A program made the translations under genes and the position numbers. From Deltaproteobacteria bacterium (GTDB lineage: Bacteria; Desulfobacterota; UBA8473): DNA of 48,486 nt. The notes beneath the pieces are model-generated. The model was not told where the DNA came from, did no database searches, and was given only the letters and a program-made list of their open reading frames with translations. The stretch lies in contig JAUXFK010000001.1 of NCBI GenBank assembly GCA_030623035.1, forward strand, positions 1 through 48,486. The letters run 5' to 3'. Shown in pieces: positions 1-48,486 of this stretch (positions are counted from its first letter, which is position 1; the number at the start of each line of letters is the position of its first letter).

Positions 1-1
1 A

Positions 2-964
2 AAGGAAGAAAAGGAGAAAAAGAAAGAGGAAATAAAAAAAGAGAGGAAAAAAGATGAAAAGGGTATTCTCAATAGACTGAAGGACGGGTTGTCAAAGACG
101 AGAGAAGGGTTTACAGGAAAGGTAGACCGGCTTATATTTGGCAAAAAAAAGATAGATGGTGAACTGTTAGAAGAGCTTGAAGAGGTATTGATCACCTCCG
201 ATATAGGCGTTCAGACAACCTTTAAGTTAATCGAAAGTATAAAAGAAAGAGTAAAGAGAAAAGAGCTTGATGATCCGGGGCTTTTAAAGGAATGCCTCCA
301 TGAAGAGATCCTGGAAATTTTAGAAGCTCAGGAGAAACCTATTGAGATTTCATCCCGGCCTTTTATAATATTGGTCATTGGCGTCAATGGTGTTGGGAAG
401 ACAACGACGATTGCCAAGATGGCCAACAGGTTTAAAGAAGAGGGGAAGAGTGTCATTCTGGCTGCAGCCGACACATTTCGAGCCGCTGCCATAGAGCAAC
501 TCGATATATGGGGAGAGAGGGTTGGCTGTAAGGTAGTTAAACATCAAGATGGGTCCGATCCTTCGGCTGTGGTTTTTGATTCGATAAAAGCAGCTATTGC
601 AAGGGGTATTGACGTGTTGATCATCGATACTGCGGGAAGACTGCATACCAAAGTAAACCTGATGGAAGAATTAAAGAAGATTCAAAGGATTATCAAAAGA
701 GAGATACCGGATGCTCCCCACGAGGTCCTTCTTATCCTGGATGCCACTACCGGCCAGAACGCTATTTCCCAGGCCCAGTTGTTTAAAGATGAGGCAAATA
801 TCACAGGCATCGCATTAACCAAGCTCGATGGAACAGCCAAAGGTGGAATCATAATCGGTATTTCAGATGAACTCAAAATACCCTTGAGGTATGTTGGAAT
901 CGGCGAAGGGATGGACGATCTAAAGGTATTTAATGCAAAGAGCTTTACAGAGGCACTTTTTTAG
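2..964 (+). CDS. ftsY: Signal recognition particle receptor FtsY, 5'-truncated by the window edge
   Basis: The frame of ORF 89..964 stays open back to base 2, giving a K/E-rich N-terminal region (KEEKEKKKEE...). SRP-GTPase NG-domain motifs are present: GVNGVGKTTT, DTAGR, TKLDGTAKGG. There is no M domain, so this is FtsY rather than Ffh. Confidence 0.9.
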   Translation, partial: KEEKEKKKEEIKKERKKDEKGILNRLKDGLSKTREGFTGKVDRLIFGKKKIDGELLEELEEVLITSDIGVQTTFKLIESIKERVKRKELDDPGLLKECLHEEILEILEAQEKPIEISSRPFIILVIGVNGVGKTTTIAKMANRFKEEGKSVILAAADTFRAAAIEQLDIWGERVGCKVVKHQDGSDPSAVVFDSIKAAIARGIDVLIIDTAGRLHTKVNLMEELKKIQRIIKREIPDAPHEVLLILDATTGQNAISQAQLFKDEANITGIALTKLDGTAKGGIIIGISDELKIPLRYVGIGEGMDDLKVFNAKSFTEALF

Positions 965-968
965 AAAA

Positions 969-2534
969 ATGAGGACTACCTTTTCATTATCTTTACTTTC
1001 CAGACTGACAGTGTTAGTATTGCTATTATTTACTGGCATCTTCTTTCTGGCTTGTAAAGGAAAAACCGAAACTGAAAAGGGGGTGGAACAAATGGCAAAG
1101 ACAGACGGTGAAAGAGGCTATATAAGAGAACCTGCTGTGGCCGGGGCATTCTACCCGTCTGATCCGGTTCTCTTGAAGGGACAGATAAAGGACTTTTTAA
1201 GTAATGTCAAGAAGGAAAGGATCGATGGAAGGATTGTAGCCCTTATCTCTCCCCATGCCGGCTATATGTATTCAGGTCAGGTTGCGGCCTTTGGATATAA
1301 GCTGCTTGAAGGATCAGGTTTCTCCAGAGTCATAGTCATTGCACCAAGTCATAGGGCGTATTTTAAAGGGGCATCGGTATATAATAAGAAAGGCTACAGG
1401 ACTCCTCTTGGAGTGGTTCCTGTAGATGAAGATCTTAGCAATGAGATTATTGCAAAGGATTCGATGATAGGATACCATCCACAAGCCCATATCAGTGAGC
1501 ATTCGCTGGAGGTGCAGGTGCCGTTTTTGCAGGTAGTTTTGAAAGAGTTTAGACTGATACCCATTGTAATGGGTAGCCAGGATTTCAATACCTGTAACCT
1601 TCTGAGTGAGGCTGTTGTAAAGACAATAAAGGATGAGAAGGTACTGATTATAGCGAGTACGGACCTTTCTCATTTTCACCATTATGATAAAGCGGTTGAT
1701 CTGGATAAGATCGTTCTGAAACATATCGAAACATTTGACCCAGAGGGGTTTTCACAGGCTTTGGATAAAGGAAGGTGTGAGGCCTGTGGCGGCGGACCCG
1801 TAATCACTGCCATGTTGATTGCCAGGAAGTTAGGAGCCAATAAGGCCCGAGTCCTGAAATATGCAAATTCAGGTGATGTGACCGGAGATAAGTCAAGGGT
1901 GGTAGGTTATGCGTCCGCTGTTTTATATAAAAACCAGGATGAAAAAAAAGATGTAAAAGAGAAAAAGAGAGTCGGTGTAGACCTGGGACTTAATGAAGAA
2001 GAAAAGAGTATCCTTCTGGATATAGCCGGGACTACTATCGAAAGCAAAGCAAGAGACCGAAAACTGCCTGAATTTGATATAAGCTCGGATATCCTGAAAG
2101 AGAACAGGGGCGCATTTGTCTCTCTCCACAAGCATGGCAGGTTAAGGGGATGCATAGGGAATATCCGTGGTAGCAGGCCTCTTCATATCACCATTCAAGA
2201 GATGGCATCTGCCGCAGCCTTCAATGATCCTAGATTCGGACCGGTTACAAAAGATGAGATTAATGATCTCGATATAGAGATTTCAGTCTTGACACCTCTT
2301 GTTAAAATAGATGATGTTAAAGAGATTGAGGTAGGAAAACACGGTATATATATTGAGAAGGGGTATCATTCCGGATTGCTCCTTCCCCAGGTGGCGACTG
2401 AATATGGATGGGACAGGACGACTTTCCTGGAGCAGACCTGTAATAAAGCGGGATTAACAAAGAATGCATGGAAGGATAAAGATGCCGGAATATATATATT
2501 CTCAGCGGATATATTTTCGAAAGACAAACCGTGA
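969..2534 (+). CDS. Fusion protein: Memo-like (AmmeMemoRadiSam system protein B) N-terminal half plus AMMECR1 (protein A) C-terminal half, with a predicted signal/lipoprotein leader
   Basis: Lies in ORF 933..2534; the likely ATG at 969 is 5 nt after the ftsY stop. The N-terminus MRTTFSLSLLSRLTVLVLLLFTGIFFLAC looks like a signal peptide with a lipobox-like FLAC. Memo-type motifs: AGAFYP, SPHAGYMYSG, DLSHFH. A K/E-rich linker follows, then the AMMECR1 motif RGAFVSLHKHGRLRGCIGN. Confidence 0.85.
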   Translation: MRTTFSLSLLSRLTVLVLLLFTGIFFLACKGKTETEKGVEQMAKTDGERGYIREPAVAGAFYPSDPVLLKGQIKDFLSNVKKERIDGRIVALISPHAGYMYSGQVAAFGYKLLEGSGFSRVIVIAPSHRAYFKGASVYNKKGYRTPLGVVPVDEDLSNEIIAKDSMIGYHPQAHISEHSLEVQVPFLQVVLKEFRLIPIVMGSQDFNTCNLLSEAVVKTIKDEKVLIIASTDLSHFHHYDKAVDLDKIVLKHIETFDPEGFSQALDKGRCEACGGGPVITAMLIARKLGANKARVLKYANSGDVTGDKSRVVGYASAVLYKNQDEKKDVKEKKRVGVDLGLNEEEKSILLDIAGTTIESKARDRKLPEFDISSDILKENRGAFVSLHKHGRLRGCIGNIRGSRPLHITIQEMASAAAFNDPRFGPVTKDEINDLDIEISVLTPLVKIDDVKEIEVGKHGIYIEKGYHSGLLLPQVATEYGWDRTTFLEQTCNKAGLTKNAWKDKDAGIYIFSADIFSKDKP

Positions 2535-2535
2535 T

Positions 2536-2620
2536 TAGTGTTCATACATAAATGGCCCTTTTGCCCAATCACTGTGTCAGGCTCAGATTTTAATCTCTTC
2601 CCCTTCCTTGACCTTCAACA
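2536..2620 (+). repeat. Dispersed repeat family D, copy 1 (second copy at 48366..48486)
   Basis: The core CATAAATGGCCCTTTTGCCCAATCaCTGTGTCAGGCTCAGATTTTAATC and the distal CCTTCCTTGACCTTcAACA recur near the window end in the same orientation with 1-2 mismatches. Confidence 0.6.
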
Positions 2621-2752
2621 AAACTTCTCATTTCAGGATGGACACCACCTATAAAAATCCTTAGTCCACATAAAGCTTACCGCACTTTCCTATAAAAAAG
2701 GGTATCCTTTAAAAATCTCAAAAACAATTTTTTTCTTTTGTTCATTTTTTTC

Positions 2753-2805
2753 TTGACATACTATATCTTGTGGTATAGATAATAATTATGCACAATATAA
2801 GCTGT
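2753..2805 (+). promoter_or_regulatory. Putative nrdD promoter overlapped by two NrdR-box-like 16-mers
   Basis: TTGACA at ~2753 and TGgTATAGA (extended -10 like) at ~2771. ATACTATATCTTGTGG (2758..2773) matches the NrdR-box consensus acaCwAtATaTwGtgt at 13/16. GCACAATATAAGCTGT (2790..2805) matches at 12/16. The boxes start 32 bp apart, which is the usual tandem spacing. Confidence 0.5.
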
Positions 2806-2850
2806 AAATTGGGGAAAGAAATTAGGTCTTTTTAACCATGGAGGAATGTT

Positions 2851-5007
2851 ATGAGTACCTTAAGGGAGTTTGATATAGAGACAAAAAGAGTAAAATCGGA
2901 TTCAGAAACTACGGATATGGCTCTATTTGTCCGTACTTCAAAAGAGGATCTTTTAGGCTGGAACAGGATGCGGATTGTTGATGCTCTGGTAAGAGAGACC
3001 TATGTTGATATCGACACTGCACAAGAGATCAGTAAGGAAGTTGAAAGACAGATCATCGATTCTAAGATTGCGGTTGTTACAGCTCCTCTTATCAGGGAAT
3101 TGGTGGACGCCAAGCTCATCGAAAGGGGTTTAGAGCAGGCCAGAAAGATGCATACCCGTCTGGGGGTTCCTCTTTATGATGTGGACCAACTCATCCTCCA
3201 TCCCAACAAAGAGAATGCCAATGTACCCCATAGTCCTGAGGCGACAAACCTGACTTTAGCAGAGATGATTAAAAAGGAATACGCCCTTTTAAATGTCTTT
3301 TCACAGGAGATCGGGGATGCCCATTTACGGGGAGATATCCATATACATGATCTGGGTTTTATTGACCGCCCTTATTGTTCAGGGCAATCTCTCGAATACA
3401 TTAAAAGATTCGGCCTGAGCCTACCCAACTCCTTATCCATTGCGAAACCTGCAAAGCATCCTGAGGTCTTACTCGCCCATATGGTTAAATTCGCCGCTGC
3501 ATTACAGAGCCATTTTGCCGGTGCTATCGGGTGGGATGCCGTTAATCTATTTTTTGCCCCTTATCTTGTAGGATTGGATGATGCAGAAGTAAGGCAGTTG
3601 GCTCAAATACTTATATTTGAGTTTTCCCAGCAGGCAGTGGCCCGGGGGGGGCAGGCAATCTTTACAGATATTAACCTGTATTGGGAGGTTCCCAGCCACT
3701 TTGAAGATGTCCCTGCTATTGGACCCGGTGGAAAGTATACCGGTAAACCCTATGGATATTATCAAGAAGAGGCCCAGAGGTTTGTGTGGTTTCTCTTTGA
3801 TGTATTCAAGGAAGGGGATGGAGTTGGCAGGCCTTTCTTCTTCCCAAAACCCCTGGTTCACATTACTGAAAAGTTTTTTAAGACACCAGGCCATGAGGAC
3901 TTTCTAAACCATATATGTGACGTAGCAAGTGAAAAGGGGAACACCTACTTTGTCTTTGATAGGGGGAATACCGCCAAGATCTCGGAATGCTGCAGGTTAA
4001 GCTTTAAACTGGAGGCATCGGATCTTGAAGATGCAAAAGAGCCCTGGAAGATGCGATATACTGCCCTTCAGAATATAACCTTAAACTTACCCAGGATGGG
4101 GTACCTGGCAAAAAAGGATGACACAAAACTCTTTTCCAATATCTCCGATTTCATGGAAATGGCGGTACAGGCTCATATGCAAAAGAAGGGCTTTATAGAA
4201 AAACTACTATCCCTCAAAGAGAGAGGCCCTTTGGCATTACTAACAATGGAAAAGGATGACTCTCCGTATCTAAGGATGCATAGAGCAACCTATTTAATCG
4301 GTATGCTGGGGTTGAATGAACTGGTCGAGATACATACAGGCGAAGAACTGCACCATTCTAAGAAAGCTTTCAAGTTTGGTTTGAAGATAATTGCACATAT
4401 GAAGTTGCTGGCAGATAAGTTCGGCGAAAAACATGGGATGAGGTTCGTTCTTGAGCAATCGCCTGCAGAAAGTACATCTTATCGTTTTGCTAAACTGGAT
4501 TTAAGATACCATTCTCCACAGTCGGGTCATATAGTCAAAGGAGATATCTCAAAAGCAGAGGTGTATTATACGAATTCGACATGTTTTACTGTTTCATCCC
4601 AGATGAATCCAATCGAGCGGGTGAGAAAAGAAGGGCTTTTTCATCCCCTGATAGAGGCTGGTGCCTTAACCCATATATGGCTGGGTGAAGCAAAACCTTC
4701 TAAGGAATCCCTCGCCAATTTCGTTATAAAAACCTTTAATGGGACTTTAAACGATCAGATTGCCTTTTCTCCTGAATTTACAACCTGTATATCTTGTGGC
4801 AAGACTTCCAGGGGATTGAGCGATGAATGTAACTATTGCGGCTCCAATGAGGTAGAAGGCATTACAAGGATCACTGGTTATTTCACAAAGACCTCAAGCT
4901 GGAATAAAGGAAAGATAGGGGAACTCAACGATAGATTTAGAAACAGCGGGTTTTTAAATGATGGGGATGGGGATGTTATTAAGCTTCCACAAAAACCAAA
5001 GAACTAA
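2851..5007 (+). CDS. nrdD: Anaerobic ribonucleoside-triphosphate reductase (class III RNR)
   Basis: 718 aa. C-terminal glycyl-radical motif RITGYF preceded by a Zn-ribbon (CISCGK...CNYCGS). GGAGGA RBS upstream. An activase gene lies downstream. Confidence 0.93.
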   Translation: MSTLREFDIETKRVKSDSETTDMALFVRTSKEDLLGWNRMRIVDALVRETYVDIDTAQEISKEVERQIIDSKIAVVTAPLIRELVDAKLIERGLEQARKMHTRLGVPLYDVDQLILHPNKENANVPHSPEATNLTLAEMIKKEYALLNVFSQEIGDAHLRGDIHIHDLGFIDRPYCSGQSLEYIKRFGLSLPNSLSIAKPAKHPEVLLAHMVKFAAALQSHFAGAIGWDAVNLFFAPYLVGLDDAEVRQLAQILIFEFSQQAVARGGQAIFTDINLYWEVPSHFEDVPAIGPGGKYTGKPYGYYQEEAQRFVWFLFDVFKEGDGVGRPFFFPKPLVHITEKFFKTPGHEDFLNHICDVASEKGNTYFVFDRGNTAKISECCRLSFKLEASDLEDAKEPWKMRYTALQNITLNLPRMGYLAKKDDTKLFSNISDFMEMAVQAHMQKKGFIEKLLSLKERGPLALLTMEKDDSPYLRMHRATYLIGMLGLNELVEIHTGEELHHSKKAFKFGLKIIAHMKLLADKFGEKHGMRFVLEQSPAESTSYRFAKLDLRYHSPQSGHIVKGDISKAEVYYTNSTCFTVSSQMNPIERVRKEGLFHPLIEAGALTHIWLGEAKPSKESLANFVIKTFNGTLNDQIAFSPEFTTCISCGKTSRGLSDECNYCGSNEVEGITRITGYFTKTSSWNKGKIGELNDRFRNSGFLNDGDGDVIKLPQKPKN

Positions 5008-5041
5008 TAAAGTTAGGGAAAAGAAAGGAGGATATAAAAAT

Positions 5042-5311
5042 ATGGAAATGGTGAAGATATTCTGGAAGGCTAACTGCTCAAAATGCCCGGCAGCAAAAGA
5101 TGTAGGAAATACATTAAAAGAGGAAGGGTTCAAAGTAATAGATTATAATTTAGATACATTGGATGGACTGGCGGAAGGTGCTTATTACAGTGTTATGGCA
5201 ACGCCGACCTTGATTATAGAAGACCGGGATGAAAACTGTATCGCTGATTTTCGCGGTATAATCCCTTCAGCCAAAGAGATTCAAACACTTATAAACAAAA
5301 ATTATCGATAA
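5042..5311 (+). CDS. Small thioredoxin/glutaredoxin-fold protein (CxxC)
   Basis: Lies in ORF 4958..5311; the likely ATG at 5042 follows AAAGGAGGA. 89 aa with a CSKC redox motif near the N-terminus and ATPTLII (cis-Pro region). Confidence 0.7.
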   Translation: MEMVKIFWKANCSKCPAAKDVGNTLKEEGFKVIDYNLDTLDGLAEGAYYSVMATPTLIIEDRDENCIADFRGIIPSAKEIQTLINKNYR

Positions 5312-5421
5312 AATCTTGTAATAAATATCCCTTTAAAGAATCAAAGCGTGATTTAACTCCATATTTACTTCCCTATTAACCCCTGGCAGGTCTGCTAGAG
5401 GAAAAAAGGATATTAAAAGAT

Positions 5422-5808
5422 ATGGCTACAAAAAATCCAGATAAGACGCATAAGATTTTGGTCGTGGATGACGAGGAAAGCATTCGAGAGGTTATCTATG
5501 ACTTTCTTACTATGGAGGGCTATTCAGTAACTACTGCATATGATGGGGTTAATGCCCTTAAAGTATTACAGGATAGTTCCTTTGACCTTATGATTGTTGA
5601 TCTTATAATGCCCAATATCGGCGGAGCTGAAATCCTTGATTGGCTATCCCGGAAGAACCGTAAGATACCTTCTCTTGTTATAACAGGGTTGCCGGTTGAG
5701 AACTTGAAAGAAGACCTTAAGAAAAGAGGGGCCTTTGAATGTATCCCAAAGCCGTTTCATTTGAACTATCTATCACATATGGTTCAAGTAGGGCTCAATC
5801 AGGCATGA
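5422..5808 (+). CDS. Stand-alone response-regulator receiver domain (CheY-like)
   Basis: 128 aa. Acidic pocket VVDDEE, phospho-acceptor context DLMIVDLIMP, conserved Lys in IPKPF. No output domain. Confidence 0.85.
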   Translation: MATKNPDKTHKILVVDDEESIREVIYDFLTMEGYSVTTAYDGVNALKVLQDSSFDLMIVDLIMPNIGGAEILDWLSRKNRKIPSLVITGLPVENLKEDLKKRGAFECIPKPFHLNYLSHMVQVGLNQA

Positions 5809-5839
5809 CTGTGTATAAAAAAAAGGATGTTTCGATTCG

Positions 5840-6535
5840 ATGTTGAATCAAATTAAAGGGTTTTTAGAGACCTCCTTTTTGGATTGGCCGGGAAAGATCG
5901 TTTCCGTAGTTTTCTTTCCAAAATGCAACTTTCGCTGTCCTTATTGTCATAACCACGGCCTTGTCCTAACCCCGGAAAAATATGAGACCATCTCAGTTGA
6001 GTATATTCTAAACCGTTTAAGCGAGTTTAAAGGTTGGGTTGATGGCATATGCATAACAGGGGGAGAGCCTACCTTGCATGCTTCTCTTCTCGATATCATT
6101 CGCAAATTCAAATCTGATGATTTCCTTGTAAAACTGGATACCAATGGGACAAACCCGGCTGTATTGAAGGATTTGATTGAAAACAGGCTCGTTGACTATG
6201 TATCCATGGATGTAAAAGGCCCATTAGATGAAATCAGGTATTCACGAAATGCTGGTGTTCAGGTCAATTTAAGTGATATAAAAGAGAGTATAAAGACATT
6301 GAAAGAGGGTACAATTCCCTATGAGTTCAGGGTTACTGTGGTACCAACTTTACTTAAAGAGGATGATATAATAGATTTGGCAAAGCAGCTTTCAAGGGCA
6401 GACAAATTCACCCTTTCAAACTTTAATCCATCTGATCCTCTTGACATTCAACTTAAAGATGTAAAGCCCTATGATGAAGACATGTTAAAAAGACTGCAGC
6501 ATAGGGTAGATGAAATCGTCAAGATGCCCATTTAA
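5840..6535 (+). CDS. nrdG: Anaerobic RNR activating enzyme (radical SAM)
   Basis: CNFRCPYCHN (CxxxCxxC) cluster motif. N-terminal ETSFLDWPGK is typical of NrdG-type activases. GGEPTL SAM motif. 231 aa. Confidence 0.85.
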   Translation: MLNQIKGFLETSFLDWPGKIVSVVFFPKCNFRCPYCHNHGLVLTPEKYETISVEYILNRLSEFKGWVDGICITGGEPTLHASLLDIIRKFKSDDFLVKLDTNGTNPAVLKDLIENRLVDYVSMDVKGPLDEIRYSRNAGVQVNLSDIKESIKTLKEGTIPYEFRVTVVPTLLKEDDIIDLAKQLSRADKFTLSNFNPSDPLDIQLKDVKPYDEDMLKRLQHRVDEIVKMPI

Positions 6536-6835
6536 TAATCGGTAATACCTCAATGCGTTTATTTTATTTAGTCCTTCCTATATTTTTCTCTTGACAAATC
6601 CCCCCTTTTTCTTATTAAATTAGAAGATACGGGCTTTGATTTTTGAGCTATAAAATAGCGACGAAAACAATGAGTTTGTAGAAGGTATGATAGCCTTTAA
6701 CGCCTTATTGGGAAGTTTAATTGCCCAATAAAGGAAACCTTGGTTTCTAACTAGAATAGAAAGACCAATGAAAGATGATCTTTTCTAGGCGGAAATCTGG
6801 AAAATACCAATATTAATTTAAAGAAAGGAGATATT

Positions 6836-7741
6836 ATGTCTGAGATTCGTTTTGATGGAAGGGTGGCCGTCGTAACCGGTTCCGGGAGAGGATTAGGAAA
6901 AAGTCATGCCCTGCTTTTGGCTTCCAGAGGTGCAAAAGTCGTTGTAAATGATCTGGGAGGGGCTGTTGATGGTGCCGGCGGAGGGTCTCAAACCCCTGCT
7001 GAAGAAGTAGTGCAAGAGATTAAAGCCGCCGGTGGAGAAGCGGTAGCTGATTATAACGGCGTACATACTGCAGAAGGTGGAAAAGGGATCATAGAGACAG
7101 CGACCAAGGCATTTGGAAAGGTTGATATACTTATAAATAATGCTGGAATCCTAAGAGATGTTTCATTCATGAAGATGACGGATGAGCAGTGGGATATGGT
7201 TTTAAAGGTTCATCTGTACGGTGCATACTATGTAACAAAAGCAGCATGGCCTGTAATGAAGGAGAATAACTATGGGCGTGTCATCTTCACAACATCTGCA
7301 GCAGGACTATACGGCAATTTCGGCCAGACCAATTACTCAGCCGCAAAAATGGGGGTTGTTGGTATGATGAATACATTAAAGGCTGAAGGCGCAAAAAACA
7401 ATATTATGGTAAACACAATTGGCCCGGGAGCAGTCTCCAGGATGACAGAGAGCATTATGCCAAAAGATGTCCTTGATCTTATGGTTCCCGAGTTGGTATC
7501 TCCGATAGTATGCCTTATGTGTTCTGAGGATTTTAAAGAGACAGGGCATATCATGGCAGCCGGGGCAGGCCATTATGCCAAAGTACAGATCATCGAGTCT
7601 AAAGGGGTTTATTTAGATCCAAAGAGCAAGGTTACAATGGAAGATGTTAGGGAAAAGCTCCCTGACATAGTGAACATGGAAGGGGCTATAACTGCACAAA
7701 ATGCCATGGACGGCATTGGTAAATTTTTTAAACAAGGTTAG
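6836..7741 (+). CDS. Short-chain dehydrogenase/reductase, MFE-2/HSD17B4-like (probable 3-hydroxyacyl-CoA dehydrogenase)
   Basis: TGSGRGLGK Rossmann motif, NNAG, YSAAK catalytic motif. The N-terminal FDGRVAVVTG...VVVNDLGG signature matches MFE-2-type enzymes. Confidence 0.85.
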   Translation: MSEIRFDGRVAVVTGSGRGLGKSHALLLASRGAKVVVNDLGGAVDGAGGGSQTPAEEVVQEIKAAGGEAVADYNGVHTAEGGKGIIETATKAFGKVDILINNAGILRDVSFMKMTDEQWDMVLKVHLYGAYYVTKAAWPVMKENNYGRVIFTTSAAGLYGNFGQTNYSAAKMGVVGMMNTLKAEGAKNNIMVNTIGPGAVSRMTESIMPKDVLDLMVPELVSPIVCLMCSEDFKETGHIMAAGAGHYAKVQIIESKGVYLDPKSKVTMEDVREKLPDIVNMEGAITAQNAMDGIGKFFKQG

Positions 7742-8002
7742 TATATATTATCACCAAAAACGGCATGGAGGTCTTATGACGGCCTCCATGCCTAAGAACA
7801 AAAGCTCGTTTTCCTCAGATTTTTTAAACAATCAAAGACCTGCTTTCCCTACCATCTGCGAATTTAATATTTATAACAGGGCTCATCATCGAGAAAACCG
7901 TCCTTTGGGTTTTTGCAACTCTATATTCCGTTTTGCCGAGACCTATGAGCAAAAAGTGTAAGAATTGAGCGCTCAAAGGGATTTTTTTTACGGGAGATAA
8001 AT

Positions 8003-8479
8003 ATGTCAAAAGTATTGATTAGCTACTTTTCAAAATCCGGGAATACACAAAAGATGGCTTCGTATATCAAAGAAGGTCTCATATCATCAGGCGATTTGCA
8101 AGTTGACCTGAAGGAGGTTAAAGACACTACCATTGATGACCTCCTTTCCTCTGACGGTATAATTATAGGCAGTCCAACGTACTTTGGGGTGATGGCTGCC
8201 GATGTTAAGGATCTTATTGATAAGAGTATCAAGTGCTTTGGAAAATTGTCCGGGAAGGTTGGAGGTGCATTCACGTCCTCGGCTATGGTAGGTGGGGGGA
8301 ATGAGACGACCATCATGAGTATCATCCAGGCACTGCTCATCCATGGGATGATCGTGCAGGGTGATAACAAGGGAAACCACTATGGCCCTGTATCCATTGG
8401 CGCGCCTGATCAAGGTGTTATAGATGAATGTGTACGATACGGCAAGAGGTTGGGCGATCTGGTCAAGAAATTGAATTGA
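8003..8479 (+). CDS. Flavodoxin-family protein (WrbA-like)
   Basis: 158 aa. KVLISYFSKSGNTQKMA FMN phosphate-binding loop and GSPTYFG motif. Confidence 0.75.
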   Translation: MSKVLISYFSKSGNTQKMASYIKEGLISSGDLQVDLKEVKDTTIDDLLSSDGIIIGSPTYFGVMAADVKDLIDKSIKCFGKLSGKVGGAFTSSAMVGGGNETTIMSIIQALLIHGMIVQGDNKGNHYGPVSIGAPDQGVIDECVRYGKRLGDLVKKLN

Positions 8480-8605
8480 GAATCAAGGGACACTTTAACT
8501 GTCCCAAAATGATCGAGGTACTTCATCTCACCGTTCGAACAGGCTGGTAAGGATCAGGCACCTATGGGGCTGTAACAGACTGGCAAAAATACAGAGGGAG
8601 AACCA

Positions 8606-9790
8606 ATGGGGGCCGCTCTTGAGGGTGTAAGGGTATTAGATCTCAGCAAACGCTTGGCAGGCCCTTTTGCTTCTACGATCCTAAGTGATTTTGGGGCCGA
8701 GGTAATCCGGATCGCCCCCTTACACAGGGCCAAAGAAGAAGCGCTGACTGAACCGATCCTGGGTCAGCATAATTACTACTTTACTGTCAATAGAAACAAG
8801 AAGAGTATTCTCTTAAACCTAAAGGAGAAGGAAGGGCGAGATGTCTTCTACAACCTGGTTCGAAAGTCGCATGTGGTCATAGATAATTTCCGTCCGGGTG
8901 TAGTAGAGAAACTGGGTATTGATTTTCCCACTTTGAGTCTCATAAATCCGAAGATCATCTGTTGTTCGATAACAGGGTACGGTTCTACGGGGCCCTATGC
9001 TTCACGTCCCTCCTATGACGGCACGATTCAGGCCTTGAGCGGAGTGATGAGTATAACCGGAGAGCCAGGCGGAAGGCCTCTGCTGGTGGGGGTTCCCATT
9101 GCCGATCTTGCCGCTCCTTTATTTGCCGCCCATGCCATTCTGGCTGCAGTCTTTGACGCAGAAAGAACAGGAAAAGGCCAAAGAATAGAAACCTCTATGC
9201 TCGCCTCCATGATTAGCCTTCTACAAGTCCACGCTGCCAATTACTTTACAACTGGAGAGATTCCCGGACCAGCAGGCTCAGGACAGAACCTGCTCAAGGG
9301 GGTAGTCCACTATGGCGTATTTAAGACCAAGGACGGGTATATCTTCATAACTGCCCACCGAAGCTTTTATAACCTCTGCAAGGCCATAGGAAGAGAGGAT
9401 CTTATAACAGACTCTCGATTTGACACACAGGCCAAACGGAGGCAAAGGGGCGAAGAACTCAATTCTATTGCTCAGGAGGTCATAGAGACCCGGGAAACCA
9501 AAAAGTGGTTTGAGATATTTGACCAAACGGATGTCCCTTATGCCCCAATCAATACCGTAGACGAGGTCTTTAAGGATCCTCAAGTCGTTCACTTGGGTGT
9601 AATAGCCACTCAGGAAAAGCTAGGCCAACGAATCAACATCATCAGGAATCCTGTAAGCATGCCCGGAGTGAAGAAGGAATTGGAACCGGCAGCCCTGCCA
9701 GGAGAGAACACAGAGGAGATCCTGACAAAGATTCTCGGTTATAGTGAGGCAACGATTGATGAGCTGAGGAAAAAGGAGATTGTCTGCTAG
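8606..9790 (+). CDS. Family III CoA-transferase (CaiB/BaiF type)
   Basis: 394 aa. N-terminal GVRVLDLS...AGPF and the VVIDNFRPG motif. Paralogous to 18880..20067. Confidence 0.88.
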   Translation: MGAALEGVRVLDLSKRLAGPFASTILSDFGAEVIRIAPLHRAKEEALTEPILGQHNYYFTVNRNKKSILLNLKEKEGRDVFYNLVRKSHVVIDNFRPGVVEKLGIDFPTLSLINPKIICCSITGYGSTGPYASRPSYDGTIQALSGVMSITGEPGGRPLLVGVPIADLAAPLFAAHAILAAVFDAERTGKGQRIETSMLASMISLLQVHAANYFTTGEIPGPAGSGQNLLKGVVHYGVFKTKDGYIFITAHRSFYNLCKAIGREDLITDSRFDTQAKRRQRGEELNSIAQEVIETRETKKWFEIFDQTDVPYAPINTVDEVFKDPQVVHLGVIATQEKLGQRINIIRNPVSMPGVKKELEPAALPGENTEEILTKILGYSEATIDELRKKEIVC

Positions 9791-9913
9791 CTTTCCAAAT
9801 GCCCCTTTTTTTACCAATCGTGTCATTAAATTTGTACAGAAATCTTCCTTGGGTTATAGATATTCGGGAGCTTCGAAAAATTATCCCAAGTCGTTTAGAA
9901 TACATCTTTAACC

Positions 9914-10238
9914 GTAACTACTCAGGTTGTCAGGTTCAAGCCTGCCCTGGCGCTGTTTACTATGCATTCCCATCATTACTATGCTGACAATATCCCAGGT
10001 GCTCTACAATGAGCCAGGGAAGCCAGGTCTGGGCCAGGGGTTCACAGTTCACGGTTGGGAGCATCCAGTGCAACAAAGAGTTCACTCTGGACTTCCGTGC
10101 AAGACAGCGTTGCGTATCACAAGAACTGCCTGCCTGTAGTGGACCCAGACAGGGATGAACTCCGCATTCGTCTCGGAATCAAACCCCTCTTTCATCAGTT
10201 TAACCTTGAACTCCGGAACTTTGAACCTGAGTAGTTAC
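9914..10238 (+). mobile_element. MITE type C, 325 bp, perfect 15-bp terminal inverted repeats (TIRs) and an 8-bp target-site duplication (TSD)
   Basis: GTAACTACTCAGGTT (9914..9928) is the exact reverse complement of AACCTGAGTAGTTAC (10224..10238). CTTTAACC flanks both ends directly (9906..9913 and 10239..10246). There is no convincing ORF. It is GC-richer than its surroundings. Confidence 0.75.
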
Positions 10239-10465
10239 CTTTAACCCATCTAAGGATCTGTTCCAGGAATTTTCTTAAACTCGTCCAGAGGGTCTAATAC
10301 CAATTTGCAAACTAATTAATATGATACAAGAGAGGATTCTGAGGCGGTAACCGTATTTACTCTTAGTTGTTAAGGAGGTTTTAAGGATGTATAAAGGAAT
10401 GCGCAAAAGATATTATCCGATAATTGAAAAACCATTGATGCTGGAAAACTTGGGCAGGTGCGCGC

Positions 10466-11746
10466 TTGTCTATTAGAAATAATAAAAAAGAACCGGAGTT
10501 TTTCTATGGCTGGGTCATCTTAGGAGCCTGCTTTGCCACGACAACCATGGTGGGCGGATTATACTATTCATTTGGGATATTTTTTACACCATTATTAGAG
10601 GAATTTGGCTGGAGCCGGGCTTTGGTCTCATCAGTAGGCACGGTTAATTTGCTCGCATTTGCTTTTTCTTCTATGTTGTTTGGCAGATTGATTGACCGAT
10701 ATGGCCCCAGGATAATCCTTGCATGCAGTGCTGTTATCATCGGTCTTGGATATGCCCTTTGCAGCCAGGTGAACTCCATCTTTCAATTATACCTGTTCTA
10801 TATTATAGCCTCTCTAGGATCAGGGCCTACATGGGTATTGCCCACTTCCATAGTGCAGCGATGGTTTGTAAAGAGGAGAGGTTTTACCCTCGCGCTGGTT
10901 ACTACCGGCATCGGTTTTGGAGCCTTGATCTTTTCCCCGATATTGAACCATATTATCTATACATATGGTTGGCGTGTAAGCTATATAATCCTGGGTATTC
11001 TTACTTGGCTTATCCTGACTGGGGCGTCTGTTGTTATGGTGGCTGATCCTGAAGAAAAGGGGATGAAGCCTTATGGCGAGGAAGAGTTAGTGGCCGATAT
11101 GGCCAGCAGCAAAACGACAGATTATCAATCAACAGAGTCTGTGTCCATGGTGTCAAAAACCGTGGAATGGGGGGTCGATGAAGCGATAAGAACAAAGGCT
11201 TTCTGGGGTCTCGTTGTATTGTATATGTTTGGCCTTTTTCCAATATATATGCTTGCAATGCATATCGTTCCTCACGCAATTGATATGGGGATTTCAGAGG
11301 GAGTGGCCGCTGGAGCCTTAGGCCTTATCGGTGCTACCAGTATCGCCGGCCGGCTGCTGGGGGGTGCTATTGCAGAAAGGCTTGGTTGGACGAAAGGCCT
11401 GGCATTATCCTGTTTTCTCACCAGCCTATCGGTATTTTGGCTCATCGCAATCCACAATGCCTGGATGCTCTACGTGTTTGTTGTTACATATGGCCTTTTC
11501 TATGGATCAAGGGTACCGCAGTTTCCTGGTATCGTTGGCTTTTTTTTTGGAAGCACCTCTCTTGCTTCGCTTATTGGCCTTTGCCATGGCCTATCAATCC
11601 TTGGCAGTGCCGTGGCCCCTGTTGTCGCCGGATTGATTTTTGATAAAACAGGGAGCTATACTGTAGCCTTTTTAATAGCGGGCATCGCTTCTTTCATTGC
11701 TGGAGTTCTGGCACTGTTGCTGAAGCCACCGAAGAAAAAGAGTTGA
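10466..11746 (+). CDS. MFS transporter, oxalate/formate-antiporter-like
   Basis: 426 aa with about 12 predicted hydrophobic helices and a central hydrophilic loop. FGRLIDRYGPR MFS loop motif. TTG start is the most upstream in-frame start. Confidence 0.85.
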   Translation: MSIRNNKKEPEFFYGWVILGACFATTTMVGGLYYSFGIFFTPLLEEFGWSRALVSSVGTVNLLAFAFSSMLFGRLIDRYGPRIILACSAVIIGLGYALCSQVNSIFQLYLFYIIASLGSGPTWVLPTSIVQRWFVKRRGFTLALVTTGIGFGALIFSPILNHIIYTYGWRVSYIILGILTWLILTGASVVMVADPEEKGMKPYGEEELVADMASSKTTDYQSTESVSMVSKTVEWGVDEAIRTKAFWGLVVLYMFGLFPIYMLAMHIVPHAIDMGISEGVAAGALGLIGATSIAGRLLGGAIAERLGWTKGLALSCFLTSLSVFWLIAIHNAWMLYVFVVTYGLFYGSRVPQFPGIVGFFFGSTSLASLIGLCHGLSILGSAVAPVVAGLIFDKTGSYTVAFLIAGIASFIAGVLALLLKPPKKKS

Positions 11747-11768
11747 CCTGCAACCCCATCACTTTCCT

Positions 11769-12935
11769 TTATCTATTTCGATAATTATAGGGTAGGTATT
11801 CCCTGCCGAAGATTTCGCGCTGTACTACCAGTTTCGATACCTGAGAGGTGCCATCAGCGATCTCAACCGCCATTACGTCTCGTAATCTCTGCTCTAACGG
11901 AAATTCCTGGGTATAACCGTAATGCCCGTGAAGGACAAGACAGTCTCGAATGGCATTCGTTGAGAATCGGGGAGCCATCCATTTAACCATCCCTGCCACT
12001 TTTGAGGTGGACATTCCCTGATCACGCATCCACAGGCCCTTATAGCAGAGCAATCGTACGGCCTCGAGGATACTGATATGCTCAACAATCGGAAATGAAA
12101 CACCTTCAAATGTTGCCAGGGGTCTGTCAAACGCGATTCTTTGCGTGGTATGCCTTATCGTTTCTTCCAGTGATACCATGGCCGGTGCTATCCCCTCCAG
12201 GGATAAGAGTATCCGGCTGACATCAAAGCCCTGCATGCCCATTTTGAATCCTGTACCCTCTTGTCCAATCATGTAATCTTCCGGAATTTCAACATCCTCC
12301 ATAAATATAGAACCCCGGGTTATTCCTTTACAGCCCATGTCTTCATAAGATTGACGCGTAATACCAGGCAAATCAGTGGGGACGACAAAACAACTGACCC
12401 CCCTTGCACCGGCATCTGGATCGGTCTTTGCAAATACCAATGCAATGTCCGCATCCATCATCGCTGTAATTCCTGATTTTTCACCATTCAAAATGTAAGC
12501 GGCCCCTTTCTGAATCGCCCTCGTTCTCATTGCTACAGCATCAGTACCAGCCCCGGGTTCTGTCATGCAAAAGGCAGGAATCGTATCCCCTGATAAAAAG
12601 GGCTCAAGAAACTCCTTTCTGATCCTTTCATTACCCTGTTCCAGCAATACGGCACACAGATGTCCGACAACAAAGGTGGACATTGTCAAACTGCAGTCCC
12701 CCTTGGACACCTCTTCCGTAATCAATCCTTCAGCCACGTGGGATACACCCATACCCCCTTTATCAGGCGATACTGAACTTCCTAAGAGTCCTAATTCACC
12801 CATTTTTTTGTTGATATTACGGGGAAATTTACATTCACGGTCCCATTTCGAATAAAAGGGGGCGACTTCTTTTTCTGTAAACTTTCTTACCATATCAGCC
12901 AAGGCCTTCTCTTCGGCAGTAAATTCAAAATCCAT
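11769..12935 (-). CDS. Acyl-CoA dehydrogenase family protein
   Basis: 388 aa with an ACAD N/M/C layout (FTEKEVAP..., CMTEPGAGTD, C-terminal EIADGTSQV). Confidence 0.9.
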   Translation of the reverse strand: MDFEFTAEEKALADMVRKFTEKEVAPFYSKWDRECKFPRNINKKMGELGLLGSSVSPDKGGMGVSHVAEGLITEEVSKGDCSLTMSTFVVGHLCAVLLEQGNERIRKEFLEPFLSGDTIPAFCMTEPGAGTDAVAMRTRAIQKGAAYILNGEKSGITAMMDADIALVFAKTDPDAGARGVSCFVVPTDLPGITRQSYEDMGCKGITRGSIFMEDVEIPEDYMIGQEGTGFKMGMQGFDVSRILLSLEGIAPAMVSLEETIRHTTQRIAFDRPLATFEGVSFPIVEHISILEAVRLLCYKGLWMRDQGMSTSKVAGMVKWMAPRFSTNAIRDCLVLHGHYGYTQEFPLEQRLRDVMAVEIADGTSQVSKLVVQREIFGREYLPYNYRNR

Positions 12936-13296
12936 TCATTTCCCTCCCAGATTTTATTAAATCAAAATCGTCTATCCTTAAGAATCCCTTTTCCGCCTGG
13001 AAAAAATTATCTTCACCCTCTTGTTCCATTATGGATGAAGATCATTCGTTGCTTTTGTTTAGACTAAATACGCGCCTTTTTTATACCAGTACCCCGGCTA
13101 AATTTCCATAAAAATTTTTAATCAGTTGATAAAAATTTCTCTTTAAACCTTTCCAACTATTTTAGTTAAAAGGCTTTACAAAAGCTATAGATATTGATAG
13201 CTATAAGAGATTATTTATATCTTGATTCGAAATTTAAGGAATTCATGTTTTTTTCTTAATGTATTTTTGTTTTTATATGAAAAGTGAATTTATTAT

Positions 13297-13755
13297 ATGC
13301 TTTGCAGGTTGACTGTCTTTTGTATTTCGATTGCTGTCATTTTTAGTATTTGTCTATCCCATGGGATTTCAGGCCGAGAAAGGACCATGGCGATTCTTGA
13401 TCAAATGCTAGAAACAGGTCACTTGACAGGAAAGCATTGGAGGGTAACCGGGATACTGGATGATCGAATCAACATCACCAAGTATCAGCGTACGATAACC
13501 CTTGCCTGTTCAGCATCAAAGGATATACAGGTAGGGGATCGGATTAGCTTTATTGCTAAGATAGACAATACCAACAAACCCTCTGACCCGATATGGTATC
13601 CTGTCCGGATTTACTTTCATGTAAACAGCGCTTTCAAGTATTGGATTTCTGTTCTTTCCGTATTGATCGTATTCATTATGGGGTTTAGATACGTTGGATT
13701 TGATAGAGAATCCTTTGGTTTGATATTGAAAGGGGAGGGGAAGATAGATGCCTGA
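13297..13755 (+). CDS. Hypothetical membrane-anchored protein
   Basis: 152 aa with hydrophobic segments at the N- and C-termini. Overlaps the next ORF by 8 nt, suggesting translational coupling. No family recognised. Confidence 0.4.
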   Translation: MLCRLTVFCISIAVIFSICLSHGISGRERTMAILDQMLETGHLTGKHWRVTGILDDRINITKYQRTITLACSASKDIQVGDRISFIAKIDNTNKPSDPIWYPVRIYFHVNSAFKYWISVLSVLIVFIMGFRYVGFDRESFGLILKGEGKIDA

Positions 13756-14233
13756 TGGCTTAACCCATTTATTGGCAGGTTATGTTGGTAGTCAACGTTG
13801 GCTAAAAGGGGGCCGGTTAACCCTCTTTCTCATTGGCTGCCTTTTGCCCGATATCCTTGCAAGAGGGGGTCGGCTGTTTTTTATGGGGCATCTCCAGATT
13901 GATTTTATCGAATTGTATATAGTGACTTTACATACTCCCTTTACCTGTTTATTCCTTTGTTTGGCAATCGTTCAACTCTTCAACTCTCGTTTTCAAAGAG
14001 AAGCTTTCATGCTTTTGTATTCAGGATCCATGGTGCACTTCGTACTCGATTCCTTACAGCGCACCATAACGGGTTTTGGCTTTACAAGAGAGTTGTTAGA
14101 TGGTTATCATTGGCTCTATCCGTTCAGTTGGTACGATTTTCAGTTTGGGCTTTTCTGGCCAAAAGATGCTCTTTTTGCCTTGATTCTTCTCTTGCCTCTA
14201 TCGCTCTTGTTTTTTTTGCGAAAAAAACGTTGA
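13748..14233 (+). CDS. Membrane-bound metal-dependent hydrolase-like protein (YdjM/DUF457-like)
   Basis: 161 aa. N-terminal MPDGLTHLLAG and LPDIL motifs, several transmembrane segments. Confidence 0.5.
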   Translation: MPDGLTHLLAGYVGSQRWLKGGRLTLFLIGCLLPDILARGGRLFFMGHLQIDFIELYIVTLHTPFTCLFLCLAIVQLFNSRFQREAFMLLYSGSMVHFVLDSLQRTITGFGFTRELLDGYHWLYPFSWYDFQFGLFWPKDALFALILLLPLSLLFFLRKKR

Positions 14234-14441
14234 GTTGATTGTATAGGAATGGTATTTACCCATCTTAGAGGAAAACATCGGGTTTATCAAAGACTAAATG
14301 GGGGCGAAATCACTCCTTATATCCTGTTAGTTTCTCTGCTTTTTCCCCATAAAAAACTCTTTACAATCCCCATGTGTATTGATAGGTTTACACAAAAGTC
14401 GTAAATTTGCCGGCATGAGAAAATGAAAGGGGGTATCTACG

Positions 14442-15263
14442 TTGCAAAGTAAGATATCGACTGCTATTCGGCTGAAATATCCTCCGGTCGCTCTGCTCTG
14501 GTCTGATAAAAGTCCTGAAAAGCCCATTCAATTTAAGAAAGGAAGATGGGGCTGTGTCATGTGGCTCATAGCGAGCGCTGCAAAGAGAAAAACATCAGCT
14601 TGTGATAGGGAAACATTCGGTTGTTTTGGCGGCGGGGTTGGACTCGGTTTTGGAAATCAATATAAAAACTTTCCCGGCGGTGAGGAATGCTTTTGTCATT
14701 TTCTTTCATCGGGTAACGAACTATGGGAAACAGGCCGACAAACGGCCGATATGGTAAAATCATTTTTAAAAGATGAAACATATGAGCATTTTGTTCATGG
14801 TGAGCGCTATCTCAAGACTCCAAAACGGGTCAAAAAATTCATCGAATACCTCCCCATTACCGACATTCCTGCGAAATATGTTGTATTCAAATCGTTAGAT
14901 TCCGTAAACAGTGAGAATGAAACTCCTCAATCGATTATATTCTTCACAGATCCTGATCAACTGTCTGCATTAGTTGTACTTGCTAACTATGGTCGATGGG
15001 ACAACGAGAATGTCATCATTCCGTATGCTGCCGGTTGCCAGACTATCGGCATCTATCCGTATCAAGAAGCAAAAGCTGAAAAGCAGCGTGCTGTGGTAGG
15101 GCTTACGGATCTTTCAGCACGCGTGTATATCCGCAAACAGCTTGGTGACAATTTGATGACTTTCACGGTGCCCCTGGCCATGTTCCAGGAGATGGAAGGA
15201 AATGTTGAAGGATCCTTCCTCGAAAGATCCACATGGCAGAGTTTACTCAAAATGAAGGGGTAA
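14442..15263 (+). CDS. DUF169-like protein
   Basis: 273 aa. TTG start preceded by GAAAGGGGG. Cys/Gly-rich core (WGCVMW...FGCFGGGVGLGFG) resembles the DUF169 family. Assigned from memory only. Confidence 0.5.
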   Translation: MQSKISTAIRLKYPPVALLWSDKSPEKPIQFKKGRWGCVMWLIASAAKRKTSACDRETFGCFGGGVGLGFGNQYKNFPGGEECFCHFLSSGNELWETGRQTADMVKSFLKDETYEHFVHGERYLKTPKRVKKFIEYLPITDIPAKYVVFKSLDSVNSENETPQSIIFFTDPDQLSALVVLANYGRWDNENVIIPYAAGCQTIGIYPYQEAKAEKQRAVVGLTDLSARVYIRKQLGDNLMTFTVPLAMFQEMEGNVEGSFLERSTWQSLLKMKG

Positions 15264-15528
15264 TCCGTTGAAAAATGTGTGCGTTGGAGGAGCGCCCGAA
15301 GGGCGTCTGTTCAACTCGCATGGTGTATGCCCGGCATGGGCGTGTGCTTATGGGGTGAAACCACCTGTATGTGAACCCTGTTAATGTGTTGAACACATTA
15401 ACAAAAGTACTAGCCGAAGGCAAGGGTATTATAGTGAGGTAAGAGGGAGGGGCGTCCTCTACATTTAGTTGGGGGCTCTTGAACTGCCAAGGTTACAATT
15501 GCGGGGTCGATGCGACCTCGACAATGCT

Positions 15529-15960
15529 TTACAGTTTAGAAGGAAGTACAACAACCGTTGTTCCTGGGGTTGTCTTATTGCCTTTTTTATCCTCAGTCCA
15601 TATCTCACACTCTACTATATGCTCTTCGCCTTGAACATATTTCTTGGTGATTTTGCCTTTGCAGACGATATCTTCACCGGGCATATCATTTCCTCTGTAA
15701 TTACATGCAAGCCTTTTCAGCTTACCCTTATCCCCGATCCATTCTGTCATGAGTTGTCCAAGAAAAGCCGCTTTTAGACGGCCGTGGAGGATAACATCAG
15801 GAAAACCAAGGTTTGTTGCATAATCTTTATCATAGTGCAGCTCATTTAAGTCACCGGATGCCACTGCCCATTTAACTAACTGTCGTTTTGTTGGATGTTT
15901 GGTAAGGGGTGGGATATCTGAGCCTACCTTGACGTCTTCATAAAATAACTGGCTTGACAT
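15529..15960 (-). CDS. MaoC-like (R)-specific enoyl-CoA hydratase, hotdog fold, catalytic subunit
   Basis: 143 aa with the hydratase-2 motif SGDLNELHYDKDYA. Confidence 0.85.
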   Translation of the reverse strand: MSSQLFYEDVKVGSDIPPLTKHPTKRQLVKWAVASGDLNELHYDKDYATNLGFPDVILHGRLKAAFLGQLMTEWIGDKGKLKRLACNYRGNDMPGEDIVCKGKITKKYVQGEEHIVECEIWTEDKKGNKTTPGTTVVVLPSKL

Positions 15961-15979
15961 CTTATAAATCTCCTTATTT

Positions 15980-16402
15980 TCAATAGTTTATTAGGGTGCT
16001 ATTCCCTTTCGCCGCTAAATCTCCTCTGTGGTTAGTGACGGTTGTTTCAGTAACAATGAAGAGCAGTTTTCCAGCCTTTCCCTGCCGCTCGTAAATATCG
16101 GCTAACTTACTCGTGCAAGTTATGACATCGCCGACTTTTACAGGGAGGTAGAATTCCCAGTCACCGCCTCCTGCTACTGTGCGATTCATGGGGAGGTTTT
16201 CAGGTAGTTTGCCTCCTCCTCCAGTCACCATGGCAGATAATATAAAGGCGGGAGCTGCCAAATCAAGCCATCTGGGGTTAGAGTCTTCTATAGCTTCAGC
16301 GATTCCCCGAAGCATGGTCTTGTCCACTTCAAACACGACTTTGTTTGTCTCCATGCCTAACATACTTTTCATTTCTTCGGTTATTACTGAGTCATTACTC
16401 AT
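15980..16402 (-). CDS. MaoC N-terminal-type hotdog protein (non-catalytic partner subunit)
   Basis: 140 aa with hotdog-fold length and pattern. Lies immediately upstream of the catalytic MaoC gene in the same operon, a ChsH1/ChsH2-like split arrangement. Confidence 0.7.
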   Translation of the reverse strand: MSNDSVITEEMKSMLGMETNKVVFEVDKTMLRGIAEAIEDSNPRWLDLAAPAFILSAMVTGGGGKLPENLPMNRTVAGGGDWEFYLPVKVGDVITCTSKLADIYERQGKAGKLLFIVTETTVTNHRGDLAAKGNSTLINY

Positions 16403-16463
16403 AGTTCACTCCTTTCCATCTTATCTGATGTTGGAAGTTCTCTTTAAGACCTCATAGTTCAAG

Positions 16464-17696
16464 TTAAACGTTTTGATATGCCTTATGTCCGTCTATTATT
16501 ACCAATTCTGTTACAGATCGATAATCTAGAGGGTAGCCACTGAAGACAACCAGGTCTGCATCCTTGCCTACTTCCAGGCTGCCCACCCTGTCGGATATAC
16601 CGATTATCTCAGAGGGATTTATAGTAATGGCCTTGAGTGCACAATCCTCCTTCATGCCATGTTGCACAGCCAAAGCCGCGTTTGTGGTGAGGTATTTTAC
16701 TGCCGACATTTCATCGGTTTGAATGGCCACCTTAACCCCTGCATTGCTCAGAATACCGGGGTTCTTCGGGGTCATTTCCCGCAGCTCGTATTTCATTTTG
16801 GAAAAAAGAATGGGGCCAACCACACAGGGGATCCCCTTTTGAGCAAGGATTTCCGCTATTTTAAAACCTTCGGTTGCATGCTCGATTGAAAACATAAGAC
16901 CGAATTCTTCGGCTATACGCACTGCTGTCATGATGTCATCTGCCCGATGGCAATGAATCATGGCCCTTAATTTTCCTTCAAGCACTGGAATAAGAGATTC
17001 CAGTCTGATCTCTCGCTCCGGCGGATCCGGTTCTTCTGGCCGCTCATCTTTGTCCTGCTCTTGGTTTATCTCCCATTTACAGAGTTGATTTCGAAAGTAG
17101 GTATGCTTCTCTTCGTAGCGAATCCATTTATCGCGATAATTTTGGGCTTCCACCAAAACAGAGCGAAGTTGGGCGGCATTTGCCATACGCGTTGAGGGGA
17201 ATTTGTGTTGTTCCCCATATACCCGCTTGGGATTTTCGCCCAGGGCCATCTTCATTCCCGAAGGCGCCATAATAATCATCTCTTCAATTGTTTTAGCCTT
17301 CTTTGTCTTAATGCAGGCGAATTGTCCTCCAATCAGGTTGCTACTGCCTGGACCGGTATTTATGGTCGTAACCCCTGCCTCTCGCAGATCCTTAAAGGCC
17401 ATATCTTCTGGGTGGATGGCGTCAATTGCCCGCAGATGTGGGGTAACAGGTTCTGTCATCTCATTGCCGTCATACTCGTTTGAGCCAACCCCATCGGCGA
17501 AGATGCCCGTGTGGCAATGGGCGTCGATAAGACCAGGCATGACCACTTTCCCCGTTGCGTCATAGACTTCGGCCCCACCTGGTATATTCACATCTTTACC
17601 CAAAGCCACAATACGTCCGTTTTCAATAAGAACCGTTCCTTTTTCTATGGTGCCTTGAGTAATCGTCATCAGTGTTCCATTGGTAATAGCAATCAT
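16464..17696 (-). CDS. Amidohydrolase-family metallohydrolase
   Basis: 410 aa. N-terminal beta-sandwich followed by PGLIDAHCH (HxH metal motif). C-terminal GSLEVGKDADLVV. Confidence 0.85.
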   Translation of the reverse strand: MIAITNGTLMTITQGTIEKGTVLIENGRIVALGKDVNIPGGAEVYDATGKVVMPGLIDAHCHTGIFADGVGSNEYDGNEMTEPVTPHLRAIDAIHPEDMAFKDLREAGVTTINTGPGSSNLIGGQFACIKTKKAKTIEEMIIMAPSGMKMALGENPKRVYGEQHKFPSTRMANAAQLRSVLVEAQNYRDKWIRYEEKHTYFRNQLCKWEINQEQDKDERPEEPDPPEREIRLESLIPVLEGKLRAMIHCHRADDIMTAVRIAEEFGLMFSIEHATEGFKIAEILAQKGIPCVVGPILFSKMKYELREMTPKNPGILSNAGVKVAIQTDEMSAVKYLTTNAALAVQHGMKEDCALKAITINPSEIIGISDRVGSLEVGKDADLVVFSGYPLDYRSVTELVIIDGHKAYQNV

Positions 17697-18078
17697 TATA
17701 CTCCCTCCAGGTCAGTTATTAAATTTATTAAACTACTACTTTTGAGTTTCATAGTATGATCGTATATAATAGCTTATGCCATTTTCACCGTCAAGGACTG
17801 AAAATACCACATGAACGATCTGCTTCTTTCTCTTTCGTTGGTATCCAAGTAATATCCAATGCCTTTACCCACCTAAGCCCTTGCCTTCGGCTATTACTTT
17901 TGCTAATATGACAATTATGTCGACCAAAGTATAGGCACAAAAGGAAGAAGCCCTTTGCAGATGCGAAGCAGAGGATTGAAACGGTGCTCTACCGAGCTTT
18001 TTTTATAGAGGTAGGAGAGAATATAACCCCGGATTGATAAAGATGAGGGGTTCTTAAAAGTTGTCTGGAGGATATGAA

Positions 18079-18738
18079 ATGGTGCTTTATGACCGACCGA
18101 GTCCCAAATATCATGATCGACACGAAGCGGGGAAAGTGCTCGCATCAGAGCTTTTGGAATACAAAGACAAAAATGTTATTGTACTAGCAGTTCCCAATGG
18201 AGGAGTACCTGTTGCATGTGTTATAGCAAAAGAACTTCACGCTGATTTATACTTGATGATTGTAAGAAAATTGCAGATACCCTCCAATACTGAAGCCGGT
18301 TTTGGTGCTTTGACTTCCGACGGATTTCTTCTGCTCAATCACAGATTGATCGATAGCTTAAGGCTTAGTGAAGATGATATCGTGAAACAAAAAGAGAAAG
18401 CTTCTGAGAGTATTCGATCGAGACAAAGATACTTTGGTAAGCAGGCAATTCTCCCGTGTTTAAAAAATCGCACCGTTATCTTGGTAGATGATGGTCTTGC
18501 GTCTGGATTTACCATGGAAGCAGCGGTGAAATCTATAAAGAGCAGAGGAGCCAAGGGTATTATTATTGCAGTACCGACTTCATCTATTTCGGCATTCCGA
18601 AGACTTAAGCCTCAGGTGGATAAGATTATCTGCCCTGATATAAGCCGTCTGCCTGTTTTTGCAGTAGCCAATGCATACAAGAACTGGTATGATCTAGATG
18701 AAGCAGAGGCTTTAAGCTTAATATCTGAAAATCTATAG
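18079..18738 (+). CDS. Phosphoribosyltransferase-family protein
   Basis: Lies in ORF 18061..18738; the ATG at 18079 follows GGAGGA. PRPP-binding loop VILVDDGLASGFT. Confidence 0.8.
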   Translation: MVLYDRPSPKYHDRHEAGKVLASELLEYKDKNVIVLAVPNGGVPVACVIAKELHADLYLMIVRKLQIPSNTEAGFGALTSDGFLLLNHRLIDSLRLSEDDIVKQKEKASESIRSRQRYFGKQAILPCLKNRTVILVDDGLASGFTMEAAVKSIKSRGAKGIIIAVPTSSISAFRRLKPQVDKIICPDISRLPVFAVANAYKNWYDLDEAEALSLISENL

Positions 18739-18879
18739 AAACTATCTTTACGTTACTCTATTTGCAATATAGCCCTTTAATTTGCACATTTGATTTGAGA
18801 CACAGGTTGAACAGCTTCTTGGGTGGGTTTTACAGCCTGCAAAAAGAGCGTATGAACCCGCAACTTTGGCACCCTTTAC

Positions 18880-20067
18880 TTACTGGATCACTTTCTTATC
18901 TCTCATCTCTGCAATGCGATCCATTGAATAACCCAGGTCAGTGAGAACTTCTTCAGTGTGTTGACCCAGAAGAGGGGCCAGGCTTCTGATCTCCCCAGGA
19001 GTTTCTGAAAGCTTTACAGAGATACCCACCTGCTTCACCTTCCCTACGGTGGGAGAGTCAATATCCACCACCATCCTGCGATGGAGAACCTGAGGGTCTG
19101 CTAGTACCTCGTCAAGAGTATTCACAGGGGCAACACACACATCCGTTTGTTCCAGGATTTCCAACCATTCATCTCTCGTCCTGGTGCGGAAAATGTCACT
19201 GAATGCGGAGAATATTTCATCCTTTTTCTCCTCATTTCGTTGATACGCGATCAAGTCTTCTCTCCCCAGTATCTTGCACAGGTTTTCCCAGAATCTGGGT
19301 TCCAGGCAGGCAACACTGATATACTTTCCGTCCTGTGACTCGTATACATTATAATCAGGGGCTGCGCCTGTCAATAACGTTTCTCCCCTCTTCGGAAGAA
19401 CTCCGCTTGATAAATACATGGAAAATTCACGGCTCATCATGGAGAGAACACCATCGGCCATGGCAATATCAACGAACTGTCCTTTCCCGGTTCTTTCCCG
19501 TGCCATAAGCGCTGCCAGAATACCAAGAGCAGCATGCATGCCGCCCCCAGCATAGTCAGCCATCAAATTGCCGGGTATGGTAGGGGAACCGTCTCTCCGG
19601 CCAATGAGGCTCAATATACCAGGGATGGATACGTAATTGAGGTCGTGTCCGGGCATGTCTCGATACGGGCCGTCTTGCCCGTAGCCGGTAAGGGAGCAAT
19701 ACACAATCTTCGGGTTTCTTTCTTTAACTGTGTCATAGTTAACGCCAAGGCGTTTTACCACACCGGGTCTGAACCCTTCCAGAACGACGTCCGCTCTTTG
19801 TGCCAGTTTTAAAAAGATCTCTTTCGCCTCCGCTGATTTCAGATTGAGCACAATGCTCCTCTTATTTCGATTCAGAGCATTGTATGCGGCCTCCCTCTCG
19901 GCCCCTTCCCCTATTGGAGAAAGACCGGAGCCCAAAAGACCCGGTTTGTGCGGCTGTTCAACCTTGAGCACATCCGCCCCAAGATCCCCCAATAACATGG
20001 CACAATACGCTCCAGGAGCAACCCTGGATAAATCCAATACCATTATACCCTCTAATGGCGGCGCCAT
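18880..20067 (-). CDS. Family III CoA-transferase (CaiB/BaiF type)
   Basis: 395 aa. GIMVLDLS...PGAYC, VVLEGFRPG. AGGAGG RBS. Confidence 0.88.
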   Translation of the reverse strand: MAPPLEGIMVLDLSRVAPGAYCAMLLGDLGADVLKVEQPHKPGLLGSGLSPIGEGAEREAAYNALNRNKRSIVLNLKSAEAKEIFLKLAQRADVVLEGFRPGVVKRLGVNYDTVKERNPKIVYCSLTGYGQDGPYRDMPGHDLNYVSIPGILSLIGRRDGSPTIPGNLMADYAGGGMHAALGILAALMARERTGKGQFVDIAMADGVLSMMSREFSMYLSSGVLPKRGETLLTGAAPDYNVYESQDGKYISVACLEPRFWENLCKILGREDLIAYQRNEEKKDEIFSAFSDIFRTRTRDEWLEILEQTDVCVAPVNTLDEVLADPQVLHRRMVVDIDSPTVGKVKQVGISVKLSETPGEIRSLAPLLGQHTEEVLTDLGYSMDRIAEMRDKKVIQ

Positions 20068-20208
20068 ATGTCCTCCTGTATTCTATTCAGTCGATGATAG
20101 ATATATTGGAATTGACCCCCCCCCTCCCCTATAGGTTCACCTTTAAAACGGGGAACCTGAAAGTTAACTGCGGGGTTCAAGTGATTCTCTGGTTCTGGTT
20201 AGTAGTTT

Positions 20209-20255
20209 ATCTTATTATTTTTATGGTTGACTGTCAAGGCTAAAATGAATAGAAT
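20209..20255. promoter_or_regulatory. Putative divergent promoter pair sharing overlapping -35 boxes
   Basis: Palindrome TTGACtGTCAA. Minus strand: TTGACA, 17 nt, TAAGAT, reading toward the CoA-transferase. Plus strand: TTGACT, 17 nt, TAGAAT. Confidence 0.4.
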
Positions 20256-20750
20256 ACCATAAATGTTATATGGGTATCATTCAATATTTTGTATTCCTAG
20301 GATTTCAGGACATTTTACATTTTACAATGCAGCAGTTGCCGGTCGACATTAAACAGGGTTATCATCTGTTCAGATAAAGCTTGTTTTTATCGTTTTCAAA
20401 GCCTCTTTCAACCTGAGGTCGTATTTCCTGCTATAACCTTTGGGAAACCTTTGTATGAAGAGGAATAATTCCAAAGTGGTGTTCATCAGTTGAAGGGCTG
20501 ACGTAAAATTCTTGATAGCAGTTTCCATACAACCTGCAAGAGATGCAAGCTGAATTGTCAATATGGGTAGTATAACAGTGCATTTCAGTCTCTGAATTGT
20601 AGCCATCCCGTGATAGGGGGATACCTTAGGGACATTCAGGACGGCCATAAGCTATGAATTGGGTTCATGGGCTGCTACCCAAATCCCAATAGTTTCCCCA
20701 TTCCAAAACCTGTGAAGTTTAGCGAAAAGGACTTTTTTATTTATTTCTCC

Positions 20751-20779
20751 TTGAAAGTGTTAAATTTTTTGGATAAAAT
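20751..20779 (+). promoter_or_regulatory. Putative sigma70-type promoter upstream of the methyltransferase
   Basis: TTGAAA, 17 nt, TAAAAT. Confidence 0.35.
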
Positions 20780-21023
20780 ACTGCTACCGGCAGGAACGTA
20801 GTCTTTTTTTAAAACCATTCCGTCCTGCACTGATACGAATGAATTATTATGAAGCCGAATCAAGTGTTAGCAAAAGAAACAGTTATAGACAGGTTTATCC
20901 ACCATTGGCTGCATGATCAGTCAAGCAGTTGTATCTGGGGGCTTATGAGTATGGATGCACCCCTGTCTTATGAAATTATAGAAAAGACTGTAGAACTGCT
21001 GATAAAGAATAGAGAAGATTGAT

Positions 21024-22034
21024 ATGGAAAGACAAGAGTTACATCCGGGCCAACTTCTTGAAATATCCGGTAATTATTGGAGAGCCTGTACCCTCCATGC
21101 AGGTGTAAAGCTTGATGTATTTACGATTTTTGGCATCAAGAAGCTTACGAGCGATGAGGTATCTCAAAAACTGAATGGAGAAAAAAGAGGGGTAACAGCG
21201 CTTCTCAATGCATTGACTGCTATGGATATTCTGATAAAGGAAGGTGACAGGTATTCCAATACGAAATCCAGCGCATCTTTTCTATCAAAAGACTCTCCCC
21301 AATACATTGGTAACATGATCATGCACCATAACCATCTGATAGATTTATGGCAAAAGCTGGATCAGTCTGTTAAGACAGGTGAGCCTATATTAAAGGGAGG
21401 ATCTCATATTACAGATGAATGGCGGGAAAGCTTCCTTATGGGAATGTTCAATATGGCGATGATGCTGGCCCCAATGATTGTAAATAAGATTGATCTTTCC
21501 ATAAAAAGGCGTCTGCTCGATCTGGGCGGAGGGCCTGGAACCTATGCGATCCATTTTTGTTTAAAAAATCCCCAGCTCAAAGCCACAGTATATGACCTCC
21601 TTACAACCAGTCCTTTTGCAAATAAGATAATCGAAAGATTCGGTTTGACAGATCGGATAGATTTTATTGCCGGAAACTATATTGAAGAGGACATTAAAGG
21701 GGTCTATGATGTAATCTGGCTTTCTCACATTCTTCATGGAGAAGGCCCGGATGAATGTTTAGAGATTATCCGGAAAGCAGTCGCAGTCCTTGAGCCAGGT
21801 GGTATGATAATGATTCACGATTTCCTTTTAAAAAACACAATGGACGGTCCTCTGTTTCCTGCATTGTTCTCCCTCAACATGCTTTTGGCTACACCTAACG
21901 GCCGGTCCTATTCTGAAGAGCAGATTATAGATATGCTGGATAGAGCCGGCGTTAAGGAGATTAAACGCATTCCCTTGGAGATGCCGAATGATTCAGGGGT
22001 TATTACCGGGGTGGTGAACGGATCGGTGAAATAA
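21024..22034 (+). CDS. SAM-dependent O-methyltransferase (family 2-like, with N-terminal dimerisation/winged-helix region)
   Basis: 336 aa with SAM motif I LLDLGGGPGTYA and acidic motif II VYDL. Confidence 0.8.
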   Translation: MERQELHPGQLLEISGNYWRACTLHAGVKLDVFTIFGIKKLTSDEVSQKLNGEKRGVTALLNALTAMDILIKEGDRYSNTKSSASFLSKDSPQYIGNMIMHHNHLIDLWQKLDQSVKTGEPILKGGSHITDEWRESFLMGMFNMAMMLAPMIVNKIDLSIKRRLLDLGGGPGTYAIHFCLKNPQLKATVYDLLTTSPFANKIIERFGLTDRIDFIAGNYIEEDIKGVYDVIWLSHILHGEGPDECLEIIRKAVAVLEPGGMIMIHDFLLKNTMDGPLFPALFSLNMLLATPNGRSYSEEQIIDMLDRAGVKEIKRIPLEMPNDSGVITGVVNGSVK

Positions 22035-22069
22035 AAAAGGCAATAAAGAACGGATACAAGAGGTATTGT

Positions 22070-22624
22070 ATGTCAGCAAAGGTGAATACAAGAGTTACTG
22101 CATATCAGGGCAGGGTATTTCAATTGGTAACAGAGAACATTACTCTGGCCAATGGTATATCCTTGGATATGGATGTCATACGCCATCCCGGTGCAGCCGC
22201 AATTATCCCGTTTATAAGAAGCGATACTGTGCTTTTAATCAAACAATACCGCCATGCAGTAGGGGGTTATATCTGGGAGATCCCCGCCGGAACCCTCGAT
22301 ATGGGGGAAACCGCCATTGCATGTGCAAAGAGAGAGCTGATAGAAGAGACTGGTTATGCAGGCGATGAATGGCAAAAATTAGGAGAGATTACACCTGTTC
22401 CAGGTTATTCAGACGAACGCATCTATGTCTTTCTCAGTACCAGCCTTATACATGCAGGGCAGAAACTGGATAAGGATGAGATGCTCGATGTCCATGAGGT
22501 CAAGTTTAACGATGCAATAAAGATGATCTATCAGGGAGAGATTCAGGACGGCAAAACTATCTGTGGCCTCTTTTTGGCGATGCACTGGTTGAAACAGAGA
22601 GGAGGTTCAATAGATTTACCATGA
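22070..22624 (+). CDS. NUDIX hydrolase (ADP-ribose pyrophosphatase-like)
   Basis: Nudix box GTLDMGETAIACAKRELIEETGY. Confidence 0.85.
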   Translation: MSAKVNTRVTAYQGRVFQLVTENITLANGISLDMDVIRHPGAAAIIPFIRSDTVLLIKQYRHAVGGYIWEIPAGTLDMGETAIACAKRELIEETGYAGDEWQKLGEITPVPGYSDERIYVFLSTSLIHAGQKLDKDEMLDVHEVKFNDAIKMIYQGEIQDGKTICGLFLAMHWLKQRGGSIDLP

Positions 22625-23064
22625 GACATTCTCAGGCAAAAGCAGGGCGTACTTTTGTCCTACGCCTTGAAGACGGAGATATTGTTCACGAAGAGATTGA
22701 ACGGTTTGCAAGAGAACAGTCCATACAAGCCGCAGCACTCATTATTGTCGGTGGAGCCGATGAAGGGAGCAAATTGGTGGTGGGCCCTGAGAAAGGAAGG
22801 GCCAGGACTGTTATACCAATTGAGCATACCCTGAATCATGTCCACGAGATAGCAGGTACAGGAACAATATTCCCGGATGATGAGGGAAATCCGGTTTTAC
22901 ATATGCATATTGCCTGTGGCAGAGACGTATCCACTATAACCGGATGCGTCCGTACCGGCGTAAAAGTATGGTATATAATGGAGGTTGTTCTCTTTGAATT
23001 GACCCAGAGTACGGCGATAAGGAAGGTTGATCCAAATACAGGGTTCAAACTGCTCAATCCATAA
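22621..23064 (+). CDS. PPC (DUF296) domain protein
   Basis: 147 aa. ATGA overlap with the upstream Nudix gene. The pattern FVLRLEDGDIVHEEIERFA...HMHI is typical of PPC/DUF296. Confidence 0.6.
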   Translation: MRHSQAKAGRTFVLRLEDGDIVHEEIERFAREQSIQAAALIIVGGADEGSKLVVGPEKGRARTVIPIEHTLNHVHEIAGTGTIFPDDEGNPVLHMHIACGRDVSTITGCVRTGVKVWYIMEVVLFELTQSTAIRKVDPNTGFKLLNP

Positions 23065-23135
23065 GGGATAAAGGGATGCCCCTGTACCCCCTCTTGATGG
23101 GAATTGACGGTTTATTTAAATCTGAGGAATAAAGG

Positions 23136-24638
23136 ATGTTGAATATGAAGAGAGGAATGCGAATCTGTTTAATTTTTGTCATTATTTTTTGTCTGCCTCT
23201 ATCCGGCAAATTATATGCTGCTGCTTATCTTTATATATCAAACAGCGGTGAGGATACTCTAACCGTAATAAGCAATCTTGAAAACGAGGTGATTGATACG
23301 GTTGAGGTCGGTAGGGGGCCGATGGGGTTGGCAGTTACCCCTGAGGGAGATTATGTATATGTGGCGAATAGTATGGATGGAACCGTATCCGTAATTCGCA
23401 CAACGGACAACTCTGTCATTGAAACAGTCGAAGTCGGTGCTTCTCCAATGGGGGTAGTTATCTCCCCAGAGGGAGATTATGTATATGTGGCGAATAGCGC
23501 AGATGGAACCGTATCCGTAATCCGCACAACGGACAACTCTGTCACTGAGACTGTTGAAGTCGGCAATGGCCCATGGGATGTGGCCGTCACTTCTGGTGGC
23601 ATTTATGTATTTGTGACAAATAAAACGGATGGCACAGTGTCTATGATCCGCATTGAAGATAATACCATTGTCAATACGATTGAAGTAGGGAGCAATCCAC
23701 TTGGAATCACAGTCGGTCTGGATGGCGATTATATTTATGTGGCGAATAACTCAGATAATACAGTTTCACTAATCAGTACGACTTACTATACTGTCATAGA
23801 GACGATAGCTGTTGGCAACGGCCCATGGGGGGTGGCTGCAACAAATGACAAAGAATATATTTATGTAGTAAACAACGAGGATAACACAGTGTCGAAGATA
23901 AGGATTTTCGATTATTCTACGACTCTTTTTGCGGTAGGTAACGCACCGGTAGGTCTTGGCAGTTTTTTAGGCGGTCGGTCACCAGAACCCCCCAGTGACC
24001 TTGAGGCAACGGAAAAATCCTATAAAAGGATAGACCTTTCCTGGACTGACAACTCTTCTGATGAATTTGGGTTCAAAATCGAAAGAAAAGCAGGATCAAA
24101 TGGGGAATACATTCGGATAGCGGCTTTAGATGAGAATGTCACCACATATTCTGACACAGGACTCAGTTATTATAGGACCTATTATTATCGTATAACCTCA
24201 TACAATGACGTAGCCGATTCAGATTATACAAACGAAGCATACGCAACTACCGAAGATTACGAGACAGAGTGTTTTTTCGTCACAGTGGCTTACGGTTCAC
24301 CTTTTAACAGACATATCCGAATAATTCGTGGTTTCCGTGACAGGTACTTGATGTCAAACGCACTGGGAAAGGCCTTCGTTGATATCTATTATGCCTTAAG
24401 CCCAAAGGCAGCCCACTTCATCAGCAGGCATGATTCAATGCGTACCTCGCTTCAGTTCGCCCTTATCCCCTTAGTTTGGCTTTGTTGGCTGTCTCTAAAT
24501 ATAAACCAGACATCCACTATTGCATTTATCTTATTGTTGCTTGTACTGTCTTATGCTGCTTTTTTAAAGAATTTGTATCATTTTAAAACTATCAGCAAGC
24601 TTCAACGACGGTCAAATTTTAATGCGTGTAATGTTTGA
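23136..24638 (+). CDS. Secreted YVTN-type beta-propeller repeat protein with Fn3 domain and a C-terminal CF..AYGSP / transmembrane anchor domain
   Basis: Signal peptide MKRGMRICLIFVIIFCLPLSG. About 6 repeats of ~42 aa (YVYVANSxDGTVSVI...VEVG). Fn3-like segment (PSDLEATEK...YYYRITSYN). C-terminal ECFFVTVAYGSP...FRDRYL...YYALSP plus a hydrophobic helix. Confidence 0.8.
   Translation: MLNMKRGMRICLIFVIIFCLPLSGKLYAAAYLYISNSGEDTLTVISNLENEVIDTVEVGRGPMGLAVTPEGDYVYVANSMDGTVSVIRTTDNSVIETVEVGASPMGVVISPEGDYVYVANSADGTVSVIRTTDNSVTETVEVGNGPWDVAVTSGGIYVFVTNKTDGTVSMIRIEDNTIVNTIEVGSNPLGITVGLDGDYIYVANNSDNTVSLISTTYYTVIETIAVGNGPWGVAATNDKEYIYVVNNEDNTVSKIRIFDYSTTLFAVGNAPVGLGSFLGGRSPEPPSDLEATEKSYKRIDLSWTDNSSDEFGFKIERKAGSNGEYIRIAALDENVTTYSDTGLSYYRTYYYRITSYNDVADSDYTNEAYATTEDYETECFFVTVAYGSPFNRHIRIIRGFRDRYLMSNALGKAFVDIYYALSPKAAHFISRHDSMRTSLQFALIPLVWLCWLSLNINQTSTIAFILLLLVLSYAAFLKNLYHFKTISKLQRRSNFNACNV
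23343..23594 (+). repeat. Near-identical tandem duplication, 2 x 126 bp, inside the propeller CDS
   Basis: GAGGGAGATTATGTATATGTGGCGAATAG...ACAACGGACAACTCTGTCA recurs with a 126-nt period (42 aa, one blade) and only a few substitutions. Confidence 0.85.
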
Positions 24639-24690
24639 GCGTCTAACTGAGCGTTAAGAAAGAAGAGGGGGGAAAAGACCCATTTATGGA
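24575..24690 (-). mobile_element. Truncated MITE type B fragment (GTATCATTTTA end plus internal ~80 bp)
   Basis: Begins GTATCATTTTA like the 25346 end of the full copy. 24591..24670 is ~94% identical to 25377..25456. No second terminus is present. Confidence 0.6.
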
Positions 24691-24717
24691 TGTAAACTTG
24701 TTAAATGGGAGGTGGCC

Positions 24718-25107
24718 ATGAAGAGAACAAGGAGGATTTTTACCCTTTTGCTTCTCGTTTTTGTCATGGATGGAGTGGGGATTGGTTTTGCTCAGCCCAT
24801 CATTCCAAGGGAGGCAATCCGGTCTCATACCCCAGCCGATGTGAAACAACAGATTGAGAGGTTGTATTCATCGTCTCCATTAGATCGGGCAGATGCTGCT
24901 AATTGTTTAGGCGAGATGGGTGAAAGAGCAGTCGCTGCGGCACCGTTTCTTTTGGGACTATTGGGTGATCGTGCCAATACAGTTGTATTACCTTCCGATT
25001 CCGAACAGCGGTTGGTCTGGGAGAGAACCTCACCGGGTAAAGAGGCAGAAAAAGCGCTGGCAAAGATTGGCAGATCATATTTCTGGCATATCCTATGGGA
25101 TTTTTAA
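24718..25107 (+). CDS. Small secreted HEAT-repeat (PBS-lyase HEAT-like) protein
   Basis: Signal peptide MKRTRRIFTLLLLVFVMDGVGIGFA. HEAT-like ADAANCLGEMGERAVAAAPFLLGLLGD ... AEKALAKIG. Confidence 0.55.
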   Translation: MKRTRRIFTLLLLVFVMDGVGIGFAQPIIPREAIRSHTPADVKQQIERLYSSSPLDRADAANCLGEMGERAVAAAPFLLGLLGDRANTVVLPSDSEQRLVWERTSPGKEAEKALAKIGRSYFWHILWDF

Positions 25108-25118
25108 GGAGAAAGGAG

Positions 25119-25331
25119 ATGGATTTGTATAAGAAACCTAAAAACATTGCGATCATAGTACTCGTTGTCTTATTGGCAATGATTCTCATTCAAAACACCC
25201 AAGTGATTACTTTAAAGTTTCTCTTTTGGGAAATAAGCATGTCAAAGATCGTTTTTATACCTTCAACATTGGCCATAGGAGCGATTATCGGATTCGTTGT
25301 TACAAAATTGTTCAGCAGAAAAAAGAGTTGA
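25119..25331 (+). CDS. LapA-domain (DUF1049-like) small inner-membrane protein
   Basis: Lies in ORF 25095..25331; the ATG at 25119 follows AAGGAGAAAGGAG. 70 aa with two transmembrane helices and a basic tail. Confidence 0.55.
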   Translation: MDLYKKPKNIAIIVLVVLLAMILIQNTQVITLKFLFWEISMSKIVFIPSTLAIGAIIGFVVTKLFSRKKS

Positions 25332-25345
25332 CACTTAAATTACCT

Positions 25346-25615
25346 GTATCATTTTAGCGTTATGAAATAGAAGGCTATCATCAAGCTTCAACGACGGTCA
25401 AATTTTAATGCGTGGATTGTCTGAGCGTCTAACTGAGCGTTAAGAAAGAACAGGGGATAAACCCACCTATTATATCTGGAATAGGTCATAATGGAGCTAC
25501 TGAATTGAATAGTTATATACTGTTCTTTCTTTACGCTTACTTGGATGCGAGTTTTACACGGATTAAAATTTGATTGCCGCTTTTTGCAACTCTTTTCAAA
25601 AAGCTAAACTGTTAC
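25346..25615 (-). mobile_element. MITE type B, long form (270 bp) with a perfect 8-bp TSD
   Basis: Termini are GTATCATTTTAGC... and ...GCTAAACTGTTAC (11/13 inverted match). AATTACCT is present at 25338..25345 and 25616..25623. Long imperfect internal palindrome (25384..25456 versus 25520..25590). Confidence 0.8.
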
Positions 25616-25651
25616 AATTACCTTAATTGAGACCCTTTTATTAGAATTCAA

Positions 25652-26950
25652 ATGAAAGAGCGCGCGATTAAACTGAAGTATGGTAAGAAAAATCTTTCTT
25701 TCCATATCCATTCTGAAAACCTATTGGGGGTTATTAAATCAGAAGAAGTTCCAATTCCGAAAGATACGGATAGACTTATTAAATCGGCATTGAACGCCCC
25801 TTTCAATGGTCCCCCTTTTGATTATTTTTTCCAAAAAGGAGAGAGGGTAACTGTAATTGTCTCCGATGTCACCCGTTACACAGCATCTCATATATTCCTT
25901 CCCATCCTCATTGATAGGTTGAATAATGCGGGTATAAACTATGACGATATCAGGGTCGTTGTTGCCCTGGGAATCCATCGGCAGCAGTCACCCAAGGAAC
26001 TCAGAATGATCGTTGGAGATGAAGTTTATAAAAAAGTCAGAGTATATAATCATAATGCGTTTGATTCAAAGCGTCTTACTTATTTAGGTAGAACCGATAG
26101 CGGTATAAAAGTTGAAATAAACACTCTGGTGGCTGATAGTGATAAAATCCTTTTGACCGGAAGTATAGGTTTTCATTATCTGGCCGGTTTTGGAGGGGGC
26201 AGGAAGAGCATATTGCCTGGCGTAGCTTCGTTTGATAGCTGTGTGGATGCACACCTTCTGGTTTTAAACCCGCCGAAACTCGGAGGAAGGCATCCGATGG
26301 CAACAACTGGTGTGTTAAACGGCAATCCGTTTCATGAGCTTATGATTGAGGCTTGTGAGATGTTATGCCCTAAGTTTCTCTTCAATACAATCCTTTCCTC
26401 AAATAGAGAGATTTTGAAAATTGTCTCAGGGGATTATGTATCAGCCCATTTGCAAGGGTGTGACTTTCTTTTAGATAATTTTAGCCCTGAACTTGAGGAA
26501 AAGGCCGATCTTATTATCGTAAGCAGCGGTGGCTTCCCCAAGGATATCAACTTTATTCAGGCCCATAAGAGCATCGATCATTCGATAAATGCCCTTAAAG
26601 AAAATGGTGTGATGATCGTTCTTGCAAGATGTCAAGAGGGCTTTGGCAATCCGACCTTCCTTGATTGGTTTCAATATGATGATTTAATGGATTTTGAAAG
26701 GGCATTAAGAAAAAACTTTGAAATCAACGGCCAGACAGCTTACTCTACTTTAATAAAGGCAAAGAGGGCAAGGATTATCATTGTCTCTGAACTGGATGAT
26801 GAGGATGTAAAGAGAATGTCCATGGTTCCGGCAGATACAATCGACCAGGCGCTATCTATAGCGTATGATATACTGGGAGATAAGCCTTCTACATATGTTA
26901 TCCCTGATGGAGGGTTTGTATTTCCAAGAGTAACCCCGAATAAAGGATAG
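25652..26950 (+). CDS. larA: LarA-family nickel-pincer-dependent 2-hydroxyacid racemase/epimerase (DUF2088)
   Basis: 432 aa. VSDVTR, ALGIHRQQ and GGGRKSILPG motifs are typical of lactate racemase homologues. Confidence 0.8.
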   Translation: MKERAIKLKYGKKNLSFHIHSENLLGVIKSEEVPIPKDTDRLIKSALNAPFNGPPFDYFFQKGERVTVIVSDVTRYTASHIFLPILIDRLNNAGINYDDIRVVVALGIHRQQSPKELRMIVGDEVYKKVRVYNHNAFDSKRLTYLGRTDSGIKVEINTLVADSDKILLTGSIGFHYLAGFGGGRKSILPGVASFDSCVDAHLLVLNPPKLGGRHPMATTGVLNGNPFHELMIEACEMLCPKFLFNTILSSNREILKIVSGDYVSAHLQGCDFLLDNFSPELEEKADLIIVSSGGFPKDINFIQAHKSIDHSINALKENGVMIVLARCQEGFGNPTFLDWFQYDDLMDFERALRKNFEINGQTAYSTLIKAKRARIIIVSELDDEDVKRMSMVPADTIDQALSIAYDILGDKPSTYVIPDGGFVFPRVTPNKG

Positions 26951-28330
26951 ATGATAGAAAGAAGCGTCGTAAATAAGATAAAAAGAATCGTAGGGGAGGA
27001 AAACGTTTATTCTGAATTGGAAGAGAGGATTTGTTATAGTTACGATGCTACCAATGAGAGGTATCTTCCTGATCTGGTTGTATTTCCTGCAAATGCCCCT
27101 GAGATATCCGAGATTTTTAAGATTGCAAATCATAAGGGTTTTCCCGTAATCCCCAGAGGCGCTGGATCAGGATTTTCTGGAGGAAGCCTCCCTGTGGAAG
27201 GAGGTTTAGTTCTTTGTATGGCCAGATTCAACAGGATTCTATCCATTGATTCAGAAAATCTTATCGCCTTTGTAGAACCCGGGGTGATAACCGGTCATTT
27301 TCAGAAAGAAGTGGAAAAACAAGGTCTCTTCTATCCCCCAGATCCTGCCAGTTTAAGTTTCTCAACGATAGGTGGGAATGTGGCTGAGTGTGCAGGTGGC
27401 CCAAAGGCAATTAAATACGGTGTGACCAAAGACTATGTTATCGGCCTGGAGGTGGTTTTACCTACGTCAGAGATTATTTCAACAGGAGTTCAAACAGTAA
27501 AAGGTGTTGTTGGTTATGATCTTACAAAGCTAATGGTCGGCTCAGAAGGTACGCTTGGAATTATTACCAGGATAATCGTTAAGTTACTCCCAAAACCCGA
27601 ATCAAAGAAGACGATCATGGGGATTTACCCCAAACTCGATGATGCAGCGAAGACGGTTTCCGATATAATCGCTTCGAAGATTGTCCCTGCTGCCCTTGAA
27701 TTCATGGATCAAAATTCCATTGTTTGCGTGGAAGATTTTCTGGGGATTGGTTTGCCTATTGATGCGGATGCGATTCTGCTTATAGAAGTAGATGGCGATT
27801 GCGATATAGTAAACAAGGAAGCTTCTAAGATTCAACAGATATGCCTTACAAACAAAGCGGACAGGGTAGAAATCGCTGAAGATAAGGAGAGTGAGGAGAA
27901 CCTTTGGAGGGCAAGAAGGGCAATCTCTCCTTCTTTATATAAAGTAAGCCCTTCAAAGATCAACGAAGATATTACAGTTCCCCGAAGTAAGATACCGGAT
28001 ATTTTGAGGACAATCAATGGTATTGCAAAGAGATACAGCTTAAAGATAGTTAATTTCGGACATGCCGGAGATGGTAATATCCACGTGAATATAATGATAG
28101 ACAAAAACAGTGAACAAGAGGTGGATCGGGCAAATAAAGCGGTAAAAGAAATCTTTCAAGCCACTTTGGATCTGGGGGGAACCCTGTCCGGCGAGCATGG
28201 AATTGGCATTACAAAAGCCCCTTATATAAATATGGAACTGGGGGATTTGGGGGTTCAGGTAATGAAGAAGATTAAGCAAATATTCGACCCAAATAATATA
28301 CTCAATCCAGGGAAAATATTTCAAGGTTAA
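26951..28330 (+). CDS. glcD: FAD-linked oxidase, GlcD / D-lactate dehydrogenase type
   Basis: 459 aa. FAD-binding PCMH region (PRGAGSGFSGGS), C-terminal GEHGIG and NPGKIF. Confidence 0.88.
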   Translation: MIERSVVNKIKRIVGEENVYSELEERICYSYDATNERYLPDLVVFPANAPEISEIFKIANHKGFPVIPRGAGSGFSGGSLPVEGGLVLCMARFNRILSIDSENLIAFVEPGVITGHFQKEVEKQGLFYPPDPASLSFSTIGGNVAECAGGPKAIKYGVTKDYVIGLEVVLPTSEIISTGVQTVKGVVGYDLTKLMVGSEGTLGIITRIIVKLLPKPESKKTIMGIYPKLDDAAKTVSDIIASKIVPAALEFMDQNSIVCVEDFLGIGLPIDADAILLIEVDGDCDIVNKEASKIQQICLTNKADRVEIAEDKESEENLWRARRAISPSLYKVSPSKINEDITVPRSKIPDILRTINGIAKRYSLKIVNFGHAGDGNIHVNIMIDKNSEQEVDRANKAVKEIFQATLDLGGTLSGEHGIGITKAPYINMELGDLGVQVMKKIKQIFDPNNILNPGKIFQG

Positions 28331-28686
28331 TTGTTATCATTTAATACCTCTTCTACTTTATCTAGTAAATCAAATACCTTGAAAGGCTTTTGGAGGGCAC
28401 CGTTGACTTGAATTCTCTTAAGTTCTTTTGAGTGTTTTCCGATATCATAGCCTGTTATTACAATTGTTTTAATCTCTCCTCTGGCTATCTTAAGCTTTTC
28501 TATCGTTTCCAATCCATCCATACCAGGCAGACCAATATCTACAATATAGAGATCATACCTTTTATCCTTTTCCAAAGCTTTAAAACCATCTTTGACGATT
28601 TCAACTGCATAATCACCCAGGATCTCACAGTAGAGTCTTCCTAGATATTCCTCATCTTCTATTATCAGGATACTTGGTGTCTTCAT
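28327..28686 (-). CDS. Stand-alone response-regulator receiver domain
   Basis: 119 aa. IIEDEE, DLYIVDIGLPGMDG, QKPF. Confidence 0.85.
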   Translation of the reverse strand: MKTPSILIIEDEEYLGRLYCEILGDYAVEIVKDGFKALEKDKRYDLYIVDIGLPGMDGLETIEKLKIARGEIKTIVITGYDIGKHSKELKRIQVNGALQKPFKVFDLLDKVEEVLNDNN

Positions 28687-28720
28687 CTTTGCGCTTTTTA
28701 AGGTTCATATTTTTCTATTC

Positions 28721-28838
28721 GTAATTGTTTAACTATCTTAAGTAGCTATTGAGATTTTATGATTTGAATAATCTTTTCCTCAGGATTTGAGTTATTTTGT
28801 TAAAGACCATCCAAATCATTATTTGGCTAAACAGTTAC
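28721..28838 (-). mobile_element. MITE type A (118 bp), no recognisable TSD
   Basis: Termini GTAATTGTTTAAC ... GGCTAAACAGTTAC. The interior is collinear (reverse orientation) with 29605..29753. Flanks TTCTATTC and GAATTTTT do not match. Confidence 0.65.
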
Positions 28839-28863
28839 GAATTTTTTCATTTCTCAGGCTAAA

Positions 28864-29433
28864 CTATTTAAAGAGTAACAATTCAACCATTTCACAGATA
28901 ATATGACCGACTGTAATATGGACTTCCTGTATGCGAGGAGTGCTGTTAGAGGGTACATTTAATGAGATATCTACAATATTGGCAATCTTTCCCCCGTCTT
29001 TACCGGTCATTCCGACTGTCTTTATACCCAATTTCTTCCCGGTATGTAATGCCTTGATGACATTTTCAGAATCTCCGCTTGTGCTGAGCCCAAAAGCGAC
29101 ATCGCCCTCTTTACCCAGAGCCTTTATCTGTTTGGAAAATATATGAGAGAAATCCGAGTCATTGGATATACTTGTAATTACAGATGTATCTGTAGTCAAC
29201 GCAATGGCAGGTAGAGGAGGCCTATCGATTACAAAACGGTTTATAAACTCAGCAGCAATATGCTGGGCATCAGCAGCACTTCCCCCGTTGCCAAACAGGA
29301 TAATCTTGTTTCCCTGGTTTATAGCATCAGTAACTGTTTCCACTGTCTTGATGATCTCGTCGATATTTTTTTTTGCAAACATTACTTTTAAATCAGCGCT
29401 TTCCAAAAAACTCTGGATAATTTTATCCTTCAT
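28864..29433 (-). CDS. gmhA: SIS-domain phosphoheptose isomerase (GmhA/DiaA family)
   Basis: 189 aa. GNGGSAADAQH and STSGDSENV motifs. Confidence 0.85.
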   Translation of the reverse strand: MKDKIIQSFLESADLKVMFAKKNIDEIIKTVETVTDAINQGNKIILFGNGGSAADAQHIAAEFINRFVIDRPPLPAIALTTDTSVITSISNDSDFSHIFSKQIKALGKEGDVAFGLSTSGDSENVIKALHTGKKLGIKTVGMTGKDGGKIANIVDISLNVPSNSTPRIQEVHITVGHIICEMVELLLFK

Positions 29434-29604
29434 ATATGTCTCTCTGTCATGCCTTTATGAAACAAAACGATTTTTTTGAGATTAAACCGTATAGACCTTC
29501 CATGTCAAGCAAATTTAGCCCTATTAAAAAATGGATCCAATAGAAAAATTTATCCACAATATCAAATTGTTGGTCTTCCCCATCTTGACAAAGCAAAAGA
29601 TAAG

Positions 29605-29753
29605 ATAACTGTTTCGCCAGATAATGATTTGTATGGTCTTTGACGAACATTTTTGAGTTATTTTGTTGAAGATTCAAGGTGACTCAAATCGTGAGGAAAA
29701 GACGATTCAAATCATAAAATCTCGTTAGCTCCTTAAGATGGCTAAACAATCAC
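29605..29753 (+). mobile_element. MITE type A (149 bp) with a perfect 8-bp TSD
   Basis: ATAACTGTTTCGCC...GGCTAAACAATCAC termini. AAGATAAG lies directly on both sides (29597..29604 and 29754..29761). Confidence 0.85.
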
Positions 29754-29804
29754 AAGATAAGCATTTTCAAGTGATTGAGCCCTAATGGAGAGTTTTAAAT
29801 ATTC

Positions 29805-29883
29805 GTAACAGTTTAGCTTTTTGAAATTTGATTGCCGTTGAAGCTTGGCGAGTGCTTTTTGTTTCATAAGGCTAAAATAGTAC
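29805..29883 (+). mobile_element. MITE type B, short deletion derivative (79 bp) with a perfect 8-bp TSD
   Basis: GTAACAGTTTAGCTTTTTGAAA...GGCTAAAATAGTAC. AAATATTC is present at 29797..29804 and 29884..29891. Confidence 0.85.
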
Positions 29884-30220
29884 AAATATTCTTATCGCAA
29901 CTCTAAAACTCCCTCGTGCACTTTCCTCTTTTGTGGAGGGGCACTAACTAATCATGATATCTATGGAAATTTTAATTTGATGGTTAAAAAAGGTTTGCAA
30001 TTTCTGTGTAATTAAGTTATAAGCTAAGCTTGTTAATTATTGGGTTATTGCTCAAATCCTTTTTTGCTTTGCCCAGATAAATTTCTTGATAAATCCATTG
30101 TTCGTTCCAGTCGTTTTCAAAACTCTCTCTGTGGGCTCAAGGAATTGAGATTTATCTAAGAGAAAGTGTTTTGATGATTTTGTATAATAATTTTTGTTTG
30201 GGTAAAATGGCCTTTTATGG

Positions 30221-31336
30221 ATGGATACGAAAAAGTTTAATAATAAGGTAGACCACAATCTGAATTTGCAGGGTGAATTAGGTGTTTTGCGGGAAAAAAT
30301 AGACCAGATCGATACAGAAATCCTCGATTTGCTCAATGAAAGAGCAAAAAAAGCAATCAAAATCGCAAAAACCAAAATCGCAAATAAGATGGAATTTTAT
30401 GCACCAGATAGAGAGCTCAAGATTTATGAGAGACTTGTAAATATAAACAAAGGTCCTTTTCCAGACAGAGCGATTAAGCCTGTCTTCAAAGAGATAATCT
30501 CTGCTTCTTTATCCCTTGAGAAACCTATTCATGTTGCATACTTAGGTCCAAAAGCAACATTTACCCACCTTGCGAGTATCAGTCATTTTGGTCAGTCATC
30601 CAATTTTGTTCAGAAAAGAAATATCCCTGAAATTTTCTCTGAAGTGGAAAGGGACAGGGTCGATTTTGGAGTTGTCCCTATAGAGAATTCGACAGAAGGG
30701 GTGGTCAGCAACACCCTGGACATGTTTATAGAATCAAACCTGAAAATATGCGCAGAAATTTTACTAGAGATATCTCATCACCTCATGTCAAAGACAGGCA
30801 AGATGGAGGACATTGAGAAAGTATACTCCCATCCTCATGCGATCGCCCAATGTAGAAACTGGCTGGATCGTAACCTTCCAAATATACCTATTATCGATGT
30901 AGCAAGCACCGCTTTAGCAGCTAAGAGTGCATCAGATGACCATTCAGTAGCTGCAATTGCCAGCGAGTATGCTGCATCTTGCTATGATTTAAAAATAGTA
31001 AAGAGAAAGACAGAGGATAATATCAACAATTTCACCAGATTTTTAGTGATTGGCAAAAGAGAGCCTGAAAAAAGCGGTAATGATAAAATATCGATTATGT
31101 TTTCCATTAAGGATGAGGTCGGGATTTTATATAGAATGCTTGAACCCTTTGCAAAAAACAATGTGAATCTAACGAAGATTGAATCTAGACCTCTCAAGAA
31201 AAAAGCCTGGGAATATATGTTCTTCTTGGACTTAGAGGGTCACATATCTGATAAAAATGTGAAAAAGGCATTAGAAGAATTGGATAAAAAATCTCTGTTT
31301 TTAAAGGTGTTGGGTTCCTATCCAAGGAGCAATTGA
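30221..31336 (+). CDS. pheA: Bifunctional chorismate mutase / prephenate dehydratase (P-protein)
   Basis: 371 aa. N-terminal CM helix (LREKIDQIDTEILDLLNERA), PDT domain (VAYLGPKATFTH, ENSTEGVV) and a C-terminal ACT domain. Confidence 0.9.
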   Translation: MDTKKFNNKVDHNLNLQGELGVLREKIDQIDTEILDLLNERAKKAIKIAKTKIANKMEFYAPDRELKIYERLVNINKGPFPDRAIKPVFKEIISASLSLEKPIHVAYLGPKATFTHLASISHFGQSSNFVQKRNIPEIFSEVERDRVDFGVVPIENSTEGVVSNTLDMFIESNLKICAEILLEISHHLMSKTGKMEDIEKVYSHPHAIAQCRNWLDRNLPNIPIIDVASTALAAKSASDDHSVAAIASEYAASCYDLKIVKRKTEDNINNFTRFLVIGKREPEKSGNDKISIMFSIKDEVGILYRMLEPFAKNNVNLTKIESRPLKKKAWEYMFFLDLEGHISDKNVKKALEELDKKSLFLKVLGSYPRSN

Positions 31337-31394
31337 AAAAGAAGGGAATCGTAAAAGCAAATCGTCAATTTAATAGGAAGGAATTTACAAAAAA

Positions 31395-32255
31395 GTGACG
31401 CCACTCTTTAATAAGGTTGCAATCATTGGGGTTGGGTTAATCGGAGGCTCACTGGCTAAGGCTGCTAAACGAAAAAACCTTTTTAAAGATGTCGTTGGAA
31501 TAGCCAGAAATGAAAGAAATCTCAAAAAGGGGATTGAGTTAGGAGCAATCGATAGTTATACTACGCATCTGACTGAAGGTCTTATCGATGCAGAACTGGT
31601 AATTGTAGCTACCCCTTCAGGAGTCATTGTAGATCTAATAAGAAAGATAGTCCCCCATGTCCCAAATGGGTGTATTATTACGGATGTAGGGAGTATAAAG
31701 AGAGACATCGTAAAAGGGGTTGAAGGATTTATCCCTGATAATGTATTTTTCATTGGCGGTCATCCTATTGCAGGAAAGGAAGACTCCGGGATTGATGCTG
31801 CCTGCTCTTCGCTATTTGTAGGACATAAATGTATACTTACTCCTACTTCTAAGACCGATCCAAATGCCCTTCAAAGAATAAAAACCATGTGGGAGAAAGT
31901 TGGGTCTATTGTGATGCTAATGGATATGGCGGAGCATGATGAGATATTCGCTGCAGTGAGTCATTTACCCCATATTGTTGCTTTTTCTCTAATAAACGCC
32001 ATAATTCGTATGGAGGATATAAGAGAGGATATACTAAACTATTCTGCTGGTGGTCTTAAGGACTTTACTCGTGTGGCAGCCAGTGACCCGGTCATGTGGA
32101 GAGATATTTCTATGATGAACAAGGACAATATACTGAACAGCATATCTCATTTTCTGTCATCACTGGAAGACATAAAGAGGGCGATCGTACAAGGGGATTC
32201 TGAGAAATTGGTATTTGAATTTGAAAAGTCGAAGGCATTGAGAATATCTTTGTAA
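31395..32255 (+). CDS. tyrA: Prephenate dehydrogenase
   Basis: 286 aa with a GTG start. Rossmann motif IIGVGLIGGS, and GGHPIAG. Confidence 0.88.
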   Translation: MTPLFNKVAIIGVGLIGGSLAKAAKRKNLFKDVVGIARNERNLKKGIELGAIDSYTTHLTEGLIDAELVIVATPSGVIVDLIRKIVPHVPNGCIITDVGSIKRDIVKGVEGFIPDNVFFIGGHPIAGKEDSGIDAACSSLFVGHKCILTPTSKTDPNALQRIKTMWEKVGSIVMLMDMAEHDEIFAAVSHLPHIVAFSLINAIIRMEDIREDILNYSAGGLKDFTRVAASDPVMWRDISMMNKDNILNSISHFLSSLEDIKRAIVQGDSEKLVFEFEKSKALRISL

Positions 32256-32302
32256 AACAATTAGTTAGTGTCATATCATCTATGTAATATCACGAAGATG
32301 AC

Positions 32303-32405
32303 CGTCATTCCCGCGGAAGCGGGAATCCAGAAGCGCCGAAGTAGCCAGAAATATCGGATTCCCACTCCCCGATCGGAGTCGAGGACAAGCTTCGTGGGAA
32401 TGACG
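32303..32405. repeat. Palindromic GGGAATGAC-type dispersed repeat (IPAFAGMT-like element)
   Basis: CGTCATTCCCGCGGAAGCGGGAATCC forms a hairpin (ATTCCCGC/GCGGGAAT). The distal GGATTCCCAC...GTGGGAATGACG pairs back to CGTCATTCCC. Confidence 0.6.
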
Positions 32406-32460
32406 ACTGCCTGATACGACATTTCATGCTTGACGTGACACTAACCAAATTAGGCTTATA

Positions 32461-33750
32461 TTGAAAAAGATAGTTATCGAAAGAAAAGGAAGCTTAAAAG
32501 GAGAGGTTACAATACCTGGTGATAAGTCTATATCTCACCGGGCTGTTATTATTGGCTCATTGGCAAAAGGAAAGACTCGTATAAAGGGGCTTTCAAAAGG
32601 CGAAGACAATTTGAGAACCATTAATGCCTTTAAATTGATGGGCATTAAAATTAAAAAGACCGATAACGGTGAGTTAACAGTACATGGCAGAGGTCTACAC
32701 GGTTTGACTGAACCTGAAAATGTTATCAATGCCGGCAATTCTGGGACCACGATGCGGCTTTTAACCGGCCTGCTGAGTGGGCAAGAGTTTTTCTCTGTAA
32801 TTAATGGGGACAGGTACCTTCGGAAAAGACCCATGAAGAGAGTTATTTCCCCTCTTAGCAAAATGGGTGCAAATATCTGGGGGAGAGAAGATGGAAAGTT
32901 TGCCCCTCTTTGTATTAATGGGACAAGGTTAAATCCTATAGAGTATGAGTCCCCTATTGCAAGTGCTCAGGTTAAGTCGGCCATTCTTTTTGCAGGACTT
33001 TATGTGGATGGTGTTACAAAAGTGAGTGAACCTTGGTTATCCAGAGATCATACTGAGCGAATGCTGAAGCGGTTCGGCGCGACTTTAGAGAGAAAAGGTA
33101 ATTCAGTCAGTTTATGCGGCGGATCAGAACTTGAACCGAGGGATATTGAGATTCCTGGAGATATATCATCCGCGGCTTTTTTTATTGTTGCTGCATTGAT
33201 TGTTCCAGATTCAGAAGTCTTATTAAGAAACGTTGGGGCAAATCCAAGCAGGAACGGCGTATTAGAGATATTGAGAAAGATGGGAGGGGACATCCAAATA
33301 TTAAACGAAGATGAGGCAGGTGGAGAGCCTGTAATTGATATATTGGTTAAAAGCAGTTGTCTCAAAGGCGTTACGATTGGAGGTGCCCTCATACCCAAAA
33401 CCATAGATGAGTTTCCTATCTTGTCCGTAGCAGCATCAGTAGCAAAAGGGGAAACAGTCATAAAAGATGCACTGGAACTAAGGGTAAAGGAGACTGACCG
33501 GATCAAGGCTATGGCCAGTGAATTAAGGAAGTTTGGGGTAGATGTGGAGGAGTTCGATGATGGTATGATAATATCAGGAAATAATCATTTAGAGGGATGT
33601 GAATGCCAGAGTTTCGGAGATCATCGAGTTGCCATGTCCCTGATCGTTGCTGGTCTTAGAGCATCAGGTAGAACTGTTGTAAAAGATACGTCCTGCATCG
33701 ATACTTCTTTCCCTGGATTTAAAGATAAACTCTTTTCTATCGTACACTGA
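32461..33750 (+). CDS. aroA: 3-phosphoshikimate 1-carboxyvinyltransferase (EPSP synthase)
   Basis: 429 aa. PGDKSISHR, NAGNSGTTMRLL, LRVKETDR, DHRVAMS. TTG start with no obvious SD. Confidence 0.92.
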   Translation: MKKIVIERKGSLKGEVTIPGDKSISHRAVIIGSLAKGKTRIKGLSKGEDNLRTINAFKLMGIKIKKTDNGELTVHGRGLHGLTEPENVINAGNSGTTMRLLTGLLSGQEFFSVINGDRYLRKRPMKRVISPLSKMGANIWGREDGKFAPLCINGTRLNPIEYESPIASAQVKSAILFAGLYVDGVTKVSEPWLSRDHTERMLKRFGATLERKGNSVSLCGGSELEPRDIEIPGDISSAAFFIVAALIVPDSEVLLRNVGANPSRNGVLEILRKMGGDIQILNEDEAGGEPVIDILVKSSCLKGVTIGGALIPKTIDEFPILSVAASVAKGETVIKDALELRVKETDRIKAMASELRKFGVDVEEFDDGMIISGNNHLEGCECQSFGDHRVAMSLIVAGLRASGRTVVKDTSCIDTSFPGFKDKLFSIVH

Positions 33751-33792
33751 ATTGCATTAAACAGTTGCAAAATTTTCTAAATAGTGATTAAT

Positions 33793-34470
33793 ATGAATAA
33801 GAGATTAATCATTGCTATAGATGGCCCATCGGGTGCAGGGAAAAGTACAATAAGTAAGATACTGGCAGAAAGGTTGAATTATACATATATCGATACCGGG
33901 GCTATGTATCGAGCTGTTGCCTATAGTGCGCTTAGGAGAAATATTGATATCGAAGATGAAGATGCGCTTTTTAGGATGTGCGCAGATGTTGACATATCTT
34001 TTTACAAAAAAAACGGTTCTATAAGGGTTATGCTAGACAGTAATGACATTACACAGGGTATAAGATCTCCTGGTTTAAGTCTGTTGGCATCGGATGTTTC
34101 TGCAAAAAAGGTTGTAAGGGACGCTTTACTTCAAATACAGAGAAAAATGGGAGAAAGTGGTGGAGTTGTCATGGAAGGAAGGGATATCGGAACCGTGGTA
34201 TTCCCTGATGCAGATATCAAGATATATCTAGATGCCATTGTGGAAGAAAGAGGGAGGAGAAGATACGAAGAGCTGATAGCAAAGGGAGAGGATGTTAACT
34301 TAAAAGATATAACAAAGGAAATAATATTCAGAGATCGTAACGACAGTTCAAGAGAACTCGCACCTTTGAAACCGGCCAGAGGTGCTTATCATATTGATTC
34401 TACGAATATCACCATAGAAGAAGTAATAAAGAAAATATTAGGGATCATAGGAGCGTTTGAGGGGTATTAA
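33793..34470 (+). CDS. cmk: Cytidylate kinase
   Basis: IAIDGPSGAGKST P-loop and DTGAMYR. The ORF begins at GTG 33784; ATG 33793 is also possible. Confidence 0.9.
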   Translation: MNKRLIIAIDGPSGAGKSTISKILAERLNYTYIDTGAMYRAVAYSALRRNIDIEDEDALFRMCADVDISFYKKNGSIRVMLDSNDITQGIRSPGLSLLASDVSAKKVVRDALLQIQRKMGESGGVVMEGRDIGTVVFPDADIKIYLDAIVEERGRRRYEELIAKGEDVNLKDITKEIIFRDRNDSSRELAPLKPARGAYHIDSTNITIEEVIKKILGIIGAFEGY

Positions 34471-34500
34471 CAAAAAATAATTTAGGAGGATTGTCTTTTA

Positions 34501-36279
34501 ATGGAGGAAAAAATCGATAACAAAACAATAAATGATGAGGAGCCTAATCCAAATAGCGAGGAGGAGGATGCATTCTCAACGTTTAATAGCGAGGAAGATG
34601 ATAAAGAAATAGAGATGGAGCAGTTCTATGAAAGCAGTTTGAGTAAGTTGCAAGAAGGAGAACTGGTAAACGGAACGGTCGTTCAGATTACCAAAGACCA
34701 TATAATGATAGATGTGGGTTATAAGTCTGAAGGACAGGTATCCGCCTCGGAATTCAAGGATGAAAATGGCGAGATTAACATCGTGGTAGGGGATGAAGTA
34801 GAGGTCTTGTTCGAGAGAAGAGAGAATGAAGACGGGATTGTAGTTCTATCCAAAGATAAAGCGGATAGTCTGAAAGTATGGAATGAGATCAGTAGAACAT
34901 ACAATGAGGATGATGTAATTGAGGGTACGATCGTCTCCAGGATAAAAGGTGGGTTAGCTGTTGATATTGGAGTTAGGGCATTTTTGCCCGGCTCCCAGGT
35001 TGACATACGTCCAGTTAGGAATTTAGACGACTTAATCGGAAATACGTTTAAGTTTAAAATATTAAAATTCAATAAAAAGCAAAGGAATATCGTTCTTTCA
35101 AGGAGAGCTATCTTTGAAAAAGAAAGAGAAGATTTGAGAGAGGAGACCCTAAAGACCCTGGAAGAGGGACAAATCGTTGAAGGCCTTGTAAAGAATATTA
35201 CAGATTATGGTGTCTTTGTCGATTTAGGAGGGGTTGACGGGCTGTTACACATTACGGATTTATCCTGGGGCAGGGTGAAACACCCCCAGGATATATGCTC
35301 AATTGGAGATAGAATAAAGGTTAAAGTCATAAAGTATGATAAGGAAAACCAAAGGGTGTCTTTGGGGTTGAAGCAGATCACAGATGACCCATGGAGCAAT
35401 ACCGAGGAAAAGTACCCAATCGGTTCGAGGGTTACGGGAAAGGTTGTGAGTCTCACGGATTATGGTGCCTTTATTCGATTAGAAGAGGGGATTGAAGGTT
35501 TAATCCACATATCTGAAATGTCATGGACCCAAAAAATCAGGCACCCATCAAAGATTGTGTCTTTGGATGACACCGTTGAAGCTGTAGTCTTGGATATTGA
35601 TACATCTAAAAAGAGGATATCACTGGGTTTAAAACAGGTAGAATCGAACCCCTGGGATATCGTTAAAGAAAAATATCCGGTAGGTACAAGGATCGAAGGT
35701 ATAATCAAGAACGTGATGGATTTTGGTCTTTTTATAGGTATAGAGGAAGGTATCGACGGTTTGGTTCATGTATCGGATATATCCTGGAAGCAGAAGATCA
35801 AAAACCCATCGGAATTATATCAAAAAGGCCAGCGCATAGAGGCTGTTGTTTTGAATATTGACCAGGAAAATGAAAGGTTTTCCCTGGGCATTAAACAGCT
35901 TGAGGCAGACCCCTGGGATACGATTTCTGAAAGGTATAAAGTGGGTCAGGTTGTATTTGGAAGTGTTACCAATGTTACAGATTTTGGTATATTTGTTGAA
36001 TTAGAAGAGGGGATCGAAGGTTTGGTCCATGTCTCAGAGATTCGTAAGGAAAAAGTAGAAAGTCCCGCTGAATTTGCAAAAGTAGGAGAAAAAATAAGTG
36101 CTTTAATAATAAATATTTTGGAGAAAGAAAGGAAGATTGGGCTAAGCATTAAGCAGTTGGATGAAACTTCTGAAAAAGTAGCGATTCAAAAAATATTGAA
36201 TAATCAAAACAGTGCTACCTCCAATTTGGGAGAATTGATTAAAGAAGAACTGGAACAAAAAGCAGAACGCGAAACATAA
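34501..36279 (+). CDS. rpsA: 30S ribosomal protein S1
   Basis: 592 aa with six S1 domains (repeated G.V..I.DFG.FV.L..G.EGL.H.SE). Conserved cmk-rpsA synteny. Confidence 0.93.
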   Translation: MEEKIDNKTINDEEPNPNSEEEDAFSTFNSEEDDKEIEMEQFYESSLSKLQEGELVNGTVVQITKDHIMIDVGYKSEGQVSASEFKDENGEINIVVGDEVEVLFERRENEDGIVVLSKDKADSLKVWNEISRTYNEDDVIEGTIVSRIKGGLAVDIGVRAFLPGSQVDIRPVRNLDDLIGNTFKFKILKFNKKQRNIVLSRRAIFEKEREDLREETLKTLEEGQIVEGLVKNITDYGVFVDLGGVDGLLHITDLSWGRVKHPQDICSIGDRIKVKVIKYDKENQRVSLGLKQITDDPWSNTEEKYPIGSRVTGKVVSLTDYGAFIRLEEGIEGLIHISEMSWTQKIRHPSKIVSLDDTVEAVVLDIDTSKKRISLGLKQVESNPWDIVKEKYPVGTRIEGIIKNVMDFGLFIGIEEGIDGLVHVSDISWKQKIKNPSELYQKGQRIEAVVLNIDQENERFSLGIKQLEADPWDTISERYKVGQVVFGSVTNVTDFGIFVELEEGIEGLVHVSEIRKEKVESPAEFAKVGEKISALIINILEKERKIGLSIKQLDETSEKVAIQKILNNQNSATSNLGELIKEELEQKAERET

Positions 36280-36280
36280 A

Positions 36281-37174
36281 ATGAAAAGGAATCCTGTATT
36301 AATCGGTCTTACAGTTGTTGCAATACTACTTGTCGTCTTTTTTGTGTCTATCTTCACCTTAACGGGCACAACAAAAGGGGGTTTCCCTTTTGTTATAGAC
36401 GAAAAGATTGCTGTAGTGAACATTGAGGGGCCTATTAAAGACTCAAGAACCGTCATAGATCAACTCTTGATGTTCAAAAAGGATAGTGAGGTTAAGGCAA
36501 TTGTGCTGAGGATCGATTCTCCAGGAGGTGGTATTGGCCCGACCCAGGAAATCTATGAAGAAGTAAAGAAGATTAGGAATAAAGGTAACAAAAGAGTATT
36601 TGCCTCTATGGGGTCAGTTGCGGCTTCAGGTGGCTATTATATTGCTTGCGCTGCGGAAAAGATCGTTGCAAATCCCGGGACGATTACTGGAAGCATTGGT
36701 GTAATCATTGAGTTTACAAATGTGGAAGAACTCATGAGAAAGATTGGACTCAAGAGTGTCTTGATTAAAAGCGGTGAGTTTAAGGATGTAATGTCTCCTT
36801 TTAAGACCATGACCGATGAAGAGAGAACTATGCTCCAGGGAGTTATCGATAGTGTTCACAATCAGTTTATAGAAGCGGTCACAAGTAGTAGGAAATTAAA
36901 AAGAGAAGATGTCGTTAAGATCGCAGATGGAAGGATATTTTCAGGAGAGCAGGCAAAGGAATTGGGCTTAATAGATTCTTTCGGTACATTACAGGATACC
37001 ATATCAATGGCAGCTGAATATACTGGTATTAAGGGTGAGCCAAAGGTGGTTTACCCGCCTCAAAAGGGGTTTTCATTACTTGATTTTCTTTTTAAGCATC
37101 TATCCGGTCGTTTTATTGATTATATCAATAATGAAACATATAGATTTAATTACCAGTTTGTGCCGAATCGATGA
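36281..37174 (+). CDS. sppA: Signal peptide peptidase SppA, 36K type
   Basis: 297 aa. N-terminal transmembrane segment, IDSPGGG, and the catalytic Ser context ASGGYY. Confidence 0.88.
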   Translation: MKRNPVLIGLTVVAILLVVFFVSIFTLTGTTKGGFPFVIDEKIAVVNIEGPIKDSRTVIDQLLMFKKDSEVKAIVLRIDSPGGGIGPTQEIYEEVKKIRNKGNKRVFASMGSVAASGGYYIACAAEKIVANPGTITGSIGVIIEFTNVEELMRKIGLKSVLIKSGEFKDVMSPFKTMTDEERTMLQGVIDSVHNQFIEAVTSSRKLKREDVVKIADGRIFSGEQAKELGLIDSFGTLQDTISMAAEYTGIKGEPKVVYPPQKGFSLLDFLFKHLSGRFIDYINNETYRFNYQFVPNR

Positions 37175-37274
37175 AGGCTGTTTTATAATGTATCCTTTTG
37201 GAAAAAAGCAGGTTTTTCAGATGGTGATTCTTTTTTTTATCTGATCAATCACATTACTATGAAAGGGAAGCTGT

Positions 37275-37553
37275 ATGACAAAGAGTGAACTGATTAAGTT
37301 GGTATCCGAAAAGTTAACGAACATCACCAAGAAAGATATGAAAGTTATAGTAGATATTATCTTTGATAGTATGATCGATGCTTTAAAAAGTGGTGAAAGG
37401 ATCGAGATTCGTGGTTTTGGAAGCTTTAAAATAAAGGACAGAGATGCAAGATGCGGGAGGAATCCCAAGACCGGAGATCTTGTAAGTATCCCCAACACGA
37501 AGACCCTTTATTTTAAAGCAGGTAAAGAGTTAAAAGAAAGGGTGGATTATTAA
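37275..37553 (+). CDS. ihfB: Integration host factor beta / HU-family DNA-binding protein
   Basis: 92 aa. RIEIRGFGSF and GRNPKTG arm. Position downstream of rpsA matches ihfB synteny. Confidence 0.85.
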   Translation: MTKSELIKLVSEKLTNITKKDMKVIVDIIFDSMIDALKSGERIEIRGFGSFKIKDRDARCGRNPKTGDLVSIPNTKTLYFKAGKELKERVDY

Positions 37554-37804
37554 AGAGATAATATAAAGAATCTATATTTTGGTTTTGGTCATTATGTTTA
37601 AAGAAGTAATTAAAGGCTTGCCGGTTTACGCTCTTATCGATTTCTTCATTAATCTATTTCCCCTCAAGAAGCATTCTACTTTTTCCCACACTTAATTTTT
37701 ATACCGTTTGACCTGGATAAAAAGATTTCCTTGAGAAAACCAGCCAGGAGATTTGATGCAGGGGATTTTTTTGAGGATGAACAATACAAATAGGATATGA
37801 AACA

Positions 37805-38755
37805 ATGACAAGGCTCGCATCTATTGATATAGGTACAAATACAATACGTCTTTTAATCGCTGATATAGAAACTAACGGCGAGTTTAAGAGAATATTACAA
37901 AGAATGGAAATCACACGGCTCGGGGAGAATTTCGTAAAAGGAAGGGGGATATTGCAGGATGCAATCAAAAGGAGTATTGAGGTTTTAGAGGAATATTCGA
38001 ATTTAATAAAAAAGTACAATGCAAAAAAGACATTCGCTGTTGCTACCAGCGTATTTAGAGAAGCAAACAATAGCGATGGATTTCTAAAGAGGGCTTATAA
38101 GAGCACTGGTTTGGAAATAAGGGTTATCTCAGGAATAGAAGAAGCCAGAATCGGTTTTCTCGGTATTGTTTCGGTCATGGGCAGTCTCATAGACAAGACT
38201 TTGGTTATAGATGTCGGAGGAGGAAGTACGGAATTTCTTATAGCAAAAGGGGAAAGCCCAATAACAGCTTTCAGTTTAGACCTCGGAGCTGTGTACCTGA
38301 CCGAAAGGTTTATACAGTCTGATCCTCCAACCCCATCAGAGCTGGAAAACATGAGGGATTTCATCGATAAAAGCTTATCTTCTATTGCTGAATACATACC
38401 TGAAACATGGATCGGTTCCTCCACTTTTAATTTGGTTGGAACTGCTGGAACAGTCACGACCCTGGCTGCATTGGATCAAGAGATGAGAACCTATGATCCA
38501 GACAGAATTAATGGTTATCTTTTAACCAGGGAATCGATAAATCGTATATACAACATGCTAGTAAGGCTTCCCCTTAAAAAACGACGTATTCTCAACGGGT
38601 TAGAAAGAGGAAGGGAGGATATAATCATAGCAGGCACGGTTATTGTCCTGGGAGTGATGGATACCTTTAGGTTTGATGAACTAAAGGTCAGTGATGCAGG
38701 CCTGCTAGAGGGAATCATCATAGATGCCTATGAAAAAGCTGAAGGGTCGCTATGA
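37805..38755 (+). CDS. Ppx/GppA-family phosphatase (short form, no HD domain)
   Basis: 316 aa. ASIDIGTNTIRLL and DVGGGSTE ASKHA motifs. Confidence 0.85.
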   Translation: MTRLASIDIGTNTIRLLIADIETNGEFKRILQRMEITRLGENFVKGRGILQDAIKRSIEVLEEYSNLIKKYNAKKTFAVATSVFREANNSDGFLKRAYKSTGLEIRVISGIEEARIGFLGIVSVMGSLIDKTLVIDVGGGSTEFLIAKGESPITAFSLDLGAVYLTERFIQSDPPTPSELENMRDFIDKSLSSIAEYIPETWIGSSTFNLVGTAGTVTTLAALDQEMRTYDPDRINGYLLTRESINRIYNMLVRLPLKKRRILNGLERGREDIIIAGTVIVLGVMDTFRFDELKVSDAGLLEGIIIDAYEKAEGSL

Positions 38756-38853
38756 GATTCGGCTGCACCCATGACATCCCCTTTGTTTATCTATTGTAAA
38801 TACTCAGGCTACATTGACTCTGAAGACTGTCATGGGCTCAACCGGGGCTTCTT

Positions 38854-39615
38854 TTATTTTTTCTTCCTCTGTGCGAATGTCTTCATCCTCTGTTCCATAT
38901 CAGGGTATGTGAAAGTAGCGGCAAGTTCTTTTTCCAACTTGAGACCGGATGCCAGGTCAACCTCCATCCCTTTATTTATACATTCCTTCAAAAGGCCAAT
39001 CGCGGGAAGGCTATTGTCCAGCATCTTCTGTGCCATCTCCAGAGCTGTCTCATTAAGCTTTTCCGGCGTAACCACCTTATTGACCAGACCGATGCGTTCT
39101 GCCTCTTTTGCACTGATCAAATCGCAGGTAAAAAATATCTCTTTGGCCTTCATCATCCCAACTATACGGGGTAATCGCTGTGTACCTCCCCCGTTCATTA
39201 CCAGTCCGAGGCTGGCATGGGTATCGCCCAGAAGAGCATTCTCAGAGGCGACTATCAGATCACAGGTTAGTACCAGCTCAAAGGCACCGGCAATGCAATG
39301 GCCGTTAACTGCCGCAATTATAGGTTTATTTATCGTTTCGATTATTTCAAAGATATCCTCCAGATTTGCATCTGAACTCTCTTTTCCCCTCTTGCGAAGT
39401 TCTGCTAAAAACTTGAAATCTGCCCCTGCTGAAAAGGCCTTACCTGCACCTGTAATAATTCCCACTCCTATCGTTTTATCTTCCTTTATCTCATTGAAGG
39501 CAGAAGCGATTTCTGAGAAGGTGGGGCCATCAAGTGCATTCATCACTTGTGGCCGATTGATGGTTATCTTTGCAATTCCATCCTTGTTTTCAAAGATTAT
39601 GTTTTTATAATCCAT
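38854..39615 (-). CDS. Enoyl-CoA hydratase/isomerase (crotonase) family
   Basis: 253 aa. FSAGADF oxyanion motif and AAVNGHCIAGAFEL. Confidence 0.88.
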   Translation of the reverse strand: MDYKNIIFENKDGIAKITINRPQVMNALDGPTFSEIASAFNEIKEDKTIGVGIITGAGKAFSAGADFKFLAELRKRGKESSDANLEDIFEIIETINKPIIAAVNGHCIAGAFELVLTCDLIVASENALLGDTHASLGLVMNGGGTQRLPRIVGMMKAKEIFFTCDLISAKEAERIGLVNKVVTPEKLNETALEMAQKMLDNSLPAIGLLKECINKGMEVDLASGLKLEKELAATFTYPDMEQRMKTFAQRKKK

Positions 39616-39811
39616 TTTTCATCTCCTTTGATGATTATAAAGTTAACTCTAAAGAATAGACTCCCTATTTATGGTAGGTTACAGATTTGACAGTTAGATA
39701 GGGCATAGATTTTCTTGGAATTGGCCATTGATCTTTTTCTTTTATTTTATTAAATCCTTTAATTTCAATTGGTTAGTATTCAGAGATATAGTTATAATCA
39801 TTTCTCCTTTT

Positions 39812-39881
39812 GTAACTGTTTAACCAAATAATGATTTGGATGGTCTTTGACGAGCATTTTTGAGTTATTTTGTTAAAGATG
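39812..39881 (+). mobile_element. MITE type A, left-end fragment
   Basis: GTAACTGTTTAACCAAATAATGATTTGGATGGTCTTTGACGAGCATTTTTGAGTTATTTTGTTAAAGAT is collinear with the first ~70 nt of 29605..29753. The right terminus is absent. Confidence 0.6.
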
Positions 39882-39984
39882 TCTTTCCCTGTTTGTAGAC
39901 ATCTGTTGAATTCGTTGGCGATATGTATGCTTCATCCAAGGCGACATAGAGCTTGCCTCGCCTGAACGAGAGCGATAGCGGGAG

Positions 39985-40081
39985 AAGGCCTGGACTTCCG
40001 TGCAAGACCGCCTGGCGTAGCATTCAGTACGATCGTGCTGGAGCAGGTGTTAACCCTGGAACTTCGATCCTGATTAGTTAC
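39985..40081 (+). mobile_element. MITE type C, right-hand partial copy
   Basis: Shares CTGGACTTCCGTGCAAGAC (19/19), GTTAACCCTGGAACT and the terminus CCTGATTAGTTAC with 10087..10238. No TSD or left TIR is present. Confidence 0.55.
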
Positions 40082-40113
40082 AAATATCCAAGAGACCTTG
40101 CCGTTTTAGGTTA

Positions 40114-41307
40114 CTATGATACAGGAAAATTTTTGTTATAACAGGCCACAGGCATGTCGTTTGCGACAGCCGCCAAACATTTATTGCAGGAAACGCAGGA
40201 TACGGCTTCAGTTTTGCCCTCTTTGATCTCTTTTACCAGTAGAGGTTGTCTTATGAACGGACGACTCATAGAGATAAAATCCGCATATCCTTTCTCAAGC
40301 ACCTCCTCCATATGGGAAACCCTTCGCAATCCACCAACAACGAATAAAGGGACTTCTCCCAATACGGGTTTAATCATCTTCGCAGCCTCGATATTGTATC
40401 CCTCCTGAAGGTCAAACTTCCCCATCATCCTTTTCAGCATGATTCTTGCCAGATGCTTCTTCCACCAGGGCAAGTTCAACACCAACTCTTTTACAGGGAC
40501 ATCACCCCGCATGACATTGAATACAGAGTAGCTCAGCACACCGCAGCTCACCTCTATTCCGTTTATTCCTAAAGACTTTAACCTCTTTGCATATTCTTTG
40601 GCCAAATCAGGGGTAATCCCTTTCTTTGGAGTATAATCTTGCGTGTTGAGCTTTATAAGAATGGGCATGCCTTTGGGTATTTTTTTTCTGATCTCCAGGA
40701 TGACTTCTTTTAAAAAGAGAAATCGATTTTCATCTGATCCTCCCCACGCATCGTTCCTATGGTTGAAGAAGGGTGAGAGAAACTGGTTGATCAGATAACC
40801 ATGGGCGCCGTGTAGTTGAACCCCGTCTGCACCTGCTAGAGCAGCTCGCTTGGCTGCACTTCCGAAGGATTCGATTATCTCCTGGATATCCCCTTCACTC
40901 ATTTCCCTGGGTTTTACGAGTAACATAGGGTCTCTGCCCTTCTTTGAGGGTGCCATGGGAGTTTGACCAATGATTTCTTTGGTTGTCTGCCTGCCCGAAT
41001 GTACAAGCTGAAATACGATCTTGCCTCCATATTGATGAACCGTGTTTACCAGTTTTTGTAACCCATCTATCATCTCATCGCTGTGTATCCCTGTCTGATA
41101 TTTTGCTGCACGGCCCAACGGATGGACGTAAAGGTATCCTGGAATAATCAGACCTATCTCTCCTTTGGCCAGCCTCTCGTACCTTCTGATCATACGATCT
41201 GTTACCAAACCGGTTTCACCTGCCATACACTCGTGTGTTGCAGAATGAACGAATCGATTGTTTATCTGTAAATCTCCGATCCTCATTGGCGTAAAGAGAA
41301 GGGACAC
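40114..41307 (-). CDS. Old-Yellow-Enzyme-family NADH:flavin oxidoreductase (2,4-dienoyl-CoA-reductase-like N-terminal module) with a C-terminal Cys cluster
   Basis: 397 aa. GTG start after AAGGAGG. OYE TIM-barrel motifs (HSATHE, HGAHGYLINQFLSP). C-terminal CVSCNKC...C. Confidence 0.85.
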   Translation of the reverse strand: MSLLFTPMRIGDLQINNRFVHSATHECMAGETGLVTDRMIRRYERLAKGEIGLIIPGYLYVHPLGRAAKYQTGIHSDEMIDGLQKLVNTVHQYGGKIVFQLVHSGRQTTKEIIGQTPMAPSKKGRDPMLLVKPREMSEGDIQEIIESFGSAAKRAALAGADGVQLHGAHGYLINQFLSPFFNHRNDAWGGSDENRFLFLKEVILEIRKKIPKGMPILIKLNTQDYTPKKGITPDLAKEYAKRLKSLGINGIEVSCGVLSYSVFNVMRGDVPVKELVLNLPWWKKHLARIMLKRMMGKFDLQEGYNIEAAKMIKPVLGEVPLFVVGGLRRVSHMEEVLEKGYADFISMSRPFIRQPLLVKEIKEGKTEAVSCVSCNKCLAAVANDMPVACYNKNFPVS

Positions 41308-41378
41308 ATTACACCTCCTTTCTTTTTTACATCATCGGGTTATCGCCTCTTTTTCCCTTCGGTTATTCTTTCCTCTTT

Positions 41379-42185
41379 TTAATCCTTCCTTACATCAAGG
41401 GAGTCCCTCAACCCGTCTCCAAGAAAGTTGAATCCCAGAACGACGATCATAATAGCCAATCCCGGGAATGTGGTCATATGAGGGGCAACCAGGAGAAACT
41501 GTCTTCCCTCATTCAGCATACTTCCCCAGCTTGGTGTTGGAGGCTGGGTTCCAAGTCCCAGGAAGCTTAAACTCGCCTCAGCCAATATAACACTTGCTAT
41601 CCCAAAGGTAGCTTCAACAATCAAAGGAGAAAGGATATTTGGCAGGATATGGTGCGTTATTATCCTGACCGGATTGGCCCCCAAGGCCCTGGCTGCAACA
41701 ACATATTCCCGTTCTTTTACGGTAAGTATCTGGCCTCTTACAATTCTGGCATAACCTACCCATCCTGTTATACAGAGGGCCAATACGATATTATTGAGAC
41801 TTGGGCCAAGAACGGCAGTCATTGCAATGGCTAAAAGAATGCCGGGGAATGCCAGGAGGATATCAACAATCCTCATAAATAGCTCATCTATCCAGCCGGG
41901 ATTATATCCCGCAATACAACCGATAAGCGTACCCAATAAAAGGGATATTCCGATTACAGAAATACCAACGAAGATAGAGATTCTAGAACCATAGATTATC
42001 CTGCTCAGGTTATCCCTTCCCAGTCCATCCTGTCCCAAAAGGTGTTGCTTACTGGGGGGGGTTAAGCCGCCTTCCAGGCTCTGTTCGCATGGGTCAAAAG
42101 GGGCTATATACGAAGCGAAAATAGCCACGAAAATCAGTGTACCAATAATACATGCGCCAAAAACGGCAAGTCTGTTTTGAAACAT
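41379..42185 (-). CDS. ABC transporter permease (DppC/OppC-like)
   Basis: 268 aa. BPD-transporter EAA loop (AARALGANPVRII). Confidence 0.88.
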   Translation of the reverse strand: MFQNRLAVFGACIIGTLIFVAIFASYIAPFDPCEQSLEGGLTPPSKQHLLGQDGLGRDNLSRIIYGSRISIFVGISVIGISLLLGTLIGCIAGYNPGWIDELFMRIVDILLAFPGILLAIAMTAVLGPSLNNIVLALCITGWVGYARIVRGQILTVKEREYVVAARALGANPVRIITHHILPNILSPLIVEATFGIASVILAEASLSFLGLGTQPPTPSWGSMLNEGRQFLLVAPHMTTFPGLAIMIVVLGFNFLGDGLRDSLDVRKD

Positions 42186-42202
42186 TCCTTTTAAGTCTTC
42201 TT

Positions 42203-43123
42203 TTATCTAAGTTTAATCCTTGGGTCGATATACGAATATGCAATATCTGTTATGAGATTTATCAACACATAGCTTATGGATATGGCAAGTACACACCCCT
42301 GTACCAGCGGATAATCCCTGGTGTTTATAGCCTGGATTAGTAATCTTCCTATCCCTGGCCAGGAGAATATGGTCTCTGTAATTATTGCCCCTGCCAACAG
42401 TGCACCAAACTGTAATCCAACGACTGTGATTACAGGAACGAGTGCGTTTTTTAAGGCATGCCTGAAGATAACCCTTAACTCAGATAAGCCCTTGGCCCTG
42501 GCAGTAACGATATACTCCTCGTTGATTACTTCCAGCATACTTGATCTGACCATCCTGGAGAGTATGGCAGACATCGCTGTTCCAAGTGTTATCGCAGGCA
42601 AAACAATACTTCGCAGTCCTTCATCGCCCGATATAGGAAACCAGCCCAGGTTTACGCAGAACAAAATCATCAGCAGTGGCCCTAACCAGAAATTGGGCAT
42701 AGATACCCCTAAGAGTGCAAAGAACATTGAACAATTGTCCATAAAGGAATACTGTTTTACCGCAGAATAAATCCCAATTGGTAAAGATATGAGTAAGGCC
42801 AGTACCATCGCTGCAATGGTAAGTTTTATGGTTTCAGGATACCTCTTTAGTATCAAATGGATAACCGGCTTTTTATTATAGAGCGATTCCCCAAGATCAC
42901 CTTTTATCGCACCTTTGATAAAAAGCATGTATTGAACGGCTAAAGGCTCATCAAGTCGGAGGGACTCTCTTAATTTTTCTTTATCTATAGCCCGGGCGTT
43001 TTCTCCAAGCATCAAATCAACAGGATCTCCAGGGATAAGATGGATAAGAAGAAAGACAAAAGTGAGAACTCCAAATACGACGGGAAAGAGAAGTAACATG
43101 CGTTTTATGATAAAATCTTTCAT
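42203..43123 (-). CDS. ABC transporter permease (DppB/OppB-like)
   Basis: 306 aa. N-terminal IIKRMLLLFPV and EAA loop TARAKGLSELRV. Confidence 0.88.
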   Translation of the reverse strand: MKDFIIKRMLLLFPVVFGVLTFVFLLIHLIPGDPVDLMLGENARAIDKEKLRESLRLDEPLAVQYMLFIKGAIKGDLGESLYNKKPVIHLILKRYPETIKLTIAAMVLALLISLPIGIYSAVKQYSFMDNCSMFFALLGVSMPNFWLGPLLMILFCVNLGWFPISGDEGLRSIVLPAITLGTAMSAILSRMVRSSMLEVINEEYIVTARAKGLSELRVIFRHALKNALVPVITVVGLQFGALLAGAIITETIFSWPGIGRLLIQAINTRDYPLVQGCVLAISISYVLINLITDIAYSYIDPRIKLR

Positions 43124-43133
43124 TACAAAACCA

Positions 43134-44723
43134 TTAATCGTTTTCTATCCAGACATCTTTGAGGGAGAAAAAATCGCCAGCCGGATATACCACATAGCCA
43201 TGGATAGATTTATTCATAACCGCTACATTTGTGCTATACCACAGGCTCACATATGGAATGTCCAAAGCCAGGATTTTTTGAATCTCACTGTAAATATTCT
43301 TCCTTCGGTTCATATCGAGCGTTATTCTGCCTTCTTCTATAAGCATGTTGACCCTTTTATTGATATACCTTCCACGGTTTGCACCTTGAGGAGGGATGCT
43401 GGAAGAATGGAATATGTAGTATAATACATCCGGGTCTGTAATACCGACCCATGAGAGGGTATAGAGTTGAAAATTTCCTGACTTTATATCTGAATAGAAA
43501 GTCCCCCATTCATAACTCTTAATGCTTATTTTAATTCCAACTTCTTTTAGTTGCTGTTGAATAATCTCTGCGATCCTCTTTCTAAGCTGATCCGTAGAAG
43601 TCTTAAATGTTAACTCAAACCGCATCTGAGGGCCATTACCATCTGTGTCTATTAACCCTGCCTGATCCAGGAGATTCCGTGCTTTTTCCTTATTATACTC
43701 GAAAACATTCACATTCTCCTCATAGGCCCAGTTATATGGAGAGAGAATTCCGCTCGCAGGGGTGGCCAATCCTTTTAATATATACCTTATAATTGCCTTT
43801 CTATCAATAGCATAGGCAATGGCCTCTCTAACCCTTTTATCTTTCAAGATGGCGTCTTTTAGGTTAAATCCAATGTACGAATACGTCGTTCCTGGTCTTT
43901 TGACGATCTTCAGGGAATCCTTTTTCTCTAAAAAAGGAAATAGATCAGGAGGAATATCGTTCTGCAGTAGATGAACATTTCCCTGATTTAATTCCAACAG
44001 TCTTACTGTACTATCTGGTATGATCTTAAAAATTATCCGCTCCAACTTCGGTCTGCCATCAAAATAATCCGCATTGGCATTAAGTACTATCCTCTCATCA
44101 TGCAGAAACTCTGCCAGTTTAAAAGGGCCGGTCCCTACCGGAGTAATATTAAAGGAATCCTCAGATTTTTGCATATCATCCTTTGGGACAATCCCAATCA
44201 CAGCCAGATTGATCAGGAAAGGGGCAAATGGCTCTTTCAAAATGAACTTAACAGTGTACTTATCCAGGATTACAATTGAATCGATCTTTTCAAAAGCGCC
44301 AAAGTGAGGGGATTTAAAAGCAGGATTCAGAATACAATCAAATGTATATTTAACGTCTTTGGAAGTAAGCTCTTTACCATCATGGAATTGAATCCCCTCT
44401 TTAAGATGAAATACATATGTAGTGTCGTTTGGGTTGGCAAAGCGTTTAATAATATTCGGTACAGGGTGAAACCGGGAATCCAGTTCAATTAAGGTGTTAT
44501 ATAATAATTGGGCTAAACGGTAGGAATTTGCATCCGTAGCATATCTTGGATCAAGATTGGTTGGGCTGCTCTCAAGACCTATCACGATTGTGTTACCTGT
44601 CGGTCTTGATTCCTTTATGCAGGCCATAAGAGTTATTGAAAGGAAGGTAAAGATAAAAAACTTGAAAATGCTTATCTTCCGCTTCGTCAAGATAGGTGCC
44701 CCAAAAATCCTGCTTAGGTTCAC
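43134..44723 (-). CDS. ABC transporter substrate-binding protein, family 5 (peptide/nickel type), probable lipoprotein
   Basis: 529 aa. Lipobox-like ITLMAC. Family-5 SBP length and motifs. Confidence 0.88.
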   Translation of the reverse strand: MNLSRIFGAPILTKRKISIFKFFIFTFLSITLMACIKESRPTGNTIVIGLESSPTNLDPRYATDANSYRLAQLLYNTLIELDSRFHPVPNIIKRFANPNDTTYVFHLKEGIQFHDGKELTSKDVKYTFDCILNPAFKSPHFGAFEKIDSIVILDKYTVKFILKEPFAPFLINLAVIGIVPKDDMQKSEDSFNITPVGTGPFKLAEFLHDERIVLNANADYFDGRPKLERIIFKIIPDSTVRLLELNQGNVHLLQNDIPPDLFPFLEKKDSLKIVKRPGTTYSYIGFNLKDAILKDKRVREAIAYAIDRKAIIRYILKGLATPASGILSPYNWAYEENVNVFEYNKEKARNLLDQAGLIDTDGNGPQMRFELTFKTSTDQLRKRIAEIIQQQLKEVGIKISIKSYEWGTFYSDIKSGNFQLYTLSWVGITDPDVLYYIFHSSSIPPQGANRGRYINKRVNMLIEEGRITLDMNRRKNIYSEIQKILALDIPYVSLWYSTNVAVMNKSIHGYVVYPAGDFFSLKDVWIEND

Positions 44724-44746
44724 TTAAAAGGAAGTTTTGTTAAAGG

Positions 44747-45178
44747 TCAAGGAAGGTGGAGCCCCGATGCCTTCTTTATTACTTCCAGTGTAATCTCAGG
44801 CAGATCATAGCCTGCCAACTCTGAGAACATGACAGCCCGGGCATCAAGGACATCGGAGTTTGACCTTAATCTTCCGGATTTATATTTACAAAGAAAGTCT
44901 ACAAGAACGTAGTGGTATTTTACTCGTTTGTCCTCACTTTTGATTATTGGGTCTACGACTTTTACGATTTGGAGGACATCTACATCGATATTCGTCTCTT
45001 CGTAGATCTCCCTTTTGACTGCTTCCTCCATGTTTTCGCCTAATTTCACTGCACCACCAGGGATACCCCATTTTCCATATCCTGGTTCTTTTCCTCTCTT
45101 CACCAATACGACCTTATCATCCCAAAAGACGACACCACCTACGCCCAGTATCGGGTAATCAGGGTATTCTCTTCTCAT
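44747..45178 (-). CDS. NUDIX hydrolase
   Basis: Nudix box GGAVKLGENMEEAVKREIYEETN. Confidence 0.85.
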   Translation of the reverse strand: MRREYPDYPILGVGGVVFWDDKVVLVKRGKEPGYGKWGIPGGAVKLGENMEEAVKREIYEETNIDVDVLQIVKVVDPIIKSEDKRVKYHYVLVDFLCKYKSGRLRSNSDVLDARAVMFSELAGYDLPEITLEVIKKASGLHLP

Positions 45179-45213
45179 AGCAGCCCTTCTTTAGTTTACA
45201 TATAGATATATTT

Positions 45214-45285
45214 GTAACAGTTTAGCTTTTTGAAATTTTAGTCACTAAAGCGGCAATCACATGATAACCCATGCAAAACTCGCGA
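45214..45285 (+). mobile_element. MITE type B, left-end fragment
   Basis: GTAACAGTTTAGCTTTTTGAAA...AAAGCGGCAATCA...AAAACTCGC is collinear with the 25615-side ~72 nt of the long copy. No right terminus was found. Confidence 0.55.
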
Positions 45286-45414
45286 CAAAAAATTCTTTGA
45301 TCGGTCATCAAAATGTTTTTTGTAAATAAATCCTGGCCCGTTGTTTCTCAGGATAAATTCATCGGAAGGTCTGCGATTTCAATTGTTTGAGGTTCTAACG
45401 TTCTTTGCCATATA

Positions 45415-46065
45415 TTAATCAGAGCCAGTATAAATAACAGCAAGGATAAAGGTCGGTTCATTTCTGTTTGAGGTTACCAAATGGGGGATTTTTGAGAGAT
45501 AATAGATCGTATCCCCTGTAGTTAAGATGTCTACTTTTTCTCCCAGTCTTACCTTCATTTCTCCGTCTAAAACAAAGAGAAACTCTTCCCCATCATGTGT
45601 TGACAGTTTTTGGTCGGGGGTTTCTGGTTCTAGCTTTACAATAAAGGATTCCATGTGTCTGTCCTTTACATCGGAGGCAAGAGATATATAAGTATAATTA
45701 TGCCCTTCTTGCGATGTTGATCGCGAGATTACCTTCCTTTCATCATGCCGCACTATAGAGCAAGTTCTTTCTCCTTCTTCTGCTGTGAGTGTTCCAAAGA
45801 CTGTTTTTAAGGACTTGGAAAGTTTTATTATCGTTCCGATCTGTGGGGAAACGGTTTGGTCTTCTATTTGGGATAGCAACTCAACGGGGAAACCCGTCTT
45901 CGTAGAAAGTTCTTCAAGGGATATCCCCTTTGTTTCTCTTATCCTCTTAATCCTCTCTCCAGCAGATTCAACGATATCCGGGCTTGTATAATCCTCGAAG
46001 TGTTCTGTTAACTCTTTTAAAAAGTGTTGGTATCTTTTGCTCTCTTCTCCTGGCATGGAAATCAA
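45415..46065 (-). CDS. XRE-family HTH plus cupin-domain transcriptional regulator
   Basis: 216 aa. HTH (IKRIRETKGISLEELSTKTG) and a C-terminal cupin (HDGEEFLFVLDGEM). Confidence 0.85.
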   Translation of the reverse strand: MISMPGEESKRYQHFLKELTEHFEDYTSPDIVESAGERIKRIRETKGISLEELSTKTGFPVELLSQIEDQTVSPQIGTIIKLSKSLKTVFGTLTAEEGERTCSIVRHDERKVISRSTSQEGHNYTYISLASDVKDRHMESFIVKLEPETPDQKLSTHDGEEFLFVLDGEMKVRLGEKVDILTTGDTIYYLSKIPHLVTSNRNEPTFILAVIYTGSD

Positions 46066-46086
46066 TCTCCTAAAAGTTTATAATAC

Positions 46087-46160
46087 GTAACAGTTTAGCT
46101 TTTTTAAATTTTAGTTGAAGCTGTTTTGATGCCGTCTATTTCATAAATCTAAAATGATAC
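46087..46160 (+). mobile_element. MITE type B, short derivative (74 bp) with a perfect 8-bp TSD
   Basis: GTAACAGTTTAGCTTTTTTAAA...CTAAAATGATAC. TATAATAC is present at 46079..46086 and 46161..46168. Confidence 0.85.
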
Positions 46161-46184
46161 TATAATACGAATCATCTGTATCTT

Positions 46185-46274
46185 GTAACTGTTTAGCCAG
46201 ATAATGACTTGGATAGTCAAAGACAATTCAAATAATAAAATCTTGAAAGCTTCTTAAGATGGCTAAACAATTAC
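46185..46274 (+). mobile_element. MITE type A (90 bp, internally deleted) with a 7/8 TSD
   Basis: GTAACTGTTTAGCC...GGCTAAACAATTAC (13/14 TIR). Flanks are TGTATCTT and TGTATATT. Confidence 0.8.
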
Positions 46275-46426
46275 TGTATATTTTATTTAGTGTATTTGTT
46301 GAAGAAAGTCAATCAAATTCCTTATGGATATAAGGGGTAGCGACAATAAGCAATTGATTTCTTAAGTTTACTGATATATGTTATTCAAATAGAATTTGTC
46401 AACAACGAAAAGAATGGAGATACAAA

Positions 46427-47092
46427 ATGAAGCTCAAAGACAACCTTTTCTACTATCCCTGGATGAATATGATGGAGAATAATTGTAATAGCTATTACCT
46501 GGGAGGAGATATCCCCACCCTTATTGATACAGGCCACAAGCATCGGGTAAATGACCTGTTATCCCAAATAAAAAGTGATGGAATAGATCCCAAAGGGATA
46601 AAATTGATCATCACAACACACGCCCATCCAGACCATTTCGAAGGGAACCAGCTTTTTGATCAGAATGGGGTCATGATAGCCATGCATAAACAAGAGGAAA
46701 TGTTCATCAGCGAAATGGGGGAAAGCTTTTCCCGAATGTTAGGTATGAAGATGCCGGATATTAAGATAGATTTCTACCTTAAAGAAGGAAATCTCAAATT
46801 GGGTAAGGACGAGCTGCAAATCTATCATACGCCAGGTCATTCCCCGGGGTCTATATCTCTGTATTGGCCAGAAAAGAAGGCCCTTATAACTGGCGATGTG
46901 GTATTCAATCAAGGTGTTGGGAGGACGGATTTCCCTGGATGCAGTGGAAAATTATTAAAAGAGAGTATAGAGAGGTTATCCAGGTTAGATGTAGAGTACC
47001 TGCTGCCAGGTCATGGAGATATCATCTCCGGGAGAGATGAAGTAAGATCGAACTTTGATTCAATAAAGAGATCGATATTCCCCTATATCTAA
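46427..47092 (+). CDS. MBL-fold metallo-hydrolase
   Basis: 221 aa. THAHPDH metal motif, HTPGHSPGS, GDVVF. Confidence 0.85.
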   Translation: MKLKDNLFYYPWMNMMENNCNSYYLGGDIPTLIDTGHKHRVNDLLSQIKSDGIDPKGIKLIITTHAHPDHFEGNQLFDQNGVMIAMHKQEEMFISEMGESFSRMLGMKMPDIKIDFYLKEGNLKLGKDELQIYHTPGHSPGSISLYWPEKKALITGDVVFNQGVGRTDFPGCSGKLLKESIERLSRLDVEYLLPGHGDIISGRDEVRSNFDSIKRSIFPYI

Positions 47093-47120
47093 TTTCATGA
47101 CAGACCCTAAGTTCTTTAAT

Positions 47121-48347
47121 TTAAAAGAAGTATGCAACAGAACCCGATATAGAGAACCCTGAAACATCGATCAAACTATCGTTTGCCCTTACTCCTCCTA
47201 TGTTTGGCGGGGTATAGTCGAATTCAATACCTCGATATAAAAAGTCAAAGCCGAGCTTGAACCGGGATTTCAGAATATACACGCCACAACCGGTCTCCCA
47301 ACCGAGACCATCGTCAAATTCGCCGGGGATTTCGTCCCAATCGAAGGTTCCGTAAACCGCTCCCCCTTTCAAATAAGGGAAAATCGAGTCCGATACATCG
47401 ATGGTTAATTCCGGGCCTATTGAAAGAAACATTGCATTGATCTCATCTGCGAATGCATATTCAAAGCTGCCGTACATATTAAAGTCCTTAAAAACCCTGA
47501 TGCTAGAGACAAGTGCAGCCTGGGCCGTGTCACCTGTAAACGACCATGTCATGGTTCCGGATACTCGCTCTTCGGTTATTTCGAAGTCACTTGCAGCGCT
47601 TGAAGTAAAAGCACCGGCCTTCAGATACATGGAAAACAAACGATCTTTTTGCAAATCTCGTTGTTTCAAGATGCTTTTTATCGGCGTTTTTTCAACCGGC
47701 GAGATTTCCCCCTTTTCCGCTTCAGTAAGCTCTAGAGTATGTTGTGTTTTTTCGTTATATGCTTTGGCCTCAACTCTTTTATCTAAAGGCAGCAGATCTA
47801 TTTTCTTTTCCCTTTGTTTTTTACCGGCTTTAATCGATAGAGGTTCCTTTCTTTCACGTTCAGCAGAGACTTTGCGTGAATCGGTTTCGGTTTGCAAATA
47901 TTTATCTGTCTCAGTAGTGTCACGAGGGCTTGCTTCGGTTGTTTCTTGCATAGCAATTATGGAATAGTAAGATATAATCTTTTGTTGTTTCAATCTTATT
48001 GCATTTTGTTTTGCTTCTTTTTTCGAGTCAAACCTGCCAATATAAACCCTATACCATTTCCCCTTACCTGCTACGGATTCATACTGATGAAAGGCTTGCA
48101 AACCGCTCTTTTCTAATTTAGACACCTCAGATTCGGCATTTTTGTGATATTTATGCGAACTCACATGAATCGAATAAAAACTCCTGGGTATGTCTGCAGA
48201 AAATATGGAACCGGGGATTACGTGAAGTGTAATAATAATTAACAATACAATTGAGATTCTAAGGATATGTGTGATCTGAAACATGGAAATCAAATTATAG
48301 TTCGTATCCATCCACATATAGTCCTTTTGCAAAACAGGTGTGATCAT
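47121..48347 (-). CDS. SPOR-domain protein fused to a C-terminal beta-barrel-like domain (start uncertain: 48347, 48317 or 48284)
   Basis: Signal-like ILRISIVLLIIITLHVIPGSIFSA. SPOR-like YSIHVSSHKY...WYRVYIGRFDSKKEAKQ. Charged K/E linker. The C-terminus has alternating hydrophobic beta-strand patterns and ends in ...GSVAYFF (terminal Phe, typical of outer-membrane proteins). Confidence 0.7.
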   Translation of the reverse strand: MITPVLQKDYMWMDTNYNLISMFQITHILRISIVLLIIITLHVIPGSIFSADIPRSFYSIHVSSHKYHKNAESEVSKLEKSGLQAFHQYESVAGKGKWYRVYIGRFDSKKEAKQNAIRLKQQKIISYYSIIAMQETTEASPRDTTETDKYLQTETDSRKVSAERERKEPLSIKAGKKQREKKIDLLPLDKRVEAKAYNEKTQHTLELTEAEKGEISPVEKTPIKSILKQRDLQKDRLFSMYLKAGAFTSSAASDFEITEERVSGTMTWSFTGDTAQAALVSSIRVFKDFNMYGSFEYAFADEINAMFLSIGPELTIDVSDSIFPYLKGGAVYGTFDWDEIPGEFDDGLGWETGCGVYILKSRFKLGFDFLYRGIEFDYTPPNIGGVRANDSLIDVSGFSISGSVAYFF

Positions 48348-48365
48348 AATAAGTAACTTTCATTA

Positions 48366-48486
48366 TTTAGTGCCCATCCATAAATGGCCCTTTTGCCCAA
48401 TCTCTGTGTCAGGCTCAGATTTTAATCCTCGAAATATCTCAATATATTCCTGTGGTTAAAATCTTCGCCTTCCTTGACCTTGAACA
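48366..48486 (+). repeat. Dispersed repeat family D, copy 2 (runs into the window edge)
   Basis: Same core as 2547..2595 with one mismatch. Carries an extra ~40 nt before CCTTCCTTGACCTTGAACA. Preceded by GTAACTTTCATTATTTAGTGCC at ~48353. Confidence 0.6.

What the first reader, a model, noticed from the sequence alone, without database searches (positions are those of the whole stretch)
9906..46282. Dense, previously unannotated MITE superfamily with GTAAC...GTTAC termini and 8-bp target-site duplications; no transposase in the window
At least 11 copies or fragments of three related non-coding element types sit in intergenic DNA, and all begin GTAAC and end GTTAC (or a near variant). Six copies have flanking 8-bp direct repeats that I could read off directly. 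These are: 9914..10238 (CTTTAACC), 25346..25615 (AATTACCT), 29605..29753 (AAGATAAG), 29805..29883 (AAATATTC), 46087..46160 (TATAATAC) and 46185..46274 (TGTATCTT/TGTATATT). Five perfect 8-mers placed exactly at TIR boundaries cannot reasonably be chance. The duplications all differ and are AT-rich, as expected for independent transposition events. That is roughly one element per 4-5 kb, very high for a bacterial chromosome. Termini starting GTAA together with an 8-bp duplication are the hallmarks I recall for the IS66 family. No tnpA/B/C-like ORF or any other transposase lies within these 48 kb, so the mobilising enzyme must act in trans.
Basis: partly seen in the sequence, partly recalled or inferred. 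Interest (0 to 1): 0.8.

Follow-up and report, generated by a model that had tools for sequence, protein, structure and literature searches.

The report
New MITE family from IS66-type transposons
The intergenic DNA of this uncultured sulfate-reducer-type bacterium carries many tiny, gene-less transposons (MITEs) whose ends match single-gene IS66-family insertion sequences; the family is real and widespread in sediment bacteria, and I found no prior description of it, but it is an ordinary kind of mobile DNA.

Summary
The window is a whole 48,486-nt contig of an uncultured Thermodesulfobacteriota MAG. It holds 10 loci (11 pieces) of three non-coding element types with GTAAC…GTTAC termini. Six are flanked by 8-bp direct repeats, five of them perfect.

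A sister species (85-89% nt identity) has precise empty sites, each with a single copy of the 8-mer, for four of the elements. It also carries its own insertions where the window is empty.

They gave 95 non-redundant complete elements of 72-327 bp and none longer. Of 106 end pairs chosen without regard to flanks, 73 have an 8-bp duplication with at most one mismatch. Shifted registers give 0-2.

The IS66 idea holds, narrowed to the single-ORF ISBst12 group. Fourteen autonomous elements whose ends I read myself have termini of the form GTAAC-T/A-N-Y-T-Y-AG and mostly perfect 8-bp duplications; six of their transposases were scanned and all carry DDE_Tnp_IS66. They match type A at 14/15 positions and type C at 12/13.

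No matching transposase was found in about 70 kb of this genome or in 1.3 Mb of MITE-bearing loci. No within-species polymorphism was seen.

Verdict: a new member of a known kind, of moderate interest.

The parts
9914..10238 (.). Type A MITE, 325 bp. TIR GTAACTACTCAGGTT is perfect over 15 nt. TSD CTTTAACC lies at 9906-9913 and 10239-10246. It sits between a CoA-transferase gene and an MFS transporter gene.
   Evidence: The TIR matches the B. thuringiensis pLM4 IS66 element at 14/15 positions, and the first 13 nt equal the right end of the Pseudanabaena plasmid IS. Other copies at more than 90% identity exist in JGI metagenomes. There is no protein-family signal in any frame.
24575..24675 (+). 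Old fragment of the left part of a C-long element. It supplies the last ~21 codons and the stop codon of the beta-propeller gene 23136-24638.
   Evidence: It is 92% identical to 25375-25461. A decayed counterpart lies at the same place in the sister species (L002 8941-9052, 70% identity), so the insertion predates the species split.
25346..25615 (-). Type C-long MITE, 270 bp. Ends are GTATCATTTTAGC and GTAACAGTTTAGC. TSD AATTACCT is perfect. It lies 37 nt upstream of the LarA-like gene.
   Evidence: It folds into a long hairpin, -88.5 kcal/mol, z = -7.7. The sister species has a different, related C-like element at this site.
28721..28838 (-). Type B MITE, 118 bp, with no TSD. It sits where the sister species has a cyclophilin-like gene.
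   Evidence: The hairpin has z = -4.8. The lack of a TSD fits an adjacent deletion.
29605..29753 (+). Type B MITE, 149 bp, TSD AAGATAAG perfect. There is a precise empty site in the sister species.
   Evidence: Hairpin z = -4.3.
29805..29883 (+). Type C-short MITE, 79 bp, TSD AAATATTC perfect. There is a precise empty site in the sister species.
39812..40081 (+). Chimera of a B left end (39812-39880) and an A right part (A box at 39990-40022, A end at 40052-40081). It has no TSD.
   Evidence: The same A-end/B-end architecture occurs at another locus (L215 1177-1439), also without a TSD. The sister species has a ~85-bp C-like element in this gap instead.
45214..45283 (+). Partial type C element: one end only, plus the inner GCGGCAATC…CTCGC module. 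The other end is not recognisable.
   Evidence: This part of the gap does not align with the sister species.
46087..46160 (+). Type C-short MITE, 74 bp, TSD TATAATAC perfect. There is a precise empty site in the sister species.
46185..46274 (+). Type B-short MITE, 90 bp, TSD TGTATCTT/TGTATATT (7 of 8). There is a precise empty site in the sister species.
   Evidence: Hairpin z = -4.1.

Best explanation
[quoted passage not shown] They are non-autonomous elements that carry the ends, but not the gene, of single-ORF IS66-family insertion sequences (ISBst12 group).

Proposed mechanism: a DDE_Tnp_IS66 transposase supplied in trans binds the terminal inverted repeats. The core is GTAAC-W-R-Y-T-Y-AGC, and in the widespread C type the repeat is a 23-bp unit, GTAACAnTTTAGCnnTTTGAAAA. 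The transposase joins the element to target DNA cut with an 8-bp stagger, preferentially at AT-rich sites of the form nAWWWWTn. Repair of the stagger gives the 8-bp duplication.

Copies accumulate in intergenic DNA, some gaps acting as repeated landing sites, and later decay by nesting, deletion and recombination into chimeras.

Shown here: the ends, the 8-bp duplication, empty versus filled sites between species, multi-copy status, spread across genomes and phyla, and the equivalence of the ends with those of annotated ISBst12-type elements.

Inferred: that an ISBst12-type transposase is the mobiliser in this lineage, that it acts in trans, and the chemistry of the 8-bp stagger.
For: 1. Anatomy. 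Six elements have TIRs and 8-bp duplications, five of them perfect. Type B and C-long fold as long hairpins, z = -4 to -7.7. There is no coding signal and no Rfam family.

2. Insertion events. The sister species GCA_034189035.1 aligns colinearly without gaps across 29605-29753, 29805-29883, 46087-46160 and 46185-46274, with a single copy of each 8-mer. Conversely, it carries C-type elements at L217 16348-16453 and 18336-18440 where the window has one copy of the target. An older C fragment is shared by both species.

3. Family-wide evidence. There are 95 non-redundant complete elements of 72-327 bp in 1.3 Mb from about 200 loci. Of 106 end pairs chosen blind to flanks, 73 have an 8-bp TSD with at most one mismatch, against 0-2 in shifted registers. 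The 8-bp register is the only one that fits. The target consensus is nAWWWWTn. Positions 14-23 of the right end were not selected for, yet most are 83-97% conserved.

4. Link to the ISBst12 group.
- ISDge4: GTGACTACTCAGCA / GTAACTGCTCAGCA, 8-bp repeat, 449-aa single transposase, experimentally transposed (PMC12898284).
- Read here, pHTA426 14107-15741: GTATCTATTCAGCCC / GTAACTATTCAGCCC, TSD GACGAGTT, Pfam DDE_Tnp_IS66 at 1.9e-64.
- ISGst1, B. thuringiensis (GTAACTACTCAGCTT; type A is GTAACTACTCAGGTT), Chlorohelix (GTAACAATTCAGCC / GTAACAGTTCAGAC; type C is GTAACAATTTAGCG / GTAACAGTTTAGCC), D. wulumuqiensis (GTAACTGCTCAGCA; type B is GTAACTGTTTAGCC), and others.
- Seven more in IMG/VR contigs, six of them with perfect 8-bp TSDs.
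- A further MITE family in the same organism has GTAACTATTCAGCCAC, 16 of 16 identical to the ISGst1 left end.
- The asymmetry of GTATC at one end and GTAAC at the other is shared by pHTA426 and the C-type MITEs.
Against: - No ISBst12-type transposase was found in the window, in the ~22 kb flanking it on longer contigs of the same organism, or by tblastn in 1.3 Mb of MITE-bearing loci. The only transposase genes nearby are an IS630-like split gene and an IS110 fragment, and neither fits an 8-bp duplication.
- No element longer than 327 bp with these ends turned up among about 200 loci.
- Beyond the first 13-16 nt, the 23-bp C-type repeat (…TTTGAAAA) has no counterpart in the autonomous elements examined. 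The true parent has therefore not been seen.
- No presence/absence polymorphism was seen among contigs from five metagenomes at 99.6-99.9% identity. Copies of one type differ by roughly 8-25% over their aligned parts. Recent activity is not shown.
- Short TIR similarities also exist to an IS256-family element (ISPsy17, PMC3189936).
Confidence: 0.78

Rival explanations
1. They are MITEs, but mobilised by a DDE transposase of another family that also makes 8-9-bp duplications (IS256, IS6, ISL3, IS1595) or by an undescribed family. On this reading the resemblance to IS66 ends is convergent.
For: No cognate transposase was found. The inner part of the ISPsy17 (IS256) right repeat reads GTATCAGTTT (PMC3189936), which resembles the GTATCAGTTTAGC-type end variants. 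The C-type TTTGAAAA inner repeat is absent from the IS66 elements examined.
Against: In ISPsy17 the similar stretch starts 4 nt inside the element, whereas in the MITEs the duplication abuts the G of GTAAC. Of the 15 ISBst12-type elements compared (14 read here plus ISDge4 from the literature), 11 start GTAAC at one or both ends, three start GTTAC or GTAAG at both, and one IMG/VR element (L235) has its GTAACTACTCAG repeat 4 nt inside the best-scoring end pair and no matching duplication. Eleven of the 15 have perfect 8-bp duplications. Matches to the MITE ends reach 12/13 to 16/16. Among the families tabulated in the literature read here, GTAA ends with 8-bp repeats are given for IS66 (PMC11946415).
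Confidence: 0.12
2. They are fossils. The family was mobilised by an ISBst12-type element that has since been lost from this lineage, so the copies are now immobile intergenic relics. Some may have been co-opted, for example as the 3' end of a gene or as hairpins.
For: There is no polymorphism among five same-species assemblies. Copies have diverged, ends have decayed (ATAAC, GTGAT, GTACT), and there are chimeras and fragments without duplications. No transposase was found nearby. One fragment is shared with the sister species and now encodes a gene's C-terminus.
Against: Four window insertions and at least two sister-species insertions postdate the split of species that are 85-89% identical. 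Five of six duplications are still perfect. A nested copy has a perfect duplication. Only about 70 kb of the genome was seen, so absence of the transposase cannot be judged.
Confidence: 0.3
3. They are not transposons at all. They could be host-encoded repeated regulatory or structural sequences (REP/BIME-like, small RNA genes, terminators) spread by recombination, or artefacts of metagenome assembly.
For: Hairpin potential is strong. One C-short copy contains a terminator-like stem followed by a T run.
Against: The 8-bp duplications differ at every site, and the sister species has precise empty sites. There is no Rfam match. Promoter- and terminator-like sites are not enriched. The same insertions occur in independent assemblies from NCBI, JGI and Logan.
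Confidence: 0.02

Closest known systems
ISBst12 group of the IS66 family (single-ORF elements such as ISBst12, ISDge4 and ISGst1, and the pHTA426 copy)
   Same: The terminal sequence GTAAC-T/A-N-Y-T-Y-AG(C) matches the MITE ends at 12/13 to 16/16 positions. Both make an 8-bp target duplication. One end may read GTATC while the other reads GTAAC. Duplications are often AT-rich (PMC12898284).
   Different: Those elements are 1.45-1.8 kb and encode a 449-492-aa DDE_Tnp_IS66 transposase. The elements here are 74-325 bp with no gene. The C-type inner repeat TTTGAAAA and all internal sequence are unrelated to the autonomous elements examined.
Classical three-ORF IS66 elements (IS66, IS679, ISPsk01, ISPa75)
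   Same: Ends start with GTAA, and some with GTAAC (GTAACCGTCCGGGCA in ISPsy43 and ISPa97). They make 8-bp direct repeats (PMC12888890, PMC11946415).
   Different: The usual terminus is GTAAGCG. They carry tnpA, tnpB and tnpC. After position 8 they are much less similar to the MITE ends than the ISBst12 group is.
Chunjie MITE of Geobacter uraniireducens
   Same: A MITE of 178-235 bp in a former 'deltaproteobacterium'. It is AT-rich, forms a strong hairpin, has many intergenic copies, and some copies overlap genes (PMC3184786, PMC10969869).
   Different: Chunjie has 21-bp TIRs and 9-bp direct repeats (for example ACGACCGGT, PMC6042816). It is a different family.
IS-derived bacterial MITEs in general (Correia, MITEPsy1 from ISPsy2, MITECca01 from the IS982-family ISCca4)
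   Same: The logic is the same: IS ends without the gene, a target duplication of the parent's length, size variants, and partial and nested copies (PMC3189936, PMC9769881, PMC10969869).
   Different: The parent families and duplication lengths differ (TA, 4 nt, and so on). I found no paper linking a MITE to IS66/ISBst12, and none containing these terminal sequences.

Membership tests
MITE (miniature inverted-repeat transposable element) | Short (under ~600 bp) and without coding capacity | tested here: met
   Elements are 74-325 bp in the window and 72-327 bp in 95 elements elsewhere. No Pfam signal appears in six-frame translations of type A. blastx against IS66 transposases finds nothing.
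MITE (miniature inverted-repeat transposable element) | Terminal inverted repeats | tested here: met
   Type A has a 15-nt perfect TIR, type B about 15 nt, and type C a 23-nt consensus at both ends.
MITE (miniature inverted-repeat transposable element) | Target-site duplication of fixed length flanking independent copies | tested here: met
   The duplication is 8 bp. In the window, 5 are perfect and 1 is 7/8. In the wider set, 73 of 106 have at most one mismatch, against 0-2 in shifted registers.
MITE (miniature inverted-repeat transposable element) | Multi-copy, with empty and filled sites between related genomes | tested here: met
   There are four precise empty sites in the sister species and two reciprocal ones. 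About 200 loci were found in the public collections.
MITE (miniature inverted-repeat transposable element) | Mobilised in trans by a transposase encoded elsewhere | not testable with these tools
   No cognate transposase was found in ~70 kb of this genome or in 1.3 Mb of loci. A complete genome or an experiment is needed.
IS66 family, ISBst12 group (as the parent or mobiliser of these MITEs) | Ends begin with 5'-GTAA | tested here: met
   All complete copies begin GTAAC or a one-base variant. The family feature is taken from PMC11946415.
IS66 family, ISBst12 group (as the parent or mobiliser of these MITEs) | 8-bp (8-9) direct target repeats | tested here: met
   Exactly 8 bp in the MITEs. An 8-bp repeat, perfect or with one mismatch, flanks 12 of the 14 autonomous ISBst12-type elements I read.
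IS66 family, ISBst12 group (as the parent or mobiliser of these MITEs) | Terminal repeat sequence alignable with those of bona fide members | tested here: met
   Type A matches the B. thuringiensis IS at 14/15. Type C matches the Chlorohelix IS at 12/13 at each end. Type F matches ISGst1 at 16/16. Type B matches the D. wulumuqiensis IS and ISDge4 at 11/14 (PMC12898284).
IS66 family, ISBst12 group (as the parent or mobiliser of these MITEs) | A DDE_Tnp_IS66 transposase present in the same genome, bounded by the same ends | tested here: inconclusive
   Not found in the DNA available.
IS66 family, ISBst12 group (as the parent or mobiliser of these MITEs) | Internal MITE sequence derived from the subterminal regions of the parent IS | tested here: not met
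   There is no similarity beyond the first 13-16 nt to any of nine autonomous elements compared by blastn and blastx. The direct parent has not been seen, or the elements arose from unrelated DNA flanked by IS-like ends.
Chunjie MITE family (Geobacter) | 9-bp direct repeats and 21-bp TIRs | tested here: not met
   The duplication here is 8 bp, with no support for a 9-bp register. Chunjie's features come from PMC3184786 and PMC6042816.

The most novel reading that the evidence does not exclude
This would be a cross-phylum MITE superfamily (Thermodesulfobacteriota and other 'Deltaproteobacteria', Ca. Brocadia, Nitrospinae, Syntrophorhabdus). It has a strongly conserved 23-bp end and multiplies in genomes that have no resident autonomous copy. 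It would be cross-mobilised by heterologous ISBst12-type transposases arriving transiently on plasmids or phage-like DNA; such elements do occur on plasmids and on IMG/VR contigs. The MITEs, rather than the insertion sequences, would then be the long-lived, horizontally spreading entity. The conserved inner modules of the C-long type might be kept for a host or element function.
Probability: 0.12. Interest if true: 0.6.

Novelty: new member of a known kind. Interest (0 to 1): 0.42.

Why it matters
1. It gives a name and a likely parent to a repeat family that occupies about a fifth of the intergenic DNA here. The family recurs in hundreds of loci of anoxic-sediment and groundwater MAGs, where it fragments assemblies; the window ends 27 nt from another copy. 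Left unannotated, it also produces spurious small ORFs.

2. I found no published MITE attributed to IS66/ISBst12. The transposition mechanism of this family is poorly characterised. A natural set of about 100 minimal substrates with a defined 13-23-bp end and a clear nAWWWWTn target preference would define the cis requirements and give ready-made mini-transposon designs.

3. Empty and filled sites between sister species, and hot-spot gaps with different occupants, make usable markers for strain and species history in uncultured lineages.

4. One fragment now supplies a gene's C-terminus and stop codon, a small example of exaptation.

None of this changes how transposons are understood.

Tried and rejected
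- Looked for an autonomous element next to the ends. I examined ORFs of at least 200 aa within 900 nt of every matched end in 88 genome loci and 120 metagenome loci, by all-against-all blastp, by eye, and with Pfam on the one unexplained ORF. All were host genes: acyl-CoA dehydrogenases, response regulators, AMP ligases, TctA, UvrB, RadA, FtsK and the like.
- Searched all loci for end pairs up to 6 kb apart with a duplication. Nothing was longer than 327 bp.
- Looked for repeated segments of 400 bp or more among the first 91 loci. Only orthologous regions turned up.
- Searched for an IS66 motif recalled from memory (…AH.RR…) in six-frame translations. Nothing real.
- Ran tblastn with nine ISBst12-type transposases against 1.3 Mb. 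Nothing.
- Ran blastn of types A and C-long, and of concatenated ends, against 72,556 plasmids. No match.
- Scanned IMG/VR for the exact 23-nt end. Zero hits.
- Took the 50-aa ORF inside type A as a possible transposase N-terminus and ran a full HMMER search of 1.84 billion representatives. It found only two small ORFs in other type A copies, plus eukaryotic repeat proteins.
- Searched Rfam over the window. No hits.
- Tested for promoter or terminator function of the elements. No enrichment.
- Tried an empty-site test for type A. The sister species' intergenic region at that place is 1.2 kb of unrelated sequence, so no conclusion.
- Considered IS630 and IS110 as mobilisers because copies lie just outside the window. 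Rejected, because their known target duplications (TA, or none) do not fit.
- Considered Chunjie as the same family. Rejected on its 9-bp repeats.

Full report
**Source of the window.** A protein of the window (LarA-like, 25652-26950) is on record on a contig of exactly 48,486 nt in NCBI/JGI. Its closest named relatives are Thermodesulfobacteriota MAGs. The window is therefore a whole contig of an uncultured member of that phylum. Independent assemblies of the same species exist in five JGI metagenomes: L001, L092/L232, L220, L230/L231 and L215/L216. They are 99.6-99.9% identical to the window. A sister species, GCA_034189035.1, is 85-90% identical in nucleotides and syntenic over most of the window (L002, L093, L217).

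**Check of the observation.**
- Type A, 9914-10238: a perfect 15-nt TIR GTAACTACTCAGGTT, and CTTTAACC on both sides.
- Type C: 25346-25615 (270 bp, AATTACCT), 29805-29883 (79 bp, AAATATTC) and 46087-46160 (74 bp, TATAATAC).
- Type B: 29605-29753 (149 bp, AAGATAAG) and 46185-46274 (90 bp, TGTATCTT/TGTATATT).
- Sensitive blastn and pattern searches add 28721-28838 (B, no duplication), 39812-40081 (B left half joined to an A right part, no duplication), 45214-45283 (one C end) and 24575-24675 (old C fragment).

The terminal 13-mer occurs 12 times against 1.4 expected by chance. The elements make up 1546 nt, 3.2% of the window and 19% of its intergenic DNA. They sit in 7 of the 18 gaps of at least 150 nt. 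Every ORF of the window has a housekeeping Pfam assignment or none, and there is no transposase.

**Evidence that they inserted.** When each window element and one copy of its 8-mer are removed, the sister species aligns without gaps across two gaps:
- …CAAAAGATAAGCATTTTC…AAATATTCTTATCGC… against L002.
- …TTTATAATACGAATCATCTGTATCTTTTATTTAG… against L093.

These are precise empty sites for four elements. The reverse also occurs. The sister carries C-type elements at L217 16348-16453 and 18336-18440, where the window has a single copy of the target.

Some gaps are repeated landing sites with different occupants in the two species: 25346, and 39630-40076. At 28721 the window element sits where the sister has a cyclophilin-like gene, which explains the missing duplication. 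The C fragment at 24575 is present in decayed form in both species and now provides the last ~21 codons and the stop of the beta-propeller gene. Insertions therefore happened both before and after the species split. No difference in MITE content was seen among the same-species assemblies, so present-day activity is not shown.

**The family beyond this genome.** One degenerate 23-nt pattern covering the B and C left ends was scanned once against GTDB representative genomes and once against JGI metagenomes.

Hits lie in several Thermodesulfobacteriota/'Deltaproteobacteria' MAGs, with a dozen or more hits each in some. They also lie in Ca. Brocadia (including a 2.28-Mb contig), Nitrospinae, Syntrophorhabdus and others. 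Many have a partner end and a duplication.

In the 1.3 Mb collected I found 95 non-redundant complete elements of 72-327 bp, with modes at 171 and 292 bp. When 106 end pairs are picked without looking at the flanks, 44 have perfect 8-bp duplications and 29 have one mismatch. Registers shifted by 1-3 nt give 0-2, and no other duplication length fits.

The duplicated 8-mers show a symmetric AT-rich preference, nAWWWWTn. Both ends share a 23-nt consensus, GTAACAnTTTAGCnnTTTGAAAA. Positions 14-23 of the right end were not selected by my search, yet most are 83-97% conserved. Beyond position 23 conservation vanishes. That is what one expects of a transposase binding site.

**Which transposase.** No transposase gene lies next to any of the ~210 matched ends, and no element longer than 327 bp was found. 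The link to a family therefore had to come from the ends.

Literature: IS66 members have 20-30-bp repeats starting GTAAGCG and make 8-bp direct repeats (PMC11946415). Some start GTAACCGTCC (PMC12888890). ISDge4 of Deinococcus geothermalis is a single-ORF ISBst12-group member that was seen to transpose. It has GTGACTACTCAGCA / GTAACTGCTCAGCA and an 8-bp repeat (PMC12898284).

I then read the ends of annotated elements myself.
- The IS66-like copy on Geobacillus plasmid pHTA426 spans 14107-15741, with GTATCTATTCAGCCC / GTAACTATTCAGCCC and a perfect GACGAGTT duplication. Its 485-aa protein carries DDE_Tnp_IS66 (E = 1.9e-64) and zf-IS66.
- tblastn with that protein found 122 plasmids. I fetched eight hits and could read both ends in seven of them:
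  - ISGst1: GTAACTATTCAGCC, TSD AAAAGAAC.
  - B. thuringiensis pLM4: GTAACTACTCAGCTT.
  - Clostridium estertheticum: GTTACTGCTCAGCC.
  - Ca. Chlorohelix: GTAACAATTCAGCC / GTAACAGTTCAGAC, TSD TTCAATTT.
  - Acaryochloris: GTTACTGCCCAGGC.
  - D. wulumuqiensis: GTAACTGCTCAGCA, TSD TAAAAATC.
  - ISAva2: GTAAGGATTCAGG.
  - For the Pseudanabaena plasmid element only the right end could be read: GTAACTACTCAGGCTGG.
- Seven more in IMG/VR contigs have GTAACTATTCAG…, GTAACTACTTAGG… or GTAACTGTTCAGTC…. Six of them have perfect 8-bp duplications.
- The five further transposases scanned with Pfam (ISGst1, Pseudanabaena, B. thuringiensis, Chlorohelix, D. wulumuqiensis) all have DDE_Tnp_IS66 plus DUF6444. The C. 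estertheticum, Acaryochloris and ISAva2 proteins and the IMG/VR ones were not scanned: they are IS66-annotated in their records or tblastn relatives of the scanned set.

Comparison with the MITE ends:
- Type A (GTAACTACTCAGGTT) matches the Bacillus element at 14/15. Its first 13 nt equal the Pseudanabaena right end.
- The two C ends (GTAACAATTTAGCG / GTAACAGTTTAGCC) match the two Chlorohelix ends at 12/13 each, including the A/G difference at position 7.
- Type B (GTAACTGTTTAGCC) matches the D. wulumuqiensis element and ISDge4 at 11/14.
- A fourth family in the same organism (L231 3456-3773) starts GTAACTATTCAGCCAC, identical over 16 nt to the ISGst1 left end.
- The habit of GTATC at one end and GTAAC at the other is shared by pHTA426 and the C-type MITEs.

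By my own arithmetic, a random 13-mer matches at 12 or more positions with probability about 6e-7. Across the ~100 comparisons made here, that is far below chance.

**Mechanism, and what remains inferred.** The best-supported account is that an ISBst12-type DDE transposase binds the ends and inserts the element at an 8-bp staggered cut in AT-rich intergenic DNA. The MITEs depend on an enzyme encoded elsewhere. The copies then decay.
- Nested insertion: a 64-bp C element with perfect GAAATCAC duplication sits inside the fourth family, L231 3552-3615.
- Internal deletions give size series: B at 68, 90, 118 and 149 bp; C at 64 to 270 bp.
- A/B chimeras without duplications occur at two loci, and there is a rearranged A copy.

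Not shown:
- The transposase in this lineage. The only transposase genes near the window are an IS630-like split gene about 6.7 kb to the left and an IS110 fragment about 3 kb to the right. Neither makes 8-bp duplications.
- The direct parent. None of the autonomous elements examined has the TTTGAAAA inner repeat or any internal similarity to the MITEs.
- Current activity.

Type B and C-long are near-palindromic hairpins (z = -4 to -7.7). Type A is not (z = -2.0). No regulatory role is indicated.

**Comparison and novelty.** The elements work like any IS-derived bacterial MITE. They are not Chunjie, which has 9-bp repeats. In the held literature I found no MITE attributed to IS66/ISBst12, none reported from these lineages, and no paper containing the terminal sequences.

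I file this as a new member of a known kind. It is a new, abundant, cross-phylum MITE superfamily with ISBst12-type ends.

Interest is moderate. The finding is useful for annotation, for assembly, and for studying the poorly understood IS66 transposition, but it would not surprise a specialist.

Noticed in passing
window 2535-2650, 48367-48486 (continues beyond the end), 30198-30232, 44731-44761, 24664-24692; L002 12757-12873; L216 6326-6358; L231 936-970: Another repeat family ('E'). It has boxes CATCCATAAATGGCCCTTTTGCCCAA and CCTTCCTTGACCTTCAACA, and imperfect inverted ends (…CCATCCATAAATGG… / …CATTTCAGGATGG…). In the sister species a copy lies between two convergent genes that overlap by 4 nt in the window, so it also looks mobile. 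Its ends are unrelated to the GTAAC families.
   Followed up: partly
window 39630-39811; L216 2321-2469: A ~180-nt repeat ('D', GATGATTATAAAGTTAACTCTAAAGAATAG…) lies just left of the B/A chimera. It recurs at 80% identity at an unrelated locus of the same organism, next to a rearranged type A copy.
   Followed up: partly
L231 3456-3773 (about 5.3 kb left of window position 1, same organism); L216 5787-6096: A fourth GTAAC-ended MITE family ('F', 238 bp without its guest). Its left end is identical over 16 nt to ISGst1. A 64-bp C-type MITE is nested in it with a perfect GAAATCAC duplication. The outer duplication GTTTTTCA is offset by 2 nt at the right end.
   Followed up: partly
L092 3310-3377 (27 nt beyond window position 48486): A 68-bp type B mini-MITE with perfect duplication AATTATTG lies just past the end of the contig. 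The window probably ends at a repeat-induced assembly break.
   Followed up: yes
window 23217-23893, inside ORF 23136-24638: The beta-propeller gene contains tandem 126-nt repeats. Another assembly of the same species (L001) has one more unit, giving 542 aa against 500 aa.
   Followed up: partly
window 24575-24638: The last ~21 codons and the stop codon of the beta-propeller gene lie in an old C-type MITE fragment that the sister species also carries. This looks like MITE-derived coding sequence.
   Followed up: partly
L231 1460-2411 (about 6.7-7.6 kb left of the window); L092 87-386 (about 3 kb right of the window): An IS630-like transposase split into two ORFs (HTH_32 and DDE_3) and an IS110-family fragment (DEDD_Tnp_IS110) flank the window on longer contigs of the same organism. 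Neither fits the 8-bp duplications.
   Followed up: partly
window 11746-11769 against L217 13877-15134; window 28686-28864 against L002 13239-13643: There are gene-content differences from the sister species next to MITE-bearing gaps. The sister has a HypA-like gene plus two small ORFs, and a cyclophilin-like gene, and both are absent from the window.
   Followed up: no
window 7344-7380: A 37-nt stretch inside the short-chain dehydrogenase gene 6836-7741 is missing from another same-species assembly (L220). This would shift the reading frame there.
   Followed up: no
L215 1177-1439 and window 39812-40081: Two loci carry the same hybrid architecture, a type A end at one side and a type B end at the other, both without target duplications. 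This could be recurrent recombination between neighbouring elements or a hybrid element whose duplications were lost.
   Followed up: partly

Follow-up and report, generated by a model that had tools for sequence, protein, structure and literature searches.

The window, the 48,486-nucleotide stretch of DNA analysed here, contains a 325-bp element at positions 9914-10238 (sequence read directly), hereafter W1, with a CoA-transferase gene on one side and an MFS transporter gene on the other, both in the same orientation. The left terminal inverted repeat (TIR), GTAACTACTCAGGTT, occupies 9914-9928 on the forward strand and the right TIR occupies 10224-10238 on the reverse strand, and the two are complementary at 15 of 15 positions. 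Outside them lie the two copies of an 8-bp target site duplication (TSD), CTTTAACC, at 9906-9913 and 10239-10246, which are identical (8/8). A preliminary description of this DNA, in which the family of W1 is called type C, had reported a perfect 15-bp TIR, a perfect 8-bp TSD and an interior of about 50% GC. All three are borne out by the sequence; the GC content of the element is 50.8%, whereas the window as a whole has 41.8% and a type A MITE has 27%. Five sites in the window match the TIR with up to three mismatches, where 0.94 would be expected.

The sub-terminal TTGAAC/GTTCAA repeats noted in the preliminary description are also present and correspond to arrays of GGTTCAN heptamers. The right array (TAACCTTGAACTCCGGAACTTTG) lies at 10201-10223 on the forward strand and was delimited by alignment and TRF. 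The left array, on the same strand, is split by a nested insert of about 100 bp. Its first part, at 9929-9939 (GTCAGGTTCAA), was placed by alignment to related copies (L007, L008, L012, L016 and L011), and the remainder, at 10040-10060 (GTTCAC AGTTCAC GGTTGGG), by alignment and by the GGTTCAC arrays that TRF identifies in full-length copies.

The insert in the left array, which we call the 'N' repeat, occupies 9940-10039 on the forward strand (GCCTGCCCTGGCGC...CCAGGTCTGGGCCAGGG). Beyond the array, at 10061-10125 on the reverse strand, lies a PF05635 pseudogene fragment corresponding to residues ~70-92, identified by tblastn with the protein of an intact relative (L007; E = 8e-7) and identical to another (L016) at 56 of 65 positions. 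A GC-rich hairpin insert of 28 bp (CCTGCCTG-loop-CAGACAGG) follows at 10126-10153 on the forward strand, and a second pseudogene fragment, recognised by alignment, at 10154-10200 on the reverse strand (residues ~52-66; reverse complement MKEGFDSETNAEFI). The open reading frames named in the preliminary description, 9799-9987 and 9927-10139, both exist in the window. With its TIRs, 8-bp TSD, small size, lack of an intact, functional ORF and membership of a large multi-copy family, W1 is classified by its sequence features as a MITE, in line with the original proposal. An empty site for W1 was not recovered, as the neighbouring gene was found on two metagenome contigs and both carry W1.

A second copy, W2, lies at 39881-40081 on the forward strand, and was delimited by a degenerate right TIR at 40067-40081 (one of the five TIR sites), by tblastn and by alignment. 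On the left it is truncated where a type A MITE (39809-39880) ends. The intact protein matches W2 at 39877-39960 and 39987-40019 (tblastn, E = 1e-5), and the copy retains gene residues ~70-106 in two pieces, with an insert of about 33 bp directly before a 19-mer at 39990-40008. This 19-mer, CTGGACTTCCGTGCAAGAC, has exactly two sites in the window, 10087 and 39990 (0 expected), which agrees with the earlier report of a partial second copy about 30 kb away that shares it. The stretch around the 19-mer that is shared by W1 and W2 is 33 nt long and 88% identical. In W1 the 19-mer spans 10087-10105, within the first pseudogene fragment, and codes for RSCTEVQ on the opposite strand. W1 and W2 are, as judged from these alignments, two dead relics of one cassette family.

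The parent cassette and the descent of W1

Scanning one genome per species for the 19-mer yielded 17 loci (L001-L017), from MAGs labelled Desulfobacterales, Syntrophobacterales, Thermodesulfobacteriota, Nitrospirales, Thermodesulfovibrionia and Pseudomonadota. Many of these loci are at contig ends, which is typical of repeats. Alignment of the 17 loci revealed the same TIR as that of W1 at both ends. Four copies are intact (L007, L008, L012 and L016), with lengths of 467-474 bp and an 8-bp TSD that matches at 8/8 positions in three of them and at 7/8 in L007; the remaining loci are shorter internal-deletion forms. The intact copies contain a single ORF of 130 aa, which runs on the other strand from that read in the preliminary description, and no transposase. 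The cassette is laid out as a 15-bp TIR, a GGTTCAN array, an opposite-strand 130-aa gene, an inverted heptamer array and the second TIR.

The 130-aa ORF matches TIGR02436 ('four helix bundle protein', 1.9e-27), PF05635 ('23S rRNA-intervening sequence protein', 4.5e-28) and the Xanthomonas protein XCC0516 (PDB 2GSC, 8.7e-10). The reverse complement of the 19-mer encodes (R)SCTEVQ within AKRSCTEVQSEL, which aligns to ARGSLSELDTQV of 2GSC. The SCTEVQ region is the hallmark and most conserved motif of the family, A-K-R-S-C-T-E-V-Q-S-E-L, in helix 3. These alignments show the 19-mer common to W1 and W2 to be inherited coding sequence of this motif. Pairwise dN/dS among the four intact copies is 0.11-0.22 in the five diverged pairs and 0.55 in the near-identical pair L007/L016, with most differences at synonymous sites; purifying selection acts on the intact copies. 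A search of metagenomes returned 5345 homologues of the protein at E<=1e-5, the best 120 of which are 87-100% identical and nearly all exactly 130 aa long. The full-length element had no DNA match in a plasmid collection, and the TIR pattern was not found in viral contigs.

W1 aligns to a 205-bp deletion form (L011), and also to L009 and L006, with two deletion joints in common. At one of these, present in all three relatives, an old internal deletion has joined the fragment at 10154-10200 to the start-codon region. Two pieces of W1 are missing from L011, L009 and L006, namely 9940-10039 (100 bp) and 10126-10153 (28 bp). In the tblastn search with the L007 protein, residues 66-94 match window positions 10128-10033, and the reverse complement of the matched segment reads ...LSCTEVQSELFVALD, with an internal stop. 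On its minus strand, W1 reads MKEGFDSETNAEFI from 10200 to 10154 and then FL*YATLSCTEVQSELFVALD from 10125 to 10061. No consistent in-frame mini-ORF is kept in the 205-bp deletion forms. The shared joints show the descent of W1 from the 205-bp form, in which both ends and approximately codons 52-92 had been kept. The same comparison shows that W1 later gained the nested 100-bp and 28-bp insertions and a stop codon, and it codes for nothing now.

The preliminary description had drawn attention to local G/C-rich complementary segments within the element. Such segments are present, but they belong to nested foreign insertions and not to the element proper. From sequence comparison, they correspond to two insertions, the ~100-bp repeat, which accounts for most of them, and the 28-bp hairpin, both of which recur in other copies. 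The ~100-bp repeat has the ends GCCYGCCCTGGYGCGAC and YCAGGTCTGGGCCAGGG around a variable middle of ~65 nt. Seventeen copies, including head-to-tail dimers, were found across the window and the collected loci, which had been fetched for other reasons. In W1, in L115 and in the group L126/L131/L132/L134, it is embedded in the GGTTCAN heptamers at one end or the other of the type C element, and several copies are in a GGTTCAA^GGTT context. The repeat had no match in Rfam, including a search in E-value mode of four repeat-rich loci. We considered whether it could be a CRISPR, an integron attC site, a tRNA-like RNA or a REPIN, however its ~92-nt period and its lack of a direct-repeat structure, an attC core and an Rfam match argue against these. 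The 28-bp hairpin (CCTGCCTG...CAGACAGG arms) occurs seven times in the loci and the window, always inside type C elements and at no fewer than five different positions.

Family census by ends and the shared 19-mer

Copies found through the 19-mer are preselected and are unable to test whether it is under selection; its invariance in the four intact copies, for instance, holds by construction. We therefore searched metagenome contigs for the pattern GTAACTACTCAGGTTNNNAGKTYC, so that members were gathered from their ends alone, and obtained at least 120 loci. When the ends in the loci listed were paired, 64 distinct elements resulted, 68-438 bp long. The set of family members used to examine the TSD comprises 73 TIR pairs spanning 68-474 bp among the matches listed. 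Among these matches, 35 of the 73 members have a TSD that agrees at 7/8 or more positions, while none of the 73 reaches 6/8 in a control using 8-mers taken 12 bp further out. The 8-bp TSD is a property of the family. Target sites are 75% A+T in the family members among the matches listed.

The preliminary description had proposed that the 19-mer and the segment following it form a selected internal module, either a structured RNA, a binding site for a transposase or host factor, or an outward promoter, and had set beforehand that absence of the 19-mer from further copies would speak against this. None of the 64 TIR-collected elements keeps the 19-mer, even when four mismatches are allowed (among the matches listed). 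Mapped on a full-length copy, the ends are retained in 48-64 of the 64 elements, and retention falls steadily inward to zero at the 19-mer, again among the matches listed. Retention of the parent sequence is thus U-shaped, with the centre of the gene as the least retained part (64 elements, among the matches listed). The proposed module is not supported by these data. A selected cis-acting module would account for the identity at 19 of 19 positions between two otherwise diverged copies, and for a central segment of ~95 nt that is common to three deletion classes, but these classes were themselves ascertained by the 19-mer, and where 65 nt are 86% identical a run of 19 matches is not unusual. 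In intact copies the 19-mer lies 170-185 bp from the end, inside the coding region, and in W1 the 19-mer and the following segment correspond to the pseudogene fragment with its internal stop.

An Rfam search and an analysis of covariation had also been suggested there. No Rfam family matched the window at gathering thresholds, rRNA included, and a search at E<=10 over 9700-10500 returned noise only (best match DnaX, 17.5 bits against a cut-off of 35 bits). RNAalifold showed no covariation in the ~105 nt that are shared, with a term of -0.11 kcal/mol. Within the element there is no promoter or terminator signal above the shuffled background, which argues against an outward promoter. Compared with shuffled sequences, the element as a whole has a somewhat better fold (z = -2.0 and -3.1), but these modest scores come from the terminal stem formed by the TIRs and heptamers and from the nested palindromes. 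Taken with the census, we regard selection on the 19-mer and its neighbouring segment as a cis-module as highly improbable.

Another possibility is a trans-acting role for the gene remnant, as an antisense RNA or a decoy RNA directed at intact four-helix-bundle genes at other places in the genome, with MITEs that have the central segment being kept as regulators. W1 lies between co-oriented genes, so read-through would yield an RNA antisense to the four-helix-bundle mRNA, and the central segment is still 86% identical to intact copies. However, the window has no intact four-helix-bundle gene, the hairpin insert breaks the segment, and the segment is missing from most family members among the matches listed. 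A regulatory role of this kind therefore has very little to recommend it, and a decaying remnant of the cassette gene is by far the better description of the segment.

Probable mobilisation by a transposase acting in trans

The tip of W1 reads GTAACTACTCAG, and several relatives read GTAACTGCTCAG. ISDge4 of Deinococcus geothermalis, a member of the ISBst12 group of the IS66 family, has the TIRs GTGACTACTCAGCA and GTAACTGCTCAGCA, encodes a single transposase of 449 aa, and has been demonstrated to transpose with an 8-bp direct repeat (PMC12898284). Inverted repeats of IS66 elements start with GTAA and the elements yield 8-bp direct repeats (PMC11946415). The ends of type C elements have these features of IS66/ISBst12, with a GTAA start, the pattern GT(A/G)ACT(A/G)CTCAG and 8-bp direct repeats. 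As the TIR tip and the TSD length match those of ISDge4, type C elements are most likely mobilised in trans by an IS66-family transposase of the ISBst12 type, a link drawn from the 12 bases at the tip plus the length of the TSD, as given in one paper (PMC12898284). W1 would have moved by cut-or-copy DDE transposition, with 8-bp duplications in A+T-rich DNA, using a transposase supplied in trans, most likely by an ISBst12-group enzyme of the IS66 family. A GTAAC start is shared by the window's type A and type B MITEs, so they may use related enzymes.

We searched the collected loci for an autonomous partner. None with these TIRs was found in 0.83 Mb, and the literature match to ISDge4 is the sole link to an enzyme. 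No pair of TIRs 0.6-6 kb apart with a TSD was found in the collected loci; the long TIR pairs L038 and L087 enclose host genes, and unpaired TIR ends run into host DNA. All-against-all clustering of ORFs returned host families only, Pfam annotation of 139 large ORFs returned no transposase among the commonest families listed (families that occur once fall outside that list), and IS66 motifs had no match in the collected loci.

It could be asked whether the cassette needs a separate transposase at all, or whether the four-helix-bundle protein serves as its own mobility factor by acting on the heptamer arrays, perhaps together with a host or retroelement polymerase, with the GTAAC tips and the 8-bp TSD as part of that mechanism. 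Intact elements carry this gene only and are nevertheless very abundant and conserved, and in distant phyla the gene has heptamer arrays beside it without a visible GTAAC tip. Ralph and McClelland, cited in PMC4990558, proposed the ORF of rRNA intervening sequences (IVSs) as a component of mobility. On the other hand, the protein is a helical bundle of 130 aa without a known catalytic motif, whereas TIRs with a TSD of fixed length are the signature of a DDE transposase, and the TIR tip matches an IS66-family element that has its own transposase. Most MITE copies also lack the gene, so they must move in trans anyway. Self-mobilisation is for these reasons very unlikely. W1 is very probably a non-autonomous, decayed deletion derivative of a TIR-bounded cassette of ~467-474 bp, presumably mobilised in trans, and its 19-mer is a coding relic.

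Heptamer arrays of PF05635 genes and relation to known systems

The sub-terminal repeats of type C elements are tandem GGTTCAN heptamers that are inverted between the two ends. We examined 13 further PF05635 loci from Bacteroidota, Cyanobacteria and Xanthomonadales, and their proteins include orthologues of the crystallised XCC0516. At all 13 loci, TRF identified arrays directly against each side of the gene, with a period of 7 or, in L143, of 8, compared with only about three comparable arrays elsewhere in 45 kb. The array pairs are inverted in most of the loci, although they are direct in L147 and the two sides differ in L149. A Riemerella plasmid (L140) has the unit GGTTYAA. In Nostoc, the units are AGTAGGG (L141, where the gene lies between nrdB and nrdA), GGGAAAA (L142), TCAGGAG (L148), and ACTTCAA upstream with CTTCTGC downstream (L149). 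Geminocystis has GGGAAAA (L144), and the two Calothrix loci have GGGTGTA (L145) and TTAGCTG upstream with AGCTAAA downstream (L146). Two of the genes lie among CRISPR-associated genes: that of Picosynechococcus, with the octamer AGGAGATA (L143), between cas10 and cmr3, and that of Pseudanabaena, with AAAAGCT (L147), between cas6 and cas4. Xanthomonas, Dokdonella and Dyella (L150, L151 and L154) have GGGAATC around a gene between accB and accC. No GTAAC tip or TSD was visible at any of the 13 loci.

Related proteins carry related heptamers. The L146 and L147 proteins are 74% identical and have AGCTAAA in common, and the Xanthomonadales proteins are 63-71% identical and have GGGAATC in common; the type C and Riemerella proteins are only 39% identical and still have GGTTCAA-like units in common. 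This suggests that the heptamer sequence may be under constraint, or else reflects shared descent. In Coxiella, three or four GACAGAT heptamers lie directly upstream of the S23p ORF of the 23S IVS, and the origin of S23p-type intervening sequences is stated to be unclear (PMC4990558). In the literature searched, which lay outside subscription journals, we found no prior description of heptamer arrays or of a TIR/TSD around PF05635 genes.

The recurrence of the arrays around PF05635 genes points to a putative conserved mobile module. The arrays would be functional cis-elements of this four-helix-bundle module, and could bind the protein or pair into a long stem within transcripts. We offer as a tentative, speculative proposal that a PF05635 gene with inverted heptamer arrays forms a single widespread mobile module, whose protein may recognise its own arrays as DNA or as a transcript stem. 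Its products might include the S23p IVSs, type C cassettes and MITEs, the copies within operons (accB-accC, cas10-cmr3 and nrdB-nrdA), and possibly the cyanobacterial STRR arrays. If this is true, type C would be the first lineage to show transposition of the module directly, through its TIR tip, 8-bp TSD and dozens of deletion derivatives.

W1 by itself is an ordinary dead MITE, and its ancestry and the heptamer-flanked four-helix-bundle module are the part worth following up. To our knowledge, the S23p/PF05635 protein, a relative of Avd, has for some 30 years gone without a known function. In type C, a PF05635 gene lies within a cassette that has a TIR, an 8-bp TSD and numerous deletion derivatives, which at the sequence level is direct evidence for transposition of the module. 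The heptamer-flanked module also bears on the origin of rRNA intervening sequences. The recurrent arrays yield the testable idea that the PF05635 protein binds its own heptamers, with IS66/ISBst12 as the candidate mobiliser family.

Several known systems share features with type C elements. Cyanobacterial STRR heptamer repeats were reportedly described by Mazel in 1990, and Elhai is said to have described 'small dispersed repeats' nested in MITEs in 2008. Tandem heptamers likewise flank the cyanobacterial PF05635 genes, and the very small GC hairpins nested inside type C copies resemble the small dispersed repeats, although the type C host is Desulfobacterota-like and not cyanobacterial. The literature searched contained no link between STRR arrays and PF05635 genes. 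Mobile insertion cassettes (MICs), such as MIC231 of Bacillus cereus, consist of IS-type TIRs around a passenger gene that is not a transposase. The full-length parents of W1 (L007, L008, L012 and L016) are likewise IS-type TIRs bracketing a passenger gene without a transposase, and are presumably moved in trans. What sets type C elements apart from MICs is their passenger, in every case one and the same small PF05635 gene, accompanied by inverted heptamer arrays of its own.

Like MITEs derived from IS66/ISBst12 (with ISDge4 ends), W1 is short and non-coding, with a TIR that starts GTAACT(A/G)CTCAG and an 8-bp TSD, and type C is multi-copy with many internal-deletion variants. The difference is that the interior of type C elements comes from a passenger gene and heptamer arrays and not from a transposase gene, and no element with a cognate transposase was recovered in the 0.83 Mb. 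The cassette protein has the same fold and family as Avd of diversity-generating retroelements (PMC10053308), however no reverse transcriptase or template/variable repeat lies beside the elements examined, which are 0.47 kb long with one ORF and have unrelated host neighbours. The S23p IVSs of 23S rRNA in Coxiella, Leptospira and others (PMC4990558) resemble the parents of W1 in having a PF05635 ORF of ~120-130 aa, inverted repeats, adjoining heptamers and a length of ~430-470 nt, and their ORF is similarly prone to decay or deletion, of which W1 has the remnant only. Unlike these IVSs, W1 and its relatives lie in ordinary intergenic DNA rather than rRNA, with an 8-bp TSD and a defined tip of the TIR; type C elements carry the heptamer GGTTCAN and the Coxiella IVS carries GACAGAT (PMC4990558). 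As judged from these comparisons, type C comprises MITEs and mobile insertion cassettes with IS66-type ends, and its cargo ties it to the S23p IVSs.

Insertions within type C elements

Type C elements are TIR-bounded cassettes that carry a PF05635 four-helix-bundle gene, together with their deletion derivatives; their heptamer arrays repeatedly contain a nested repeat of ~100 bp. One copy lies in the 325-bp MITE of the window (9940-10039) and others were found at L021, L097, L115, L120, L126 (two), L131, L132, and L134, loci from other sequences. Its ends (GCCYGCCCTGGYGCGAC ... YCAGGTCTGGGCCAGGG) are conserved and its length does not change; the interior of ~65 nt is variable. It occurs as a tandem pair in L021 and five times in L097, including two tandem pairs, and its head-to-tail dimers share one junction. 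In one case it lies within CTAAAGTGC repeats. A search of Rfam gave no match for this repeat, and it does not have the appearance of a CRISPR, an attC site or a tRNA.

A second, smaller insert is a GC-rich hairpin of 20-28 nt with arms CCTGCCTG-loop-CAGACAGG, found in the MITE (window 10126-10153) and in L014, L043 (two), L072, and L076 (two). The 0.83 Mb of sequence examined contains seven copies, every one of them within a type C element, at insertion points that differ between copies. Further tiny palindromic inserts (GCCCCGTATCAAGTACGGGGC, CCGCCTCGGCGGA, and CGCCTGCCCGCCGGACGGCAGGCGG) were each seen in single copies. Together with the GC hairpin, these are similar to the 'small dispersed repeats' known from cyanobacteria. 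A 180-aa ORF adjoins a type C insertion in L007 (4733-5275); judging from its sequence, it may be a REP-associated tyrosine transposase, and it could have a bearing on the tiny palindromes described above.

Two independent internal deletions, with joints in L029 and L088, stop exactly at ...GAGTTCGCT^, directly before the 19-mer shared by the two type C copies of the window. The second of these copies has an insert of ~33 bp (window ~39957-39989) at the same point, which may be a breakage or insertion hotspot.

PF05635 genes in other phyla

Tandem heptamer arrays, mostly in inverted orientation, also lie on both sides of PF05635 genes in plasmids and genomes of other phyla (L140-L156), where the heptamer sequence varies by lineage. 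These genes are wedged into operons (accB-accC, cas10-cmr3, cas6-cas4, and nrdB-nrdA), the accB-accC position being used throughout Xanthomonadales.

Other repeats of the window

Another dispersed repeat (…CATCCATAAATGGCCCTTTTGCCCAA…) occurs at 2535-2620 and 48367-48486 and is found in both orientations, with copies 46 kb apart that are 87-93% identical and related arms at 24664-24692, 30198-30232, and 48301-48328. The in-frame protein repeats at 23217-23893 and 35437-36041 are coding, not mobile DNA. The first comprise five to six units of 126 nt within ORF 23136-24638, the second three units of 261 nt within ORF 34501-36279.

GTAAC also starts the AT-rich type A MITEs (28721-28838, 29603-29753, 39809-39880, and 46185-46274) and type B MITEs (ends at 25603-25615, 29805-29817, 45214-45226, and 46087-46099). 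Their ends, GTAAYTGTTTARC and GTAACAGTTTAGC, occur at 10 sites versus 0.38 expected, and the GTAAC tip is identical to that of type C and IS66-type ends. A SIS-domain gene (28864-29433) lies between two type A copies in inverted orientation, an arrangement that resembles a composite element.

Follow-up and report, generated by a model that had tools for sequence, protein, structure and literature searches.

The window, by which we mean the whole 48,486-nt stretch that was analysed, is contig C45 of a 2.57-Mb metagenome-assembled genome (G000; 268 contigs, 85% complete, 41.8% GC). It carries intact and truncated copies of a short repeat, type B, along with copies of a second family, type A. For comparison we used G001, a same-genus Thermodesulfobacteriota MAG from a tar biofilm. 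The features of the window discussed below are the following (TSD, target duplication).

25346..25615, minus strand: long type B copy of sublineage B1, 270 bp, with its left end (GTAACAGTTTAGC..) at 25615
~25385-25460 and ~25513-25580: arms of the foldback core of the 270-bp copy
25338-25345 (left) and 25616-25623 (right): TSD AATTACCT of the 270-bp copy
29805..29883, plus strand: short type B copy of sublineage B2, 79 bp; TSD AAATATTC at 29797-29804 and 29884-29891
46087..46160, plus strand: short type B copy of the B3 lineage, 74 bp; TSD TATAATAC at 46079-46086 and 46161-46168
45214..45283, plus strand: solo left end of 70 nt, a truncated type B copy without a partner end
24566..24680, plus strand: truncated B1 copy, consisting of the right end and one core arm, overlapping the 3' end of the ORF at 23136-24638
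29604..29753, plus strand: type A MITE, 150 bp, TSD AAGATAAG; absent from G001
46185..46274, plus strand: type A MITE, 90 bp, TSD TGTATCTT/TGTATATT; absent from G001

Direct reading of the three stretches with intact type B copies bore out the original prediction on their positions and flanks: each copy has a perfect 8-bp target duplication, starts with GTAACAGTTTAGCTTTTT[G/T]AAA and ends with ..TTTCATAA..CTAAAAT[AG][GA]TAC. The 270-bp copy has both termini and also the imperfect internal palindrome that had been described for it, which corresponds to repeat pair I13 and gives a single-stranded DNA fold z-score of -5.5 (-8.7 and -14.1 for the family consensus sequences). This strong folding is found in the long forms and not in the short forms. 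No ORF of at least 60 aa lies inside 25346-25615, and the copy is 87-91% identical to 12 other copies of 268-273 bp. What remains in the two short copies is ~22-25 nt on the left side, the GTTGAAGC segment and ~40 nt on the right side, and both were retrieved through these end segments when the 270-bp copy was searched by BLAST against the whole assembly. An Rfam scan of the 270-bp copy returned only chance matches, to plant miRNA hairpins.

Positions 24589-24670 of the truncated B1 copy are 94% identical to 25375-25461 of the 270-bp copy, and the 500-aa ORF at 23136-24638 takes its final codons, including the stop, from this truncated copy. The 150-bp type A element has termini GTAAYWGTTTAGC, the same as those of type B. 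A further repeat family (..GTGTCCATCCATAAATGGCCCTTTTGCCCAA..) is present at 2535-2620, 30198-30232 and 48301-48486; elsewhere in the genome it often adjoins truncated type A or type B copies.

The type B pattern recurs far more often than chance allows. G000 has about 500 occurrences of the 13-nt end motif and 126 matches to the 22-nt type B end, the latter compared with none for a reversed control. When these ends were paired in inverted orientation, 89 pairs were found at distances of 56-321 bp, all with an 8-bp duplication (at most one mismatch) and 60 of them with a perfect one. Type B-like sequence covers about 245 loci, or 1.4% of G000, and lies at 60 of the 536 contig ends. The duplicated targets are 78% AT and follow the pattern NAWWWWTN, and none of 82 insertion sites falls inside an open frame of at least 200 codons, against 62.5% of random sites. 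The repeats account for many of the contig breaks in G000 and also for altered gene ends.

At the places in G001 that are orthologous to the two short window copies, the sequence runs on without interruption and the target 8-mer is present once (TATAGTAC, corresponding to TATAATAC, and ACATATCC, corresponding to AAATATTC). The same comparison with the joined flanks of 16 short copies found at least 10 of the 16 sites continuous in G001, i.e. empty. The original prediction is supported in that the short copies arose by internal deletion, with only the ends retained, and are true insertions. Type B elements are thus short (62-276 bp, where a MITE has fewer than about 500 bp) and non-coding, have inverted repeats (~22 nt, imperfect, 17/22 matched) and a TSD of fixed 8-bp length, leave empty sites and are dispersed, as is expected of a MITE. 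With the end comparison given below, the three window repeats are confirmed as true copies of a non-coding MITE with IS66-family ends.

The site of the 270-bp copy is different in that its G001 counterpart holds a type C MITE instead (ends AATGGTTATTGAC, 8-bp duplication, ~2 nt off). Type C elements are about 256 bp long, have the same AATGGTTATTGAC.. ends and 8-bp duplications, and were located at the following places.

G000 C106:1624-1881: type C MITE
G000 C53:27615-27871: type C MITE
G000 C75:9969-10225: type C MITE
G001:C250 ~13490-13750 (L045): type C MITE

Where a spacer is occupied in both species, the elements differ, as do their positions and their duplications. Five comparisons show the same intergenic spacer filled by different MITEs a few nucleotides apart, and we conclude that these are independent insertions into the same spacers in two sister species.

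Window 25338-25623 and G001:C250: doubly occupied spacer
G000 C179:6662 and G001:C247: doubly occupied spacer
G000 C108:3107 and G001:C201: doubly occupied spacer
G000 C147 and C212, and G001:C274: doubly occupied spacers

A short copy in a third genome, G002, that looked orthologous to the one on C172 because of the same left 8-mer was rejected since the flanks differ.

A multiple alignment, as had been proposed with the original prediction, was made of 60 intact type B copies together with class consensus sequences. All copies follow one layout, with a left end of ~25-30 nt, a foldback core made of two ~70-nt arms around a ~70-nt loop, and a right end of ~40 nt. There are two main sublineages, B1 and B2, in which the core has opposite orientations, and a minor one, B3. 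The right end of B1 is ..TCTATTTCATAGCGCTAAAATGATAC and its long form, which includes the 270-bp copy of the window, is 268-273 bp; the right end of B2 is ..TCTGTTTCATAAGGCTAAAATAATAC and its long form is 273-276 bp. B3 has three members (on C220, on C108 and the 74-bp window copy, in which its signature reads CTGTTTTGATGCC). The cores of B1 and B2 are reverse complements of each other, with an identity of 75.5% flipped versus 64% direct in the long forms and 85.6% versus 50% in the medium forms. In one B1 copy (C3:12484) only the centre is flipped. Each of the three window copies is thus of a different sublineage, which rules out the 270-bp copy as parent of the two short ones. The idea of a 270-bp master form therefore has to be given up, as the 79-bp copy belongs with a longer form whose core is reversed and the 74-bp copy with B3.

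The copies fall into three size classes, of 268-276, 185-190 and 62-80 bp. That such a series bounds the sequences required in cis holds good, and the natural mini-elements suggest bounds of 22-25 nt for the left end and 41-54 nt for the right end; the series as first described had overlooked the abundant 185-190-bp class. In this medium form (17 B2 and 4 B1 copies) the loop is gone, together with the inner part of one arm. The junction CGCATCT|TTCCCCC, with at most 2 nt of microhomology, is common to all 21 copies, and B1 and B2 carry it in opposite orientation. The short class is more varied, with 13 copies of 79-80 bp (all B2), three of 74 bp (one B2 and two B3), two of 64 bp (B1) and one of 62 bp (B2). 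The 79-80-bp deletion lies within an imperfect direct repeat of 14 nt (GAAATTTTAGTTGC / TAAAATTTGATTGC), placed on either side of the hairpin (z -14), and the 13 copies of this form show four junction variants. The two 74-bp B3 copies likewise have different junctions, GTTG|AAGC and GCTTC|TG. Polymorphisms such as GGC[C/G/T]AG are common to all size classes. The short copies are the most uniform class, with 3.85 differences over 71 nt compared with 5.0 and 6.4 in the other classes. A nearest-neighbour test for their common descent gave no clustering (p = 0.30), on a shared sequence that is too short to be informative.

The original prediction had treated the transposase as unknown. It can now be named with good probability, because the ends match a clade of the IS66 family. 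GTAA-type ends with 8-bp duplications are said to be a hallmark of that family, a description associated with Han et al. in 2001, and the ends of type B begin with GTAA and its TSD is 8 bp. ISDge4 of Deinococcus geothermalis, a member of the ISBst12 group, shows the same combination, with ends GTAACTGCTCAGCA and an 8-bp repeat, CCTCGATG (PMC12898284). More directly, contig C48 of G001 holds a degraded 1182-bp remnant of an IS66 transposase, which is interrupted by stop codons, lacks its N-terminus and has GTAACAGTTTAGT on both sides. A search with its read-through protein found relatives 48-54% identical in other families of the phylum. These intact relatives lie in elements of ~2.0 kb with ends GTAACAGTTTAG(T/C)CC, two of which have perfect 8-bp duplications (GTCAGTCC at L021, CACCCGGG at L023); more distant IS66 relatives have other end sequences. 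The transposase passes both PF03050, with 118 bits, and NCBIfam NF033517, with 221 bits (cut-off 180). A conserved ORF of ~100 aa, with a weak DUF6788 match (25 bits), lies upstream of and overlaps the transposase frame (L021:450-750, and the equivalent place in L016-L023).

Among metagenome copies of this IS, 59 of 80 had both ends. Nearly all of these ends read GTAACAGTTTAGT (93) or GTAACAGTTTAGC (13), and ten copies had perfect 8-bp duplications. The left 30 nt of B2 agree with the left IS end at 26 of 30 positions and with the right IS end at 19 of 30. At its right end, type B has a diverged inverted repeat, which agrees with either IS end at 17-19 of 30. A search of annotated plasmids found as closest IS66 transposases only ones that are 25-29% identical, so that no named IS can be assigned. 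Type A elements presumably use the same transposase as type B, as they have the terminal 13 nt in common.

The genomes that hold the repeats were also searched for their source. A tblastn search with an intact transposase found no cognate transposase in G000, an assembly that is 85% complete and fragmented at repeats. Pairing of ends up to 4 kb apart found no autonomous element there, the largest pair being 321 bp, and no intact copy of the matching IS was found in G000, G001 or G002, though each has dozens of type B copies. The IS66 content of G000 is an unrelated 38-residue C-terminal fragment at a contig end, and this has a different end, GTAACTACCCAGG. It belongs to a second IS66-type end family (GTAACTACCCAGG / GTAACTATTCAGCC) seen at C60:1-392 (L001), in the flanks of C31, C38 and C120 and at C147:7097-7297. 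The C60 instance is the transposase fragment, with an in-frame TAG, and small elements also bear these ends. As this fragment is broken at the C60 contig end, IS copies are under-assembled in G000. The source of type B was either lost, as is often the case with MITEs, or not assembled or binned, and since no intact cognate transposase was found in the three genomes the current mobility of type B is unproven.

This missing transposase is also what would speak for a mover from outside IS66, such as another family that makes 8-bp duplications (ISL3, IS256, IS1595, ISAs1 or hAT-like), with the end likeness a coincidence. The three genomes are those richest in type B, and the type C MITEs of the same genome, with their own ends, make 8-bp duplications too. 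We nevertheless consider such a mover very improbable, given that the terminal 12-13 nt of type B are identical to those of over 100 ends from a single IS66 clade, with the longer agreement on the left, that the end sequence tracks the transposase clade, and that the sister genome holds an IS66 remnant with type B ends. Long palindromic elements that are numerous and intergenic also call to mind REP or REPIN sequences spread by a RAYT (HUH) transposase. This is hardly conceivable for type B, where there are 60 perfect 8-bp TSDs, clean empty sites, GTAA-type ends and short forms without any palindrome; REPINs are not known to make 8-bp target duplications or to have GTAA-type terminal inverted repeats.

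A much more serious objection concerns the short copies. The original prediction took their perfect TSDs to mean that the minimal ends are sufficient for mobilisation. This step does not hold: when a longer insertion is shortened in place, its TSD survives unchanged. The short copies might then never have moved as such, with long or medium insertions losing the hairpin in place by slippage between direct repeats, and the sufficiency of minimal ends would be unsupported. Several of the features described above suit this account: the direct repeat around the strong hairpin, the variety of junctions in both the 79-80-bp class and the 74-bp B3 copies, the polymorphisms found in every size class and the lack of mutual clustering among the short copies. 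On the other side, comparison of 16 short-copy sites with G001 and of 16 G001 long-copy sites with G000 found no shared insertion, and no orthologous site was found at which a long copy in one of the two genomes is matched by a short one with an identical TSD in the other. The B2 copy numbers (13 short, 11-12 long, 17 medium) would also require a very high and very uniform rate of deletion after the species split, and neither the uniformity of the short class nor the existence, in other phyla, of MITEs that have only these ends in common is what one would expect. We regard this account as unlikely, though it carries real weight.

A better guide to mobility than the TSD is a junction shared across many loci, and by this measure the evidence is strong for the 185-190-bp class and less so for the 79-80-bp one. 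The junction of the 185-190-bp form has almost no microhomology, yet it recurs at 21 loci whose duplications differ, so that this form must clearly have spread as such by transposition. The 79-80-bp form, with its 13 copies at different loci and its uniform sequence, may also have spread in this way, but its four junction variants in a direct repeat that flanks a strong hairpin mean that recurrent deletion in place is possible for it. That these ends are common to MITEs with unrelated interiors argues that the interior is dispensable for such ends.

Taken together, our preferred reading is that type B is a non-autonomous MITE family moved in trans by a DDE transposase of the IS66 clade, and that its deletion forms have in part multiplied; we hold this to be likely, and with good confidence. 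The source would be elements of the clade described above, of ~2.0 kb and with a single large ORF and the small DUF6788 ORF upstream of it. Their transposase would recognise the outermost ~22 nt on either side (GTAWYAKTTTAGCYTTWTGAAA) and insert the element into AT-rich intergenic 8-mers (NAWWWWTN), which are then duplicated. The ~200-nt foldback interior would have no part in transposition. As a long hairpin with short direct repeats on its two sides, it could be lost or trimmed again and again, and repeated microhomology or slippage deletion of this kind would give the 185-190-bp and 62-80-bp forms. Recombination may also have inverted the interior or exchanged it between copies. Transposition would afterwards have multiplied the 185-190-bp form at least, and probably the 79-80-bp form too.

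The foldback core raises a further possibility. The arms of type C are homologous to those of the type B core (63-79 nt at 76-78% identity), so the same core lies between two unrelated end pairs. With its occurrence in both orientations, the medium-form junction shared by B1 and B2 and the repeated hits of the same spacers, this could indicate that the ~200-nt core is an exchangeable module and not passive filler, a suggestion that we put forward tentatively and think somewhat doubtful. If true, cores would often be shuffled between MITE backbones by recombination; in addition, either only a narrow set of spacers would be permissive or targeted, or the hairpin would have a role under selection.

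These findings tie an abundant repeat family of an uncultured Thermodesulfobacteriota lineage to a specific and little-studied clade of IS66, a family whose transposition is still poorly understood. Canonical IS66 elements have the three genes tnpA, tnpB and tnpC. Like the matching clade, the single-transposase elements of the ISDge4/ISBst12 type start with GTAAC, have 14-nt ends of the form GTAAC..(T/C)..AGC, make 8-bp duplications and encode a DDE_Tnp_IS66 transposase. Type B differs from them in having no gene, and the matching clade differs in its distance from plasmid IS66 transposases and in its upstream DUF6788 ORF.

The same 22-nt end and 8-bp TSDs also bound MITEs in Brocadia, Loosdrechtia, Desulfobacteraceae and Pseudomonadota MAGs, whose interiors (67-292 bp) are unrelated. 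At G000 C65/L065 and at L082 (Desulfobacteraceae MAG co340_80), for example, a 292-bp MITE and a 67-bp derivative have ends GTAACAGTTTAGCTTTTTGAAATGGATGGC... The Brocadia MITEs are like type B in the 22-nt end, GTAACAGTTTAGCTTTTTGAAA, and in their 8-bp duplications; their GTAAC ends (23-24 bp) are near-perfect inverted repeats around unrelated interiors, whereas the right end of type B is asymmetric and diverged. On the strength of these ends, the matching IS66 clade is also a candidate source of transposase for the same-ended anammox MITEs.

That MITEs derive from insertion sequences, that they have size variants made by internal deletion and that only their ends are required in cis is already established. 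MITEPsy1 is a MITE that was trapped experimentally (PMC3189936). Type B resembles it, and the Correia elements, in being small, non-coding, numerous, intergenic and dependent on a transposase in trans, with target duplications and with inverted repeats that match those of an IS. It departs from both in a parent of the IS66 rather than the IS5-like kind, in a TSD of 8 bp rather than 2-4 bp, and in an interior that is a long foldback, occurs in both orientations and comes in three size classes. The biology of type B is thus ordinary for MITEs, and what is less ordinary is a core that is found in both orientations, the presence of this core between unrelated ends and the repeated hits of the same spacers.
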